A program made the position numbers and the translations under genes. Below are positions 1 through 60,257 of a stretch of 60,257 bases of DNA, one piece after another. The notes beneath the pieces are model-generated. The model was not told the DNA's origin. It ran no database searches and saw only the letters and a program-made list of their open reading frames with translations. Position 1 is the stretch's first letter; the number at the start of each line of letters is the position of its first letter. Origin of the DNA: Gracilinanus agilis (lineage: Eukaryota); contig NC_058130.1 in the NCBI RefSeq assembly GCF_016433145.1, positions 780,366,911 through 780,427,167 on the forward strand, in the 5' to 3' direction.

Positions 1-929
1 CCATTACACTTTAATTCCATTCGGTCCTATTCCACATGGCTTCCGAAGGTGACGGCATCAGGAGCAGAGGGGTCTGGCTAGGAGGAAAGCCCTGGAGAGA
101 GGCCTTGTCCAGTCCCAGGCAGGCAGGACCCCAGGCAGGGGAGGGCAATAGTCTTACTCAATTTTGGCCCCTTCCTCCCAGGACCAGCTCTCCCGCCACC
201 CCCTCTGGGGAGCCTTCCCTGTTTCCTCCCAGTGGGAGGCGATCCTTTACCCTTCGGTTTGGCCTTTCCTATACACTAAATCACCTTCTAGGCTGTTTAA
301 GCCTTGCCTGTGTGCTGCTCTTATCTCCCTATGAACCCGAGAAGCCAGGCTAGAGTGGGGGAAGGCTCTCCGGCCGGCCAGCCCATTGCTTTACTTCCGT
401 CTCTGAAACCTTTGACCGTGGCGCAGTCCTTTCCCTTCTCTCTGGCCCATGTCCTGGTCTAGGCTTCTGGGGCTGAGAGCACGGACGGAGCCAGTCTGAG
501 AAAGGCAGCTCGGCTCCAGGGATCCTGGCCCTCCAGGAGCCTCCCAACGAGGCCTCAGAGAGAAGCAGGAAAAGCCTCGGCACCCCACTTTCCAGAGAAG
601 GAAACTGAGGCGGCTCAGCGCCGTGGCCTGGGGCCTGAAGGACCAGCACTCCCAAAGGGCACATCCTCCAAGGAACTGGTCATCTCCTGGTCTGGGATCA
701 TCGATTTAGAGCCGAAGGGCAGCTCGGAGGTCATCGAGTCCAGCGGTCTCGTTTTACACGTGAGGAAACTGAGGCCCACAAAGGCTAATTAACCTTCCAA
801 AGTCACACAGATAGGAAGCGTCCGAGGCGCTATTTTAGCCCCCAGAGCCAGGAATCTTGCTGTTACCGGTCTATGCCTAGCTCACTCTTGGCCCGAAATC
901 CTGCCCAAAACTCGGGTGAATGTAGACGT

Positions 930-1220
930 TCATCGACTGGGGAATGGCCGGACAGCTGTGGTGTGCCGGAATAATAAGGGGAAGGGAAGGGGAGGGCAGG
1001 AGAAGGGAGAGAAGCAGCACTGAGAGAGGCCTCCCGGGGGCCGGGCACGCAACGAAGCCCCCGTTAGTGCCGGAAGAGACGACGCGGGCACCGAATGACG
1101 AAAGACGGGGAGACTTTCTTTCTGTGGCCCCGGGGGGGGGGGAGCGGGGCCCGGAGAACAGCCTGCCCACAGCGATGCCCAAGCAAGCGGGACCAACAAC
1201 AAAAGAGCCGAAACACGTCA
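930..1220. promoter_or_regulatory. CpG-rich housekeeping-type promoter, probably of a gene extending left out of the window
   Basis: Local CpG cluster with ETS CCGGAAG at 1070-1076, TGACG at 1096-1100 and ACGTCA at 1215-1220. No coding exon was recognised. Confidence 0.45.
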
Positions 1221-1566
1221 GTCAGTCATGAAGCATTTATTAAGCGCCTACTATGTGCCAGACTAAAGGTATAATGACCAAGCTCGTCCTCGGAGGAGGG
1301 GGGAAGCTCCTTGTGCCCCCCCATTTACAGGGACGCCCCAGCCAGCGCCAATATGGAGAGGATTTTGCTGAAGCCATTTTTTTTCATCTTTTTTTCTCAT
1401 TTGTTGTAAGAGGCGGCTCTCTGGACCGGAGGAGAGAAGGGAACATCGGGAAAGAGAAAGGTACTGGGGCAGCCGGGCGGGGTAGTGGACGGAGTGCCAG
1501 CCCTGGAGGCCGGGAGACTTGGGCTCAAATACAAGCTCAGACGCCTTCTAGCTGTGTGACTCTGGG

Positions 1567-2170
1567 GGGGAGACAGACAGACAGAAATAGAGACAGAGAG
1601 ACAGAGGGAGAGGGAGAGAGGGAAGGAGAGAGAGACAGAAGCAGAGAAAGAGACAGAGAGAGAGACAGAGACAGAGACAGAGGGAAAGGGAGAGAGAGAC
1701 GGAAAGAGAGAGACAGACTGAGATAGANNNNNNNNNNNNNNNNNNNNNNNNNNNNNNNNNNNNNNNNNNNNNNNNNNNNNNNNNNNNNNNNNNNNNNNNN
1801 NNNNNNNNNNNNNNNNNNNNNNNNNNNNNNNNNNNNNNNNNNNNNNNNNNNNNNNNNGAGACAGAGGGAGAGAAAGAAGAGAGAGAAACAGAGGGAGAGG
1901 GGGAGAGAGAAGGAGAGACAGACAGAGAGACAAAGAGACAGAGAGATTGAGAGAGAGAGACAGAGGGAGGGAGGAGAAGGAGGGAAGAAAGGAGAGAGAA
2001 AGAGACAGAGACAGAGAGCCAAAGGGGGATGGAGGGAGAGGGGAGGGAGGGAAGGAGGAAGGCAGAGAGAGACAAAGACAGGGAGAGAAGGGGAGGGAGA
2101 GACAGAGAGATAATGAGAGAGACAGAGACAAAGAGAGACACAAAGAGAGAGAGAGAGAATCATACAGAAA
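1567..2170. repeat. GA-rich low-complexity/microsatellite tract with gap (N 1728-1857)
   Basis: (GA)n/(GACA)n mosaic. Confidence 0.9.
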
Positions 2171-3546
2171 CAAAATATAGCCACAATTTTAAAGAAAAGT
2201 TAAATTGTATGACTGAGGCCTAGAGAAGTGAGGCCATGTTCAAGGTCACCTAGATAGGAAGTGACAAAGAGAGGCTGTCACAAAACAAGGACTTGCCCAA
2301 GGTCACACATCGATCTGAAAGAGCAGGAGAGTCACTCGTACTTGAATGGCCTGGGCATTGGGGCAAGCCAAGGCGCTAGAGGCCATTAAGGCAGGATAGT
2401 GTCCAACTGTGTGGGATTTAAATGCCAGAGTGAAGATTTGGGCCTTTTCTTCTAGGCATTACAGAACCGCTGAAGTCAAGGGGCAATCTGACCCCAGGAG
2501 GGTGCCTCTGGGAGCCTGGGAGACATGGGTGGGAGAAGAAACTGAAGGCAGGGCCAGAGGGTGGATGGCTGATGCCAAAAGGAAGTTATAAAGTGCAGCC
2601 CAACTCCAATCTCGCCCCATCCAGGAGGCCCACCCGGCCACGCCAGTCCCCAGCGATGCCTCCCTCCTTTGACTCGTCCAGGTTACCCTGCCAGTCCCCA
2701 CACTCTGGCACTAATAGTCCGAGGTCCATACTTGAATATACTCTCTGAGCTGGAGCCCTGGGCTGCCAAGTTACCCAGGCCCTGGCACTGCAGGCATCCC
2801 TCACCCTGGCCCGTGCCAGCCCAGAGCGACACATAACAGGGTCCCCACTCGCTGAATTTCCTCCCAGGATCCAGGCAGTCTCTCCAGCTCAGCCAGATCT
2901 TAAAGCTGGGCCCCAGAGACCCAGGGGTAACACTCCAGGCAGCCCAGGAAAAGGGGGCACAGATGGGGGTGGGTCACGGGTGGTCACTGGGAGATGACGG
3001 GAAGTCTGGGTCACAGGTGGCACAAGGGATTCTCCACAGGCATGCTTCGGATGGCAGAGCGGGGCCGGGGCAGGGGGAGCGGGACAAGCAAGGTCCTGGC
3101 ACCTTGGACGTCCATGAGCTGAATGCCAGGTCTTTCCCGACACTGAGCTTCTATCTACACTTCTGACTGACTTAAAGGGATGGGGCTACTGTCTGGTCTG
3201 GCCCCTTCTCGGGGTCCGTCACACCTAGCCCAAAGTCCAGGAAGAGGCGGGGTGGGCCTCCTTGGTCGCCAGAGAGGAGCGACGGGTGCCTTGGGGTCTT
3301 GGGAGGAGGACGGGGAGCTGGGCGGGGCAAGCTCTGGGGACAGTAAGGGCAGGTCATTCTCCTCGTCAACTGCAAGGTGACTGACCTCCCCCTGCCTCAG
3401 GCCGAGGGCGAGGGACAAAGAGGATGAAGAGGTCGGGGCCCCGGGGGGGCCAGGCGCCCTCCCCAGCCCACCGGCAGCCCCCCATCCCGAGCCCCCCTTC
3501 TTCCCACGGATTCCCCCCTCCCACGGCTCCTCTTTCATGCCGTCCC

Positions 3547-6500
3547 TCAGGAGCTGCAGGCCTCCTTCGGGGACTTCTTAGCACCTTGAAGGATGAGGGC
3601 TGAGGCTGATGCCCGCTTCTGATGCCGCCACTTGGCACGACGGTTTTTGAACCAGACCTGTGGGAGGGGTGAGGGAGAAGGCAGGAGGAGCCCCAGGTCA
3701 GACCTGGAACATCAGGCACCTCCCACGGGCTGCTCTCCACTCCTGCCTCAGTTTCCCTTACTTCAGTGGGTCAAGGAGGAGGGTGCAGGGTGAATGTGGG
3801 ACCTGCTTGGCAAGGACTCCAGGGAGGGCTTCTGGAGAGAGGTGTCTCGGGATAGAGCAGGGGACTTCGGAGGCCCTTCCTTCCATGCTGGGAGAGAACG
3901 TGGAACACACCATGTCGTCCCAGAAAGGGACCTTAGAACATAGAACATGGAGGCCAGAAGACCCCTCCGAACACAGATCGTCGGGGCTAGGAGAGGCCTC
4001 CAAGAAGCTATCAGGGCCGAGGAGCCCTTCGAGATCAAGGGGTCCCTCCTTTCCCAGGCGAGAGAGCAGGAGAGCCGTCGCCTTAAGGTGTCCCACTCCT
4101 CCAGGTCTGGGGAAGAAGAGGGGGAAGCATCTGGGTGCCTCATGGGAAGAGCGTCTAGGAGGAATGAGGGGAATAGGAGAAGGAAGTGAGGCGATGAAGG
4201 GAATTGGGGTGGACTTGGCAGGGAGGTGCACAATAGATTGGAGAGAAATAGAAGAGGGACAGGAAAGCGGAATTGTGGGGGGCCAGGAGGAGGCTGAAGT
4301 GGCGGGGCAGATGATGGGGGCAGCAGGCCACCAGGTACAGTGGAGGGTCTGTAGCCTTCCTGCGCCCTTCGAGGCTCCCTCGCCCTAGACCCCTCTCCAT
4401 ATTTCTCCCCATTCCATGAGGTTCCTACCTCCACTCTTTCCTCCTTGAGATGGATGCGATTAGCCAGATGTTCACGGGCCACCACATCTGGATACTGGTT
4501 CTGCAAGAATAAGGCCTCCAAGGCCTGCAGCTGCTCCTCACTGAAGATGGTTCGGTGCCTCCGGGTCCTCCTCTGTAGGGGCTGGAATGGGGGCAAGGTC
4601 CCAGCTGGGGGTCCCCGGGGACCCTTGCACATGCGGCCTGTCGCTGGAAGCAGCCTCAGTGGCCAAGGAAACCTGGAGTCTGGGAGAGGGAAACAAAGGC
4701 AGAGAGAAAGTCACCCTGAGCTTCTGAGTCACAGCTCCCACTGGTTTGGGAAGGGGAGCCAGCTCGGAATCTGAGCCAGCAAGCAAGGTGGGTGGGAGCA
4801 GAGAATCCGAGATCGAGGTCTGGAAGGGACCCCAGAGGGCATCACATCTAACCCTCTTCTGTTTACAGAAGAGGAAACTGAGACCAGCAGAGATCAAATA
4901 ACTTCTCACAGTCGTGAAGGTAATAAGGGAAGAGCTGGAATTTGAACTCGGGTCTTCTGAGTCCTCTTTCCATCAAACTTCTCTGAGAGAGACAGACAGA
5001 CAGACAGACAGACTCTGACAGACAGACAGAGACATAAGAGAAAGACAGAGACATATGACAGAGAGAGAGAAAGAGGTGGGGAGAGAATAGAGAGAGAAGG
5101 AGAGGAGGGAGGGAGGGAGAGAGAGGGAGAGACAGAGAGAGGAAAAGAGGGGGGGGGGAGAGAGAGAGAGAGAGAGAGAGGGAGGGAGNNNNNNNNNNNN
5201 NNNNNNNNNNNNNNNNNNNNNNNNNNNNNNNNNNNNNNNNNNNNNNNNNNNNNNNNNNNNNNNNNNNNNNNNNNNNNNNNNNNNNNNNNNNNNNNNNNNN
5301 NNNNNNNNNNNNNNNNNNNNNNNNNNNNNNNNNNNNNNNNNNNNNNNNNNNNNNNNNNNNNNNNNNNNNNNNNNNNNNNNNNNNNNNNNNNNNNNNNNNN
5401 NNNNNNNNNNNNNNNNNNNNNNNNNNNNNNNNNNNNNNNNNNNNNNNNNNNNNNAACCTAGCAACTAAGAATTTTAATTTTCAGGGACTTTTTAGATNNN
5501 NNNNNNNNNNNNNNNNNNNNNNNNNNNNNNNNNNNNNNNNNNNNNNNNNNNNNNNNNNNNNNNNNNNNNNNNNNNNNNNNNNNNNNNNNNNNNNNNNNNN
5601 NNNNNNNNNNNNNNNNNNNNNNNNNNNNNNNNNNNNNNNNNNNNNNNNNNNNNNNNNNNNNNNNNNNNNNNNNNNNNNNNNNNNNNNNNNNNNNNNNNNN
5701 NNNNNNNNNNNNNNNNNNNNNNNNNNNNNNNNNNNGAGAGACAGGGACAGACAGAGAAAGAATTCAGTGAACAAAAGTCTGAAAAATAGGCCCTGGAGCT
5801 CAGAGACACAGAGAAATCATGAGAGATCGGTCAAGAGACAGAAACAGGGAGAAGAAACATCAAAACAAACCAAGAAAAAGTAAAACAAGTCAGACACTGA
5901 GAGAATCTAGGATAAAACTGGGACAAACAGATACAGAGATAGAAAGAGAGGACAGAAGAGGAGGGAAGGAAAGAGAAAAAAGGAAGGAGAAAGAAATGGA
6001 GGGAGAGAAAAAGAGAAAAAGAGGAAGAGGGAGAAAAAGAGGAAGGAGAAAGAAAGAGATGTGAAAGGGGAGGGAGAGAGGAGGAGAAAGGCAGAGATGG
6101 ATGAAGAGAGAAAGAGGAGGGGCGAAGAAATTAAGAAACAGATATCTAGAAGGGGAGAGAGAGACGAAGAAGACAAAGAGAGAGAAGGAAAGAGAGAGAG
6201 ACAGAGACAGGCAGAGACAGAGAGACAGGGAGAGAGAAAGGAAATGAGGGAGAGAGGGGAGAGACAGAAAGAGAGGGAGGGAGAGAGGAAGAGAGGGGGA
6301 GGAGGAGAAAGAGACACAGAGACAGAGAGGAGGGAGAGAGACAGATAGAGACAGAGACACAGAGAGAGACAAGAGTCAGAGATAGAGAGATAGAGAGGGA
6401 GAGACAGAGAGAGACAGAGACAAAGAGAGAGAACAACAAACTGAGACTTTAGAGAGTGAAAAGAGAGAGAAAGAGGGAAAGAAAACTCAATAGGGCTGGA

Positions 6501-8215
6501 AAGAACCAACAGGGACAGAGAAAGAAACAAAGACAGAGTCAGAGGAGTAAACTGAGTCAGAGTCCCAAAGCAGGGGAGATGGAAACAGATGGAAAGAAGA
6601 AGATAGAAGTGAAAAGTTAGGGGGAAAGAGATCGGTGAGTCAGCAAGCATTTAGTAAGCACCTACTGTGTGCCCAGCATTGTGCTCAGCCCTGGAGATCC
6701 AAAAAGAGACTAAAGATGGTCCTCGTCCTTGAGGAGCTCCTAGTCTAATGGAGGAGACGATGGGCAAACACCCAGGGGCAAAGAGAACATGGAAGCGATG
6801 ACTGAGAGGCTCAGGGAGACGTACAGTCGTGGGCCAGAAGGAATCCCTAAATGGGAGCCCCAGCTGGACCGTCGTCGTGCCGGCCTGCCTTTGCTCCCCG
6901 GTGGGGATGGCTCTCTCTCTGGGCCCTGCAGCTTGAGAAGCTTCCAGGGAAGGTGAGGGAGTCAGGGAGGAGGAGTTTGGCTCCTTTTTCAGTCATGTGA
7001 GCATGAGCAAGGCCCTTAGCTGGTTTGGGCCTCAGTTTCCCCATCTACAAAACGAGCCAGTCGTGCTTTGCCTCTTTGCCTCTCAGGATTATTGGGCCAA
7101 AAGTGACTTGCAAAGGCCTGGAGGTGTAGGAATGAGTATTACTGTCCTGGGGAGGTGGGGGCCTGCGTGGGGGTGGGGGGCGCTGAGTCTGGGCTGGATC
7201 CAGACCCCGCTTGCCTTTCCTCTCCAGTGGCCCCTGGGGACACTCCCAGCAGTGCTGCTAGAAACGGGAGCAGGGGGGGAAGATGGGGGCTCAGCCTTTT
7301 CGTCCTGCTCAGAAGCTCCAGTGTTATCCCTATAGCCTTGGCCTGGCAATCCGGAGGCCCTGGGTTCTAATCTTGGCTTCTGCCGTGAACTCCCACAGGG
7401 CCACAGCAGGTTCAGCTGCCTGAGCCTCAGTTTCCTTCCCTGAAAAATGAGAAATCAGCCTAGATGATATCTCAGCATGGACATGCCCTGTTCTAAGGTC
7501 CCTCAGAGTCCTGACGTTCTCTGTTCTCTATTCTGGGAACCTGATGTTCTCGTTCAGTTGTTCCAGGTGGGTCGGATTCTTCAGGACCCCTTTGGGGATT
7601 TTCTTGGCAAAGATCCTGCAGCAGCTTGCCATTTCCCTTTCCAGCTCATTTTTACAAAGGAGGAAACTGAGGCAAGCAGGGCTGAGCGACCCCCCCCTCG
7701 CCCCCCGTGCTGCAGAGATGGGTCCTCGGGGCTCCTAGGGGAATTCTCAGTGAGGGAGTCCATTTGACAGAGGAGGAAACCGAGAGAGGACAAGACTTGT
7801 TCAGGGCCCCCCCAAGGAGTGAGTAGCGCAGCCGGGATTCGAAGCCGAGCCTCTGACTCCACATCTGGAACTTCTCCAGAGACCCTCCTCTTTGGACGCC
7901 CCCCTAAGCCCTTCCCGTGAGACCCCCCAGACAAAGACACTCACCCAGCCAGACGGGGGCCTCCTGCAGGCCGTGGGGGCCGGCATGGTGGGCGCAGCAG
8001 CAGCAGACGCCGCATGCCGCCGGGCCGGACTCCTCCGGCTCCTCGGGGTCGTCGGGCAGGGCTCCGGGAGAGCGGGACGCCCTGGGCGGCTCCGGACCCT
8101 TGGCCTGGCTCCGCGGGCCCGAGGGGGGCCCGGCCGGCGGGGGGGCGTCCGACAAGATGTGGTCGATGCTGAAGGGGCACGGCCTTCCGAGGCCCCCCCG
8201 GCCGGCTAGTGCCAT
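3547..8215 (-). CDS. GSC2: Goosecoid homeobox 2 (paired-class K50 homeodomain TF), 3 coding exons, 210 aa
   Basis: Exons are 8215-7945 (271 nt, ATG in gacATGG, donor GTGAGT), 4679-4429 (251 nt, cccag acceptor, donor GTAGGA) and 3657-3547 (111 nt, ends TGA); total 633 nt with consistent phases. The protein has the eh1 motif GRPCPFSIDHILS, a Cys run (ACGVCCCC), FPWPLRL, and the homeodomain RRTRRHRTIFSEEQLQALEALFLQNQYPDVVAREHLANRIHLKEERVE|VWFKNRRAKWRHQKR. It ends RASASALILQGAKKSPKEACSS. All of this matches recalled human GSC2 rather than GSC. Confidence 0.95.
4985..6620. repeat. GA-rich purine tract in GSC2 intron 1 with two gaps (N 5189-5454, 5498-5735)
   Basis: Direct inspection. Confidence 0.9.
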
Positions 8216-8990
8216 GTCCCGCAGCGCCAGGAGGAGCCCTCGGCTGTGTGTCGGCTCTCGTCCCGCCCCAGCGAGCCTTGTGGCCGGAGCCGCCACACAT
8301 CGATGGGTGCTTCTCTCCTAAGCTCCCAGCCTCGGTATCTGGCTATCGCTTTCTATAGATATAAATATATAAACGTATACATGGGGGAGAGGGACAGGGA
8401 GAGGGATGTATAATCCCTTGGAAAGAAAACTCTAAGACCCCTGTGAATAAAATAAATTCTCCCTAATCTTCGGCGCTTTGTGTGGGGTTAGTGTGGATCT
8501 AAGATTTAGCTAATCCTCCCGAAATGAGTCCGGGAGGAAATCTCGCCTCTCCATCTCGAGTGGAGATTGGAGGTGGCGTTCGGTGCCATTGTGAGCAGCC
8601 TGGGTCCGAGGAAGCGGGAGGAGAACCGTTCCCAGGCCAGAAATGGGCCCAGAGGATTAGCGCCTTAAAAAACTGCCCATTATCCCTGGGGACAGGGGAG
8701 GGCTGCCTGCCGGGAGGGAATTGTCACATCAGAGGGCATTAGAGACAGGCGGGGAGGAAAGATGCCGCCGGGCCGGACGTGGCGGGGAGCTCTGGGACCC
8801 GAGAGACGGAGGCCGAGAGAGGAGGAGATGGGGAGAGAGACAAAGGCGAGGGAGGGGGGCCGGGGCGAGAGGGAACCTTCGGGAGAAAAGCCGAACGGCC
8901 GGGATATTTTTAGTTCTTCGCTTTGCCCGTCGTTTTCTCCGTGTTAGTCGACTCGTTTCATCCTCACGATAACCCGGGGAAGCCGAAGTT
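7950..8990. promoter_or_regulatory. CpG island over GSC2 exon 1 and upstream region, with bicoid-type TAATCC sites
   Basis: Dense CpG by eye. TAATCCC at 8411, TAATCT at 8464, TAATCC at 8511 and GGATTA at 8654. Confidence 0.7.
8354..8380. promoter_or_regulatory. TATA-rich element of the GSC2 promoter
   Basis: TATAAATATATAAA at 8360-8373 is an isolated AT block in GC-rich DNA about 150 bp upstream of the GSC2 ATG. It reads TATATAT on the minus strand and also gives perfect TATA boxes on the plus strand. Confidence 0.6.
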
Positions 8991-9169
8991 GTTATTATCC
9001 CCATTTTACAGAGGAGGAAAAGGAGTCGCAGAGAGATCTGGGGCCCAGGAACAGGCAGCTGGCAAGTGTCTGAGGCAGGATTCAAACTCGGGTCTTCCCG
9101 ACGCCACGTCCAACGCTCTATCGCCCTGCTACCTAGCAGGCTCCAGTTGGAACAGAAATAGGGAGATTG

Positions 9170-9384
9170 GGGGCAGCTGGGTGGCTCAGTGGATGGAGAG
9201 CCAGGCCTGGAGATGGGAGGTCCTGGGTTCAAATCTGGCTTCAGACACTTCCTAGCTGTGTGACCCTGGATAAGTCACTTATACCCCACCCCACCCCCCA
9301 GCCTAGCCCTGACTGCTCTTCTGCCTTGGTACCAATGCACAGTATTCATTCTAAGATGGAAGGGGAGGGTTTAAGAAAAAAAAA
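9170..9384 (+). mobile_element. Full-length marsupial CORE-type SINE with 16-bp TSD
   Basis: tRNA-like head with A/B boxes (GGTGGCTCAGTGG, GGTTCAAATC) and an A-rich tail. The TSD AGAAATAGGGAGATTG lies at 9154-9169 and 9385-9400. Confidence 0.9.
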
Positions 9385-11599
9385 AGAAATAGGGAGATTG
9401 TGGGAAAGAGAAGCAGGACCAGGGGCAGAGGTACGGGGGTCTGCTGACTCCACTTCCCCCAGGGTGCAGAACTCTGCTCTTTGGGTGCTCTCTCATCTCA
9501 CCCGGCCTTCCTACCTGCTAAGAGCCTCACCTTGATGGGCTGCAAAGGGGGCTCCTCGGCATCCCCCATGAGCCACTCTGCCTTTGAGAGAGGAGCCCAG
9601 AGAAGGAAGGCGGCATGAACCCCGGGGGTGGCAAGCCGGGCCCTGAGGAGGCGGCAGCCTGCAGATTGCCAGATTGCCAAAGATAGTAACCATTAAACGG
9701 GCAGCGAGGCGATGCCGTAGTCAGGAAGACCCTCCTTCCCGAGTTCAAATCTGGCCTCAGACACTTCTTAGCTATGTGATTCTGGGCAAGTCCCTGTTTG
9801 CCTCAGTTTCCTCATTTGTAAAATAAGATGGAGAAAGAAATGGCGAACCGCTCTGGGATCTCTGCCAAGAAAATCCCAAAGAGGGTCAAGGGGAGTGGGA
9901 CACGACTGAACCATGCCCCAACAGCACGAAGGGGTGTTCACAGGAGGAAACTGAGGCCGGGCAGGTGAGTGGCCCATTCAGAGGATCCTCGCCCCAGAGG
10001 CCATCTCGCCCAACTTCCCCCAGGAAACTGACCTTCAGGGAAAGCCGAGTGAGCTGTCCGAGGCTACGCAGGTAAATCAACAGCCGAGGCAGGATTCAAA
10101 CCCAGAGCCGCTGACTTGGGTATGTTTTAGCCTAAAGTAGTAAGTAGCACATTCAGACCCAGCTAGTGAGGAGGGTGAGTGACTGCCTGACCACTTGGCA
10201 GGTCCCGGCCCTCCGAGTCACCATCTGGGTGCCCTTCCTTAGGCAAATCCCTTCTTTCTGGACCTCAGTGGTCTCCTCTGTAAAACGAGAAGATGTGGCC
10301 AGAAGAGACGGCTCTGAGATCCCAGCATCGGGGTCCCTGGGGCGACGGTCCCAATGGGCACAGGATGCCGCCTTCCTGCCCCTCCTGTAATCAGAGAAGT
10401 GGCTGTTCAGTCCCTTCGGTCATGCCCAACCCCTCTCCACCCCATTTGGAGTTTTCTTGGCAAAGATCCTGCAGGCATCGGTGTTTCCTTCTTCATCTCA
10501 TTTTACAGGAGAGGAAACTGAGGAAAACAGGGTTTATGGACTTGTTCAGGGTCACACAGCTAGTGAAGTCACAAAGAGGAGTCTTCCTCGGTCCGGGCCC
10601 AGCACTCTATCCACAGTGCCACCTGGCTGCCCCTCTCTCATTCAGGAGAGATCTGGAACTGGGTGCAAATCTCACCTTCGTGTCCCTGGGCTACGAGTTT
10701 TCTCATCTGTAAAATGGGGCTAATATGATCTCAGGAACTTGGAGCTGGAAGGGAAGACGGAGGGACCCCGCCCACCCTACCCGGAAACAAGGGTCCCATC
10801 TCGAACCCCCCCTGACAAGAGCCACTAAACCTTGGGGTGAAGACTTCCCTTTGGAGGCAGCCCATTCTACTGGAGGAGTCTGGCCTCCCATGGGCAGGAG
10901 CCCAATCCTGCCTCTGCGCCTCCTCCTTCTCCTCTTCTCCTCACTCCCGTGGTGGCCCAGCTCCAGCCAGGAAAGCCAGCTCTTTGGACCGCTTGAAAAC
11001 AGTGGGCACGCCCTGGGATCCCTGCGGAGTTTGGGGGTGTCTGGGCGAAGCCCATCCCCCCATATCATTTCCCACTCTGAGGCCTCCCAAGACGTGAGGA
11101 ATGGCCGCCCCAACCTTGGGAGGGCAGGAGCTAAGGAGCCGCCTTCAGCAGTGCCCTTCGGGATTGGAGGCAGGAGGAGAAGGAGTCAGCACTGTCGGGA
11201 GCCCCTCAGGAGCCAAGTGCAGGGGCCGGGAGGGCAGAAAGCTTGCCCAGGGGAAATGGAGGGGGCTCTATCTTGGAAGTAAACATCCCTCGCGGAAAAG
11301 CCACTTGAGGCTCCCCCTTCCCGTGTGGCCCTCCTAAAGCCAATCAATGGAGCCTTCCTGTCCTTTATTCCCCAAAAGGGATAGAAGACCCCAAGCTCTT
11401 CAGCTCATTGGAAAATCTCCTTTCCAGGCGCTTCCCCTCCCCCACACGGTCCCCAGAGTCCCAGAGCCTTGTCCCTGGGTGGTATCTAGGGCACGGCTCC
11501 GTGGGGTGGCCAATCAGAGCACTGTCTTCCTTGTCCTGATTAAAGACTTGTTCTTTCTAACTTTAGGGGTTCAGTGCTTTTCAAGGTTGACACTATGTA

Positions 11600-12180
11600 C
11601 CTCCCTTCTTCCCTCCCTCCCTTTTTTTCTTTCTTCCCTCCTTCCTTTTCCTTCCTTCCTTTTTCTTCCTTCCTTCCTCTCTCCCCCTCTTTTTCTTCCT
11701 TTCCTTCTCTTCCGTCCTTTTCTCTTTTCCTTCCTTCTTCCTTCCTTTCTTTACTTCTTCCTTCCTTTCTTTCCCTCCTTCTTTCTTCCTTTCTTCCCTC
11801 CTTCCTTTCTTTTCATTTTCTCTTTATTCCTTCCTACTTTCCTNNNNNNNNNNNNNNNNNNNNNNNNNNNNNNNNNNNNNNNNNNNNNNNNNNNNNNNNN
11901 NNNNNNNNNNNNNNNNNNNNNNNNNNNNNNNNNNNNNNNNNNNNNNNNNNNNNNNNNNNNNNNNNNNNNNNNNNNNNNNNNNNNNNNNNNNNNNNNNNNN
12001 NNNNNNNNNNNNNNNNNNNNNNNNNNNNNNNNNNNNNNNNNNNNNNNNNNNNNNNNNNNNNNNNNNNNNNNNNNNNNNNNNNNNNNNNNNNNNNNNNNNN
12101 NNNNNNNNNNNNNNNNNNNNNNNNNNNNNNNNNNNNNNNNNNNNNNNNNNNNNNNNNNNNNNNNNNNNNNNNNNNNNNNN
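11600..12180. repeat. (CTTC/CTTT)n pyrimidine tract with gap (N 11844-12180)
   Basis: Direct inspection. Confidence 0.9.
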
Positions 12181-12289
12181 NTTTTCTTATATTTCAGGTG
12201 TGCAGAAAGAAGTTGGTAGGAAATGTTTTTAATGTTCAAAAATTGTTCTGTGAAAGACTGCTGGTGCAGAGGTGCTGCTTGCTTTTTTT

Positions 12290-13580
12290 TTTTTTTTAAA
12301 CCCTTAACTTCTGTGTATTGGTTCCTTGGTGGAAGAGTGGTAAGGGTGGGCAATGGGGGTCAAGTGACTTGCCCAGGGTCACACAGCTGGAAGTGTCTGA
12401 GGCCGGATTTGAACCTAGGACCTCCCGTCTCTAGGCTTAGCTCTCAATCCACTGAGCTACCCAGCTGCCCCCTGGTGCTGCTTGCTTTTGGTGTGCTTAC
12501 CATCTTGCTTGGATTTCAGGATGCCAGTGAGTCTTTTTTTTTTTAATTTTTTTTGTTTTTGTTTTTTTGTTTTAAACCCTCACCTTCCATCTTAGAATCA
12601 ATACTGTGTATTGGCTCCAAGGCAGAAGAGTGGTAAGGGTGGGCAATGGGGTTAAGTGACTTGCCCAGGATCACACAGCTGGGAAGTATCTGAAGTCAAA
12701 TTTGAACCCAGGACCTCCTGTTCCTAGGCCTGACTCTCCATCCACTGAGCTACCCAGCTGCCCCCACAGTGAGTCTCTTAATGTATTCCGCCACAGATTC
12801 CTCTCTGATATCTTTGTGCTCTGTGTCTTTCCTGGAGGAGAGCAACGTCATTTTCGGCACTGCCTTCTTCCACTGGTTTAAAGTGACCTCCAGATTCAAG
12901 CGTGAGCCTTTAGCCTATCTTTCCTGGGAATGTGTCGAGCATTTCACACGCATTGAGTCTAAATGCTATTTATGTTAAAAAAAAAACCTTTGCCTTCTAT
13001 CTTAAAATCAATACTAAGGAAATAGCTGGGTGGCTCAGTGGATGGAGAGTCAAGCCTAGAGACGGGAGGTCCTGGGTTCAAATCTGACCTCAGACACTTC
13101 CCAGCTGTGTGACCCTGGGCAAGTCACTTCACCCCCATTGCCTAGCCCTCACCACTCTTCTGCCTTGGAACCAATACACAATATTGATTCCAAGAGGGAA
13201 GGGAAGGGTTGAAAAAAGAAAAAAAATCAATACTAAGTATAGGTTCCAAGGCGGATGAGTGGCAGTAGAGATTAAGTGACTTGTCCAGGGTCACACAGCT
13301 AGGAAACCTAATTTGAACCTAGGACCTTCCATCTCCAAGTCCCGCGCCCTATCCACTGAGCCATCCAATTGCCTCTGGCACCATTTTTTTAAATCTTTAC
13401 CTTCTCTCTTAGAATCCCTGCTAGGATGGGTTTCAAGGCAGAAGAGTGGTCAGGGCTAGGCAATGGGCACTAAGTAACTTGCTCAGCATTACACAGCTAG
13501 GAAGAGTCTCAGGCTAGATTTGAACCCAGGAGCTCCTGACTCTAGGCCTGGCGCTCTACCCACTGAGCTACCTCGTGCCC
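12290..13580. mobile_element. Cluster of about five marsupial SINE copies in both orientations
   Basis: Repeated motifs 'gtgacttgcccagggtcacacagct' and 'gaacccaggacctcc'. Further copies lie at ~17260-17450, 24270-24400, 36000-36160, 45655-45960, 52300-52500 and 53800-54070. Confidence 0.8.
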
Positions 13581-14049
13581 CTCTAAATGATATTTTGAGA
13601 TCTTTGGAGACAAATTTGGCCAGATGAAAGGCCTGACGAGTTTGTTTTCACTGAAGTCCCCCAGTTGTGATACTGTCTGGAAACATCGAACGAATTCTAA
13701 AATGCTTTGATTCTGCCCTTCGGTTTGGAAGTTCAGCTCCGTTATTCCTGGAGGAGACGATGGTGGAGTTGGAGCACGTGTGAGGCCCAGCCCTCTCTCC
13801 GGCACAGTTCCAGGGCTAACCCCGAGGGGGCCTGGCTGTCACTCTCCCTCTTAGCTCAGAGCCCCAGCAGCTGCCTCCATCAGCACAGCCCCCATCATTA
13901 GGGGCCCTGGTTCCCCTCCCACTTCCACTTAGCCGCCTCTCTCACCGATTAGCTTTTGTAAGGAAATAGTGACTTCAAAGCTATAACAAGGCTACTGTAA
14001 GGATACAGATTATCAGCATCGTTGCTACTGTCCAGTCGTTTCCAACCTG

Positions 14050-14640
14050 GGCAACTCTTTGTGACCCCATTCGGGGTTTTCTTAACAAAGTTACTGGAGA
14101 GGCTTGCCATTTCCTTCTCCAGCCCATTTTACAGATGAGGAAACTGAGGCCAACAGGGTGAAGTGACTTGCCCAGGGTCACACCACTAGTAAACATCTAA
14201 CTCTTCATGACCCTCATTTAGAGTTGTCTTGGCAAAGTTACTGGAGAGGCTTGCCATTTCCTTCTCCAGCCCATTTTACAAATGAGGAAACTGAGGCCAA
14301 CAGGGTGAAGTGACTTGCCCAGGGTCACACCACTAGTAAACATCTAACTCTTCATGACCCCATTTAGAGTTGTCTTGGCAAAGTTACTGGAGAGGCTTGC
14401 CATTTCCTTCTCCAGCCCATTTTATAGATGAAGAAATAGAGGCAAAGGTAAGTGACTTGCCCAGGGTCACACCACCAGTAAACATCTAACTCTTCATGTC
14501 CCCATTTAAAGTTGTCTTGGCAAAGTTACTGAGTGGTTTGCCATTTCCTTCTCCAGATCATTTTACAGATGAAGAAACCAGGACAAACAAGGTTAAATGA
14601 CTTGCCCAGGGTCACGGTGCTAGTAAATGTCTGAGGCTGG
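14050..14640. repeat. Tandem array of four ~146-bp MIR-derived units
   Basis: The anchor CAAAGTTACT recurs at 14086, 14233, 14379 and 14521 (periods 147, 146, 142). The unit contains the MIR core 'ttttacagatgaggaaactgaggc...gtgacttgcccagggtcacac'. Confidence 0.9.
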
Positions 14641-14759
14641 ATTTAGACTCATGTCTTCCTGACTCCAGGTCTGGCACTGTGTCCACTACACCACGCAGCT
14701 GCCCTCTTGTCATCATCACCCCCCTACATAGTGTTAGCACTGTCTGAGATAGCAATGAC

Positions 14760-16180
14760 AACAAAAACATATGGAAGGGACAGGCGTAGCTGGTAAGAAT
14801 GCAAAGCTTATGGCTCTTTGCAGATGATGTGGTGGTTTACTTAGCGAATTAGAAAGTCAACCACAAAAAATTCAAATTGAAACAATAAACAACTTCCCCC
14901 AATCACAGGCCCCCAAGTCAGCTCCCCCAAATCAGGGCATTTCTATTTATGACTAACAAAACCCAGCAGGGAGAGAGAGAAAGAGAAATTCCATTGAGAA
15001 TAACTGCCGGCAGTACCAAATACTTGGGAATCCATCTTCCTGCCAAGACACAAACAGAAAAGAACTCTCTGAATGCAATTAAAAAACACTTTTCCTCCCA
15101 AATAAAGTCAGATCCCAACGGCTGGAGAGTTCTCTCTATTTAAAAAAAAAAAAAAAAAAAAAAAAAGACTTGGGGGTAGCTGGGTAGCTCAGTGGATTGA
15201 GAGCCAGGCCTAGAGAGGGGAGGTCCTAGGTTCAAATCTGACCTCAGCCACTTCCCAGCTGTGTGATCCTGGGCAAGTCACTTGACCCCCATGGCCTACG
15301 CTTTCCACTCTTCTGCCTTGGAGCCAATATATAGTATTGACTCCAAGATGGAAGGTGAGGGTTTAAATAAATAAAAAAAGACTTTGCTGGGCTATTTTTA
15401 TTTGTTAGGGTTTTTACTCATTTCAAAATGCTTTTGTAAAAAATGCCTAACACATCTCTGGCACTGCGGAGTTGAATTGGGTTTAGTAAAGACTAGAAAT
15501 CCTTTTCTTTTTTCCCAGGACCGATTGGGAGGTCAGCTAAAGAGTGGGAAGAGTTCACAGGCCTCCTCACTATAAATGCTCTCAAACTCCAACACAACAA
15601 GAAAGTCCATATAATGGAATTGGCTTGAAGATTCTCTTCTTTCCATTTTAATGCAGAGGGTATCCCACTCTATAAACTCTGATACAGTATATAATGAATC
15701 AGAACCCCAGACTTAGCTCATAATGCTACAAAGTTATAAAGCTCTTTTACAGTTTCTTTATCTTCAAGATTACTTAGTATCTGAAGTATCAAAATGATGA
15801 AGTCGTTTGGTAAGAGGACTGAACTTTTAGTATTGTAGCTACAAACAATTGAAGAAATTAATTGCTCATGGGTAGGCTGAGCCAATATAATAAAAATGTC
15901 AATACTACCAAAATTAATTTACTTATTCAATATTATATCAAAGGACCAAAGGACCACTTTATAGAGCTAAAAGATAACAAAATTTGCTTGAAGGACTAAA
16001 AGGTCAAGAATATCAAGGGAACCAATAAAAAAGTGGGAAGGAAGACCTGGCAATACCAGATTTTAAACCATACTACAAAACTGTTATTATCAAAACAATT
16101 TGATACTGTGAGAAGAAATAGAGAGGCTGGTCAGTAAAACAGATTACGTCCACAGCGTATAGAATTGATTTTTTTTGCCA
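14760..16180 (+). mobile_element. Degenerate L1 ORF2 fragment, interrupted by a SINE and an unexplained insert
   Basis: LFADDVVVYL (L1 YADD-like RT motif) at ~14815-14845, with L1-like A-rich sequence resuming at ~15845. Confidence 0.75.
15172..15372 (+). mobile_element. Full-length marsupial CORE-type SINE with TSD
   Basis: Same SINE family, with TSD AAAAAAAGACTT at 15160-15171 and 15373-15384. Confidence 0.85.
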
Positions 16181-16199
16181 GTCTAATAAACTCAACATT

Positions 16200-16745
16200 T
16201 TTTAAAATTGTCTTTTTTTTTTTACCAATTACATGTAATAACAAATTTCCACATAAGTTTTCCAAAGTTATATGATCCAAATTGTGTTTCTCCCTTCCTC
16301 TTTCCTCCATCACAGAGCTAGCAAACAATTCAGTCTGGGTTATACTTATATTATCATGCAAAACAAATTTCCATATTGTTCATTTTTGTAAATGAATAAT
16401 ATTGTAAAATCAAAACCCCAAAACATATGCCCAACTAAGTGAAAAATCATATATATTCAGCTGCATTCCAGCTCCCACAGTTCTTTCTCTGGAGGTGGAG
16501 AGCATCTTTCTCCTAAGTCCCTCAGAGTTGTCCTGGGTCATTGCGATGCTGCTAGTAGAGAAGTCAGTTACATTTGATCCTGCTACAATGTATCCGTCTC
16601 TGTACAACATTCTCCTGGTTCTGTTTGTTTCACTCTGCATCAGTTCAGGTAGGTCTCTCCAGGTCTTTCTGAAATCATCCTGTTCAGCATTCCTTATAGC
16701 ACTACAGTATCCCATCACTATCATATACCACAATTTGTTTAAACT
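16200..16745 (-). mobile_element. L1 3' end (ORF2 tail and 3' UTR), antisense
   Basis: The minus strand reads like L1 ORF2 C-terminus (YCSAIRN..QDDFRKTWRDL.ELMQSE..RTRR), and there is a poly(T) on the plus strand at ~16212. Confidence 0.8.
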
Positions 16746-16984
16746 GTCACACCCAGAAACGAGCCCAGTCCTTTAGAAGAGGTGTGATGATGGTCAAATA
16801 TAGTGGGACCCTTGCTTCCTTCTGCGTGGAACCTATGACCTTCCTAATGCCACCTAACATGGCCTGAGCTTTGTGGGCTGCCCCCTCATACCAGTGACTT
16901 ACATGGGTGGAGTTTTCAGTTCCCTAAAATTCCTAGATAGTGTCCAGACCCATTTGCCACCCCTGCCTTCTTCTTATACTTGTG

Positions 16985-17215
16985 GCATTGATTTTTTGAA
17001 CCCAAGTGCAAATTTGACATTTATCCCTACTGAATTTCATCTATGAGACTCAGTCCAATCAAAATCTTTTTGAGATCTGGCTCTGAAATCCAGGGTTCAC
17101 TATCACTCTTCTCCACACAGTGTCATCTTGGATTTGTTTGGTATTACATCCATCTCTGCTTTCCTGCAAGTTGCTGATCAAAATGTGAAATGGACCAGTG
17201 GGGGGTGGGGCGGGG
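16985..17215. mobile_element. CR1/L3 LINE fragment (others at ~17560-17620, 53270-53700 and 56030-56110)
   Basis: CR1-like phrases 'acatttatccctactgaatttcatc', 'gtgtcatct', 'cccagagctgaacacggtact' and 'cttatcaaatcatttgctaaaatctag'. Confidence 0.6.
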
Positions 17216-18199
17216 GTGCTCCTCTGGGAAGTTCCTGCCCCATAGAAATATAGACATATGTAAACCCCTATCTTCTGTCTTAGATTGCTGTGTATTGGTT
17301 CCGAGGCAAAAGAGCAGTTAGGGCTAGTCAAAGAGGGTTAAGTGACTTGCCCAGGGTCACACAGTTGGGAAGTGTCTGAGACCATATTCGAACCCAGGGC
17401 TTTCCACCTCCAGGTTTGGCTCTCTATCCACAGAGTTGCCTAGCTGTCCTGCTACATGGATATGGAACCATTACCAGCTATCCCCCCACCCCCCCGCCCC
17501 CCACCCCCCGATCTAGCCAATCCACCAATCCAAAGTGGCCCACATGACTCCGCTTTCTCCACAAGGATCATCAGAGACATCTTATCAAATCATTTGCTAA
17601 AATCTAGGTAAATGACGTGACCGGCACATTAGTAAACAGGTTAGAAAAGGAAGCAAGTGTCCATTTCCCTCCAGGCTAGTTAATGCCATTAGGCAATTAA
17701 AGGGGGCAAGGAGGTGGTAAAGTCTTAAAGGAAATGCCATGAAGCTGGCATCCTGCCATCTTCTCCCAACAATGGAGAACCAGGCGCCCCTTCCCTCCCA
17801 TGGTCAACTCACCTGCAGATTCTCCCAGAACTGAACGCTTGTGGGATAGGAGAGAAGCCAGACTCCCCATCTTGGCCTTGCCCTTACCCCTGCCCCATTC
17901 CCAGACTGCCCAGCTAGACCCGTTCTCTCTCTTTCAGATCCAGAACAGAGAGCTCAGCCCTGATGGGAGAGGCAGGGCCGCCTCCTGGCTTCTTCCAACC
18001 CCAGCCCAAGGACCTCAGATGCCCGCTAGGTCTCACCTGCTCCCCTGGGCTCTGCCTCCTTATCTTCCTTCTCCATGAAGAATGAACACTTCCCGCACAT
18101 GGGGTCCTGAGCTCAGGAGCCCCAGGAGATGAGGGGCTGCTCTATTGTCTTCAGCTCTTTCCTCCCCTGGGTAGGTCAAAATGGCCTCCCTTCACCCTG

Positions 18200-19150
18200 T
18201 CTCTGGCACCCATGGCTTTGCTTCTTTCCCCAGCCCAGACTCTCCCCGAGCTCTTCCCCCATCACTGCCATTTTTCTCTCCCTAGGGCCCTGCTTTGGCT
18301 CTCCTTTCTTCCTGGCCCTCCTCTACCTTCTTCTCTGGCTCAGGCTTTGCTTCTGCCTCTGCCACTCTCCGCTCCAAGCCTCTGCTTCCCCCTCCTCCTT
18401 TGGCCTGCCCTCACCCATCCTCCCCTTTCTGTATCTCTTCCCTCTGTTTCCATCTCCTCCCATTCCTGTTCTCCTTCTATCTCACCTGTTCTGGAGCTCC
18501 TTCCTGGTCCCCCTCTCCATCTCCGCCTCTGCCTCCCATCACCACCCTGCCATCCCCTTATCTCCTGTTTCTCCCACTCTGCCTCTTTATCCCTCTCTCC
18601 TATTTCCCATCACATTCACCTTCTCCCTTATTCTGTCCCCATCTCACTGCCCATTTCGTCTCTTTCCCCTTTCCTTGTTGCCCTCTACCTCTCCTTCCCA
18701 TGTTCCCATTTCTTTTTCCATCTGTCTGTATCTCTTCTTCCTCTTTCCCTCCCTCCTCCTCTTTTTCTTTTCCTTTCTCTCTCCCTCTTTCTTTCCAATC
18801 CCCTTTTTCTCTGTTTCTCTGACTCTGACTCTCTCCCTTCTTCCCATTTCGTTTCCTTCTCTATTTACTCTTTCTCCCTGGCTTTTCCTTTCATCCTCAG
18901 CTTTCTCTGTTCTCTCTCTTCTCTCCTCTCTGCCTCACTTTCTTCTGTCTCCTCTTTCTCTTTTCTCTCCTCTTTTCTGTTTCCTTCTCTTTCTCATCCT
19001 CATTTCCCATCTTCCTCCCTGTCTCTTGTCTTTTCCCATCTCTCTGCAGGCCTCTCTGTCTCTCCCATTCCCATCTCCATGCCTCAACCTCCCCCATTTC
19101 TTTCTGTCTCTTCTTGTCTCCCCGTCTGCCTCTGCAGCCCCCTCTCCCCT
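18200..19150. repeat. ~1-kb CT-rich pyrimidine tract
   Basis: Direct inspection. It is the source of the long Leu/Ser/Pro ORFs 18129-19409 and 18212-19192. Confidence 0.85.
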
Positions 19151-22100
19151 CCTGGGCCAGGCCAGGCCAGGCCAGGCCCACTTGGCTATTAGTTGCTCTT
19201 GGGATTGCTTTCTTTCATCACCTGGTCCTTTTCACTGGAGAAAATGGCTTGGTAATGCTTCTTTTATCACAGAATTAGGGGATTTAGGGCCCAGATCTGA
19301 CAAAGGGACTTTCGATAGGAGCTGGGAATCAAGCATCAATCAGCCCCACATCTCCGGGGCCTGGGAGCAGAGAGGGAAATCGAGGGATTATGAATGTCCT
19401 GTTTACTGAGCCTCCCGCCTGATAGCATCTCGGGCCGCTCTGTCTGAGAAAAGAAGCCAAATCCAGAAAGGAGAGGCTGGGCCCAGAACAATGTAGGGCT
19501 GCGGGCAAGGAGGAAGGCAGCTCGAGATTGGGCCTATTGGGGAAAGAGATTCAAAAGCCATTAGAGAGGCTTAACACCAAGGTTAATCTGCTTTGGCCGT
19601 TCATTTGTCAAAAGTGAATTTATAGGTTTGGAAAAATCCTGCCTTTGGGGACAGGGCCTCGAGGACCCCTCCCTAGCATCCTCCCTGCCCCCACAGCCTG
19701 GCGTCCAGCACCCATGACCCCTTGCTTGGTCTTGACGTAGGCCCCCACCCTCTGTCCACATCAACCTCCTATTTCTTTCCTCGTCCCCCTGCCACTCTCC
19801 CTCCCAAATTCCCGGCCTTCTCAGTCCCGGCCTCCCTTTGTTCCCAGTGTCCCTCCCGTTCTGTCTCTAGGGCTGGGGGACCTGGGCTTTGCCCCAGAGT
19901 GGCCATTTCGGAGGGAGCTTCCGCTGCTTCATTATCAAGAACCATTTGTTAATTAGGAAGCACCCAGGGGTGATGAGGGTCCCCCTCTGTGACTTCCCAG
20001 CTCCCCAGTACTCCTGGGCTCAGCACAGTTCCTATTTCTCACCCCGCCGGGGACGTGGCTTGGGATTCCTAGAGATGACCGTCGGTCATCTTTCAGGGTC
20101 CACTACCTGCCCTGGCTCCGTCCAGCTGGATTTCTCCCTCTACCCCGCTCCCAGGCTCCCTACTGGGGGAGCTCCTTCCTCCTCATGGCCTCTGTCCCTC
20201 CCAGCCTCTTCAGTCTGCCCATCCCGTCCAACCCTCTTCCCCGTCCCTTCAATCCATCCATCCTGGTGGTGAGCCAAGACCCAAACCAGGGCTCCAGAGC
20301 CAGCCCCTTCCCAAGGAGCGGCTGCCCGTCTTAGCTGGTCCTGGGGGGCCAGTCACATTGTCTCTGGGTCTAGGCTTGAAGGCTTCCCAGCCGGGCAGGC
20401 TCTTCAGGCCTTTTGCTTCCCCGGCAGCCCCATCCACAGCTGGATATCACGTCCGTGCCAAGGGGCAGGGCTGGTATGAGAGGACGACTCGGTGGTTCTG
20501 GTGAGATTCAGACATTCACTAGCTGGACGATCACTTAACTTCTATTTGCCTCTGTTTCCTCATTTGTAAAATGGGGATAAGCAACTCCCTCCCAGGGTGG
20601 TTGAGGTAACATCTGTCATGGGTTTTAAATGCTAGCTGCTATTATTATTATTATTATAATAATAAATGGGCATCCCAACCTCCTTCCTCTCCACCTTCTC
20701 CAGGATGCTGACGTCCCTTCTAAGGTGGGCCATTCAGACGCCGAGGGCAGAGGAACTCCACTCCCCCTCTTCCTGGGCAAGACTCTCCTGGAACCCAGGA
20801 TCCCATTTGCTTCTTGTTGGGTTTGAGGTCTACTAAGACCTCGAGGTCTTTTTCAGACAAATCACCACCTCATCACGCCTCCTCCATCTTGTCCTGGAGA
20901 AGCTGAAATATTGAAACAATGCACAGCGCTTTACGGTAAGAATGAGCTCAAAGCGCCCTTAGGCTTTGACTGGCTTTATTAGTACATCCAAGTCCAGGAA
21001 CTGAAGAAGGCAGCGAGAAGACTGAACTTGCCTTCTGGCTTCTTTGTGCCTTTTCCTAAGAGGACAGACAAGGGGCCCTGAAACCCAGAGCCCAACGGAG
21101 GCTGGTTAATCAGGCTCTAAGACACCAGTCACGGAGAGGGTTCTTTCAGCCTTCGACGGGAAGGTAGGAAGGCCCAGGGAACACTCCACGTACATTAGAG
21201 ACTCACGGCCCTACCGTCAGGTGTCGAGTCCAAAGAAATGATCAGTGGGTTGGTCAACAAGCACGTATTAGGCGCCTCCTACTTGCAGGCTCTGTTCTAA
21301 GAGCTGGGAATATGAGGAAAGGCAAAAGCCCCCCAGGAGCTCTCAGGGGAGACACATGAATGAAGGAATGAAGCAATGAATGAAGGAATGAATGAGGGAA
21401 GGAAGGAGGCAAGCTTGTCTAAGGCTGTGAGTCCCCTTAAATGAGGGACGGAGAAGGCTCAGCTTTTCTTCCCACCTCCACCATCTCCCCTCTTGGACCC
21501 TCACGGAGACTGTCCAGGAGCTTTGAGAATAGACATGCCCCTCGGACCAGCTTCCAGCCAAGCCCCACAACCATCAACCAGGGGCCCCTGGCAGAGGGCC
21601 CCCCCCAGCCCTCAGGCATCCCCCGGGGAGGTCATTTCTCTGGAGAAGGGGCCAGCCATCCCACCAACCATCAACTCCCCCCCACACACACACACACTGG
21701 ACAGGCAAGCCAGGCACCTGAGGGAGAGGTTGGAGGCAACATCTCCAGATGTTTGCACCAACAGCCCCCCCATGCCTGAAATGCCCTCCCTCCTCACCCC
21801 TGCTTCAAAGAATCCATCAGGAGGCAGCCTAAGTGCCATGTCCTTCCTCTAGCGCCCCCCCCCCCCCCCCCGCTGGAGCTTGGCCTCCCTCCCTTTCTCC
21901 CTCCCTCCCAAACCGGCCTTTACCCACTCTGTGGAACCTCCCTGTGGTCTCCCCCCTTAGCAGATGGTCCAATAGGGGTCATTTCCTGGAGCCCCCAGCA
22001 TGGCCTCTTGTCAGCCGACCAATGAAATGTTGGACAAAATTCACTGGATCGGAGTTCTCTTGGGGGAGCCTTTCTCGCCTGCTTGGCTTCTCTGCGTGGG

Positions 22101-23050
22101 ATGAGCAGCTGCTTGGAGTGTCTCCCTTCGCATTCAGGCTTTTTCTAGTTTGCCCCTCGGACACAGGACGTCAGCACTGGAGGGATTCGGCCCGTGAGAC
22201 GTCAGCGCTGGGAGGGCTCTTACTCATCGCTGACCGGTCACTCGTCCAACAGCACCTGGGCCCCAAGACAGGACCCCGAGCCCCCAAGAACTCAGATCAG
22301 TGTGGATGGAAAAGACAGGTGTAGACTGTGGACTAGTTACAAACAACTATCAAATTATAAAATATATTTTTCTATAAATGTTTTGTTTATAAAAATGAAT
22401 GAACTGGATTGAATACAATTCAGATTTGGGGGTGGCGGGTGAGGGAGGGTGGGAGCAGCTCCTGTTGGAGTCCATGGAGTCTCTGTGGGCAGACTAATGC
22501 ACACCCTTCCTTGCCTGCCTGGCCAGAACCCCTAAAGGATGGACCTGGAAGGGTGCTTAGGGATCGCCTCCTCCAACCTCTCCATCCTAGACAGACAACA
22601 AAGGCCCAGGGGAGCCTCAAAAGGCCTTGGAACCCGGAGAGCAGGGGCCAGGAGGGACCTCCAAGATAATGCAATTCAACGTTCTCGTTTTCCCAAAGAG
22701 GAAACAAAGACAGGCAGCCCATGATGGAAGGGGGAGAGAGCTAGATTTTCAGTCGGGAGCCTCAAGGGCACTTCCATGAAGACAAGGAGCAATAAGGTGG
22801 GTGAACGGCTGCACCAGAGCCTCCGCTCCTCATCTGAGCAATGGGGGTGATCAGCACCAGCCCGACAGCCATCCCAGGGTGACGGTGAGGCGAGCCCCTC
22901 CTGAGCCCTGCCGTGGCTGCCACCACCACCTCCTCTGCTGCCTCCTCCTCCTAGGAGGGCTTCACAAACGTTTAGTGGGTTCCTGATTGATTGACCATCA
23001 CAAACAACGGCTGCATGATCTTTGGATGAATCTCTTCCCCTCCCTCCCCC

Positions 23051-23440
23051 NNNNNNNNNNNNNNNNNNNNNNNNNNNNNNNNNNNNNNNNNNNNNNNNNN
23101 NNNNNNNNNNNNNNNNNNNNNNNNNNNNNNNNNNNNNNNNNNNNNNNNNNNNNNNNNNNNNNNNNNNNNNNNNNNNNNNNNNNNNNNNNNNNNNNNNNNN
23201 NNNNNNNNNNNNNNNNNNNNNNNNNNNNNNNNNNNNNNNNNNNNNNNNNNNNNNNNNNNNNNNNNNNNNNNNNNNNNNNNNNNNNNNNNNNNNNNNNNNN
23301 NNNNNNNNNNNNNNNNNNNNNNNNNNNNNNNNNNNNNNNNNNNNNNNNNNNNNNNNNNNNNNNNNNNNNNNNNNNNNNNNNNNNNNNNNNNNNNNNNNNN
23401 NNNNNNNNNNNNNNNNNNNNNNNNNNNNNNNNNNNNNNNN
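23051..23440. other. Assembly gap in the presumed 3' UTR region of the THADA-like gene
   Basis: Run of N; it blocks a confident assignment of the poly(A) site. Confidence 1.
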
Positions 23441-23746
23441 NCCCTCTCCCCCTCCCACCCTCTCCCCTTCCCTCCCTTGGTCTCAGTTTTCTCTTCTGTA
23501 AAATGAGGGGATTGGATCAGCCAGTTTCTGAAGTCCCCTCCAGTGCTCACGGGGAGCCCAGGGCCCTCTGGGGCTCCCCAAAGACTGATCTGAGTCGCTC
23601 GTGGGTGGCTGTAGGGGGAGATGTCCATCAGAGCAGGAGGAGTTCCCCCTGAATGGAGGAGGGGCCAGGGAAAGGGCTCTGTCTGTCCCACACCGTCACC
23701 GGACACCCTCGGGGACCCCTCGGGCCACCGAAGTCCTGCAGAAAAG

Positions 23747-26700
23747 CTACTGGTCGCACGATGGCTCCCCTGCCCTTTGGGGGCCACCAGAAGCAGTGAG
23801 GAGAGCACAGAGCCCCTCGTCCGGCCCTGGCCGCCTGCCGTCCTCCGGCCGAGAAGCCATGCCGTGCCGAGTGAGCACGGCCCGAGCCTTCTCCCAGGCC
23901 TCCTTCAGCTCCTCGGCAGAGCAGCCGGCTTCAGGCGCTGCCTCGTCACCGCCTGGCGGGGCCTCCAGAACCCGGGCCAAGAGCTCAGCCTCCACCAGCA
24001 GCACGGCGAGGGCCGTGTGCACCTTGGGGCAGCCCAGGGCCTTCAGGAACAGAGTGTCGGCACCGTCTGAAAGGGGGATCAGAGCAGGGGATGGAGAACG
24101 CCCCCAGGGGGCAGAGCCCTCGGCCAGAGAGACGAGGGCTGGCCTTGGGCCTGCCCGGAGTCTAGCAGCACCCATCAAAGCACACCTCTGGGAGCTCCGC
24201 CCCCTCCCACCCCGGCTGTGGGCCACCCTCAGCCTCCTCCTTCCCTCCACTGCGTGAGGCTCCAAGGCAGAAGAGCCATAAGGGCTGGGTACTGGGGGTT
24301 AAGTGATTCACCCAGGGTCTCACTGCGAGGAGGTGCCAGAGGGCAGATTTGAACCCAGGACCTCCTATGTCTGGGCCACTGAGCCACCTAGCTGCCCCTC
24401 ATCCTCCTCTTGAGCTAGCCTTCTCCTTCCCTGTGTAGCACCCCCAATACACACTAGAATATAATCTCCTTGAGGCCAAGGATGGTTTTGTTTTTGTCTC
24501 CGGCTCCCTAACATCTAATACAGGAACTTGTGCATAGGAGGTCCTTAATGGAGGTTGAATTCCCACCTCTGCACCTTTGCTCAGACCATGCCCCCCACCA
24601 GAATGCTCTCCTCCCTGCTTTAGCTTGGTTTTCCCTCGGCCTCTCTGCAGCACACAACATAGCCAGGCTGTGACCCCCCCCCCCCGGGGTCTGGCCCCCA
24701 AGGGCAGGGCCTCAGTCCTCCTCACCCAGATGAGAATTCTTCTGACCCACAGTCACGCCCTTGGCCTGATGCTCTCCCACCTACCTTGACTCCACCAGAG
24801 GCAGCAGCGACGGAGGCTCTGAAGGACTGCAGGGGCTCGAGCCACTGCCCACTGCTGGGCCTTGGCTCGGAGGGGTGCTTCGTCCTCAGCCTTGTCCAGC
24901 ATTTGGAGCAAGAAGGGGAGCAGCAGCTGGGCAAACACAGCCGGCTCGGCAAAGAAGTTGTCTCCATCCTCTTCGTAGAGGCTGGGGGTCCTAGAAGGGA
25001 AGCACATCAGCCCTGGCTCAGGAGGCCCCAAGGGACTCCCGAGCCCCGGCCCAGCCCTCACCCAGAGCCTAGGAAGCCCAGCCTGCAGCAGGCCCTAGAG
25101 CCCTGCTCCAAGAACGGCAGCTCTTGCCTGCCTGGGGCTCTGAGGCTCAGCAGGCACTTTTCTCAATGTTGCCCTGAGCTGGCCTCCCCTCACCACATGG
25201 TCCTGGGGGGCCCCCTGGCCCAGGCTAGCTTCCTCCTAGCAGCTGACCTGCTCTGAGGAGGCCCCAGGCCCTCGCTAGCTCATGCCCAGCAGTCAGCCTG
25301 CTCCGAGGGGCTCAGAGAATGGAGAGGGAGACCGAGGTCCTCACCGACTAGTGCCGATCTCCTCCAAGAGGCCCTCCAGATCACACTGGGGGAGGTGGCG
25401 CAACAGAAGTGGCCAGGTGTCCTCGCAGGCCCCAAAGTGGGTCCCAATGACCCGAAGCAGCAAGAGCAGTCCCTGATTGGCCTGCAGCGTCATGCCAGCC
25501 TCCCAGGGCTGGGCCCCTATCTGTTGGGCCAGGAGGCTGGCAAACATGGATGCTTCCAGCCTCACTGCCTTGTCCTCATCTTGCAGCAGGAAAATACCAG
25601 CATTCAAAAGCCTGAGGGGGGAAAAGTACATGTAGTCAGGAAGTGCAGGACCAGGCCAGGGGAGCTGAGAGGGAGAGCAACGTTTCCATGGGAGGCAGAG
25701 GAACGGGGCGCCACAGGAGAAAGGAGGCCGCTGGCACCAGCCCCTCTCCTCTGCCTAAGCCGTGAGGGCAGAGCATCCCACAATGGAGGTGTGCACCCAC
25801 GTACCCCAAATGGCCTTGATTATAACTAACCCCCATGGCGGGGGTGGGGAGGGGGGGGTTAGGGGGGGGTCAGACTCAGTTGCCAAATGAAGGGGTGGGA
25901 TGAGATGGCTGAGGCGCCTTCCCCTTCTAGAGCTGGGAGCCCTGCATTTCCATTTGCTAGAGACCCAGAGGTGCCAGCCAGAAGCAAAAAGTTCTCCTAC
26001 AGCCCAGCTCAGTTTGCTTCTCACTGTGCCATCTTGTCTCTCAAGAGTCTTGCTTCCCCCTCATAGTTTCACCAGGTCCAAGAGCTTCCTGCCTGGCCCT
26101 CAAAGAACCAAATCACTGCCACCTTTGCCTCTGGAAAGGCCAAATCAACGACTGTGGCTGCTTTGGGGCTCCACTCTCTGTCTCTGTGACTTCTTGAACC
26201 CAAACACCCCTAGCGGCCATCATTCTCCCCAGGTATGTCCCCTTCCCCACTCCTGTCTCCTGTCTTCCTATTTGTATTTCGTCTTAATAAAAGCTCATTT
26301 GTTCCTTCATTCTGCCTGAAAACACCCACCAGCAGCCATCAGGTAGGCTGGGTGACCTGCCCAGGTCCAGGCCATTCTACCATTGCAGAGCAGAGCACAG
26401 TATGGACCCTTCATTTCCCCCTTCTCCCTGAAGCCTTCCCTGATTATCCCAGCCTAAAACAGGTTCTTCCTCCTCTTGCTCCAGTCAAATCGGCCCACTT
26501 GTCCTTCTCTGTACAGGGATTTCATCTCCCGCCTCCATGCCTTTCAATAGGCTCTGTCCTATGTACCCAGCTGTCCAGTTGGAAGACCTCAAAGCTGGGT
26601 GCCAGCCATCTAGTCCAGATGACTCGAAGACTGACTTCTCTACTTCAGCCAAATGTCATCTAGTCTAGCCAACTACGCCAGGCAGAATTCCCTGCCATAT

Positions 26701-29700
26701 TCCTCTTGGCAAGAGGCCATTCAGTCTGAACTTGGACACTCCGAGTGACAGGGAATTCACTCTATCACAGCTCTTTCTTTATCTTGGGCTCAGATAAATG
26801 TCCTTATAGAGTGTTCTATCTGCTGTCCACTTAAAAGCACGAGTCTCCTCTCACAGGCTGGATTGTGAACTCCTTGAGAGAAGGACTACATTTTCCCTCC
26901 TTCCTCATGTCCTCATAGAGCAACGGTCGGCAACCTTTTTGGCCGTGAGAGCCATAAACGCCTGCGGAAGGAGGAGGATGGAGGCGGAAGGTGCTGGAAT
27001 ATGGGGCTGGGGCTGAGGGGCCCCCTGGGGCACATCCTGGGGCTCTGCCCAGACTGGCCGGTCGGGAGGTGGAGCCAGATATGGCTCGAGAGCCATAAGT
27101 TGCCGACCCCTGTCACAGAGCATGGCCTAGCGCTAAAGAACCTCAGAGTTGATAGACCTCATCTAAGCCGGACCTGGCCAATGGCTAATCAATCTTCATT
27201 TGAGAACCTCCAATGATGGGGAGCCCCCCCACTTTCTGGAGATGGCCCCTTCCAGTGCGGGTCAGTTCTTGTCGTTAGAAAATTTCCCTAACATCAACCC
27301 CAAATCTACCTACCTGTAACTTAAGAGACCAAAGATCTAGGCCTAGAAGGGCCTTCTATAGAGGCCACTGAGTCCAAATCCCTCATTTTACAGATGAAGA
27401 GAGATGACGTAACTTCCCCAGTCGCACAGCCAGAAAGGGACAGTGCTGGGATCTGAACTCAGGTCTTGTGACTCCAATTTTAACATTCTTCCCGACGCTC
27501 TCCAATGCTTTCCCTCCAATGCTCCCGGCTCTTCCCTCTGGGGCTAACCAGAACAAGGCTATCCATGTTCCAGGTAAGAGTCCTACACATCTTTAAGGGC
27601 ATTTCACTTCCCCCAAACAGTGCTCACCTGCCCTATTTGCCCTTCTAGCTTTCCCTTTTTGGCCCTGGCGTGTGGCAGATCCCAACCAGCTGGCACTGGA
27701 GTTATCCATCATGGCCTGAGCCTATCCCAGAGGTCCTGGAGCAGCTTACCGGAGAGCCAGAGCTGCCACAGTGGGCTCCGAGTCTGCCCAGGCTTCAATC
27801 ACCACCTGGACCCCAGCCAGGCGGAGGGACTGCGCTGCTGCCAGTCTCAGCTCCTCACTGGTGCGGGGCTCACTCCAGCGTTCGAGAACCAGGCTCCAGG
27901 GGCCCAAGCCAGAAAAGTCCTCAGGCCTGGGAGTCGAGATAAAGACAAAGAGGGAAGATGCCATCACAGAAGGCCCACCAAGAGATCCCCAGCCCAGGCT
28001 AACACCCAGACTCACAGGAGTCACCTCGTAGGGCAGAGAACTGGAAAGAGCCCCGGGCTTGGAGTTCAGGATATTATGAACACAGGACAGTTATGGAAAG
28101 GAAGGGATGTCCAGGACACAGTCACTAATCAGGACAAGTGGATGGGAGGACAGGCATCAGCAACAGTGTTTGATGTCCCAGTAGAGAGGCCTTGAGCAGG
28201 TCCTTTGCCTGCTCTGAACCTCAGTTTCTCTCTCAAATGGGATCACAAACTCGTTCTCCCTCCTGTGCGAGTGGTTTAGAGGAAAAGAACTCATCAGTTC
28301 CAAAGGGCTGAAGAAATCTGTACCACCACTGTCACCGCTGCCGTGCTCCCTCTCGCCTGGGCCTAGGGAGAACTCCCAGGTGCCCCTGCCCTGTCCTACA
28401 GATCAACCGCTCAGGTGGGAAATCCTGGGCAAAGTTGTATCCCTCCCAGTCTGCCTCAGTGTCCTCATCTGTAAAATGGGGATGAGAACAGCCCCGGCCT
28501 CCCAGGGTGGCTGTGAGGAGCACTTCGTAACAATCATAGTCTATTATTATTGTTGTTGTTGTTAGGAAGGACTAGTGGCTCATGGGGCTCCCAGCTCTCT
28601 AAAGCCCCTAGCATGAAAGAAGGCGTCCAACAGCGGCTTAGTCTAGCCTCTAGAGCTAACATTGCCTCTTCTGGCGCTCTGACGCTCACAGAACCCTTCG
28701 GAGACACAATCCCTAGGAGGGCAGGGGTACGGGCATTGTTGCCTCCATTTTACAGATGGGGAGACTGAGTCTTGGAGAAAGAGAAGAGACTCTTCCTTGT
28801 GGCAGAGGGGGCCCCTCCTCCAAGACTCTTCAAGAACATTTAGCCTAAGCCACTGAAATCCCAGCTGAGGAGGCCAAAGCCCAGGGAATGGCAGAGGCGT
28901 GCCCAAATACCCAGGAAGCAGGCAGCAGAGTGGGATGGGGCTGGGGGGGCTCAAGCCCAAGGCCGTGAGATCACAGAGGCTCAGAGTAAGAGCTGAAGGA
29001 GGCTTGAGGTCACCCGAGCCCTAAATGGCAGGTAGGATGTGGCCAGGCACCTCTGACTCCAAGGTCAGAGCTCCAGCGACCTGGTACAGAGTGGCACCCC
29101 GCCCCCCCAGCCTGCACGAGGTGGCCCCCTCGTGCCCTACAGAGGGCCCCCCAGCCCCTGCACTGAGGGCCCCCCATTTGGCACAGGGAGATCCTTCCCC
29201 CTACTCCCCACCCCTCAGTCAGAGTGCCCAGCAATGGCGGTGGGAGGAGGGGGGACGCCCTACCCCAGGGTCAGGAGCAGGCTGAGGGCGGGCAGTGCCC
29301 TGCTCTGGAGGGTCGGGCTGGTGCCAGCCGTCTCCACCAAGGAGAGCAGTTGATCTAGGCAGTCTGGGGGTGGCAGCGGCAAGAGCGGGTCATTGTGGGC
29401 AGACGGGTCCTCGTGCAGGTGCACCAAGGCCTCCAGGTGCAGCTTCAGGCCTTCGGGGCTGCCTCCCTCCTGCAGCACAGGCCACAGCGTCTCCTGGGGA
29501 GGCCAGAGAGTCAGACTCGGACCCCAGACCGTCCTGCCGCCGCCACCCCCCACCCCTGGGTGCCTCCCCAGCTCCTGGGCCTCCTGCTTGGCCAGGCTCG
29601 GGTCTGCTCCTCCCTCTGCGGAGGGCCTGGCGGAAGGGGGTTCGACAGGGCTCGGCTCCCACGCGGATGTGGGCAGAGAAGGTGGGGGATCAGGCAAGGC

Positions 29701-32700
29701 AGGAGCTCACCAGCAGCAGGGCCCGAAGAACACTGGCCACAGGCTTGCAGCGGCCCCCCTCTTCCAGCACCCAGGCCAGGACGGCCTGGCGCACCTCGGG
29801 GTCCGGCCCTCGGAGCAGGGAGCCCAGGGCCCAGGCCCGGGTGGAGTCGGCCAACCTCCTGGCCTCCCCGCAAAGGAATCTGGCGCACTCCTGCCGCAGC
29901 ACGCTGGAGCCCACCTGAGAAGCAAGGCAAGCCCCCGCCGGGGTGGCTCAGCACCGACGGCGTGCCAGGCCCGAAGCCCCCAGCCCAGCCAGAGAGCATT
30001 CACGGGGGAGCAGCCTGGACACTGCTGGCCTCCGTGTCTCCACCAGAGGCTCCCTGACCTCAGTCTCCCTCTCTGTGAATGGGGATAAGAAGAGCAACAG
30101 CCCCCCTCACAGGGTTGAGGGGCTCCCCGGCTGCTGGGGCTGATCTGTTCCCCAGCCCCCTCTCCTCACTGGAGGCCCTGCCCAGTGAGAGGCCGGCTCC
30201 TCCCCACCATCCCTGCCTGGCCTCCCTCTGTACCCAGGGCCGGCCTGGCCAGCACCGAGTCCAGCCCCACAGCAGGGCTTCTACCTGAGCCTCCGGCCCG
30301 GGGTGGCCCAGCTCCCAGGCTACGGCGGACTCAACCTTCTTCAGGAAGTTCTTGCTGCAGCTGCCGGCCAGCAGGGAGAGAAGCCGCAAGTAGGCCGAGC
30401 GGATCAATGGGCAGCGCTGGGCAGGGGTAAGCAGCCAGAAGCCGTCCTCTGCCTGAGACACCGCGGCCTGCAGGTCCTGGGAGGACTGACTGTGGCCAGA
30501 GAGAAGCAGGGGCTCAGCCTCCTCCTCCAGGAAGGCCATCCTGTGCCCTCAGTCCCCAGTTAGGTGTCCTCTCCAGGGGTCCCCTGCCCACCTCCACACA
30601 ACAAGGGCCTCTGTACTCTCTTCGTATCCCCGGGGCCAAGCTTGGACCAACGGGGAGGAAGAGCCCTGGAGGGGGTCTGAGGCCTGGCCCCCCCATCCCC
30701 AGGCTCCCCTGGCCTCTGCGGGAGGCCCCCAGTGAGGAGAGGGAACAGCCAGCATTCACTGCACTTCCCACTACACCATCTCAGTTAACAGGTCGGAGCC
30801 TCAGCCTCTCTCTCTGGAGCACGGAGGCCTCGCACTCAGGCCCAGAGCCACGGGAGCCTTTCCTCTGGCCTCAGTTTCTCCATTGGTCAAATGACAGGGT
30901 GGGAGCCCTGAGGCTTCAGAGGGAACCCCTCCGGCCAAGTGACTGGTCCAAGGCCACACTGCCTCTGGATCCGACCCCAGAGCCCCATTTCTCTCTACTG
31001 CTCACGGCCTGTCTTGTCCAGCCATAACTGGGCAGGCCTCCCCTCCGGGCCACCCTGGAGCTCCCCCGCCAGGCTCACCTGGCGCTATCCTGGGTCAGCA
31101 GGGCATGAGCCGCCAGCAGGCGCCCGTGAAGCACGTTGTGGGGCCCGGGCCTCGCTACGTCCCCCAGCAGCCGCGGCAGGACCCACTTCGGCCCCCCCAG
31201 AGACACGAAGGGCACCAGGGCCCGGGCGGCCATGGCCCGCGTGGCGTAGACGGGGCTCGCCGACAGGTAGAGCAGCAGCTCCCGGAACCGCACTGCAGAG
31301 CTATGTTCGGGGTCAAGTGTGTGGTGAGCCCCTGAACTCAGGCCCCCGAACCCGGAGAGCTCAGGCCTGGGCTCTCCTCGGACAAGGCCCCCCACAGCCC
31401 CAGGTGGAGCCCGGGAGGGCCCCGGCACGGCCAGCAGGAAACCCCAGGCTAAGCGGAGCGGCCGGCGCCCGAGCACCGTGGGATGGCCGCGCCGAAGCCA
31501 GGGCGGCCTTCCTCCTTCGGGCCTCTGGCAGCAGCGGCCCAGGCCATCCTCCTCCTTCCTCTCTGGCCTCCCGGCCCATCTCAGCCTCCCTGCCTCCCTC
31601 CTGGGTGAGCTTTAGCCACCGCGGCCGCCCTCCCTCCAGGCCCTGCTCCCCCCACCGGAGCCCCAGTACCTGGTCAAATGCTCCGTGCCAGGCTGGAGTC
31701 TGGCCAGGAGGGTGAGGACAGCGTGGAGGGCAGGCCGGAGGCGGCCGTCCCCCATGCAGCGCAAGGAGGAGAGCAGCGGGGCCAGGAGGACGTCCTCCAG
31801 CTCCGGGTACAGGGTGAAGAAAGCCTCGGGGCTCAGGCCTTTGTGGGAGCCGCTGTCCGCCCGGCTCAGGCTCTGACCCAGCAGCCGGCCCATGAGGGCT
31901 CCTGGGAAGGCACATCCGGGCCATCCGCTCAGTGGCTCCACCCACAGAAGGGCCGCCAAAGCCCAAGCCCTGGCCCCAGCCCCGGCCGCCTCGACCTGGC
32001 CCCCGGCCCAGCCCCCCGGCCCAGCCCCGGCCCGAGGGACTTCCCGGTGGGGCTCCCACTCACCGAAGAGCTGGGTGCCGGCGTTCCTCATGGCCCAGCA
32101 AGGGGAGCCCAGCGCCGCCAGACACAGCTCGAGGAGGGGCCCGACCCACCTGAGCATCGGGGCCCCCAGGCCAGCGCCCCGGACCAGGGCCGGGAGCACG
32201 TGCAGAGCCGAGACCTGCGGGACAGCGAGCTCCTGGCGAGCGTGGCCGGGCCCGGCAGCCCACACCCCCACGGCGTCTCCCCGTCAGGCCCTCGAGCCTC
32301 CCGACGGGGCTGGAAACCCCATCTCGGCCCCAAGGATCGCCGTGCAGAGGCAGAGCGAGTGGCCAGTGGGCCTTGAGGGGTCAGTGGGTCAGCGAGGGGC
32401 GGAAGGACGGCCTTGCCGCAGGGCTCGTGGTCTGGACAAGAACCGAGGACCCGGGGAGGCCGAGGCCGAGGGAGACGCGGCCGCTTGGGGTCCGCTAAAG
32501 GATGTCCGTCAACCCGGGAGTGGCGCCTCTGCAGAGGGGCCGGGCGTGGTGACAGCCAAGAGGACGGCCACCTGGGGAAACCGAGGCAGGGCCCTCGGGC
32601 TCCCGGCAGATGGACACACGGCTCGCCGTGGGGAGGCCAGAAGGCACGCGGGTTCCCCGCTGGGCCTCTGGGGCTGGGGAGGTGCCGGGCCCGCCCTGCT

Positions 32701-35700
32701 CGGCCCCTCACCTGGGGCAGGTCCAGAGTCTGGTCCCAGGCCTGAGGCAGGGGCCTGCTGGCCAGATCGAGGAGCGTCTCCACGCAGCAGGCCAGGAGGG
32801 GCCGCACGCCAGTCGGTGGCTCCCCGGCCACTATGCTCTGGAGGAAGAGGGGGAAGCCTGCCGCCCGGCGGGTCACCGAGCTGTTCCGGGGGCCGCTCAG
32901 CAACTCCAGGCCCTTAAACAAATCGGGAGATGGCGTAAATGGGGGCCGACGGCCGGGCGGCGAGGGCCGAGCCCCCTCGGCCTCCCCCCGGGGCCCCCCA
33001 ACGCCACCCCCCCGAGGAGCCGCCGCTACCTGGGCGAGCAGCTTCTGGGGCAGCTCCTGCAGCTCCGGCTCGGGCTGGCCCAGCAGCGTCCTGCAGAGCG
33101 TGGTGAGGCCGGAGGCGCAGCCCTCCAGAGCGCCCTGTGGGTGCAAAGAGGGGAGGGACAGGGGAGCGCCGCGGGGTCAGGAGGGGGCGGGGGGCTAAGC
33201 CGGGGGCCCTGCCGCTCGCCGAGACCCTCCCGGCCACCCCCGGCGGCCTCGCCAGGGCCCGGGCAAGCCGGGGAGGAGGAAGGAGCTTCCAGAAGGCTCA
33301 GGACACTCACCCAGTGGCGGCACCTGAGCAGCAGCCCCTGCAGGGTGGCCACGATGGTCTGCAGGCCCTCCGGGGGCAGGAGCGGAGACTCAGAGCCGGC
33401 CGTCGGCGGGGCCAGCAGCAGGACCTTCTCTGCCAGGCCTCCCAGAAGCAGGCCGATCTCCTGGGCAAGAGCGTGAGGGCACGCGTGAGGCTGCGGCCAG
33501 GGGGGTCAGAGCAGCCCCCGAAGGGCTTCCCCAGCCTCCCGGCCAAGGGAGAGCACCCCGACGTGCCTGGCTGGCCCCCCTCCGCTCTCCTGTCTCTGCC
33601 CCCAGGAGGCAGCGCCCAGAGAAGGAGGAGGAGCTGGCCAAGCCTCCACTCTGACATCCCTGACGAGCGGCTGCCTGGCATCTCCCCGAAGACCTCCAAG
33701 AACGGAGGGACCCCTGGAGGCGGCTCCCAGTGCCGGGACAGCTTCCCCCCTTGGGGCCAAACAGAGCACAGACGCCCCCCATGGTGGACTCTCGGGCCCT
33801 TGAGGACGGCTCCTCTGCCCCGCCTTGACCTTCTCCTCTCCAGGCTCCACATTCCCAGTTCCTCGGCGTCCACCGTGGGGGCCCGCCCTCAGGGGTGCCT
33901 CCTCCTTCCTGCGGTGGGAGCCTGTCCCAGACCGGGCCATCCTGTCCACTCCCAGCCCGCGGCCCCGGACCCTAGGCCGGAGCTCACCCTCACCGTGTCT
34001 GCCCATCCCGGGCTGCCTCCTCTCACCTTGGCAGAGATCCAGCAGCAGGTGAGGATGCGTCCCTGCTCCTCGGACAGCAGGAGTGGGGGTTCTCCCTCCT
34101 CCTCCTCGGCCCCAAAGTCCCCAGCTCTGCCCTGCCACACAGCGGCGTTGATGGCCGCCCCCATGTCAGCCAGGGAGGGTGCAGCAGCTACCAAGACACC
34201 ACAGCGAGGGTCGCCACGGGGCTCCCGGACACGAGGGCACCCAGAAAGGGGAGGCCCTGGGAGGGGGGCTTGAAAGGGGCCCCAGCCCACCCGGGGACAC
34301 TGCCCCCTGGCCCCGTTGGCACGGGTACCCACCTGGCTGCAGGTCTTCTCCGGAGCCCTGCAGGACGGCCAGAAGGAAGGAGGCGACCTCAGCCAGCATC
34401 GTCACGGTGTTCATGAGCAGCTCCTGCCAGGACTCCTGGGTAGGGGTCTGCTGCATGGACAGGCTGGTGCAGGGGGCCTCCAGGAGGCATCGGCGCAGGG
34501 CGCACAGAGGTCCTGGGAAAAGGACACCTTCTCGGCGAGGGCCCCGGTTCCTCCTTTGCCCAGCCCTGCCCAGCCCGTCTTTGCGGGAGCCCCAAATTCC
34601 CAAAAGCCTCCCAACACTGGCTGCCTGGAAACCAAGAGGGAGGGGATGGCAGGGGCCAAAGGCAGAGGGAAGGGAAGAGTGAGACCAGGGTGGGCTTAGA
34701 GGGACCAGGAGAGACACGTAGAGAACACTGGAGATGAGAGAGAGAGAATGGGAGGGAAGAGAGAACAAGATGAGGAAACCCTGGGGAGAAAATTCCCTAA
34801 ATTCCCCACAGAAGACCACAGGGAAGAAAAAGAATGAGGGGAAGGACACGAATGGGGGCAGAGGCCACGGAGAGAGGATGGGGCGGCGGGAAGAATGGCC
34901 ACAGAGGGAGACAGAAATCAGGGAAACCCTGGGGAAAAGAGAGAACCGGGGGAGGCAGGAAGTACAAGCACAACAACAGATCGGGAAAGAGAGCCTTGGC
35001 ACAGAGTGAAAAGGGAAAACTGAGGGGACACCAGCAGGAAGAGAAAGAAATGGGGGCACCCAGTGGTAAGAAGAAGCAAGGGCAGCCAACGGTGAAGAGA
35101 GAGGAACAAGGGNAGTGGTAAAGAGAGAATGGGGGGACACGGGAGAGAGCCAGGGGACCCACTAGGGAAGAGACAGCTGGACAGCACATAAGGAAGTGAG
35201 AAGACATGGTGTGTGGAGGGCAGTAAACAGGGTTAGAGGCTCCTCAGTCCCCCCAGAAGCCCCTACCATGGAGTGGCTGAGTGCAGGCAACCTGCAGCAG
35301 ATCTTGCTGGGCCGCAGTGTGACGCTCTTGAAGCAAACGGAGAAGGTAGGAGACGAGAATGAGGCTGGGGCAGTCGGGGGCTGGGCCGTCCTCCTCAGGC
35401 CCGGGGACAATCTTCTGGAGGGTGTCACTGTCCACTCTGCCAAAGATGAGAGCACACGTTGCCTCCCGGCAACCCTCAGGCTCAGGAAGCCTGGCCAAGA
35501 ACCCCGAGTCCCACCACCTCCCCTTCACCCCAAGAGGCAGCCCTGAGAGGCAGAGTGGAGGAGAGGAAGGCCCCAGTGGGTGGGGGAAGGAGAAAAGGGA
35601 AGCCTGAGTCTCTGAGCCCACCCTGCCCCCTTCTCCACCCCAAAGCCTTACTTCTGCAGCAAGGTCTGCATCATGAGGGCCCCAGCTTCCACCTCCTGCC

Positions 35701-38700
35701 CACGGGGACTGCTCAGGGCCTGGCATGCCCGCTCTAGCAGGGCTTCACCCAGGGTTGTGGGCAGAGGAGCAGGGAAGTAGAGGTGCAGAAGGTTGGCAGC
35801 TGGCTCCCGGATCTGGGGAAGAAGCGGGGGTCAGAAGCTCGAGGGGCCTGGGTCAGGCTCTGCTGGATCTGGGGATAAGTTGCTCCCCTCCCCAGCTCCT
35901 AAGGCTTCCTCCCTGCACTCAAAATCACTACAACACCCTTCGAACTTGTCTCGCTCCTGATTCTAGATTTGCCTGGTTTCTTGGGCATCTTTTAAACCCT
36001 TTCTTCCCATCTCAGAATTAATACTGTAGGAATAAGCAATGGGGATAAAGTGACTTGCCCAGGGTCACACAGCTGGGAAGTGTCTGATGCCAGATTTGAA
36101 CCCAGGACCTCCCGTCTCTAGGCCTGGCTCTATCCTGGCTCATCTAGCTGCCTCTAGACCTCTTGAGATGTGCCTCACAGACATCTCAGACTCAACATGT
36201 CAAAAATGGCCTCTCTAAACCCTGGGTTTTCTGAACCTTCAGGGGCCTCGCTTCTCTCCCCCCTTCCCCCAGGCTCCCAGACCACCCCCCACCCAGGTCG
36301 AGGCTGGCGCCAAGTGAGTGTGATTGGTTGGACCTTCACAACATCTCTGGGATCTGTCTCCTCCCTTGGACCACTGAAATGGCTGCTGCGGTGGGGGCAT
36401 CTTTCTCCTGAAGTTTCAGCTAAGGCCCCATCCTCCACAGGGAGCCCCCTTCACCTTCGTGCCCCCCCTCTTTATCCATCATACTTTGCCTGCCACCTCC
36501 CCCTTAGCCTGGGAGCTCCTGGCGGGCAGGGCCTGCCTTCTGCCTTTCTTCGGCCCCCCGTGCTCAGCACGGGCCTGGCACATGGTAGGTGCCTAACCAG
36601 GGGCTACTATCTTGTTGCCTCCTAAGATCATGTTGTTGGAACAGGAGGAACCGTAAAGGCTACCAAGTCCAATCACTTCAGTTTGGCAAGGAGGAATCTG
36701 AGAGGCAGGAGATGGCACAGGCTGCCCGGCTGGCCCAGACCCCACAAGAAAGGACAGGAACAGAGCCAGGGATACAAGATGGCATGGAGTGATTCCTCCA
36801 TCGAGGTCATGGTGGTCCTGGCTGGCGGAGGACCTCTGAGAAGTAGCAGATGCTCCGTCCTTCTTTCCTCCTGCGCCCCTCCACTCCATTTCCCCCTCCC
36901 AAAGAGGAGGGTGTTGGCCTGCCTGGCTCTGAGATCCCTCCAGGACTAGGTGCCACGGCTCTCTCCTGCCTCCCAGCCCACCCTGACCTCTCGTCTCACC
37001 CCCCAGCTCAGAGACAGGCCCTGGAGGAGCAACCCTTCATCTCCAGGATCTTCGGCCCCAGGGAACCATCATCTGGGGCTCCAGAGGCAGGAGGGCGCTC
37101 CCTTGGAAGCCCCTGCACTCCTATCATGGGCTCTCCCACCTTGTGGGGGTCTTCTGGCCAGAGGGCAGGGCCCCATCTCGTCCCCCCGCCCCGGCTTTCC
37201 CAGGACAGCGCGCCCAGTGCCCTCCCCATCCTAGGACGGCGGCCGCCCCAGGCTAGGCGCCTCACCTCACTTGTGCTGTCCTGAAGGCAACTAAGCAAAG
37301 CCAGTAAGGTGGCCCTTGAGGTGAAGTCCCAGCGGCCGCTCTGCCTGGCCCAGCTCAGCAAGGCCGCCATGTTGGCTGGAAGGCAACGGAGGGGAGGGGG
37401 ATCAGCGGGACAGGAGGCCGGCCCAGGAAGGAGCAGGAGGGTCGGGAGAAGTAAGCGGGGGTGAGGATCGGGGTGGGCTCTGCGCAGGATTGGGGCTGGC
37501 TGGGGACGAGGCCGAGTGAGGACTCACGGGGAGGCTGCCCCTTCTTCCGCTCCGGCCTCCAGCTGTCCGTGCACGTCCCCAGCAGGGCCGTGAGCAAGAG
37601 CAGGGCAGTCCTTCGGCGCTGGAAGCTGGAGGCTGGGCTCAGCTGGGAGACGCTGAGCTGGAGAAGCCACTCCACGAAGTCTGCAGAGGGCGAGAGGAGG
37701 CTTGGGAGAGCCCAGACGGAGGCTGCCACCCCAGGGCCCGGTCCCAGGTGCCCACCCCTCGGCCCGCAGCTCACCTGGGAGTCACGGTTCAGAGCCTCTA
37801 TGGGCCAGAGCCCTCCTCGGGGGTCCAGGCCCCGAGGCTCCCAGAGCCCACCGGGCCACCCGCTGCCCTCCATCCCTGCCTGCCCTCCCCCTCAGCAGGA
37901 CGGGGGGCTCACCTCCGGCGAGCACGAGAGGCTGCGGGGGCAGGCCTGATCCAGAAGCCCCCTGGCTGCGAAGCGCGGCCAGGGCGCTGTCCCGGAGTCT
38001 GCCCAGGAGCCTGCTCACGGTGGCCTGCAGCAGCTGCCGGAAGGAAGCTGAGGAGTGGCTGAGGTTCAGCCACAGGAAGTCCTGGAAGAGGGCCAGCTCC
38101 TTCGGGCCAGGGGCCTGGGCAGAGCCGGGCCCCCCACACAAGAGGCTGGCCGCCATCAGGCGCACGGCCTCATCCCCACACGCCAGGCACACGGACAGGC
38201 GGGCCGGGCTCTGGGTCACGGCCGAGGGGCCCTGGCCCAGCTCCCTCCGAGACCTCTGCAGGGACGCCCAGCCCCGCAGGCAGCCCAGCCCCGAGCCCGA
38301 GAAGGCCTCCTCCAGGAGCCCCGCCGTGGCTGGGAAGAGCTGCAGGGTGTGAGGGAGCAGGGAGTTGGCCGCCCGACCCTGCAGGCTGGGCACCGCAGAC
38401 TGGAGGGCCTCGGCCAAGGCCGGCAGCCAGTGCCGGGCCCACCGCTTGGCCAGGACCTCCTCGCTGGCTACTGCCTCCACCATGGCCCACTCCCATCGCT
38501 GGGCCTGGAGGAAGGAGCGGTAGGTGTCCGCCGCTGGGGGGCTCAGGGGGTTGGTGGACAGGCAGAGCAACAGGTGCTGTGGGAGCTCCGGGAGCATATC
38601 CAGGACCTGAAGAAGAAGGGGCAGTGCCCACGCTGGCCACAGCTCCCTGCTGGGGGCCCGCAAGGAGGAACGGGGCACTGCCCGTGGCAGAATCGAGGCT

Positions 38701-41700
38701 GGCTACAGGATGTGCGAGCTGGGGGCTGGCAAAGCTGCCCCTCACAATCGCCCTGGATCAGTCACCTGTGCCCCAAAGCCACTCCACCAGAACCAGTCTA
38801 AGCCCTCCTAGGAAGGCTGCTCTGGGCCCCATCACCCCTGGCCGTGGTGCTGAAACGGTGACCGCCCAAGCTAGGTCATTTGAGGGCTCCCCTGCCCTGG
38901 CCCTCCACTGCTCTGGGAGAGGCTGCTGAGGCCAGGCTCCCTGCAGGCAGCCTCCCCGGGCTGGCCCAAAGGAGGGAACACGCACCTTGTCAGAGCCCAG
39001 GAAGGGCAGCAGAGCACAGAGGGCTGGGTAGCGGGCCTTAGTCGACCAGGGCAAAGCCTTGATCTTCTCTAGGAACTCATCATAGAGGGGCCGCTCTGTA
39101 TCCCCAAGGAATTCACATTCTTCCCGATAAAGCACCAAGAAGAGGCTGAAGCAGCGCAGGGTGGCCTCAGACAGGCCTTCCAGCTGTGAAGGGATGGGCT
39201 CCATGTGCCAGGGAAATGGCCATCTACATTCTTCCCTTCCCCATGTGCCAGAAAGATGGCCACCTACTTCCTCATCTTCCCCTTGGACACTGAGGACCAC
39301 CTATTATTCCCTTACCTCCCCTTGGGCACCAGAGTTGGGCATCTACTCCCTCATCCTCCCCTTGGGCACCAGAGATGGGCATCTACTCCCTCATCCTCCC
39401 TTTGGGGCTTTGTCTGGCTCCCAGTCCAGGCTTTGCCATTTCTCCAATCCCTAGTCCAGAGACTCAAGCATGGCATCCATCCTCCAGTTGGGGATACCTT
39501 TTGTTGCCTTGTGACTTTGGGCCTCCCCAGAGCTGCCTTCCTTCTCACGCTTTATCTCCTGATCCCACGAGGGTCTTTGGAGACCCCTCTCATCACCTTC
39601 CCCCGGTCTCATTTTACAGACACAGGGATTGACCCCAGATGGAGGAGTGACCACCATAATCTTAGAGGGCTAACATCTGAACCCAGGTCCTGGGGGCCCA
39701 CCCCAAGATATCAGGTCTTGGCAGCACGCCAAGGAGTGTCTACAAAGATCTTCGGCCCCATCTTCCCGGAGCCACCTCCTGGGTGGCCCAAGGTCCGTCG
39801 GCCTTCTCCAGACAAAGGGCTCAGTCGCTGTTCACAGACGTAAGGAGGATACTGCCCGGCCCGGCCCTCTGAGCCCAGGAAGCCGAAGGTGGCAAGGTGA
39901 GAGCTCCCTACCGGGCTCTCTGTGTTGCTCCAGATGAAGTAGGTCAGCATCTGGATCCTCAGTGAATCGCTGCTCAGCAGTCGGCCAATCCAGATGCTCG
40001 GGGCACTTTCTTGTACCCGCTGCAGCCACAGGGAGAAAACTGGGAAGGGGACAGCAAAAGCCAGGCTTTCCTCTCCAGTCCAGTCACCTTGGCCCTCCTG
40101 CCCACCTCTGGTGCCCCCCGCAGGCCCTTCCAGGCTCGGAGCCTGTGCTCTCGTGCGGGTGCCCCTCTCCTGCATGAGGGCCTCAGCCACCAAGGCCAGG
40201 ACAGAGCAGTTCCAGAAGGCCTCCGCCCACGCCTGGCACCCCGACCCCAGCCTGAGCCCGGACATGCTCCGCCAGCAGCAGGCTCTGGCCATAAGCTGCG
40301 TGTTCCCACAGGCCCGGGAGTCCTCACCCTGGAGGAGGAAGGCACGATGGTCCACGTTCTTCCCGTTCCAGTCGGAGTCGATGCAGGGCATCAGGTTACT
40401 GAGCAGTGGGCAGGCCTGGGAGGGTAGAGAGCAGAGCCCGGGGGGCTCAGGGCCCAGGACGCCAGAGGGAAGGCCGGCCCCTCGCCACCGCCGCCTCCTC
40501 TAGGCTCCCCAAGCTCGGGTTCAGGCTTACCATCCAACCAGGAGCCTTGAAGGTCAGGATGTCCCTCCTGCAGGCAGTGAGAAGGCCTCTGCTCAGCACC
40601 AGGTCCTCCAGCCCGTCGGGGTTCATGGGGGGCAGCGTCACCTGGAGCCACCCCAGCGTCTCCTCCCCGCCATCTAAGGACAAGGCGCCTGCTCAGAGGA
40701 GGACTTCTCCTCCCCATGCCCGCTGCTCCTCGGGCCGGAGGCCAAGCCCGCCCCTGACCGGACCGCGGCGCCCGCCCGTCTCCACATGGAGGCTGAGGAG
40801 CCCCGTCCGGCCTCACCTGGGTAGAGCATGTCCAGCAGCTCAAAGAGAGCCCGGGCCCCGACCTCCGGGGTGGGGGCGGTGTTCACCAGCATGCCCAGGG
40901 CTGTGCCAGCCAGAAGGCGGGCATCCTTGTGGGCCACCTGGGAAAGGGACAAGAGTGGAAGCGGGGGGCCCTCCCGTGAAGGCGGTCAGCGGGCGCCACC
41001 CCCCGTGGCCTCCCCGGCTCTCCTCACCTCTCCCATGATCACTTGCACCAGGGACTGAAGGATGCTTGCCAGGGACTCCACGTCCTCGGCTGGGTTCCAC
41101 ACCAAGATCCCCACTTCCTCCGCCATGATCTGGAAGAGCTGCAGGGCCAGCTGTGGGCAGAGAGCATGCCGGCCCCGTCTGAGCAGCCCAGACCGTACCC
41201 CACCTCCTGGAGACCCCCGGGAACTCCCGACAGCCCTTCTGGAGGCCCAGGACCCCAGAAAGCAGGATTCTGGGGGTGTGGAGAGCAGACCCCCCCGGGG
41301 GGCTGGCCCAGAGCACCCCAAGGCCTGCGGGTGCTCGACCAGGACTTCTCGGGCACAGCCCCTGAGCTGAGCCTTTTGGGGGGAGAGGGGAGGAGAGGGG
41401 GAACAAGGGGGCAGGGAGGGCGCCCACCTTCACTGCGAGGTAGGCCTGCTCCGCCGGCCCCGTCACAGGCTCCTCTAGCACAGAGGCCAGCGTGGAGGCG
41501 GCACAGTCCAGCAGGATGTCCAGGGAGCGTCTCCAGTGTTCTCTGGCCAGGCTGCTCTCCTCCAGGAACAGACACACTGGGCAAGGGGGGCCCACGACAT
41601 CAGCACGGCCCGAGGAGGGTCCCCAGAGCCGCCGGGGCTGCCTCCCTCCAGGGCTCCCGGGCCAGGGCACAAGGGGTGGCTGCAGGGCCAACTTCCCCAG

Positions 41701-44700
41701 GGCCGGATTCCAACCTCTGGGACAGCCAAGAAGGGACAGGAACCCCAGGCTGGGAAGCCCCCCACCTGCCATCCCTTCCCTGGACAATGGAGCCTCGGCT
41801 CCCCCCTCGGGAAACCACAGGAGACTGTGGGCGGCCGCGGGACTGACCTGTGCGGAGCTCTCCGAGGGCCAGCGCCTAGAAGGGAAGGGCAGCGTCAGTA
41901 CCCGCAGGGCGGTCACCCCCAATCCCAGCCCCATCGGGGAGCCCTGCGGCCTCCTCACCTGCCGCTCCTGGGTCAAGCTGCCCAGTAGCCTGGCCACTTC
42001 CTCACACGCCATGGTCTCTCTCCCTGCGGTCAGCGTGTCCAAGATCTGTGAGGAGGAGGAATGGGGGCAGTCAGGCTGTGGCCTTCCTGGCCTGGTCTCG
42101 AGGGCCCCCACCCCCATCTCCCTCACTTCTCTTCATGGCCCGTGGGCTCCATCTCCCACCTCCAAGCCTTTGTATGGGCAGTGTCCAGCACCTGGATTCT
42201 CAGAGCCTTGTCTCCTGCGAGGGGCAGGTCACACGGCATCTCCCACTGTGCCTCACAGAGCCTGGCACACACTATCTCCCATGACTTCATTGTGGGAGGT
42301 ATTATTATCCCATTTTACAGATGATGAAACCGAGTCTCACAGAGGTTGAGCTCCAACCCAGCCATGGTCCCACCTAAAATCTAAGTACCCTGAGGACAAG
42401 CCCAGTTTTGCCTTTTGTCTTTTATCCCCCAGCCCAGCAGCTACGTGGTCCAGGGGCCTGAGTTTGAATCCTGCTCTGTGTCCTGGGGCCTGTCCCTCCC
42501 TTCTCCGGGCTTCAGTTTCCTCCTCTATAAAATGGCTGGCTTCAGAGGGCTTCTTCAGAGAGTGGAGTTCCCCAGAGAAGGAGGGCCCAGGATCCCCCCA
42601 GTCCCTCAATCCTTGATGCCCGAGGCCAGGCCAGCCACACCACCCTCACCCCAACAGTCAACCCTGGCCTGGGCTGCCCAGCTCTACCCACCTTCTCCAG
42701 CTTGCGGAAGGCCCCCAGGCTGCCCATGGCCTCCAGCTGACAGGCCAGGAGGCACCTCAGGAAGGACTGGACTTCAGGGACACCCAGCTCATCCCAGGCC
42801 TCGCTCAGAGCAGGTAGAAGACTCCCAACCTCTGCCAGGCTTTGCTCCTGGCACCGCCGGCCAGAGGCTCTGCAGAGATGGGAGAATGGGCTGCTCAGCA
42901 CGATAGCATCACCCTGTGCCCACCCCGTGGGCTAAGAGGGACCCGGAGCCCCTTCTCCCCGGCCCAGCCCAAGCCTAAAATAGAAGGCTTCACGAGGACC
43001 CCAACGCCATCCCCACTCACTCCCCAGACCCTGGCCTCCCCGCCTACCTCACCCTCTGCCCCAATCCTAACGACTCTGGAGCCCCCAAGGCCTTCCTTGC
43101 ACATCCCAGCTGTCTGGGGGAGCTCTAGAGGGGCACCCCCAGGAGCAAAGCCTGACTCTTAGTGGGGGGAGGGGGGACCTCTCTCCCCTGTACGAGGGCT
43201 GGGCAGCCCAGAGGTCACTGCAGGGGGCAGCGAGGAGGAGAGAAAGAGGGAGACACAGAGACACAGACAGAGGGACACAGGAAAACAGAGACAGAGGGAC
43301 ACAGAGCCTCAGAGGGACACAGAGGCACAGAAAGACACAGACAGAAGGAGACAGAGACTCAGAGAGACATAGGGACACAGATTCAGGGAGAGACACAGGG
43401 ACAAAGAGACACAGACAGAGACTCGGAGAGACACAGACAGAGAGAGACAAGAGACTCAGAGAGACACAGGGACATAGAGACAGAGGGACACAGAGACACA
43501 GAGGGACACAGATTCAGGGAGAGACACAGGGACACAGAGACACAGACAGAGACTCAGAGAGACACAGACAGAGGGAGACAAGAGACTCAGAGAGACACAG
43601 GGACATAGAGACAGAGGGACACAGAGACACAGAAGGACACAGATTCAGGGAGAGACACAGGACACAGAGACACAGACAGAGGGAGACAGAGGGACACAGA
43701 GACAAGGGGAGACAGAGACTCAGGGAGAGACAGGGAGAAATATAAGGGCACAGAGACAGGGAAACAAACTCAGGGAGAGACACAGGGACACAGACAAGGG
43801 GAGACAGACTCACTCAGAGAGACACAGAGGGAGACAGAGACTCAGAGAGACATAGGGACACAGGAAAACAGAGACAGAGGGACACAGAGCCTCAGAGACA
43901 CAGAGGCACAGAGAGACACAGACAGAAGGAGACAGAGACTCAGAGACAGAGGGACACAGATTCAGGGAGAGACANGAGACTCAGAGAGACACAGGGACAC
44001 AGAGACAAGGGGAGACAGAGATTCAGGGAGAGGCAAGGGGAGACAGAGACTCAGAGAGCCACCGAGACACAGACGGAGGGAGATAAGAGACTCAGGGAGA
44101 GCCCCAGGGAAGAACACAGGGGCACAGAGACACAGAAGGACACAAAGAGCCTCAGAAAGACACAAAGACTCCGAAAGATACAGACTCAGGGAGAGAGCCA
44201 GGGACACAGAGACACAAAGATTCGAAAAGACGCCCACTCAAGGAGAGGCAGGGACCACAGGGGAGGTAGAGACTTGGAGAGCGGCAGGGCGAGAGACTCG
44301 GGGAGATTCAGGGCCCCAAAAGCCCGGGGAGCTCGAGGCGAGGGCGGGGGGCGGTGGCCAAGGGAGGGGCAGACCAAGCCTCAGCACACAGCAGGCGCTT
44401 GGCCCACCGCAGGGTGCCGCAGGGACCCTGAAAAGGACAGAGAATGACAAAGACAGAGACGCAGAGAAAGACAGAGGGAGGCAGACTGCGCGCCTCCCTC
44501 CTTCACTCTCATTGAACCCCAAAGCTGGACACGACCAGAGAAGCCAGAAACCCCGCTTCTCCCCCTTTCCCCAGAGATGGGAGGGGGGTGGGGGGATCCA
44601 GGGGTGGGGATGGGGAAATGAGCTGGGGCCTAGTCTAGGGGCGGAGCCTCACCACCCAAGGGGCGGGACCAGACTTTGGCCCCGCCCACTCGTTGGAAAT

Positions 44701-44955
44701 CTATTCTCTCCGGGGATGGGACCTAGCTCAGAGGTTGGGGCGATGCCTTAAGGGGCGTGGCCTGGCTTGCCTAGGGGGCGGGGCTTGGCTGAAGGACTAG
44801 GCGCTAAACTGTTCGGGGCGGGGTCTCGCGGCTCGAGGGCGGGGCCTGGCTCACCCGGCGAATCCTTGGAGCATGCGTAGCAGCTCAAGCAGAATCGGTG
44901 GTGTGTTGGGGCCACAGCTGGCCAAGCAAGCACGGGCTTGGTGCTCGGCGCCCAT
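23747..44955 (-). CDS. THADA-like / Trm732-family ARM-repeat protein with DUF2428 region (divergent THADA paralogue), 31 coding exons, 1897 aa
   Basis: Hand-assembled exons (minus strand): 44955-44855, 42869-42692, 42045-41959, 41875-41848, 41576-41428, 41150-41028, 40937-40817, 40673-40531, 40415-40328, 40039-39912, 39183-38986, 38606-37913, 37680-37528, 37375-37266, 35812-35652, 35436-35267, 34512-34333, 34187-34027, 33460-33311, 33134-33030, 32912-32712, 32214-32064, 31901-31670, 31300-31079, 30540-30285, 29914-29711, 29493-29264, 27926-27750, 25611-25345, 24990-24785, 24066-23747. They sum to 5694 nt (1897 aa + TAG). All introns are GT-AG with matching phases, and the start is a perfect Kozak GCCGCCATGG. 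THADA-type motifs include LPWSTKARYPALCALLPFLG, ILTCCWISAKEIGLLLG, LRCRHWGALEG, SVTRRAAGFP, WAMRNAGTQLF, NVLHGRLL, RCPLIRSAYL, LLQDEDKAVR and LYEEDGDNFFAEP. Confidence 0.9.
26921..27112. mobile_element. hAT MITE, 192 bp, in THADA-like intron 28
   Basis: TIRs are CAACGGTCGGCAAC and GTTGCCGACCCCTG. The 8-bp TSD is TCATAGAG / TCACAGAG (one mismatch). Confidence 0.85.
39215..39405. repeat. 40-bp minisatellite (2 near-identical and ~3 diverged copies) in THADA-like intron 10
   Basis: CCTCCCCTTGGGCACCAGAG(T/A)TGGGCATCTACTCCCTCAT repeated at ~39315 and ~39355, with degenerate copies upstream. Confidence 0.8.
43240..44230. repeat. Complex GAGACACAG-type minisatellite in THADA-like intron 1
   Basis: Mosaic of 'gagacacag', 'agggacacag' and 'gactcagaga' units. 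Confidence 0.9.
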
Positions 44956-45200
44956 GGCGGCGAGAGCGGCGGCCCTGGGTTCTCGGGAGGTCTGCGGCGG
45001 GTCCGTGGCTCGCGACTGGCGAGCCTCCGGCGTGCACTCCCAGCTACGCTGCGGCTTCCGGAGCCATCGAGACCTGCCTGCCCCGCCAGCGCCTATTTGT
45101 GTGCGAGAGCCAAGAGCGCCCCCTGCGGGATCGGAGGGCTCAGTGCCTCCGCCGGGAGCTGACAGGCCTGAGAGAGAAGGGAGGAGGGATGCCAGGGACC
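44630..45200 (-). promoter_or_regulatory. CpG-island promoter of the THADA-like gene
   Basis: CpG-dense around exon 1. An ETS-type CCGGAAG lies on the minus strand at 45055-45061, and several GGGCGG GC boxes lie at about 44640-44845 just inside intron 1. Confidence 0.7.
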
Positions 45201-46064
45201 CAGAGAAAGACTAGTGAGGGCTGGACCAGTGAAGACCAAGATGAGGCTCAGCCTGGGGCCAAGACAAGGACTCCAGAAAAAGCCCAGGAAAAGCCCAGGC
45301 GGCCGGAGCGGATGAGGCCAGCGCCTAAGAGGGCTGGGAAAGAGACAGAGACGTTGACAAGACCAGAAGAGACTGCCTAGGAGCAGCGATTCTGGGGAAA
45401 CCTCCCATCTCTCCTCTGGGCCTCCGTTATTTCCAGGCTCTCCTGTGCCAGCATTGTTGCTAATTGTCTCCCTCGTTAGACCAGAGTCCCACGGGGGAGG
45501 CACAGCTTCATCTTTCTCTGTGTGCCCTGCACTTCTCATGTTGCCTAGCACACAGCAGGCACTTAATAAAGGGGGTGCCTGACAGGAACAGAGAGCCTCT
45601 GAAAGAGAAGAACCTCTAAACGGAATAGTTCTTAAAAAGTCAAATATAGACACTTCCTAGCTGTGTGACCCTGGGCAAGTCACTTAATCTCCATAGCTGT
45701 TCTGCCTTGGAACCAAAACATAGTATTGATTCTAAAACAGAAGGTAAGGGCTTTAAAAAACTCAAGTAGGAGGAATTCGGCTGGGTAGCTCAATGAATTA
45801 AGAGCCAGGCCCAGAGATGGGAGGGTCTGGGTTTAAATCTGGCCTCAGACACTTCCTAATTTTGTGGCCCAGCCTTAGTACCTTTCTGCCTTGGAACCAA
45901 TACACAGTATTGACTATTAGAGGGAAGAGAAAGGCCAAAAAAAAAAAAAAAAAAAAGTCAAGTAACACAAGCATCCTACAGATCCCCTAAGACCATACCA
46001 ACAGCAGCAATTTTATGAAGCTCTGGCACTTAGAAATTAAAAGGTCTTTAGGGACCCTCTAGTT

Positions 46065-46380
46065 GAGTGATGGCAAACCTATGACATGCGTATCACGGCG
46101 TAGCCATTTTCGATGACAAGCGGCTGCATACAGAGGATGAAACATTTGCTGTAGTGTTGTGTAGACACTGTGCACTGTAGATGACAATTCTACCTATATT
46201 AATTTACCTATTTGGGTTTATTAAATACAGTTATATATTACAATGATACATTTTTGTCATTTAAACTATAAATATCACAGGATTATGTTTTTTTTTTCTC
46301 AAAGTGACACCCCCCCCCCCGAGTGATGCTGTTTTTTGGCGAATTTTCACACATCAAGCTCAAAAGGTTGCCCATCACTG
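46065..46380. mobile_element. Non-autonomous hAT (Charlie-type) DNA transposon, 316 bp, nested in a MIR
   Basis: TIRs are GAGTGATGGCAAACCT and AGGTTGCCCATCACTG, with a perfect 8-bp TSD CTCTAGTT at 46057-46064 and 46381-46388. The flanks rejoin into a continuous MIR. Confidence 0.9.
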
Positions 46381-46773
46381 CTCTAGTTCAACCCCTCATT
46401 TTACTGAGTAGAAAACTGAGGCTCAGAAAGGAAAAGCTAAATTCAACAGGTCTTTCAACTGGATTGAAAGTCTTGGAGAGCTGGCACTGCTGGCACCTAG
46501 TATTTGATTCAAAAACCATTAAGCATGGGCAATAGAACAAAGACTATTCAGGGTGCCACAGATGCAAGATTAAAAAGTAACTGTCCTTTGCCCTCAGGAA
46601 GCTTACATTCTACTGGGGTGGGGATACCCCACATACATAAATGAGTAAATTTCATACAAAGTAATACTTGTCAATTTAAGTGGCTCTCCCCCCCTTACTA
46701 CATGAAAGAGGTACTTTATTCTCCCTGTCTGACTGTTCTTTCTTATTCTCCTTTGCTAGATCTTCATCCAGAA

Positions 46774-46963
46774 CAGTGATTCCCAAAGTGGGTGCCACCA
46801 CCCCCTGGTGGGTGCTGCAGCGATCCAGGGAGGCAGTGATGGCCACAGGGGCATTTATCTTTCCTATTAATTACTATTAAATTTTTTTAAAAAATTAATT
46901 TCCAGGGGGCACTAAGTAATATTTTTTTCTGGAAAGGGGGCGGCAGGCCAAAAAAGTTTGGGA
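46774..46963. mobile_element. hAT MITE with damaged right end
   Basis: The left end is CAGTGATTCCCAAA; the right end retains only TTTGGGA. The AT-rich core is typical of short hAT derivatives. Confidence 0.7.
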
Positions 46964-48145
46964 TCCCGATCATGATCACTAACCATGGGGGGAGGGTCCT
47001 CCAAGGCTCTGCCCTATCCCCTCTTCTGATTGGTGATCTCCCAGGGACTCAATTAGGATCTCTAAGCTGCAAATTCCCAAGTCTGCTTATGCAGGCCTAA
47101 CCTCTCCTGACCTCTAGACTCACATCTCCCATTGCCTGACCTGAACCTGATGTCCTGTAGACATCTTAAACTCCAACAGCCTCAAACTGAACTCAATGTC
47201 TTTCTCCAAAAGTTCTCTGTGCTTCCTGACTTTTTCTCTCAGTCATTTGAGCTCCCAACATTGGTGTCAGCATAGACTCCTCACTCTGTCTCACCTGCAG
47301 GTCCGGTCTGTTACCATGTTAATTCTGCCCTCGGATCATATACCCTCACACCACTTTCCTCTGGTACTGCCACCATTCTGGGGGGGTAAGTCCTTATTGT
47401 CTCAATCCTGACTATTGCAATAGCTCGCTGGTCTGTGCCCCACTTTCCCCAAACTCCAATCCATCCCCTAACAGTCAAAATAACTTTCCTAAAACATAGA
47501 TTTGCCTGTCTGTTCCTACCCTAGATAGACCCAATAGCCTCCAGGATCAAATGCAAAATGTTGTTTGGCCTTCAAAGCCTCTCATAACCTGTACCCCTCC
47601 TCTTTCCTGTCTTTCATACCTCATTCCTCAGCACATACTCTTTGCTCTAGTGATCCCACCCCTCCAGCTGTTCCTTAAGAAAGACCCTCCATTCCCAGGC
47701 CCTGGGTAATCTCTTTGACTAGTCCCCGTGCCTGGACACTCTCCCTGCTCTGCTCTGACCACTGGGCTCCTCAGCTTTCTTTGTGTCCTAACTAAAATGC
47801 CCCCTCTTCCAGGAAGCCTTCCTGAATTCCCTGTAATCCTAGTGTTTTCCCTCTGTTCACTCTCTCCAATACACTTGGGAACAGATCCTTTTTGGACCTG
47901 GCTGTTTGTGCATGGTTAGTCTGGGAGCTCCAGGAGGGCAGGACCTGGCTTTTGCCCTTCTTTGCATCCTCAACTGTTAGCCAGGTTCCAGGCACAAAGT
48001 AGATGCTTTAAAAATTGTGTGGAGTAAAAATTAGTAATTAGAAGTGCATTATTCACAGTTATGGTTAGCATTAGGATTAATAGTAGGGTAATTAAATAAA
48101 TTTAAAATGTAAAAAAAATTAATTTATTTTAAAAAAATAGCGGCA

Positions 48146-48756
48146 ATGAGACCAATCTCCCTAATGAACACAGATGCAAAAATCTTAAATAGAATACCAG
48201 CAAAAAGACTCCAGCAAGTGATCATGAGGGTTATTCACTATAATCAGGTGGGATTTATACCAGGAATGCAAGGATGGTTCAACATTAGGAAAACCATCCA
48301 CATAATTGACCATATCAACAGTTTAACAAACAAAAATCACATGATTATCTCGATAGATGCTGAAAAAGCCTTTGACAAAATAGGACACCTATTCCTACTG
48401 AAAACACTAGAAAGTATAGGAATCGAAGGACCTTTCCTAAAAACAATAAACAGTATATATCTAAAACCATCAACAAGCGTCATATGCAATGGGGATAAAT
48501 TAGAAGCCTTTCCCATAAGATCAGGAGTGAAACAAGGATGCCCACTATTGCCTCTATTATTTACAGGATTTGGATGTAGACTCTTAATAGCCACCCTAGA
48601 ATAATTATCAATAATATGGAAATAGGTCTTGATGGATGACACAGGAAGAAACCAGTGGAAATGCGTGTGGGCTACTGGGGGGTGGGGTGGGGGGAGAGAG
48701 AGCAAGAACATGAATCATGGAACCATAGAACATTTTTTTCTAAAAAATAAAGAATA
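48146..48756 (+). mobile_element. Internally deleted L1: ORF2 reverse-transcriptase fragment fused to L1 3' UTR/poly(A)
   Basis: The translation [14 protein letters not shown]...[16 protein letters not shown]...[10 protein letters not shown]...SGVKQGCPL is L1 RT. It switches at ~48563 to a 3'-UTR-like sequence and an A-rich tail. The TSD AAAAAAATAG(C/T)GGCA lies at 48131-48145 and 48757-48771, at a TTTT/AAAA site. Confidence 0.9.
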
Positions 48757-49479
48757 AAAAAAATAGTGGCAGGGATAATTTCTGATCAATTATCCCTGTA
48801 ACTCTCCCATATAGATTAGTTCAGCCCAGGCCATCTGGGGAGAGAAAAGAAGCCTAGCTCTCCATAACAAACAGCTGAGGCATCCTCTCCCGGAAGTGAA
48901 GCCCCTCCCGATTATTCACACTCCTTTAAAAGCCGCCACCTTTCCTTTCCTTTCCTTTCTTCATTCTCAATTGACTTGGCAATTAGCATTTCAAAGTGAA
49001 GCCCAGGAAAAATTTCAATACAAAGAGTCGATTGTGGAGGCTCTGGCCTTGCACATTCCGGAATTACGACCCAAACAGAGAAAGAGTTAATTTGAGAATC
49101 TTCCCATGATTCAAAGGGAGCTGGGAGACTCTAGGAGGGTAAGACAAGATAAAGGACATATTCAGACATTACGTCACCCACAGGTGGTGGGTAACTCTAG
49201 ACACCATTGTATTAATTTCCTATACATTCTGAATTCATTGGTACTTCTGGGAAGCTGCTGCTGAGGGACCACTCAAGGCAGTGTCTCCCCCTTTTCTTCC
49301 CTCCCCCAAACCCTCCCCCTTCCCCCTTTCCCCGCCGTCCTCTCCCCCGTCTTTCTTAAATAAAGTCGTATTTTCTCTGCTAGCATCTAAGTCTCCCGTC
49401 TGCTCATTAGAGTGATTCCTGGGGGGGTGGGGGGGGTGAAAGCTCCCCCACCGAAATTCCACTCCACACATAAATGTTT

Positions 49480-49870
49480 GCGGGTACAGCAATGCGGCAG
49501 AAGCGGGGGAGGGGGGGAGGATGAATAAGGGGGCTAGGCGCGATCTCCCGTCCACGTGGTTACTTGGATTGGCCCCGTGGAGCCACCGTCCTTCGGAGGC
49601 GCTGGGCCACGCCTTCACGTTCCCATGACAACCGCCCAGTCTGACTGTCAGTCGTTGGCGCGGGGCGCTGGCGTATCCGTGACGTAATCATTGCGCGCCG
49701 TAGGACGCCGGCCGGAGCGCGCTGGGGGTGGGGGGAGCGGTCTACACGGTGGGGGCCACCCGCCGGACACCTACACAAGAGCCGTAACCCTGAAGAGTGT
49801 GTAAGGGGCGCTTCGCCGGCTTTGCCATCCTCGTCCTAGTCCTATGCGACCCTCGCGACCACCCTGAAAG
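49480..49870 (+). promoter_or_regulatory. CpG-island promoter and probable non-coding exon 1 of the Myb/SANT gene
   Basis: CpG-dense, with E-box CACGTG at 49553-49558, inverted CCAAT at 49568-49572 and CRE-like TGACGTAA at 49680-49687. The strong donor AAG|GTAGGT at 49870/49871 pairs plausibly with the acceptor at 50559. Confidence 0.7.
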
Positions 49871-50569
49871 GTAGGTGCCGGCGGGGGCTACCCTTTCAGA
49901 CAGGGAAACTGAGGCACGGGCTGGGGAGGGAGATGCCCAGGACCTCCCCCTTTTCTCGCTGGAAGGGCTTGAGGTCGTATTCTAATTCTGGACTTCCTGG
50001 CCTGGGGGACCCAGCCCCCCCCCACCTAGGGGAGTACTGCCCATCCCCCTGTGGGGAGCTGTGGTCACCTGCTGCTGACCCTGGCAGGGAAACCAGCCCA
50101 GCCCTCCCGGGAGCTTACCCTGGGGGGAATCAGGGAGTCTAAAGCTTCAATATAGGGGACACCCCCAGGGGTTCTGCAAAGCCTTAGTGTAGGTGACAGC
50201 AGCCTTAAAGAGCTGTGGAGCCTATGGGTGCCTCTGAGAAGGGCCCAAAGAGATGTGGGGAAGGGGCTCAGGTGACCCCTGGGAGATGCTTGGAGCATGG
50301 GGACCAGGTGGGGCAAAAGGCTTGGATGGGGGTGATGGGAAGGCCACATAGAGAGGGAAGCTGGCTGGGAGCCAGGGGTCTGCATTTGGTCCCAGGGGGC
50401 ATCGGGAGCCATAGGTGGTCCAGAGACATAGGGGCTGCCTCTGAAGGGTCCTTCCTGTAATTTGACAGAGGCTGTCAGGTGGGCTTGGCCCTCTGAGCCT
50501 GTGGTCCGCTGGCTGAGCGAGTGCTTAGGGAATGATGCAGGGTGTGCTTGATTTTGCAGGGCCGCCACA

Positions 50570-51583
50570 ATGGCAGCCAGGCCAAAGAGGATTAAGTTCT
50601 CGGAGGAAGAGAAGATCGTGATCTTGGAAGAGTTCAGTCTGCGGAAGGACATCCTCATCCCCAAGAGCGGCCGCTACCGCAACACCATGGACCGCCAGCG
50701 GGCCTGGGAGGAGATCACGATGGCGGTGAACTCGCTGAATCCCCTGGTGCAGCGTACACCAGACGAAGTCCGCAAGAAATGGAAAAACATGATCATTGAC
50801 GCCCGCAAGGAGCTGGCCACCGCCAAGCACCCTGTGCTCCGGAGGCGCCCCCAGGAGCGCCTCTTCCATAACATCTTTGCTCTCTTCAACAAGACAAGTG
50901 CTGAACTCCCCGAGCCTCTGTATGCAGCAGGCCCAGGTTTTCGGACTAAGGGGCCCACCAGCCCACCAGGGCCTGCCTGCAAGGCAGAAGGATTTCTGGA
51001 CCCCGTCCCCAACTTGCTACTCCGGCCCCAGGGGGGTGGGATGGAGCCTGGCCAGGAGAGGGAGGGACTATGTCAGATTGATGCCGACAGAAAACTAGAT
51101 GCGTGGCCTGAGGTCCCAAGGAAGGGCCTCCTCCAAGCCTCTGTGGATGAGCAGGCCCAGTTCAAGGAGGACTCTCTGACTGAAGATGCCTCCGAGTTCG
51201 GAGAAAAGAGGCTGCTGGACCCCCTGAAGGACTTGCCCCTGCACTGTGAGCCTGTGTCTCAGGTGCATCCCGCCTCAGCAGATGGGGCTGTGTCCCCAGA
51301 GGGTCCATCTGGGGACATGCCCCACCTCTGCACCATGCCCGTGCCAACGAGCCTGTCCCCAGACCCGACTCTGACTTATAAGATTAAATGCCCTGTCAGC
51401 CCTTTGCTAGATTGGCCCTGTTTGGGAGTGAGTTCAAGCCCAGTCACACCCAGCGGCCGGATGGACGCTCTGAGTACAGAAGGAATCCAGCCAGCCGTGG
51501 ACAACAACGGTGAGCTCTCGGGGCAGGCCTGGGCGGTCGGTCTACCCCTCCCACCCGGCAGCCTTGGCCTTGTTCAAGTCTAG
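50570..51583 (+). CDS. Myb/SANT-like DNA-binding domain protein (MSANTD/Harbinger Myb-like family), 337 aa, single coding exon
   Basis: The ATG is in a strong Kozak context (gccacaATGG), 10 nt after a ttttgcag acceptor at 50559. The N-terminal ~90 aa, RPKRIKFSEEEKIVILEEFSLRKDILIPKSGRYRNTMDRQRAWEEITMAVNSLNPLVQRTPDEVRKKWKNMIIDARKEL, has the F-S-x-x-E / W / R-T / K-K-W pattern of the Myb_DNA-bind_5-type domain shared by MSANTD, NAIF1, MYPOP and TSNARE1. A Pro/acid-rich low-complexity tail follows. Confidence 0.88.
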   Translation: MAARPKRIKFSEEEKIVILEEFSLRKDILIPKSGRYRNTMDRQRAWEEITMAVNSLNPLVQRTPDEVRKKWKNMIIDARKELATAKHPVLRRRPQERLFHNIFALFNKTSAELPEPLYAAGPGFRTKGPTSPPGPACKAEGFLDPVPNLLLRPQGGGMEPGQEREGLCQIDADRKLDAWPEVPRKGLLQASVDEQAQFKEDSLTEDASEFGEKRLLDPLKDLPLHCEPVSQVHPASADGAVSPEGPSGDMPHLCTMPVPTSLSPDPTLTYKIKCPVSPLLDWPCLGVSSSPVTPSGRMDALSTEGIQPAVDNNGELSGQAWAVGLPLPPGSLGLVQV

Positions 51584-51983
51584 CAAAGTTAGAAACCTGG
51601 CCCAGGCACTGCTTGGGCATAAACGAGACCCTAGAGTCTCAGCCATCCCCAAGGTTAGCCCTTTAGCTTACAGATGAGGAAACTGAGGTCACAGCTAGAA
51701 AGTGTCAGAGCCTGGACTTAACCCAGGGGTTCTAGTCAATGTTTCTTTCCATCTCAACTTCTCAGCAAACCATTTTGACAGAAGAGAACAGAGTTAAACA
51801 GAAAACAATCATGACACAAATTGGTTAATAAATTTGTGAGTTGGCCACTACCAGGAGGTGAATATTTTTTTTTTTTCAGCAGTTGGAATATGGGCTGTCA
51901 GAGTGTGGACAGATTAGGATTTGTGTTGATGGAAACAGTGTAGACTAATGACATTTTTGAAGTTTTAAACAAATTTTATTTCA

Positions 51984-51989
51984 AATAAA
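51984..51989 (+). terminator. Polyadenylation signal of the Myb/SANT gene (alternative AATAAA at 51827-51832)
   Basis: AATAAA about 400 nt after the stop codon, followed by U- and GU-rich sequence (tttttttttgttc...tttttttgtcacttttgttgttg). Confidence 0.6.
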
Positions 51990-54089
51990 AAGATTTTTTT
52001 TTGTTCATATCATGCCCTTTTTTGTCACTTTTGTTGTTGCTTGATAAAGATAGAGAACCAGTTTTCATGTAGTCCAAACCTAGGTTTGGTAGAAGTCTCA
52101 TTTGGGGGGAGTGTGGCATCAGGCCCGATTCTTAAGTAGTATGAGCTCCCCCACGGTGGTTTGGCCGGCCTGCCTATCTGGGGTCCTGGCATTCTCTGGG
52201 GTAGAATTTGCCCTGAAGCTTTGTAGCTCCATGATACAGCCAAAGCAAGTTAGGGATCCTCCCTGACCCTCAGTTTCCTCGTTAAGAAGAATATGAGGGA
52301 CAGCTAGGTGGTTCAATGGATTGAGAGCCAGGCCCAGAGACGGCAGGTCCTGGGTTCCAATCTGGCCTCAGACACTTCCTAGCTGTATGACCCTGGGCAA
52401 GTCACTTAGCCCCCATTGCCTAGCCTTTACTCTTCTTCTGCCTTGAAACAATAGTATCAATTCTAAGGCAGATGGTAAAGATTGTTTTTAAAAAAGAAGA
52501 AAAGTGTGATACAACTCTGTGCTACAGCGGGTGAATTTGGGCCTAGTCGAATGACCAGACCCAAAGAATGTTGGTGTCTGTGAAGAGGTCTTTGCATGAG
52601 GGGGTGTCCCGGGGATCCGACCTTCACAGAATGTAACTCAGATTGAGGCAGGCCAGGCTCTTGCCCCATCTTTCTCCATCCAAGCCAGGAGTGGCGGCTA
52701 ACATTTCGGGTGGTGGAGATCAAAAAGAGCAGAGGGCCAAGGGATGGGGGAAAAGAGAAGGGCAGGCACCGGGCGCAGTGCTAAGTGCTTTACTCATATC
52801 ATCTCGAGCCTTGTTCTGCTTGGTCCCAGGCAGCGGCAGCTTTGGTTCAGGGGGAGGAAAAGCTCCCTGACCATCAGAGCTGTTCCAAAGTGGAAGGGGC
52901 CGCCTTGGGCCTTCACTGGAGGTCTTGGGTTGGGTTGCAGGACCCTGTGAAGGTTTCAAGGAGGATTCCTGTGGAAACAGAATGGAAACATTCCTCTCAC
53001 AGCTGGGTGTATTCTCTCCTACCCCCCAACCTTGGGAGACTCCAAATGCCCAGCAAATACAAGTGGCTGTTGGGAGAGAAGGTGTGTGCTTTGGCCAGGT
53101 CAGAGGTTCCATTGCAGAATCAGAGACTGGAGACCCAGATGGGAGCTCTGTGATCACTTACTGCCCCCCCCCCATTGCCCCCCAAGTATGCACAAACTCC
53201 TGCCTTTCCACACCCCTGATCATGCTGCTCCAGCCTGGGCTGGTGCCCTCCACCTCCCGGCCTGGCTCATACTGGCTCAGCTGGGATCATCCATGGCATT
53301 TCCTGATGTCCAGCCTCACTGGCCTCTCTACTGCCCTCCTCAGTGCTCCTGGTCCTTCCCTTGATGGCCAAACAGGACCAGGCTGATCCTTCCTCCACCT
53401 GACAGCCCTTAGGTTCTTGGACCCAGCTCTTGGGCCCGGCCTGAGTCTCCTCTACACCAAATATAATCACTTCCTTCAGTTGATCCTTCCGTGGCTTGGA
53501 TGCCAGGCCTAGCACCATCCTGGTTGCCTTCTCTGGGCTCTTCAGCTTCTCAGTGCCCTTCTTAATGTCATTGGGGTGCCCAGAGCTGAACACGGTACTT
53601 GGATGAAGGCTCAGCATCCCAGAAGGGAGAGACACCTCCCTGTTCCTGGAAGCTTGTCTCCTTACCCTCCTGAGTCCAAAAGAGTTTGCAGTCCACTGCA
53701 ACCCCCAGATCAAATGATGAATCAATCAGTAAACATTTATTAAGCGCCTACTATGTGCCAGATACTGAGCTAAGCTCTGGGGATATAAAAGAGACAAAAG
53801 GGGGCAGCTAGGTGGCTCAGTGGATGGAAGTCTAGGTCTGGAGACAGGAAGTTCTGGGTTTAAATACAACCTCAGAAACTTCCTAGCCATGTGACCCTGG
53901 GCAAGTCACTTAACCCCCATTGCCTAGCCCTTACCACTCTTCTCCCTTGGAACCGCACACAGCGTTGATTCTAAGATGGTTCTGAAACATAGCTGGAAAG
54001 TGTCTCAGGTCAGATTTGAACCCAGAACCTCCCACATCTAGGCCTGGATCTCTATCCACTGAGCCGAGCTACTGAATTGCCCTCAAGGG

Positions 54090-54620
54090 CTGTTGGGAAA
54101 AAAGAGGCTAAAGAGAGTCCCTACCCTCAAGTAGCTTACAATCTAATGAGGGGATAACTTGAAAAAAATACAATGGAAGTGAACTATACACAGGATAAAT
54201 AGGAAATAATGAACAGAAGGAAGGCACCAGAACTAGGCGGGGCTGGCAAAGACTTTCTTTAGAAAGTGAGATTGGAGTTGGGACTTGGGGAAGCCAAGAG
54301 GTCAGTAGGCAGAGCAGAGGAGGCCGAGCAGTCCATGGATGGAGGATGATGGGAGAGTGCCCAAAGCTGAGAGGTGGAGGGTCTTGTTTGTGGAACAGCC
54401 AAGAGGTTGGTGTCACTGGACGGAAAGACTTGTGGGGCATTCTGGAGGCTACAGGGAGTCCCTGCAGTTTATTGAGTGCAAGGAAAGCAGTGATTTGGGG
54501 AAATCACTTTGGTGGCTGAATGGAGGATATTGGGAGTGGGGAGAGACTGGAGTCAGGGAGACCCCCCCAACAACTATTGTAGGACTCCAAGTGTGAGGGG
54601 ATGGGGGCCTGCACTAGGGC
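54090..54620. mobile_element. L2 LINE fragment (a second at ~59150-59600; L2 tails at ~1217-1330, 6640-6760, 21245-21340 and 53720-53790)
   Basis: L2-type phrases 'aaatcactttggtggctgaatggagg', 'gagagactggag' and 'agcatttattaagcgcctactatgtgcca'. Confidence 0.65.
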
Positions 54621-54879
54621 AGGGGGCTCCGTCAGAAGAGAGAGGGGAGGGTGTTCAGAAGAGCAGACACAGGAGGGGTCGATGGGGAGTGAGGAGTCTG
54701 GGAGTTCTAGGCTGTGAGCCTGAGGGATGTGAGGGTGAGCCCTTGATTGGTTGGTCTCGTCCTTCCTACTGGAAGAGGACTCAAATGGCGTCCTGGTGTC
54801 AGGGTCAATGTCCATTGTGTCCAACTGTGGCTGATCAGACCAGTGAGAAGGCTCTATGCCAGTCAGGCACTGGGGGCGG

Positions 54880-55460
54880 AGATGCCTCTAAATTTGTGCA
54901 TCTTCCGCTTCTTTGGGGCGACTGCAGTTCTGCTTTGCTTATAGAACAGCGTGTCTTCTTTGATGCTGGTCCACCATGCTGGACAGTGCTGTGCCAGTGT
55001 CTCCCATGTCTCACGACTGATACCAGAGCTCTTCAGGGAGACCTTGAGAGTGTTCTTGAGTCACTTCTGAGTGCCAAGTGTGAGCACTTGCCTTGTGGGA
55101 GTTTTCTGGGAATTAGTCTTTTAGGCAGTCGTGTTTGGCATTCAAACGTGGCCAGCGCGTCAGTCGGCTCTCTGCAGTAGCATCAGAATGCTTGAGGAAG
55201 GACCTCAGAACCCAGGACCCTTCAGAAGCTTCCCGAGACCATTCAAATGGAGGCGGGCACACGCCAGGTCGGCACAGTGGCTCCCTAGACCTTCACTTTG
55301 GTCAGCAGCCTGATACCTCTTTCCTTGGGAGCCTCCAAACTCTGAGCGAGCTCCGGCAGTGTGTGCTCTGCGGGCGGCCCTGGAAAGTATACCGCCGAGG
55401 ACGATGCTCTGTGCAGTAACAGGGAAGGGTTCCTCTTGGGACATGTCGAGTTGAAGCTGT
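54880..55460 (-). mobile_element. RTE-clade LINE 3' fragment
   Basis: The minus strand translates, with stops, to AGHV..MPNTRLPKRL...QGKCSH...KNTLKVSLKS, the C-terminus of RTE RT. Confidence 0.8.
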
Positions 55461-58400
55461 TCCCCAGACATCCACTGGGGGATGAGAGTGGAGGTCCGTG
55501 GAGAGGTTGGGGCAGGGAGGGGAGATCTGGGAGTCTTCAGCTGGCCAGGAAATCCTTTGGAGCTGATGAGATCACCCCGTGAGGTCCTATAGACAGATTG
55601 GAAAGAATTCTGTATTCCCTCTGTCCCTGCCCTCTCCAGAGAAGGAGCCGTCAGAGGGAGGGGGAGAGCAGGCAGACAGACAGACAGACAGACAGACAGA
55701 GAAGGGGGTAGAGAGAGAATAAGGAGACAGAGACAGAGACAGAGAGAAGGGGGAGAGACAGAGAGGGAGAGACAGGGAAAGAGGGATACAGAGACAGAGG
55801 GGGGGAAGGAGGGGCGTACCAGTCATAGATGGCCTTTTCCAGGAGTTTAGTTACAGAGACATAAACAGAAGAGACACGAGGAGATAGTGGAGGTAGGAAG
55901 ATACACTTTGTGAAACATCAAAAAGTGCTTAGCCCCAAGCCTGGCACACAGTAGGTGCTATCTAAGCAAATTCTTACTCCTTTCCCGTTTCCTTTCTGCC
56001 CCACTGTCTGACCAGGCCTCCCATGTTTGAGACTTGGGACATCCACTATTGAGCGCAGGCCCCGGTGCGAGACTTGCTGTTTCTATTGAATTTCATCAAG
56101 CCTGGGAAGAAAGGCTCTTTGAGCTCTGCCTCAGTGGTCCAGTGTGTTCACTCTCCCTGCCCCTTGCAGTCCCCATGCCCTCCTCTAGAGTCACTGAGAC
56201 TTACAGTGCAGTTCTCAGGACCACGGACAGCTCTGAGCCTTGCCCTGAGGGGTAGGGGAAGGAGGAAGAGAAAAGGCACTTCTGGGGAAAGAGGCTGGAG
56301 CTGAAACTGAGGCAGGAATTTCCCAGAGGCCTACCCCAACCTCTGACCCGATGGACGAGAAACCTCCGGCCTGTGGGGAGTGACTTAGCCAAGGTGACAA
56401 AAGCACAAGCAGAAACCCTTTATTAAGTGGCTCCTGTGTTTAGGGTCCTCGGGGTCCAAAGACAGCAGAGGTTTCCAGGGGGTGCCTGGGAGGAGGGCAG
56501 GGCATCATCCACAACAACCGAGATGAAGCTGACTGTAATGTGGGCAGAGGAAGGCTCCTCTGAGGACAGAGCTAGGAGGTAGCCAGATGCAAGAGCAGCT
56601 TCCCTGCCGTCCCTCTCCTGCTCTTTCCCTCACCCTATCAGATGGTCTCCTTCTGCCCTCCTGAGGAACCCGTGGTAGAGCCTGGTGCTCTCTGCAGCTG
56701 CAGCCCCTCCCTGGGGGTACCCGTGTGAGCACTTCCTGGAGCCCCTGCAGGGGTGGGCCTAGGCTCATGGCTTTGATTCCCTCACACACATACCCAAGTC
56801 AGTAAACAACACCTCTCGCACCCGGGACCAGAGGGCGCCTTGGGCCTCCGGCTAAGGCTTGGGAATGGGTCAGAGGGGCCGAGTGAGAGAGGGCAGAGTT
56901 CAGAAGGAGGCACCACGTTCTTACCTCCCAGGCCTCATCCAGGGAAAGCTTGGGAACTTTCTCAGTAGAACTTGGCAGCAGGTAGCCGGGGGTTAATGTT
57001 TAAGCCACACGTCAAAGCCCGAGCTGGGCCAGCCACCATCACTTTGGCAGAGAGAGCGACTGTCAGAGCTGGAAGGCAAGAGGCCTTCCGGCGGGCATGA
57101 TCCAGGCCCCTCCTTGACCTCATCCTCATGTCTAATGGCCCGGCCTCAGCCCTCAACCTCCCTGACCTCCCTCTTTCCAGGCGCTCATTCCTCGCCTCGC
57201 TTCCCTGACCATGGACGTTCCTGATCTCCTTCCTGCTGCTTTGAGCATCCTTTGGGTTTCCTTCCTCCTGGTGTGACTGTCCATGGCCTCCTCCCTCAGC
57301 CCCCCACTCCCTCCCGGTCTCCAGGCCATTCCTCCTGCCAGCGGAGGCTCCCCATCTCAAAGCAGCCCCATCACTGCCTGCCTTGCTGGGTTGAGAGCCA
57401 GCATCTTCCCCCACACCTTCTAGGCCCACTCGCCACTCTGCCAGCCCCAGAACTAGAGGAAATGGGCCGGCCCCTGGGCTAGTCTCGGGGAAGGAAGCTT
57501 TGCCCAGGGCTGGCAGAGTGGCTGAAGAAAGCAGTGAAGAAACTTTCCCTCCTTCACTCGCTGGGCTAGGCTGGCGGCACCAACCACAGGGCTGGGAGGT
57601 CCCAGGAATGGGCAGCTCCAAGGGCCCTTTTGGGTGAGGAGGGAGGGATGGGGAGAGAGAGGTTCTGAGTCAGTGGGCGGGGTGCTGGCGGGTGAGCCCC
57701 AGACAGCCAGGTCCAACGTCTCCTCTACTTCCCCAAAGGAGGTCAGAGAGGAAGAGGCCCCTGGGTGCCAGAGACCTCAGAAGGGAAGGAAGGGGTTACC
57801 ATGCCTCAGGCAGACAGAGATCCTGAGTAAAGGGTACAGAGAGCCAGTGACATGGGAGAGAACACTGAATTCTGAGGCCCAAGACGGGGCTTTGAATCCC
57901 AGGGCTGCTTACTACCTCAGTTTCTTTGTCCGTACGCTGAGATGATCTCTAAGGTCCCTTTCAGCTTTAGCCCCTCTCCCCCTAGGAGGCAGGCAGAAGC
58001 AGCAGCTGTCCAGCCTGCAGTTTCTGCCTTGGGCTGTCCCGTTGGGTGAGGGGCAGAGCTGGGGGTAGGGGGCACTGCCGTCTTCGGTGGACAAACAGGC
58101 AGATGCCTTTCTTAGGGAGAGTCCAGCTAGGAAAGTCACAGAGAAGCCCGAACTCCAACCTCAGGTCTCTTGATGGGACCCCGGAATAGGGGATGGCGGA
58201 GCCGGGAGATAAACCTGGAAAGCAAGGCCAAAGGGTTGAAAGAACCGGCCCGTGGTAGCAGCAGGGAGACATTTAAAGAGGCGGTTTCTATCTGCGCGAG
58301 GAAAGGTTGCCCCACAACGAGGGCTGCCCCAGCAGAAGGGGATGGCCTGTCCCAGTAGTGTAAATATTAAAAATGATAAAGGCTTGTATAAATATATAAA

Positions 58401-58559
58401 TTAGTATTTTAATTAAAGCCATGTTGATAGATAAAATCATTAGACCATGCACTTGTAAGCATTCAAAACTGCCGCCACCATACTGCCTCCTAGCCAAGTT
58501 CCTACTCCCCAAAGAAGAGAGCGCTTACTGGCAAAAAAAGAGAGAGACCACTCCCTCCT

Positions 58560-60257: not shown

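What the first reader, a model, noticed from the sequence alone, without database searches (positions are those of the whole stretch)
23747..44955. Intact, compact second THADA/Trm732-family gene, apparently a deep paralogue with no known eutherian counterpart
Seen: 31 exons join in phase into an uninterrupted 1897-aa ORF with a perfect Kozak start and canonical splice sites, so the gene is not decaying. Established: THADA (yeast Trm732) is the ARM-repeat partner of FTSJ1/Trm7 for 2'-O-methylation at tRNA position 32. Human has one THADA (~1950 aa, several hundred kb, flanked by ZFP36L2/PLEKHH2). Inferred: against recalled human THADA only motif islands align (e.g. LPWSTKARYPALCALLPFLG vs LEWHIKGKYTCLGCLVECIG), far below the identity expected of a marsupial orthologue. 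The gene is only ~21 kb and has different neighbours. It is therefore likely an ancient paralogue kept in marsupials, a candidate second FTSJ1 adaptor or a neofunctionalised scaffold.
Basis: partly seen in the sequence, partly recalled or inferred. Interest (0 to 1): 0.85.

Follow-up and report, generated by a model that had tools for sequence, protein, structure and literature searches.

The report
Second, ancient THADA-family gene in a marsupial
This is an intact 31-exon gene for a second, anciently separated relative of THADA (the helper protein for a tRNA methylation); non-placental vertebrates keep it next to GSC2, no placental copy was found, databases already call it "THADA-like", and nobody has studied it.

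Summary
On the minus strand, ATG 44955 (GCCGCCATGG) to TAG 23747, 31 GT-AG exons join into one ORF. Alignment to orthologues refines three junctions, giving 1885-1887 aa.

The protein belongs to the THADA/Trm732 family by Pfam domains, all three family motifs and a THADA-like predicted fold. It is not the THADA orthologue. It is 25% identical to opossum THADA, a 441-kb gene elsewhere. It is 74-79% identical to "THADA-like" proteins of eight marsupials and 36-49% identical to those of birds, reptiles, frogs, lungfish, fishes and sharks. At least four marsupial species carry both genes. No eutherian or monotreme member appeared in two protein searches.

In duck the gene lies in the same ESS2-GSC2-[gene]-Myb/SANT-SLC25A1 block. 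Trees place this lineage inside the invertebrate THADA homologues in species-tree order, while canonical THADA groups with an amphipod protein. The split may therefore predate Bilateria rather than date from vertebrate genome duplication.

Residues contacting tRNA and FTSJ1 are largely kept, so a second FTSJ1 adaptor for Nm32 is the likeliest function; this is inferred, not shown.

The gene is already annotated in relatives but unstudied in the literature searched. Interest is moderate.

The parts
44855..44955 (-). exon 1 with start codon (ATG 44955-44953, GCCGCCATGG)
   Evidence: 81-87% identical to possum and devil N-termini
42692..42869 (-). exon 2
41959..42045 (-). exon 3
41848..41875 (-). 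exon 4, a 28-nt micro-exon (ALALGELRT).
   Evidence: orthologue alignment
41428..41576 (-). exon 5
41028..41150 (-). exon 6
40817..40937 (-). exon 7
40531..40688 (-). exon 8
40328..40415 (-). exon 9
39912..40039 (-). exon 10
37913..38606 (-). exon 12, the largest (694 nt); TPR_Trm732 region
37528..37680 (-). exon 13
37266..37375 (-). exon 14
35652..35812 (-). exon 15
35267..35436 (-). exon 16
34333..34512 (-). exon 17
34027..34187 (-). exon 18
33311..33460 (-). exon 19; ends in motif 1 (CRHW|G, codons 33322-33311 plus 33134-33132)
33030..33134 (-). exon 20
32712..32912 (-). exon 21, DUF2428 core with motif 2 (TRRAAGFP, 32873-32850)
32064..32214 (-). exon 22 (acceptor 32214; 32232 is the in-frame alternative)
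31670..31901 (-). exon 23 (donor 31670 fits the orthologues; 31656 is the in-frame alternative)
31079..31300 (-). exon 24, TPR_Trm732_C. Holds the equivalent of the FTSJ1-binding helix (SPVYATRAMAARALVPFV, 31257-31204) and motif 3 (NVLHGRLL, 31137-31114)
30285..30489 (-). exon 25
29711..29914 (-). exon 26
29264..29493 (-). exon 27
27750..27926 (-). exon 28
25345..25611 (-). exon 29
24785..24990 (-). exon 30
23747..24066 (-). exon 31 with stop codon (TAG 23749-23747). The 3'UTR runs into the N block 23051-23441, and no AATAAA was seen in the readable part
44500..45500 (.). GC-rich, CpG-island-like 5' region (GC 0.63-0.66, CpG observed/expected 0.55-0.58)

Best explanation
The locus is an intact protein-coding gene. 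It is the marsupial (probably didelphid) orthologue of the 'THADA-like' lineage (si:ch211-225b11.4 type) of the THADA/Trm732 family.

Shown:
- It encodes about 1885-1897 aa of helical repeats with DUF2428 and the Trm732 TPR domains.
- It belongs to a clade distinct from canonical THADA that is present from sharks to birds and marsupials.
- It sits in the conserved GSC2 / Myb-SANT (ESS2...SLC25A1) block.
- It coexists with a canonical THADA in marsupials.

Inferred, about 0.55: it works like Trm732/THADA. It would form a hollow alpha-solenoid cylinder that takes a tRNA inside and docks the C-terminal segment of the methyltransferase FTSJ1 on the helix and loop that carry motif 3. That places C32 for 2'-O-methylation. 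It would thus be a second Nm32 adaptor, perhaps with a different tRNA or tissue range.

Inferred, about 0.6: this lineage is the direct orthologue of the single THADA homologue of amphioxus, hemichordates, echinoderms, brachiopods, nemerteans and a centipede. Canonical THADA would then be a separate ancient lineage shared with an amphipod.
For: Gene model: 31 in-phase GT-AG exons, Kozak ATG, GC3 0.82 against intron GC 0.62.

Family membership:
- PF10350 DUF2428 at 59 bits; PF25151 at 43.8 and 40.1 bits.
- The AF2 model of the core of the 79%-identical possum orthologue has pLDDT 83. It matches human THADA in 8Y2O at TMq 0.77 and E 4e-26; the next hits reach TMq 0.35 or less.

Orthogroup:
- 74-79% identity to eight marsupial 'THADA-like' proteins and 36-49% to bird, reptile, frog, lungfish, fish and shark ones, against 25% to opossum THADA.
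- The clade has SH-aLRT 100.

Both genes in the same species: possum, devil, monito del monte, wombat, Rhineura, Nyctibius, Nerophis and Paramormyrops.

Synteny: duck has ESS2-homeobox-THADAL-Myb_DNA-bind_5-TSP1-Mito_carr. Possum and wombat have the Myb gene divergent at the 5' end, as in the window.

Functional residues, mapped from 8Y2O through Ambystoma THADA (PMC12145424):
- K/R199, Q680, W1054, motif 1 R-H-x-G, motif 2 T-R-R-x-A-G-x-P, P1358, R1363 and motif 3 N-x-L-H-G-x-L-L are all kept.
- The S-to-A change of RRAAGFP is tolerated in yeast Trm732: S750A grows at 217 min against 210 min for wild type (PMC9088939).

Age of the split:
- The L clade nests among invertebrate homologues in species-tree order, and canonical THADA groups with Hyalella.
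- AU tests reject canonical plus L as one clade (p about 1e-85) and reject Hyalella with the B/L lineage (p 4e-6).
- Hyalella shares canonical-type strings such as CATRRSAGIPF, RNSSTLLF and LG(D/E)xIIPxVxDG.
- Human THADA scores 452 bits to Hyalella, 380 to a fungus, 336 to amphioxus and 198 to possum L.
Against: - There is no transcript or protein evidence for this species.
- dN/dS could not be computed, because marsupial DNA was not retrievable.
- Gnathostome L proteins carry two fixed changes at positions invariant elsewhere: motif 1 R1106 to W and motif 2 S1161 to A.
- They lack the base-stacking F799 and Y843 and the E1225 of human THADA. Invertebrate and fungal homologues lack these too.
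- In marsupials the loop before motif 3 is shortened, and the F1398 and C1393 contacts to FTSJ1 are not conserved.
- The L lineage evolves faster in marsupials: 79% against 85% identity between American and Australian species, with a long mammalian stem.
- The deep-split reading rests on one full invertebrate canonical-type sequence and on long branches.
- Without fungi, canonical THADA plus Hyalella becomes sister to L, with SH-aLRT 81.
Confidence: 0.85

Rival explanations
1. The gene is a vertebrate-specific ohnologue of THADA from the 2R genome duplications. Canonical THADA sits outside only because of its long stem and attraction to other long branches.
For: - Both clades span sharks to tetrapods.
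- Canonical THADA attaches to whichever long branch is present. When fungi are removed it becomes sister to the L clade, together with Hyalella, at SH-aLRT 81.
- From my own knowledge, not tested: THADA's neighbours at 2p21 (PLEKHH2, ZFP36L2) and the GSC2/CLTCL1 region at 22q11 have paralogues on 14q and 17q, as in a 2R paralogon.
Against: - AU rejects canonical plus L as one clade.
- No alignment column supports canonical+L against invertebrates+fungi; four support L+invertebrates.
- The amphipod protein carries many canonical-type states (13 of 35 diagnostic columns, against 4 of the other type; motif strings).
- Human THADA is closer to fungal and amphipod homologues than to amphioxus or L. 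This does not fit a merely accelerated copy.
Confidence: 0.35
2. The protein no longer serves tRNA methylation. It is a neofunctionalised scaffold, for example in ER/SERCA-type or trafficking roles reported for THADA.
For: - Lineage-fixed changes lie in two otherwise invariant motif positions (R1106W, S1161A).
- The FTSJ1-contact loop has diverged.
- Evolution in mammals is faster.
- Eutherians do without the gene.
- THADA has non-tRNA roles in the literature (PMC5392496, seen by title and abstract only).
Against: - Nearly all family-invariant tRNA- and FTSJ1-contact residues are kept over more than 400 My.
- S-to-A is functionally silent in yeast.
- If the invertebrate proteins are its orthologues, this lineage must perform Nm32 wherever it is the only copy.
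Confidence: 0.25
3. It is the fast-evolving 1:1 orthologue of human THADA.
For: It has the same Pfam architecture and a similar length.
Against: - Marsupials carry a separate canonical THADA that is 85% conserved between opossum and possum and about 60% identical to salamander THADA. The canonical clade is anchored to human by salamander THADA, which scores 1208 bits to human 8Y2O.
- Identity to the window protein is 25%.
- The locus and gene size differ: 441 kb against 21 kb.
Confidence: 0.01
4. It is a decaying or non-functional copy in this species.
For: No expression data are available. The region is GC-rich and fast-evolving.
Against: - A 5.66-kb ORF runs over 31 exons with no stop or frameshift and with all splice sites canonical.
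- It is colinear with orthologues and keeps the invariant motifs.
- GC3 periodicity is strong.
Confidence: 0.02

Closest known systems
NCBI 'tRNA (32-2'-O)-methyltransferase regulator THADA-like' / 'thyroid adenoma-associated protein homolog' of marsupials (e.g. Trichosurus P0072, Sarcophilus P0074); zebrafish-type name si:ch211-225b11.4
   Same: - Orthologous clade at 74-79% identity.
- Colinear exon-by-exon.
- Same CRHWG and RRAAGFP signatures.
- Same Myb/SANT neighbour.
   Different: It comes from a more basal marsupial branch, sister to the Australian species plus Dromiciops in every tree. No protein from this species appeared in the searches.
Human THADA (PDB 8Y2O chain A), partner of FTSJ1 for tRNA Nm32
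   Same: - Same Pfam domains.
- Same predicted cylinder fold, TMq 0.77.
- Motifs 1-3 and key contacts K/R199, Q680, W1054, R1363 and N1401 are kept.
   Different: - About 25% identity and a separate clade.
- A 21-kb gene beside GSC2, against a 441-kb gene in opossum.
- R1106W and S1161A.
- No F799, Y843 or E1225, and a shorter loop before motif 3.
Yeast Trm732 and invertebrate THADA homologues (amphioxus, hemichordate, echinoderm, brachiopod, nemertean, centipede)
   Same: - 30-32% identity to amphioxus, higher than canonical THADA's 27%.
- Shared C-R-H-x-G-A-(I/V)-(E/D)-x-C context of motif 1 and the YAVR helix.
- The L clade branches from them in species-tree order.
   Different: Invertebrates, hagfish and fungi keep R1106 and S1161. 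Fungi have the RHRGAF..Y form of motif 1, like canonical THADA.

Membership tests
THADA/Trm732 family | DUF2428 domain (PF10350) | tested here: met
   59 bits (E 6e-16) and 27.2 bits on window exon ORFs; the cut-off is 27
THADA/Trm732 family | Trm732 C-terminal TPR repeats (PF25151) | tested here: met
   43.8 and 40.1 bits on two window pieces; the cut-off is 27
THADA/Trm732 family | Trm732 TPR repeats (PF25150) | tested here: inconclusive
   25.6 bits on exon 12 alone, just under the cut-off of 27. The domain is on record for the full-length orthologues
THADA/Trm732 family | Motif 2, RRSAG(L/I)P, required for Cm32 formation | tested here: met
   It reads TRRAAGFP (32873-32850). R-R-x-A-G-x-P is kept, and S-to-A is fixed in all gnathostome L proteins. 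Yeast S750A complements (PMC9088939)
THADA/Trm732 family | Motif 1 (R-H-R-G) and motif 3 (N-x-[IL]-H-G-x-L-L) | tested here: met
   CRHWG keeps R, H and G, with the third position R changed to W. NVLHGRLL is motif 3
THADA/Trm732 family | Hollow alpha-solenoid fold of THADA as in 8Y2O | tested here: met
   Tested on the possum orthologue, which is 79% identical; the window protein has no single reference to fold. pLDDT 83, TMq 0.77, E 3.7e-26 to 8y2o_A
THADA/Trm732 family | Binds FTSJ1/Trm7 and supports tRNA Nm32 | not testable with these tools
   Only residue conservation could be checked: R1363, P1358 and N1401 are kept; F1398 and C1393 are not
Canonical THADA orthogroup (human THADA) | Groups with human-type THADA in a tree | tested here: not met
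   It falls in a separate clade with SH-aLRT 100. The canonical clade holds opossum, possum, devil and Dromiciops THADA and is anchored to human by a 1208-bit match
Canonical THADA orthogroup (human THADA) | Large gene at the THADA locus | tested here: not met
   The window gene is 21.2 kb, between a GSC2-like homeobox gene and a Myb/SANT gene. Opossum THADA spans 441 kb on another record
THADA-like (si:ch211-225b11.4) orthogroup | Clade membership, the CRHWG plus RRAAG signature, and the GSC2 / Myb-SANT neighbourhood | tested here: met
   Trees; signatures; synteny

The most novel reading that the evidence does not exclude
THADA and 'THADA-like' are not vertebrate duplicates. They are two lineages that separated before protostomes and deuterostomes diverged.

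The gene in this window would be the orthologue of the single 'THADA' of most invertebrates examined here (amphioxus, hemichordates, echinoderms, a brachiopod, a nemertean, a centipede). Human THADA would belong to a second lineage, seen outside vertebrates only in an amphipod so far.

Eutherians would then have lost the widely conserved Nm32-adaptor lineage and would rely on the other one alone.
Probability: 0.55. Interest if true: 0.7.

Novelty: new member of a known kind. Interest (0 to 1): 0.58.

Why it matters
THADA is studied as the single FTSJ1 partner for Nm32. It is also a locus for diabetes, polycystic ovary syndrome, cold adaptation and thyroid tumours.

A second family member is conserved for more than 400 million years in most vertebrates, yet no eutherian copy was found. 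Three consequences follow:
- Zebrafish, frog, chicken and opossum models have a possible back-up or specialised adaptor that mouse and human lack. This bears on how thada knockouts are read in those species.
- 'THADA' genes of many invertebrates may be orthologues of this gene rather than of human THADA.
- The two lineage-fixed changes in otherwise invariant motifs (R-to-W in motif 1, S-to-A in motif 2) offer a natural experiment on what those motifs do.

Tried and rejected
- Gene finding with splice sites and human codon usage alone gave a wrong 32-exon, 1718-aa model that skipped known exons.
- Weak penalties for unaligned codons gave over-extended models of 2334 and 2194 aa with spurious micro-exons. 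One search was an empty script.
- Marsupial DNA for dN/dS could not be fetched for possum or wombat because the sample files are too large. Constraint is therefore argued only from the intact ORF, conserved motifs and codon periodicity.
- Short hits of the representative search that looked like possible eutherian relics proved to be bird, fish and lizard fragments.
- The ESM Atlas look-up gave family names but no taxa.
- Full-text searches for 'ch211-225b11.4', 'THADA-like' and 'thyroid adenoma-associated protein homolog' found no paper on this paralogue.
- The spliced window protein could not be handed to the search, fold or look-up tools because it has no single reference. Orthologue P0072 was used as proxy and exon ORFs were searched by reference.
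- The conserved match at 19.2-19.6 kb was considered as a small gene and rejected. It matches on both strands and reads as a non-coding element.
Full report
**The thing itself**

The finding's coordinates are exact, but the gene is on the minus strand. Read on that strand, 44955 is the A of an ATG in GCCGCCATGG, and 23749-23747 is TAG.

I built the gene model with a dynamic programme over GT(GC)/AG sites and open frames. Used alone with generic codon usage it failed. Guided by tblastn to orthologous proteins it converged on 31 exons.

Alignment to seven marsupial orthologues is colinear from residue 1 to the C-terminus. It argues for three small in-frame corrections:
- the 28-nt exon 4 (41875-41848);
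- the exon 22 acceptor at 32214;
- the exon 23/24 junction at 31670/31300.

These give 1885-1887 aa. All 30 introns are GT-AG, with a median length of 354 nt. No N falls in an exon. GC at the three codon positions is 0.70/0.49/0.82 against 0.62 in introns. The 5' end is GC-rich with CpG observed/expected near 0.58. The 3'UTR runs into a masked block, so no polyadenylation signal could be placed.

**Family**

Window exon ORFs hit Pfam as follows:
- DUF2428 at 59 bits;
- TPR_Trm732_C at 43.8 and 40.1 bits;
- TPR_Trm732 at 25.6 bits, just under its cut-off.

One exon piece finds human THADA in the PDB (8y2o_A). An AlphaFold model of the core (881 aa) of the possum orthologue was built on a 23-sequence alignment and has mean pLDDT 83.3. 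It matches THADA of the FTSJ1-THADA-tRNA complex at TMq 0.77 and E 3.7e-26. Every other helical-repeat protein scores TMq 0.35 or less.

**Relatives**

An exhaustive HMMER search of 1.84 billion representative proteins with a 200-aa exon stretch gave 71 hits. The best was a 1789-aa protein at 79% identity. The word-indexed search named it and its kin. They are called 'thyroid adenoma-associated protein homolog' or 'THADA-like' in Dromiciops, Trichosurus, Vombatus, Sarcophilus, Macrotis, Phascolarctos and Antechinus; the Petaurus hit is unnamed. After those come duck, other birds, a turtle, lizards, frogs and a hagfish entry called Si:ch211-225b11.4.

Cluster look-ups added Rhineura, lungfish, bichir, coelacanth, arowana, pipefish, sardine, sturgeon, elephant shark, a cow shark and skinks.

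Identity of the window protein to relatives:

| Compared with | Identity |
|---|---|
| Marsupial L proteins | 74-79% |
| Bird L proteins | 46-48% |
| Fish and frog L proteins | 36-41% |
| Amphioxus | 30% |
| Opossum or possum canonical THADA | 24-25% |

No hit in either search is eutherian or monotreme. The short hits that might have been relics are bird, fish or lizard fragments.

**A canonical THADA coexists with it**

A search seeded with salamander THADA returned canonical THADA of Trichosurus, Dromiciops, Vombatus, Monodelphis, Gracilinanus and Sarcophilus. Salamander THADA itself scores 1208 bits to human 8Y2O. The first four Australasian and Chilean species also have the L gene. So do Rhineura, Nyctibius, Nerophis and Paramormyrops.

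Opossum THADA spans 441 kb. The L gene spans 21 kb here, 24-25 kb in possum and wombat, and 11 kb in duck.

**Neighbourhood**

The window holds a homeobox gene on the minus strand (3541-4710 and about 7907-8487) and an intronless Myb_DNA-bind_5 ORF (50552-51580, plus strand).

In duck the order is Es2 (ESS2), homeodomain, L gene, Myb_DNA-bind_5, a TSP1/SBSPON-like gene, then a mitochondrial carrier. Duck ORFs of the homeobox and Myb genes hit the window at the expected places. In possum and wombat the Myb gene lies divergently at the 5' end, as here. Relative to GSC2, the conserved element and the Myb gene, only the L gene is inverted between duck and marsupials.

From my own knowledge, ESS2-GSC2-SLC25A1 is the human 22q11.21 block. 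No THADA-like gene is annotated there. I could not test that.

**Phylogeny**

IQ-TREE (LG+C20 PMSF, quick search) gives two clades, each with SH-aLRT 100.

The window sequence is sister to the Australian and Dromiciops L genes, as expected for an American opossum. The L clade, with hagfish basal, nests among invertebrate homologues in species-tree order: protostomes, then ambulacrarians and amphioxus, then vertebrates. Canonical THADA sits outside together with the amphipod Hyalella.

AU tests reject a canonical-plus-L clade (delta lnL 67, p about 1e-85). They also reject Hyalella on the B/L side (delta lnL 54, p 4e-6). Both groups were named after seeing a tree, and long branches are involved. 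Without fungi, canonical THADA plus Hyalella becomes sister to L at support 81.

Evidence that does not depend on the tree points the same way:
- Hyalella carries canonical-type strings: CATRRSAGIPF, RNSSTLLF, LGDSIIPFVSDG and GVKR.
- It has the canonical state in 13 of 35 columns where L and invertebrates agree against canonical THADA, and the other state in 4.
- The centipede Strigamia has the invertebrate/L form.
- Human THADA scores 452 bits to Hyalella, 380 to a mucoralean fungus, 336 to amphioxus, 198 to possum L and 192 to Strigamia.

I therefore think a split before the protostome-deuterostome divergence is somewhat more likely than a 2R origin. It rests on one full-length invertebrate canonical-type protein.

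**How it probably works**

The cryo-EM paper on FTSJ1-THADA-tRNA (PMC12145424) lists tRNA- and FTSJ1-contact residues. I mapped them through Ambystoma THADA onto a 38-sequence alignment.

Kept in every L protein, including the window's:
- K/R199, Q680 and W1054;
- R1104, H1105 and G1107 of motif 1;
- T-R-R-x-A-G-x-P of motif 2;
- P1358 and R1363;
- N1401, H1404, G1405 and L1407 of motif 3; L1408 is kept in all but two frog proteins.

Fixed differences of gnathostome L proteins at positions invariant from fungi to canonical THADA:
- R1106 to W (one fish has C);
- S1161 to A.

Hagfish keeps the ancestral R and S. The yeast S750A variant grows like wild type (PMC9088939, Table 2), so RRAAGFP is compatible with activity.

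F799, Y843 and E1225 of human THADA are absent from L. They are equally absent from invertebrate and fungal homologues, so they are canonical-lineage novelties. The loop before motif 3, which carries the C1393 and F1398 contacts to FTSJ1, is variable everywhere and shortened in marsupials.

The likeliest mechanism is thus the family's own: a cylinder that holds the tRNA and docks FTSJ1 so that C32 is methylated. This is inference from conservation, with a probability of about 0.55. A changed tRNA range, tissue-specific use, or a non-tRNA role remain open.

**Constraint**

I could not compute dN/dS. There are three arguments for constraint:
- an uninterrupted 5.66-kb ORF over 31 exons in lineages that, from my own knowledge, separated about 80 million years ago;
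- invariant motifs;
- codon periodicity.

The L protein evolves faster than canonical THADA in marsupials: 79% against 85% identity between American and Australian species, and the mammalian stem is long (0.64 against 0.23). Its make-up is shifted towards L, A, G, P and R, in step with the GC-rich locus.

**What is known, and novelty**

The gene is already predicted and named in many genomes. The window therefore adds a member to a known but unstudied group. Full-text searches found no paper on the paralogue.

The interest lies in three points: the apparent eutherian loss, the depth of the split, and the two fixed motif changes.

Noticed in passing
window 19190-19640; L001 7960-8460: A conserved non-coding element of about 450 nt lies between the homeobox gene and the THADA-like gene. 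It aligns almost gap-free with duck DNA at the equivalent place, for example ttcactggagaaaatggcttggtaatgcttcttttatca and aaggttaatctgctttggccgttcatttgtcaaaagtgaatttatagg. It is probably a developmental enhancer of GSC2.
   Followed up: partly
window 3541-4710 and about 7907-8487, minus strand: A goosecoid-type homeobox gene: Homeodomain at 51.7 bits, RRHRTIFSEEQLQALEALF. It matches the duck homeobox gene that lies next to ESS2, so it is most likely GSC2.
   Followed up: partly
window 50552-51580, plus strand: An intronless 343-codon ORF with a Myb_DNA-bind_5 domain (60.8 bits). It is a conserved neighbour of the THADA-like gene in duck (342 aa), possum and wombat, so it is an old resident gene rather than a recent transposon copy.
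   Followed up: partly
window 23747-44955 versus L001 10001-21136: The homeobox gene, the conserved element and the Myb gene keep the same order and strand in duck and marsupial. Relative to them, the THADA-like gene alone is inverted.
   Followed up: partly
window 43250-44083 (intron 1): A degenerate purine-rich microsatellite field of about 800 nt, with GAGACACA-type units, about 93 copies and 61% matches.
   Followed up: yes
window 48113-48601, plus strand: A LINE reverse-transcriptase fragment (RVT_1, 88.7 bits) lies between the THADA-like promoter and the Myb gene.
   Followed up: no
proteins P0067 (Hyalella azteca) and P0060 (Strigamia maritima): Two arthropods carry different THADA types. 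The amphipod has the canonical-vertebrate type and the centipede has the invertebrate/L type. Fragment P0071, of unknown organism, also leans towards the canonical type.
   Followed up: partly
window 24280-24400: A tRNA-derived SINE of marsupial type (ggcagctaggtggctcagtgg... on the minus strand) lies in the last intron. It fits a marsupial origin of the window.
   Followed up: no

What the first reader, a model, noticed from the sequence alone, without database searches (positions are those of the whole stretch)
49480..51990. Probable domesticated Harbinger Myb/SANT gene that matches no familiar eutherian family member
Seen: a CpG-island promoter, a non-coding exon 1, a strong Kozak, an intact 337-aa ORF with a Myb/SANT-like domain and a poly(A) signal. 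No TIRs and no DDE transposase ORF lie nearby. Established: Harbinger/PIF transposons encode a separate Myb/SANT DNA-binding protein, and vertebrate MSANTD1-4, NAIF1, MYPOP and TSNARE1 are thought to derive from repeated domestications of it; NAIF1 partners HARBI1. Inferred: the domain differs from the recalled sequence of each of these, so it may be an independent domestication lost in eutherians.
Basis: partly seen in the sequence, partly recalled or inferred. Interest (0 to 1): 0.75.

Follow-up and report, generated by a model that had tools for sequence, protein, structure and literature searches.

The report
Unnamed Harbinger-derived Myb gene, absent from placentals
This opossum gene is real and long conserved: it encodes a DNA-binding protein descended from a Harbinger "jumping gene" helper protein, is shared by marsupials, birds, turtles and lizards, has no detectable counterpart among placental mammal proteins, and appears not to have been described.

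Summary
The 337-aa ORF (50570-51583, +) exists and has a Myb_DNA-bind_5 domain (E 1.2e-16). But it reads through a conserved phase-1 splice donor at 51509|51510. Orthologues (Monodelphis, 389 aa, 95% identical) continue into a last exon that encodes a nearly invariant coiled coil. That exon is not in the window, and the poly(A) signals lie in the intron.

- Orthologues occur only in marsupials, turtles, birds and squamates. No eutherian, monotreme, crocodilian, amphibian or fish orthologue appeared in two word searches or in an exhaustive profile search of 1.84 billion representatives.
- The gene is single copy. It sits beside the same THADA-like gene in six species, and a 310-315-aa mitochondrial-carrier gene lies downstream in four of them.
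- dN/dS is 0.16-0.30 overall and at most 0.16 in the Myb domain.
- No TIRs or transposase remnant are present.
- Its nearest relative (bootstrap 97) is a sturgeon Myb gene next to a Harbinger transposase fragment. A cyprinid Harbinger element with TIRs, 3-bp TSDs and a DDE_Tnp_4 gene encodes the same Myb-plus-coiled-coil protein.
- The domain model best matches the Drosophila Zeste DNA-binding domain.

Gaps: no tool returned MSANTD3, MSANTD4, NAIF1 or MYPOP sequences, so independent domestication versus an old paralogue is unresolved. Eutherian loss rests on protein catalogues only. The scan has noted a different Myb/SANT gene, also unmatched in placentals, elsewhere in this genome.

The parts
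49540..49900 (.). CpG-rich patch, the putative promoter
   Evidence: The 200-bp window 49600-49799 has GC 0.68, CpG observed/expected 1.04 and 24 CpGs. The flanks fall to observed/expected 0-0.6. Promoter use is inferred.
49700..49870 (+). Putative non-coding exon 1 (5' limit unknown) ending at donor AAAG|GTAGGT
   Evidence: Shown by sequence signals only. No transcript data or cross-species DNA were available.
50560..51509 (+). First coding exon: acceptor TTTTGCAG|GG, ATG at 50570, 313 codons plus 1 base (phase 1)
   Evidence: tblastn of the Monodelphis orthologue P0001 aa 1-313 maps to 50570-51508 at 95% identity. The donor is AACG|GTGAGC. The same intron position and phase occur in turtle, duck and amphisbaenian.
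50585..50890 (+). Myb/SANT-like (Myb_DNA-bind_5, Zeste-type trihelix) DNA-binding domain, aa 6-107
   Evidence: Pfam E 1.2e-16. It is 100% identical to Monodelphis and about 85% to turtle. The AF2 domain model has pLDDT 81.5. The best PDB matches are the Zeste DNA-binding domain 5cqq: Foldseek prob 1.0 and TM 0.75, VIA Z 8.2.
50891..51509 (+). Predicted disordered middle region (aa 108-313)
   Evidence: In the full-length model of the Monodelphis orthologue, pLDDT is below 50 for residues 110-335. dN/dS is 0.2-0.46.
51338..51457 (+). Conserved island inside the disordered region (aa 257-296; core KIKCP.SP..DWPCLG)
   Evidence: Columns P257, S263, D265, P275, S277, P278, W282, P283, L285, S290, P291 and S295 are invariant or nearly so across marsupials and sauropsids. 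Its function is unknown; it may be an interaction or phosphorylation motif (inference).
51510..51583 (+). Intron read-through tail of the 337-aa ORF, including its stop codon
   Evidence: The orthologues do not align here. It begins with GTGAGC.
51827..51989 (+). Two AATAAA hexamers (51827, 51984) inside the intron
   Evidence: They could end a short isoform that lacks the coiled coil, but nothing supports their use.

Best explanation
The locus is the 5' two-thirds of a spliced, single-copy host gene. The gene is unnamed in databases (for example LOC103091946 in Monodelphis).

Origin: it descends from the Myb-like accessory gene of a PIF/Harbinger transposon. It was immobilised no later than the amniote ancestor. 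Marsupials, turtles, birds and squamates keep it, and no orthologue is detectable among eutherian proteins.

Product: the protein is about 389 aa. It has an N-terminal Zeste-type Myb/SANT trihelix domain, a long disordered linker with one conserved short motif, and a C-terminal 45-residue leucine-rich helix encoded by a last exon outside the window.

Likely mechanism (inferred): the protein binds specific DNA sites through the trihelix and self-associates through the coiled coil. It would then act as a dimeric or oligomeric transcription or chromatin factor, as Zeste does and as Harbinger Myb-like proteins do when they bind transposon ends and recruit a partner. Whether it still partners a HARBI1-type protein is unknown.
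For: Real gene:
- Orthologues score E 1e-197 to 1e-40 in five marsupial orders, turtles, birds and squamates.
- The two-coding-exon structure has an identical phase-1 intron site in opossum, turtle, duck and amphisbaenian.
- NG86 dN/dS is 0.16-0.30 over the whole CDS, 0-0.16 in the Myb domain and 0.12-0.21 in the last exon for the deep pairs. The unsaturated duck pair gives 0.22 at dS 0.12.

Fixed locus:
- A THADA-like gene (TPR_Trm732/DUF2428, about 1,880-1,910 aa where the model is complete) lies directly upstream in Monodelphis, Petaurus, Emydura, Aythya, Oxyura and Rhineura.
- A 310-315-aa Mito_carr gene lies downstream in both ducks and both marsupials.
- In the window, tblastx places the 3' exons of the THADA-like gene at about 23.8-25.6 kb on the minus strand.

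Not mobile: there is one copy in the window, no TIRs, and no transposase similarity in the window or in four sauropsid loci.

Harbinger ancestry:
- In the careful tree the amniote clade has support 100/99. Its sister, at 97/90, is sterlet P0048.
- P0048 lies convergent to a Harbinger transposase N-terminal fragment.
- Siphateles P0054/P0185 is encoded in a 3.2-kb element present at three loci at 98-99% identity. The element has 27-bp TIRs, 3-bp CWG duplications and a convergent DDE_Tnp_4 ORF at E 5e-25.
- Its protein matches both the Myb domain and the coiled coil, including the shared word LQLQKEK.

Fold:
- The AF2 models show helices at 12-24, 26-29, 39-56, 64-86, 88-91 and 94-110, and a helix at 341-387 with pLDDT 97-98.
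- The top structural match is the Zeste DNA-binding domain bound to DNA.

Eutherian absence:
- An orthologue above 50% identity would share 5-mers and so appear.
- One below 50% identity would be its own representative.
- Neither was seen. After the amniote group, scores drop from at least 168 bits to 100 bits or less (the low-quality kiwi model P0042 scores 111 bits).
Against: - The last exon was not found in the window, so intactness of the whole gene in this species is not shown.
- No transcript evidence exists for exon 1, for splicing or for expression.
- MSANTD3, MSANTD4, NAIF1 and MYPOP were never retrieved, so there is no direct tree with them. Only 30 of the 150 listed distant representatives could be named.
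- The tree uses about 100 columns.
- dS is saturated in the deep pairs, and no second marsupial DNA sequence was available.
- Absence from eutherians, monotremes, crocodilians and amphibians is absence from predicted protein sets, not from genomes.
- DNA binding, oligomerisation and any partner are inferred from fold and ancestry.
Confidence: 0.78

Rival explanations
1. The gene is an ancient paralogue, by gene or block duplication in early vertebrates, of an already known Harbinger-derived gene such as MSANTD4, MSANTD3 or NAIF1. On this reading it is not a separate domestication event. It was later lost in several lineages, including eutherians.
For: - The Myb_DNA-bind_5 plus C-terminal EKEKL-type coiled-coil architecture is shared with many relatives.
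- NCBI pipelines label one orthologue fragment, and several distant invertebrate and fish relatives, as 'MSANTD4' or 'MYPOP-like'.
- Etchegaray et al. 2022 (PMC9392472) could not separate MSANTD3, MSANTD4 and NAIF1 origins by maximum likelihood.
Against: - The nearest relative is a transposon-associated sturgeon sequence (97/90).
- None of the 30 named representatives among the top hits is a vertebrate MSANTD3, MSANTD4, NAIF1 or MYPOP.
- No orthologue was seen in fish or amphibians, which an early-vertebrate duplication would predict unless there were several losses.
Confidence: 0.2
2. Eutherians, and also monotremes and crocodilians, still carry the gene. It is unannotated, or too diverged for protein catalogues to show it.
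For: - Chicken-like and duck-like copies appear only as unnamed SRA-assembly proteins, and several bird models are partial or mis-spliced. Annotation of this GC-rich locus is therefore patchy.
- No genome-level search of eutherians was possible with these tools.
Against: - Many eutherian genomes carry predicted protein sets, yet none gave a hit, while every marsupial order sampled did.
- The Myb domain and coiled coil are about 85-100% conserved between marsupials and turtles, so a retained eutherian copy should be easy to recognise.
Confidence: 0.1
3. It is a transposon copy or decaying pseudogene rather than a functional gene. Alternatively, in this species the product is the 337-aa read-through form ended by the intronic poly(A) signals.
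For: The last exon is absent from the window. AATAAA hexamers follow the ORF.
Against: - The coding exon is intact and 95% identical to Monodelphis.
- The splice donor is conserved and dN/dS is well below 1.
- The locus is single copy and syntenic, with no TIRs or transposase.
- Marsupial CDS spans of 9.3-11.5 kb place the last exon at or beyond the window end.
Confidence: 0.04

Closest known systems
[quoted passage not shown] 2022, PMC9392472; Sinzelle et al. 2008 for NAIF1-HARBI1, from my own knowledge)
   Same: It has a Myb_DNA-bind_5 trihelix at the N terminus, transposon ancestry, a fixed syntenic locus and purifying selection. From memory only, MSANTD4 also has C-terminal coiled coils.
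   Different: There is no eutherian or human orthologue, and the phyletic range is different (amniotes minus placentals, against jawed vertebrates or sarcopterygians). Its neighbours are a THADA-like gene and a short mitochondrial-carrier gene. It was not picked up by that human-centred screen.
Myb-like ORF of autonomous PIF/Harbinger transposons (for example the Siphateles boraxobius element in L005-L007)
   Same: The domain order is the same: Myb, then linker, then coiled coil. The coiled-coil words are shared, and these are the nearest sequence relatives.
   Different: The amniote gene has no TIRs, no target-site duplication, no adjacent DDE_Tnp_4 gene and only one copy. It lacks the TGGGP motif that follows the Myb domain in the transposon proteins I read, and it is conserved across about 320 My.
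Drosophila Zeste
   Same: It is the best structural match to the DNA-binding domain (5cqq; Z 8.2, rmsd 2.9 A over 71 residues, 25% identity). The overall plan is the same: an N-terminal DNA-binding domain and a C-terminal self-association helix (the Zeste plan is from my own knowledge).
   Different: There is no detectable sequence orthology. The match does not stand far above other Myb/SANT and trihelix folds (GT-1 scores Z 7.9).

Membership tests
Host genes domesticated from Harbinger Myb-like proteins | Myb/SANT-like (Myb_DNA-bind_5 type) trihelix domain | tested here: met
   Pfam E 1.2e-16. The AF2 model and the Zeste and GT-1 fold matches agree.
Host genes domesticated from Harbinger Myb-like proteins | Closest relatives are Myb-like proteins encoded inside bona fide Harbinger elements | tested here: met
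   The sister is sterlet P0048, which lies next to a transposase fragment. The Siphateles element has TIRs, 3-bp duplications and a DDE_Tnp_4 ORF.
Host genes domesticated from Harbinger Myb-like proteins | Single copy at an orthologous, syntenic position in distant species | tested here: met
   A THADA-like gene lies upstream in six species, and a Mito_carr gene lies downstream in four.
Host genes domesticated from Harbinger Myb-like proteins | Purifying selection | tested here: met
   dN/dS is 0.16-0.30 overall and at most 0.16 in the Myb domain. A marsupial-only estimate was not possible.
Host genes domesticated from Harbinger Myb-like proteins | Transcribed, with a host function | not testable with these tools
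   No expression data were available.
Orthologue of a named eutherian gene (MSANTD1-4, NAIF1, MYPOP, TSNARE1) | 1:1 orthologue present in eutherians | tested here: not met
   No eutherian protein appeared. After the amniote group, scores fall to 100 bits or less.
Orthologue of a named eutherian gene (MSANTD1-4, NAIF1, MYPOP, TSNARE1) | Groups with that gene in a joint tree | not tested
   No tool returned these sequences. One search was swamped by coiled-coil words.
Active PIF/Harbinger transposon | TIRs with a 3-bp target-site duplication | tested here: not met
   The only inverted pairs are short, 72-90% matches, several of them MIR-like motifs.
Active PIF/Harbinger transposon | Adjacent DDE_Tnp_4 transposase gene and multiple copies | tested here: not met
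   There is no transposase similarity in the window or in L001-L004, and only one copy in the window.
Zeste-like sequence-specific DNA binders | Binds a specific DNA motif and self-associates through the C terminus | not testable with these tools
   The fold and a high-confidence C-terminal helix are predicted only.

The most novel reading that the evidence does not exclude
This is a separate domestication of a Harbinger Myb-like gene, not yet described. It would have occurred in the amniote stem from a transposon lineage still traceable in sturgeon. It was then lost in placentals together with its neighbours (the THADA-like paralogue and the SBSPON-like gene) as one block. If so, marsupials and sauropsids keep a DNA-binding regulator, and perhaps a small gene neighbourhood, that placental mammals dispensed with.
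Probability: 0.4. Interest if true: 0.6.

Novelty: new member of a known kind. Interest (0 to 1): 0.45.

Why it matters
Harbinger Myb-like domestications in vertebrates were catalogued from human proteins (PMC9392472), so genes missing from humans were invisible by design. This locus adds a strongly conserved member whose range is amniotes minus placentals.

It gives a dated case of gain in the amniote stem or earlier, followed by loss. It is also a candidate transcription factor for marsupial, bird and reptile biology that has no placental counterpart.

It points as well to a small neighbourhood (a THADA-like paralogue, an SBSPON-like gene and a short mitochondrial-carrier gene) that deserves a check for joint loss in placentals.

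Tried and rejected
- **Last exon:** tblastn of the Monodelphis C-terminus against the whole window at E up to 100 with word size 2 found no last exon.
- **Wrong tool:** a bacterial promoter/terminator scan was irrelevant to this locus and is ignored.
- **PDB by sequence:** a profile search gave nothing at E up to 1.
- **Third word search:** a mixed alignment was swamped by low-complexity coiled-coil words. Only 8,000 candidates were scored, and it returned no vertebrate MSANTD3, MSANTD4 or NAIF1. A joint tree with named paralogues was therefore dropped.
- **Names:** get_proteins carries no names. Short motifs recalled from memory for MSANTD4 and NAIF1 N-termini matched only a mayfly protein and one unnamed hit, which is a lead at best.
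- **Marsupial DNA:** Monodelphis and Petaurus DNA could not be fetched because the files are too large, so there is no marsupial-only dN/dS.
- **Transposon gene structure:** a brute-force search for the exon structure of the Siphateles transposon Myb gene failed because it has more than two introns, so intron homology with the transposon gene is untested.
- **Literature:** three searches found no description of this gene.
- **Scan notes:** a look-up by sequence was blank.
- **No spliced model:** the window's gene was searched only as its single coding exon by reference.
- **Joined sauropsid CDS:** these were assembled only inside a script, from fetched loci. For Emydura, Aythya and Rhineura they translated exactly to the database proteins. 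For Oxyura the donor homologous to Aythya was used instead of the model's own.
- **Human DNA:** no contig that I take for human was fetched or compared.


Full report
**What is there**

The window holds an ATG ORF of 337 codons at 50570..51583 on the + strand. Residues 9-83 match Pfam Myb_DNA-bind_5 at 60.8 bits and E 1.2e-16. Weaker matches to Myb_DNA-bind_4 and MADF overlap it.

The start codon has a strong Kozak context and lies 10 nt after a good acceptor (TTTTGCAG|GG at 50559|50560). About 700 nt upstream, a donor (AAAG|GTAGGT, 49870|49871) follows a short CpG-rich patch. The 49600-49799 window has GC 0.68 and CpG observed/expected 1.04. AATAAA occurs at 51827 and 51984. These parts of the observation are correct, but promoter and exon 1 use are inferred from signals alone.

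**The ORF is not the conserved product**

A word search found orthologues at E 1e-197 to 1e-40. The best is Monodelphis LOC103091946 (P0001, 389 aa, 95% identical).

In the alignment every orthologue leaves the window ORF after residue 313. Each continues with about 70-76 residues that end in a nearly invariant heptad-rich helix with the core LELQKETLQLQKEK. The break falls on a donor, AACG|GTGAGC at 51509|51510, in phase 1.

In turtle (L001), duck (L002) and amphisbaenian (L003) the annotated proteins are reproduced exactly by joining two coding exons at the same site and phase: ATAATG|GTGAGA, AGAACG|GTGAGG and ATAACG|GTGAGG. Their introns are 0.6-2.4 kb.

The last 24 codons of the ORF and both poly(A) hexamers are therefore intronic. 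A MIR-like fragment lies there too.

The last exon is not in 51.6-60.26 kb. The CDS spans 9.3 kb in Monodelphis and 11.5 kb in Petaurus. That places the exon at or just beyond the window end. I did not build a joined spliced model of the window's gene. It was searched only as its single coding exon, by reference.

**Who has it**

Two word searches returned only marsupials, turtles, birds and squamates (whole ORF, Myb region of P0001). The marsupials cover didelphid, diprotodont, dasyurid, microbiothere and bilby lineages.

An exhaustive profile search of 1.84 billion 50%-identity representatives gave 15 hits below 1e-30, all from this group. Scores then dropped steeply to 100 bits or less.

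Short fragments in that list are duck-like, squamate-like or penguin. The low-quality kiwi model P0042 (111 bits) is also from this group.

The two kinds of search close each other's gaps. A eutherian orthologue above 50% identity would share 5-mers and so appear. One below 50% identity would be its own representative. None was seen, and none from monotremes, crocodilians, amphibians or fish. This is absence from predicted proteins.

**A fixed, selected gene rather than a transposon**

- A THADA-like gene (TPR_Trm732, DUF2428, TPR_Trm732_C; about 1,880-1,910 aa where the model is complete) lies directly upstream in six species. These are Monodelphis and Petaurus (head-to-head) and Emydura, Aythya, Oxyura and Rhineura (tail-to-head).
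- A 310-315-aa Mito_carr gene lies downstream in both ducks and both marsupials. Ducks have an SBSPON-like gene in between.
- In the window, tblastx places the 3' exons of the THADA-like gene at about 23.8-25.6 kb on the minus strand. An earlier scan note (s1-154066) marks its Trm732 motif at 32850-32870.
- The window has one copy of the Myb gene and no convincing inverted repeats.
- The window has no similarity to a Harbinger transposase, and neither do four sauropsid loci.

Pairwise Nei-Gojobori dN/dS:

| Region | dN/dS |
|---|---|
| Whole CDS | 0.16-0.30 |
| Myb domain | 0-0.16 |
| Disordered middle | 0.2-0.46 |
| Last exon (deep pairs) | 0.12-0.21 |

The unsaturated duck pair gives 0.22 at dS 0.12. 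Deep pairs have saturated dS. No second marsupial DNA could be fetched.

**Harbinger ancestry**

The nearest non-amniote hits are fish and invertebrate proteins. Many have the same plan of an N-terminal Myb domain and a C-terminal EKEKL-type coiled coil.

One of them is Siphateles boraxobius P0054/P0185. It is encoded in a 3.2-kb unit present at three loci at 98-99% identity. The unit is bounded by 27-bp TIRs and 3-bp CWG duplications, and it carries a convergent ORF that matches DDE_Tnp_4 at E 5e-25. That is a genuine, recently active Harbinger element. Its Myb protein shares the coiled-coil word LQLQKEK with the amniote gene.

In a 150-row quick tree the amniote sequences form one clade (SH-aLRT 99). 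In a 62-row careful tree of the Myb domain the clade has ultrafast bootstrap 100 and SH-aLRT 99, a stem of 0.77 and a species-tree-like interior. Its sister, at 97/90, is sterlet P0048.

P0048 lies 640 bp from, and convergent to, an N-terminal fragment of a Harbinger transposase. The fragment is 40% identical to the Siphateles one, and scattered DDE pieces lie nearby. The tree has only about 100 columns and no root.

**What it probably does**

AlphaFold2 on the Monodelphis orthologue gives four features:
- a helical N-terminal domain, which reaches pLDDT 81.5 when modelled alone with 53 sequences;
- a disordered stretch at residues 110-335;
- within that stretch, one conserved island (aa 257-296, core KIKCP.SP..DWPCLG);
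- a single helix at 341-387 with pLDDT 97-98.

The domain model's best PDB match, by both Foldseek and VIA-align, is the Drosophila Zeste DNA-binding domain bound to DNA. Foldseek gives prob 1.0 and TM 0.75. VIA-align gives Z 8.2, rmsd 2.9 A, 71 residues and 25% identity. Plant GT-1 trihelix and other Myb/SANT folds follow closely.

I infer a sequence-specific DNA binder that self-associates through its C-terminal helix. It would act as a transcription or chromatin factor. A retained partnership with a HARBI1-type protein, as NAIF1 has, is possible but untested.

**Comparison with what is known**

Etchegaray et al. 2022 (PMC9392472) list MSANTD1-4 and NAIF1, with MYPOP, ZSCAN20, PRDM11 and TSNARE1 as further candidates. 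All came from a human-protein screen, which could not find this gene.

Three literature searches found no description of it. Databases call it 'uncharacterized LOC...', or give it pipeline names such as MYPOP-like, MSANTD4, 'vegetative cell wall protein gp1-like' or 'IF-2-like'.

I could not retrieve MSANTD3, MSANTD4, NAIF1 or MYPOP sequences with any tool. Whether this is a separate domestication or an old paralogue therefore remains open. The evidence leans towards separate: a transposon-associated sister, and no named vertebrate paralogue among the 30 representatives I could name.

**Verdict**

This is a real gene that is unnamed in databases and undescribed in the literature I could search. 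It is a new member of the known class of Harbinger Myb-like domestications, with an unusual range of amniotes minus placentals.

Its gene model is wrong at the 3' end, and the claims of independent origin and eutherian loss are not yet proven.

The scan has separately noted a different Myb/SANT gene, also unmatched in placentals, elsewhere in this genome (s1-180424). I did not test any link.

Noticed in passing
window about 23800-45000, minus strand: A compact, GC-rich THADA-like gene (TPR_Trm732/DUF2428; 1,883 aa in Monodelphis) lies head-to-head with the Myb gene. In turtle, ducks and amphisbaenian it is tail-to-head, so one of the two genes was inverted in the marsupial or the sauropsid line. 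It looks like a second THADA-family gene. Whether placentals lack it was not tested.
   Followed up: partly
L005:5725-8921, L006:5726-8956, L007:5725-8906 (Siphateles boraxobius): A 3.2-kb Harbinger element is present at three loci at 98-99% identity. It has 27-bp TIRs (GTGCCCGGTTGCATAAAGCACCTTAAG), 3-bp CWG target duplications, and convergent Myb-like and DDE_Tnp_4 genes. It is probably recently active.
   Followed up: yes
L008:6001-9371 (Acipenser ruthenus): The Myb gene P0048, the closest relative of the amniote gene, sits next to a degraded Harbinger transposase. An N-terminal piece lies at 7332-7072 on the minus strand, and DDE pieces lie at 9113-9371 on the plus strand.
   Followed up: partly
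L002:12522-21650 and L004:12551-21761 (ducks): Downstream of the Myb gene lie an SBSPON-like gene (TSP1_spondin, SBSPON_C; 250 aa) and a 310-aa mitochondrial-carrier gene. Marsupials show the carrier only within 10 kb. The carrier subfamily was not identified.
   Followed up: no
L004:10820-10826 (Oxyura) and marsupial models P0004, P0006, P0007, P0035: The annotation is uneven. The Oxyura model uses a donor 5 nt downstream of the conserved one and so loses the coiled-coil frame. Several marsupial models carry 85-200-aa N-terminal extensions. Galliform and duck copies appear only as unnamed SRA-assembly proteins.
   Followed up: partly
window 48146-48604 (+) and 51660-51700: An L1 reverse-transcriptase fragment lies between the two genes. 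A MIR-like core (ACAGATGAGGAAACTGAGG) lies in the intron just after the ORF's stop.
   Followed up: no
just upstream of the window (scan notes s1-429583, s1-154031): Earlier readers noted a filovirus VP24-like fossil and nested transposons within 2 kb before the window start. I did not examine them.
   Followed up: no
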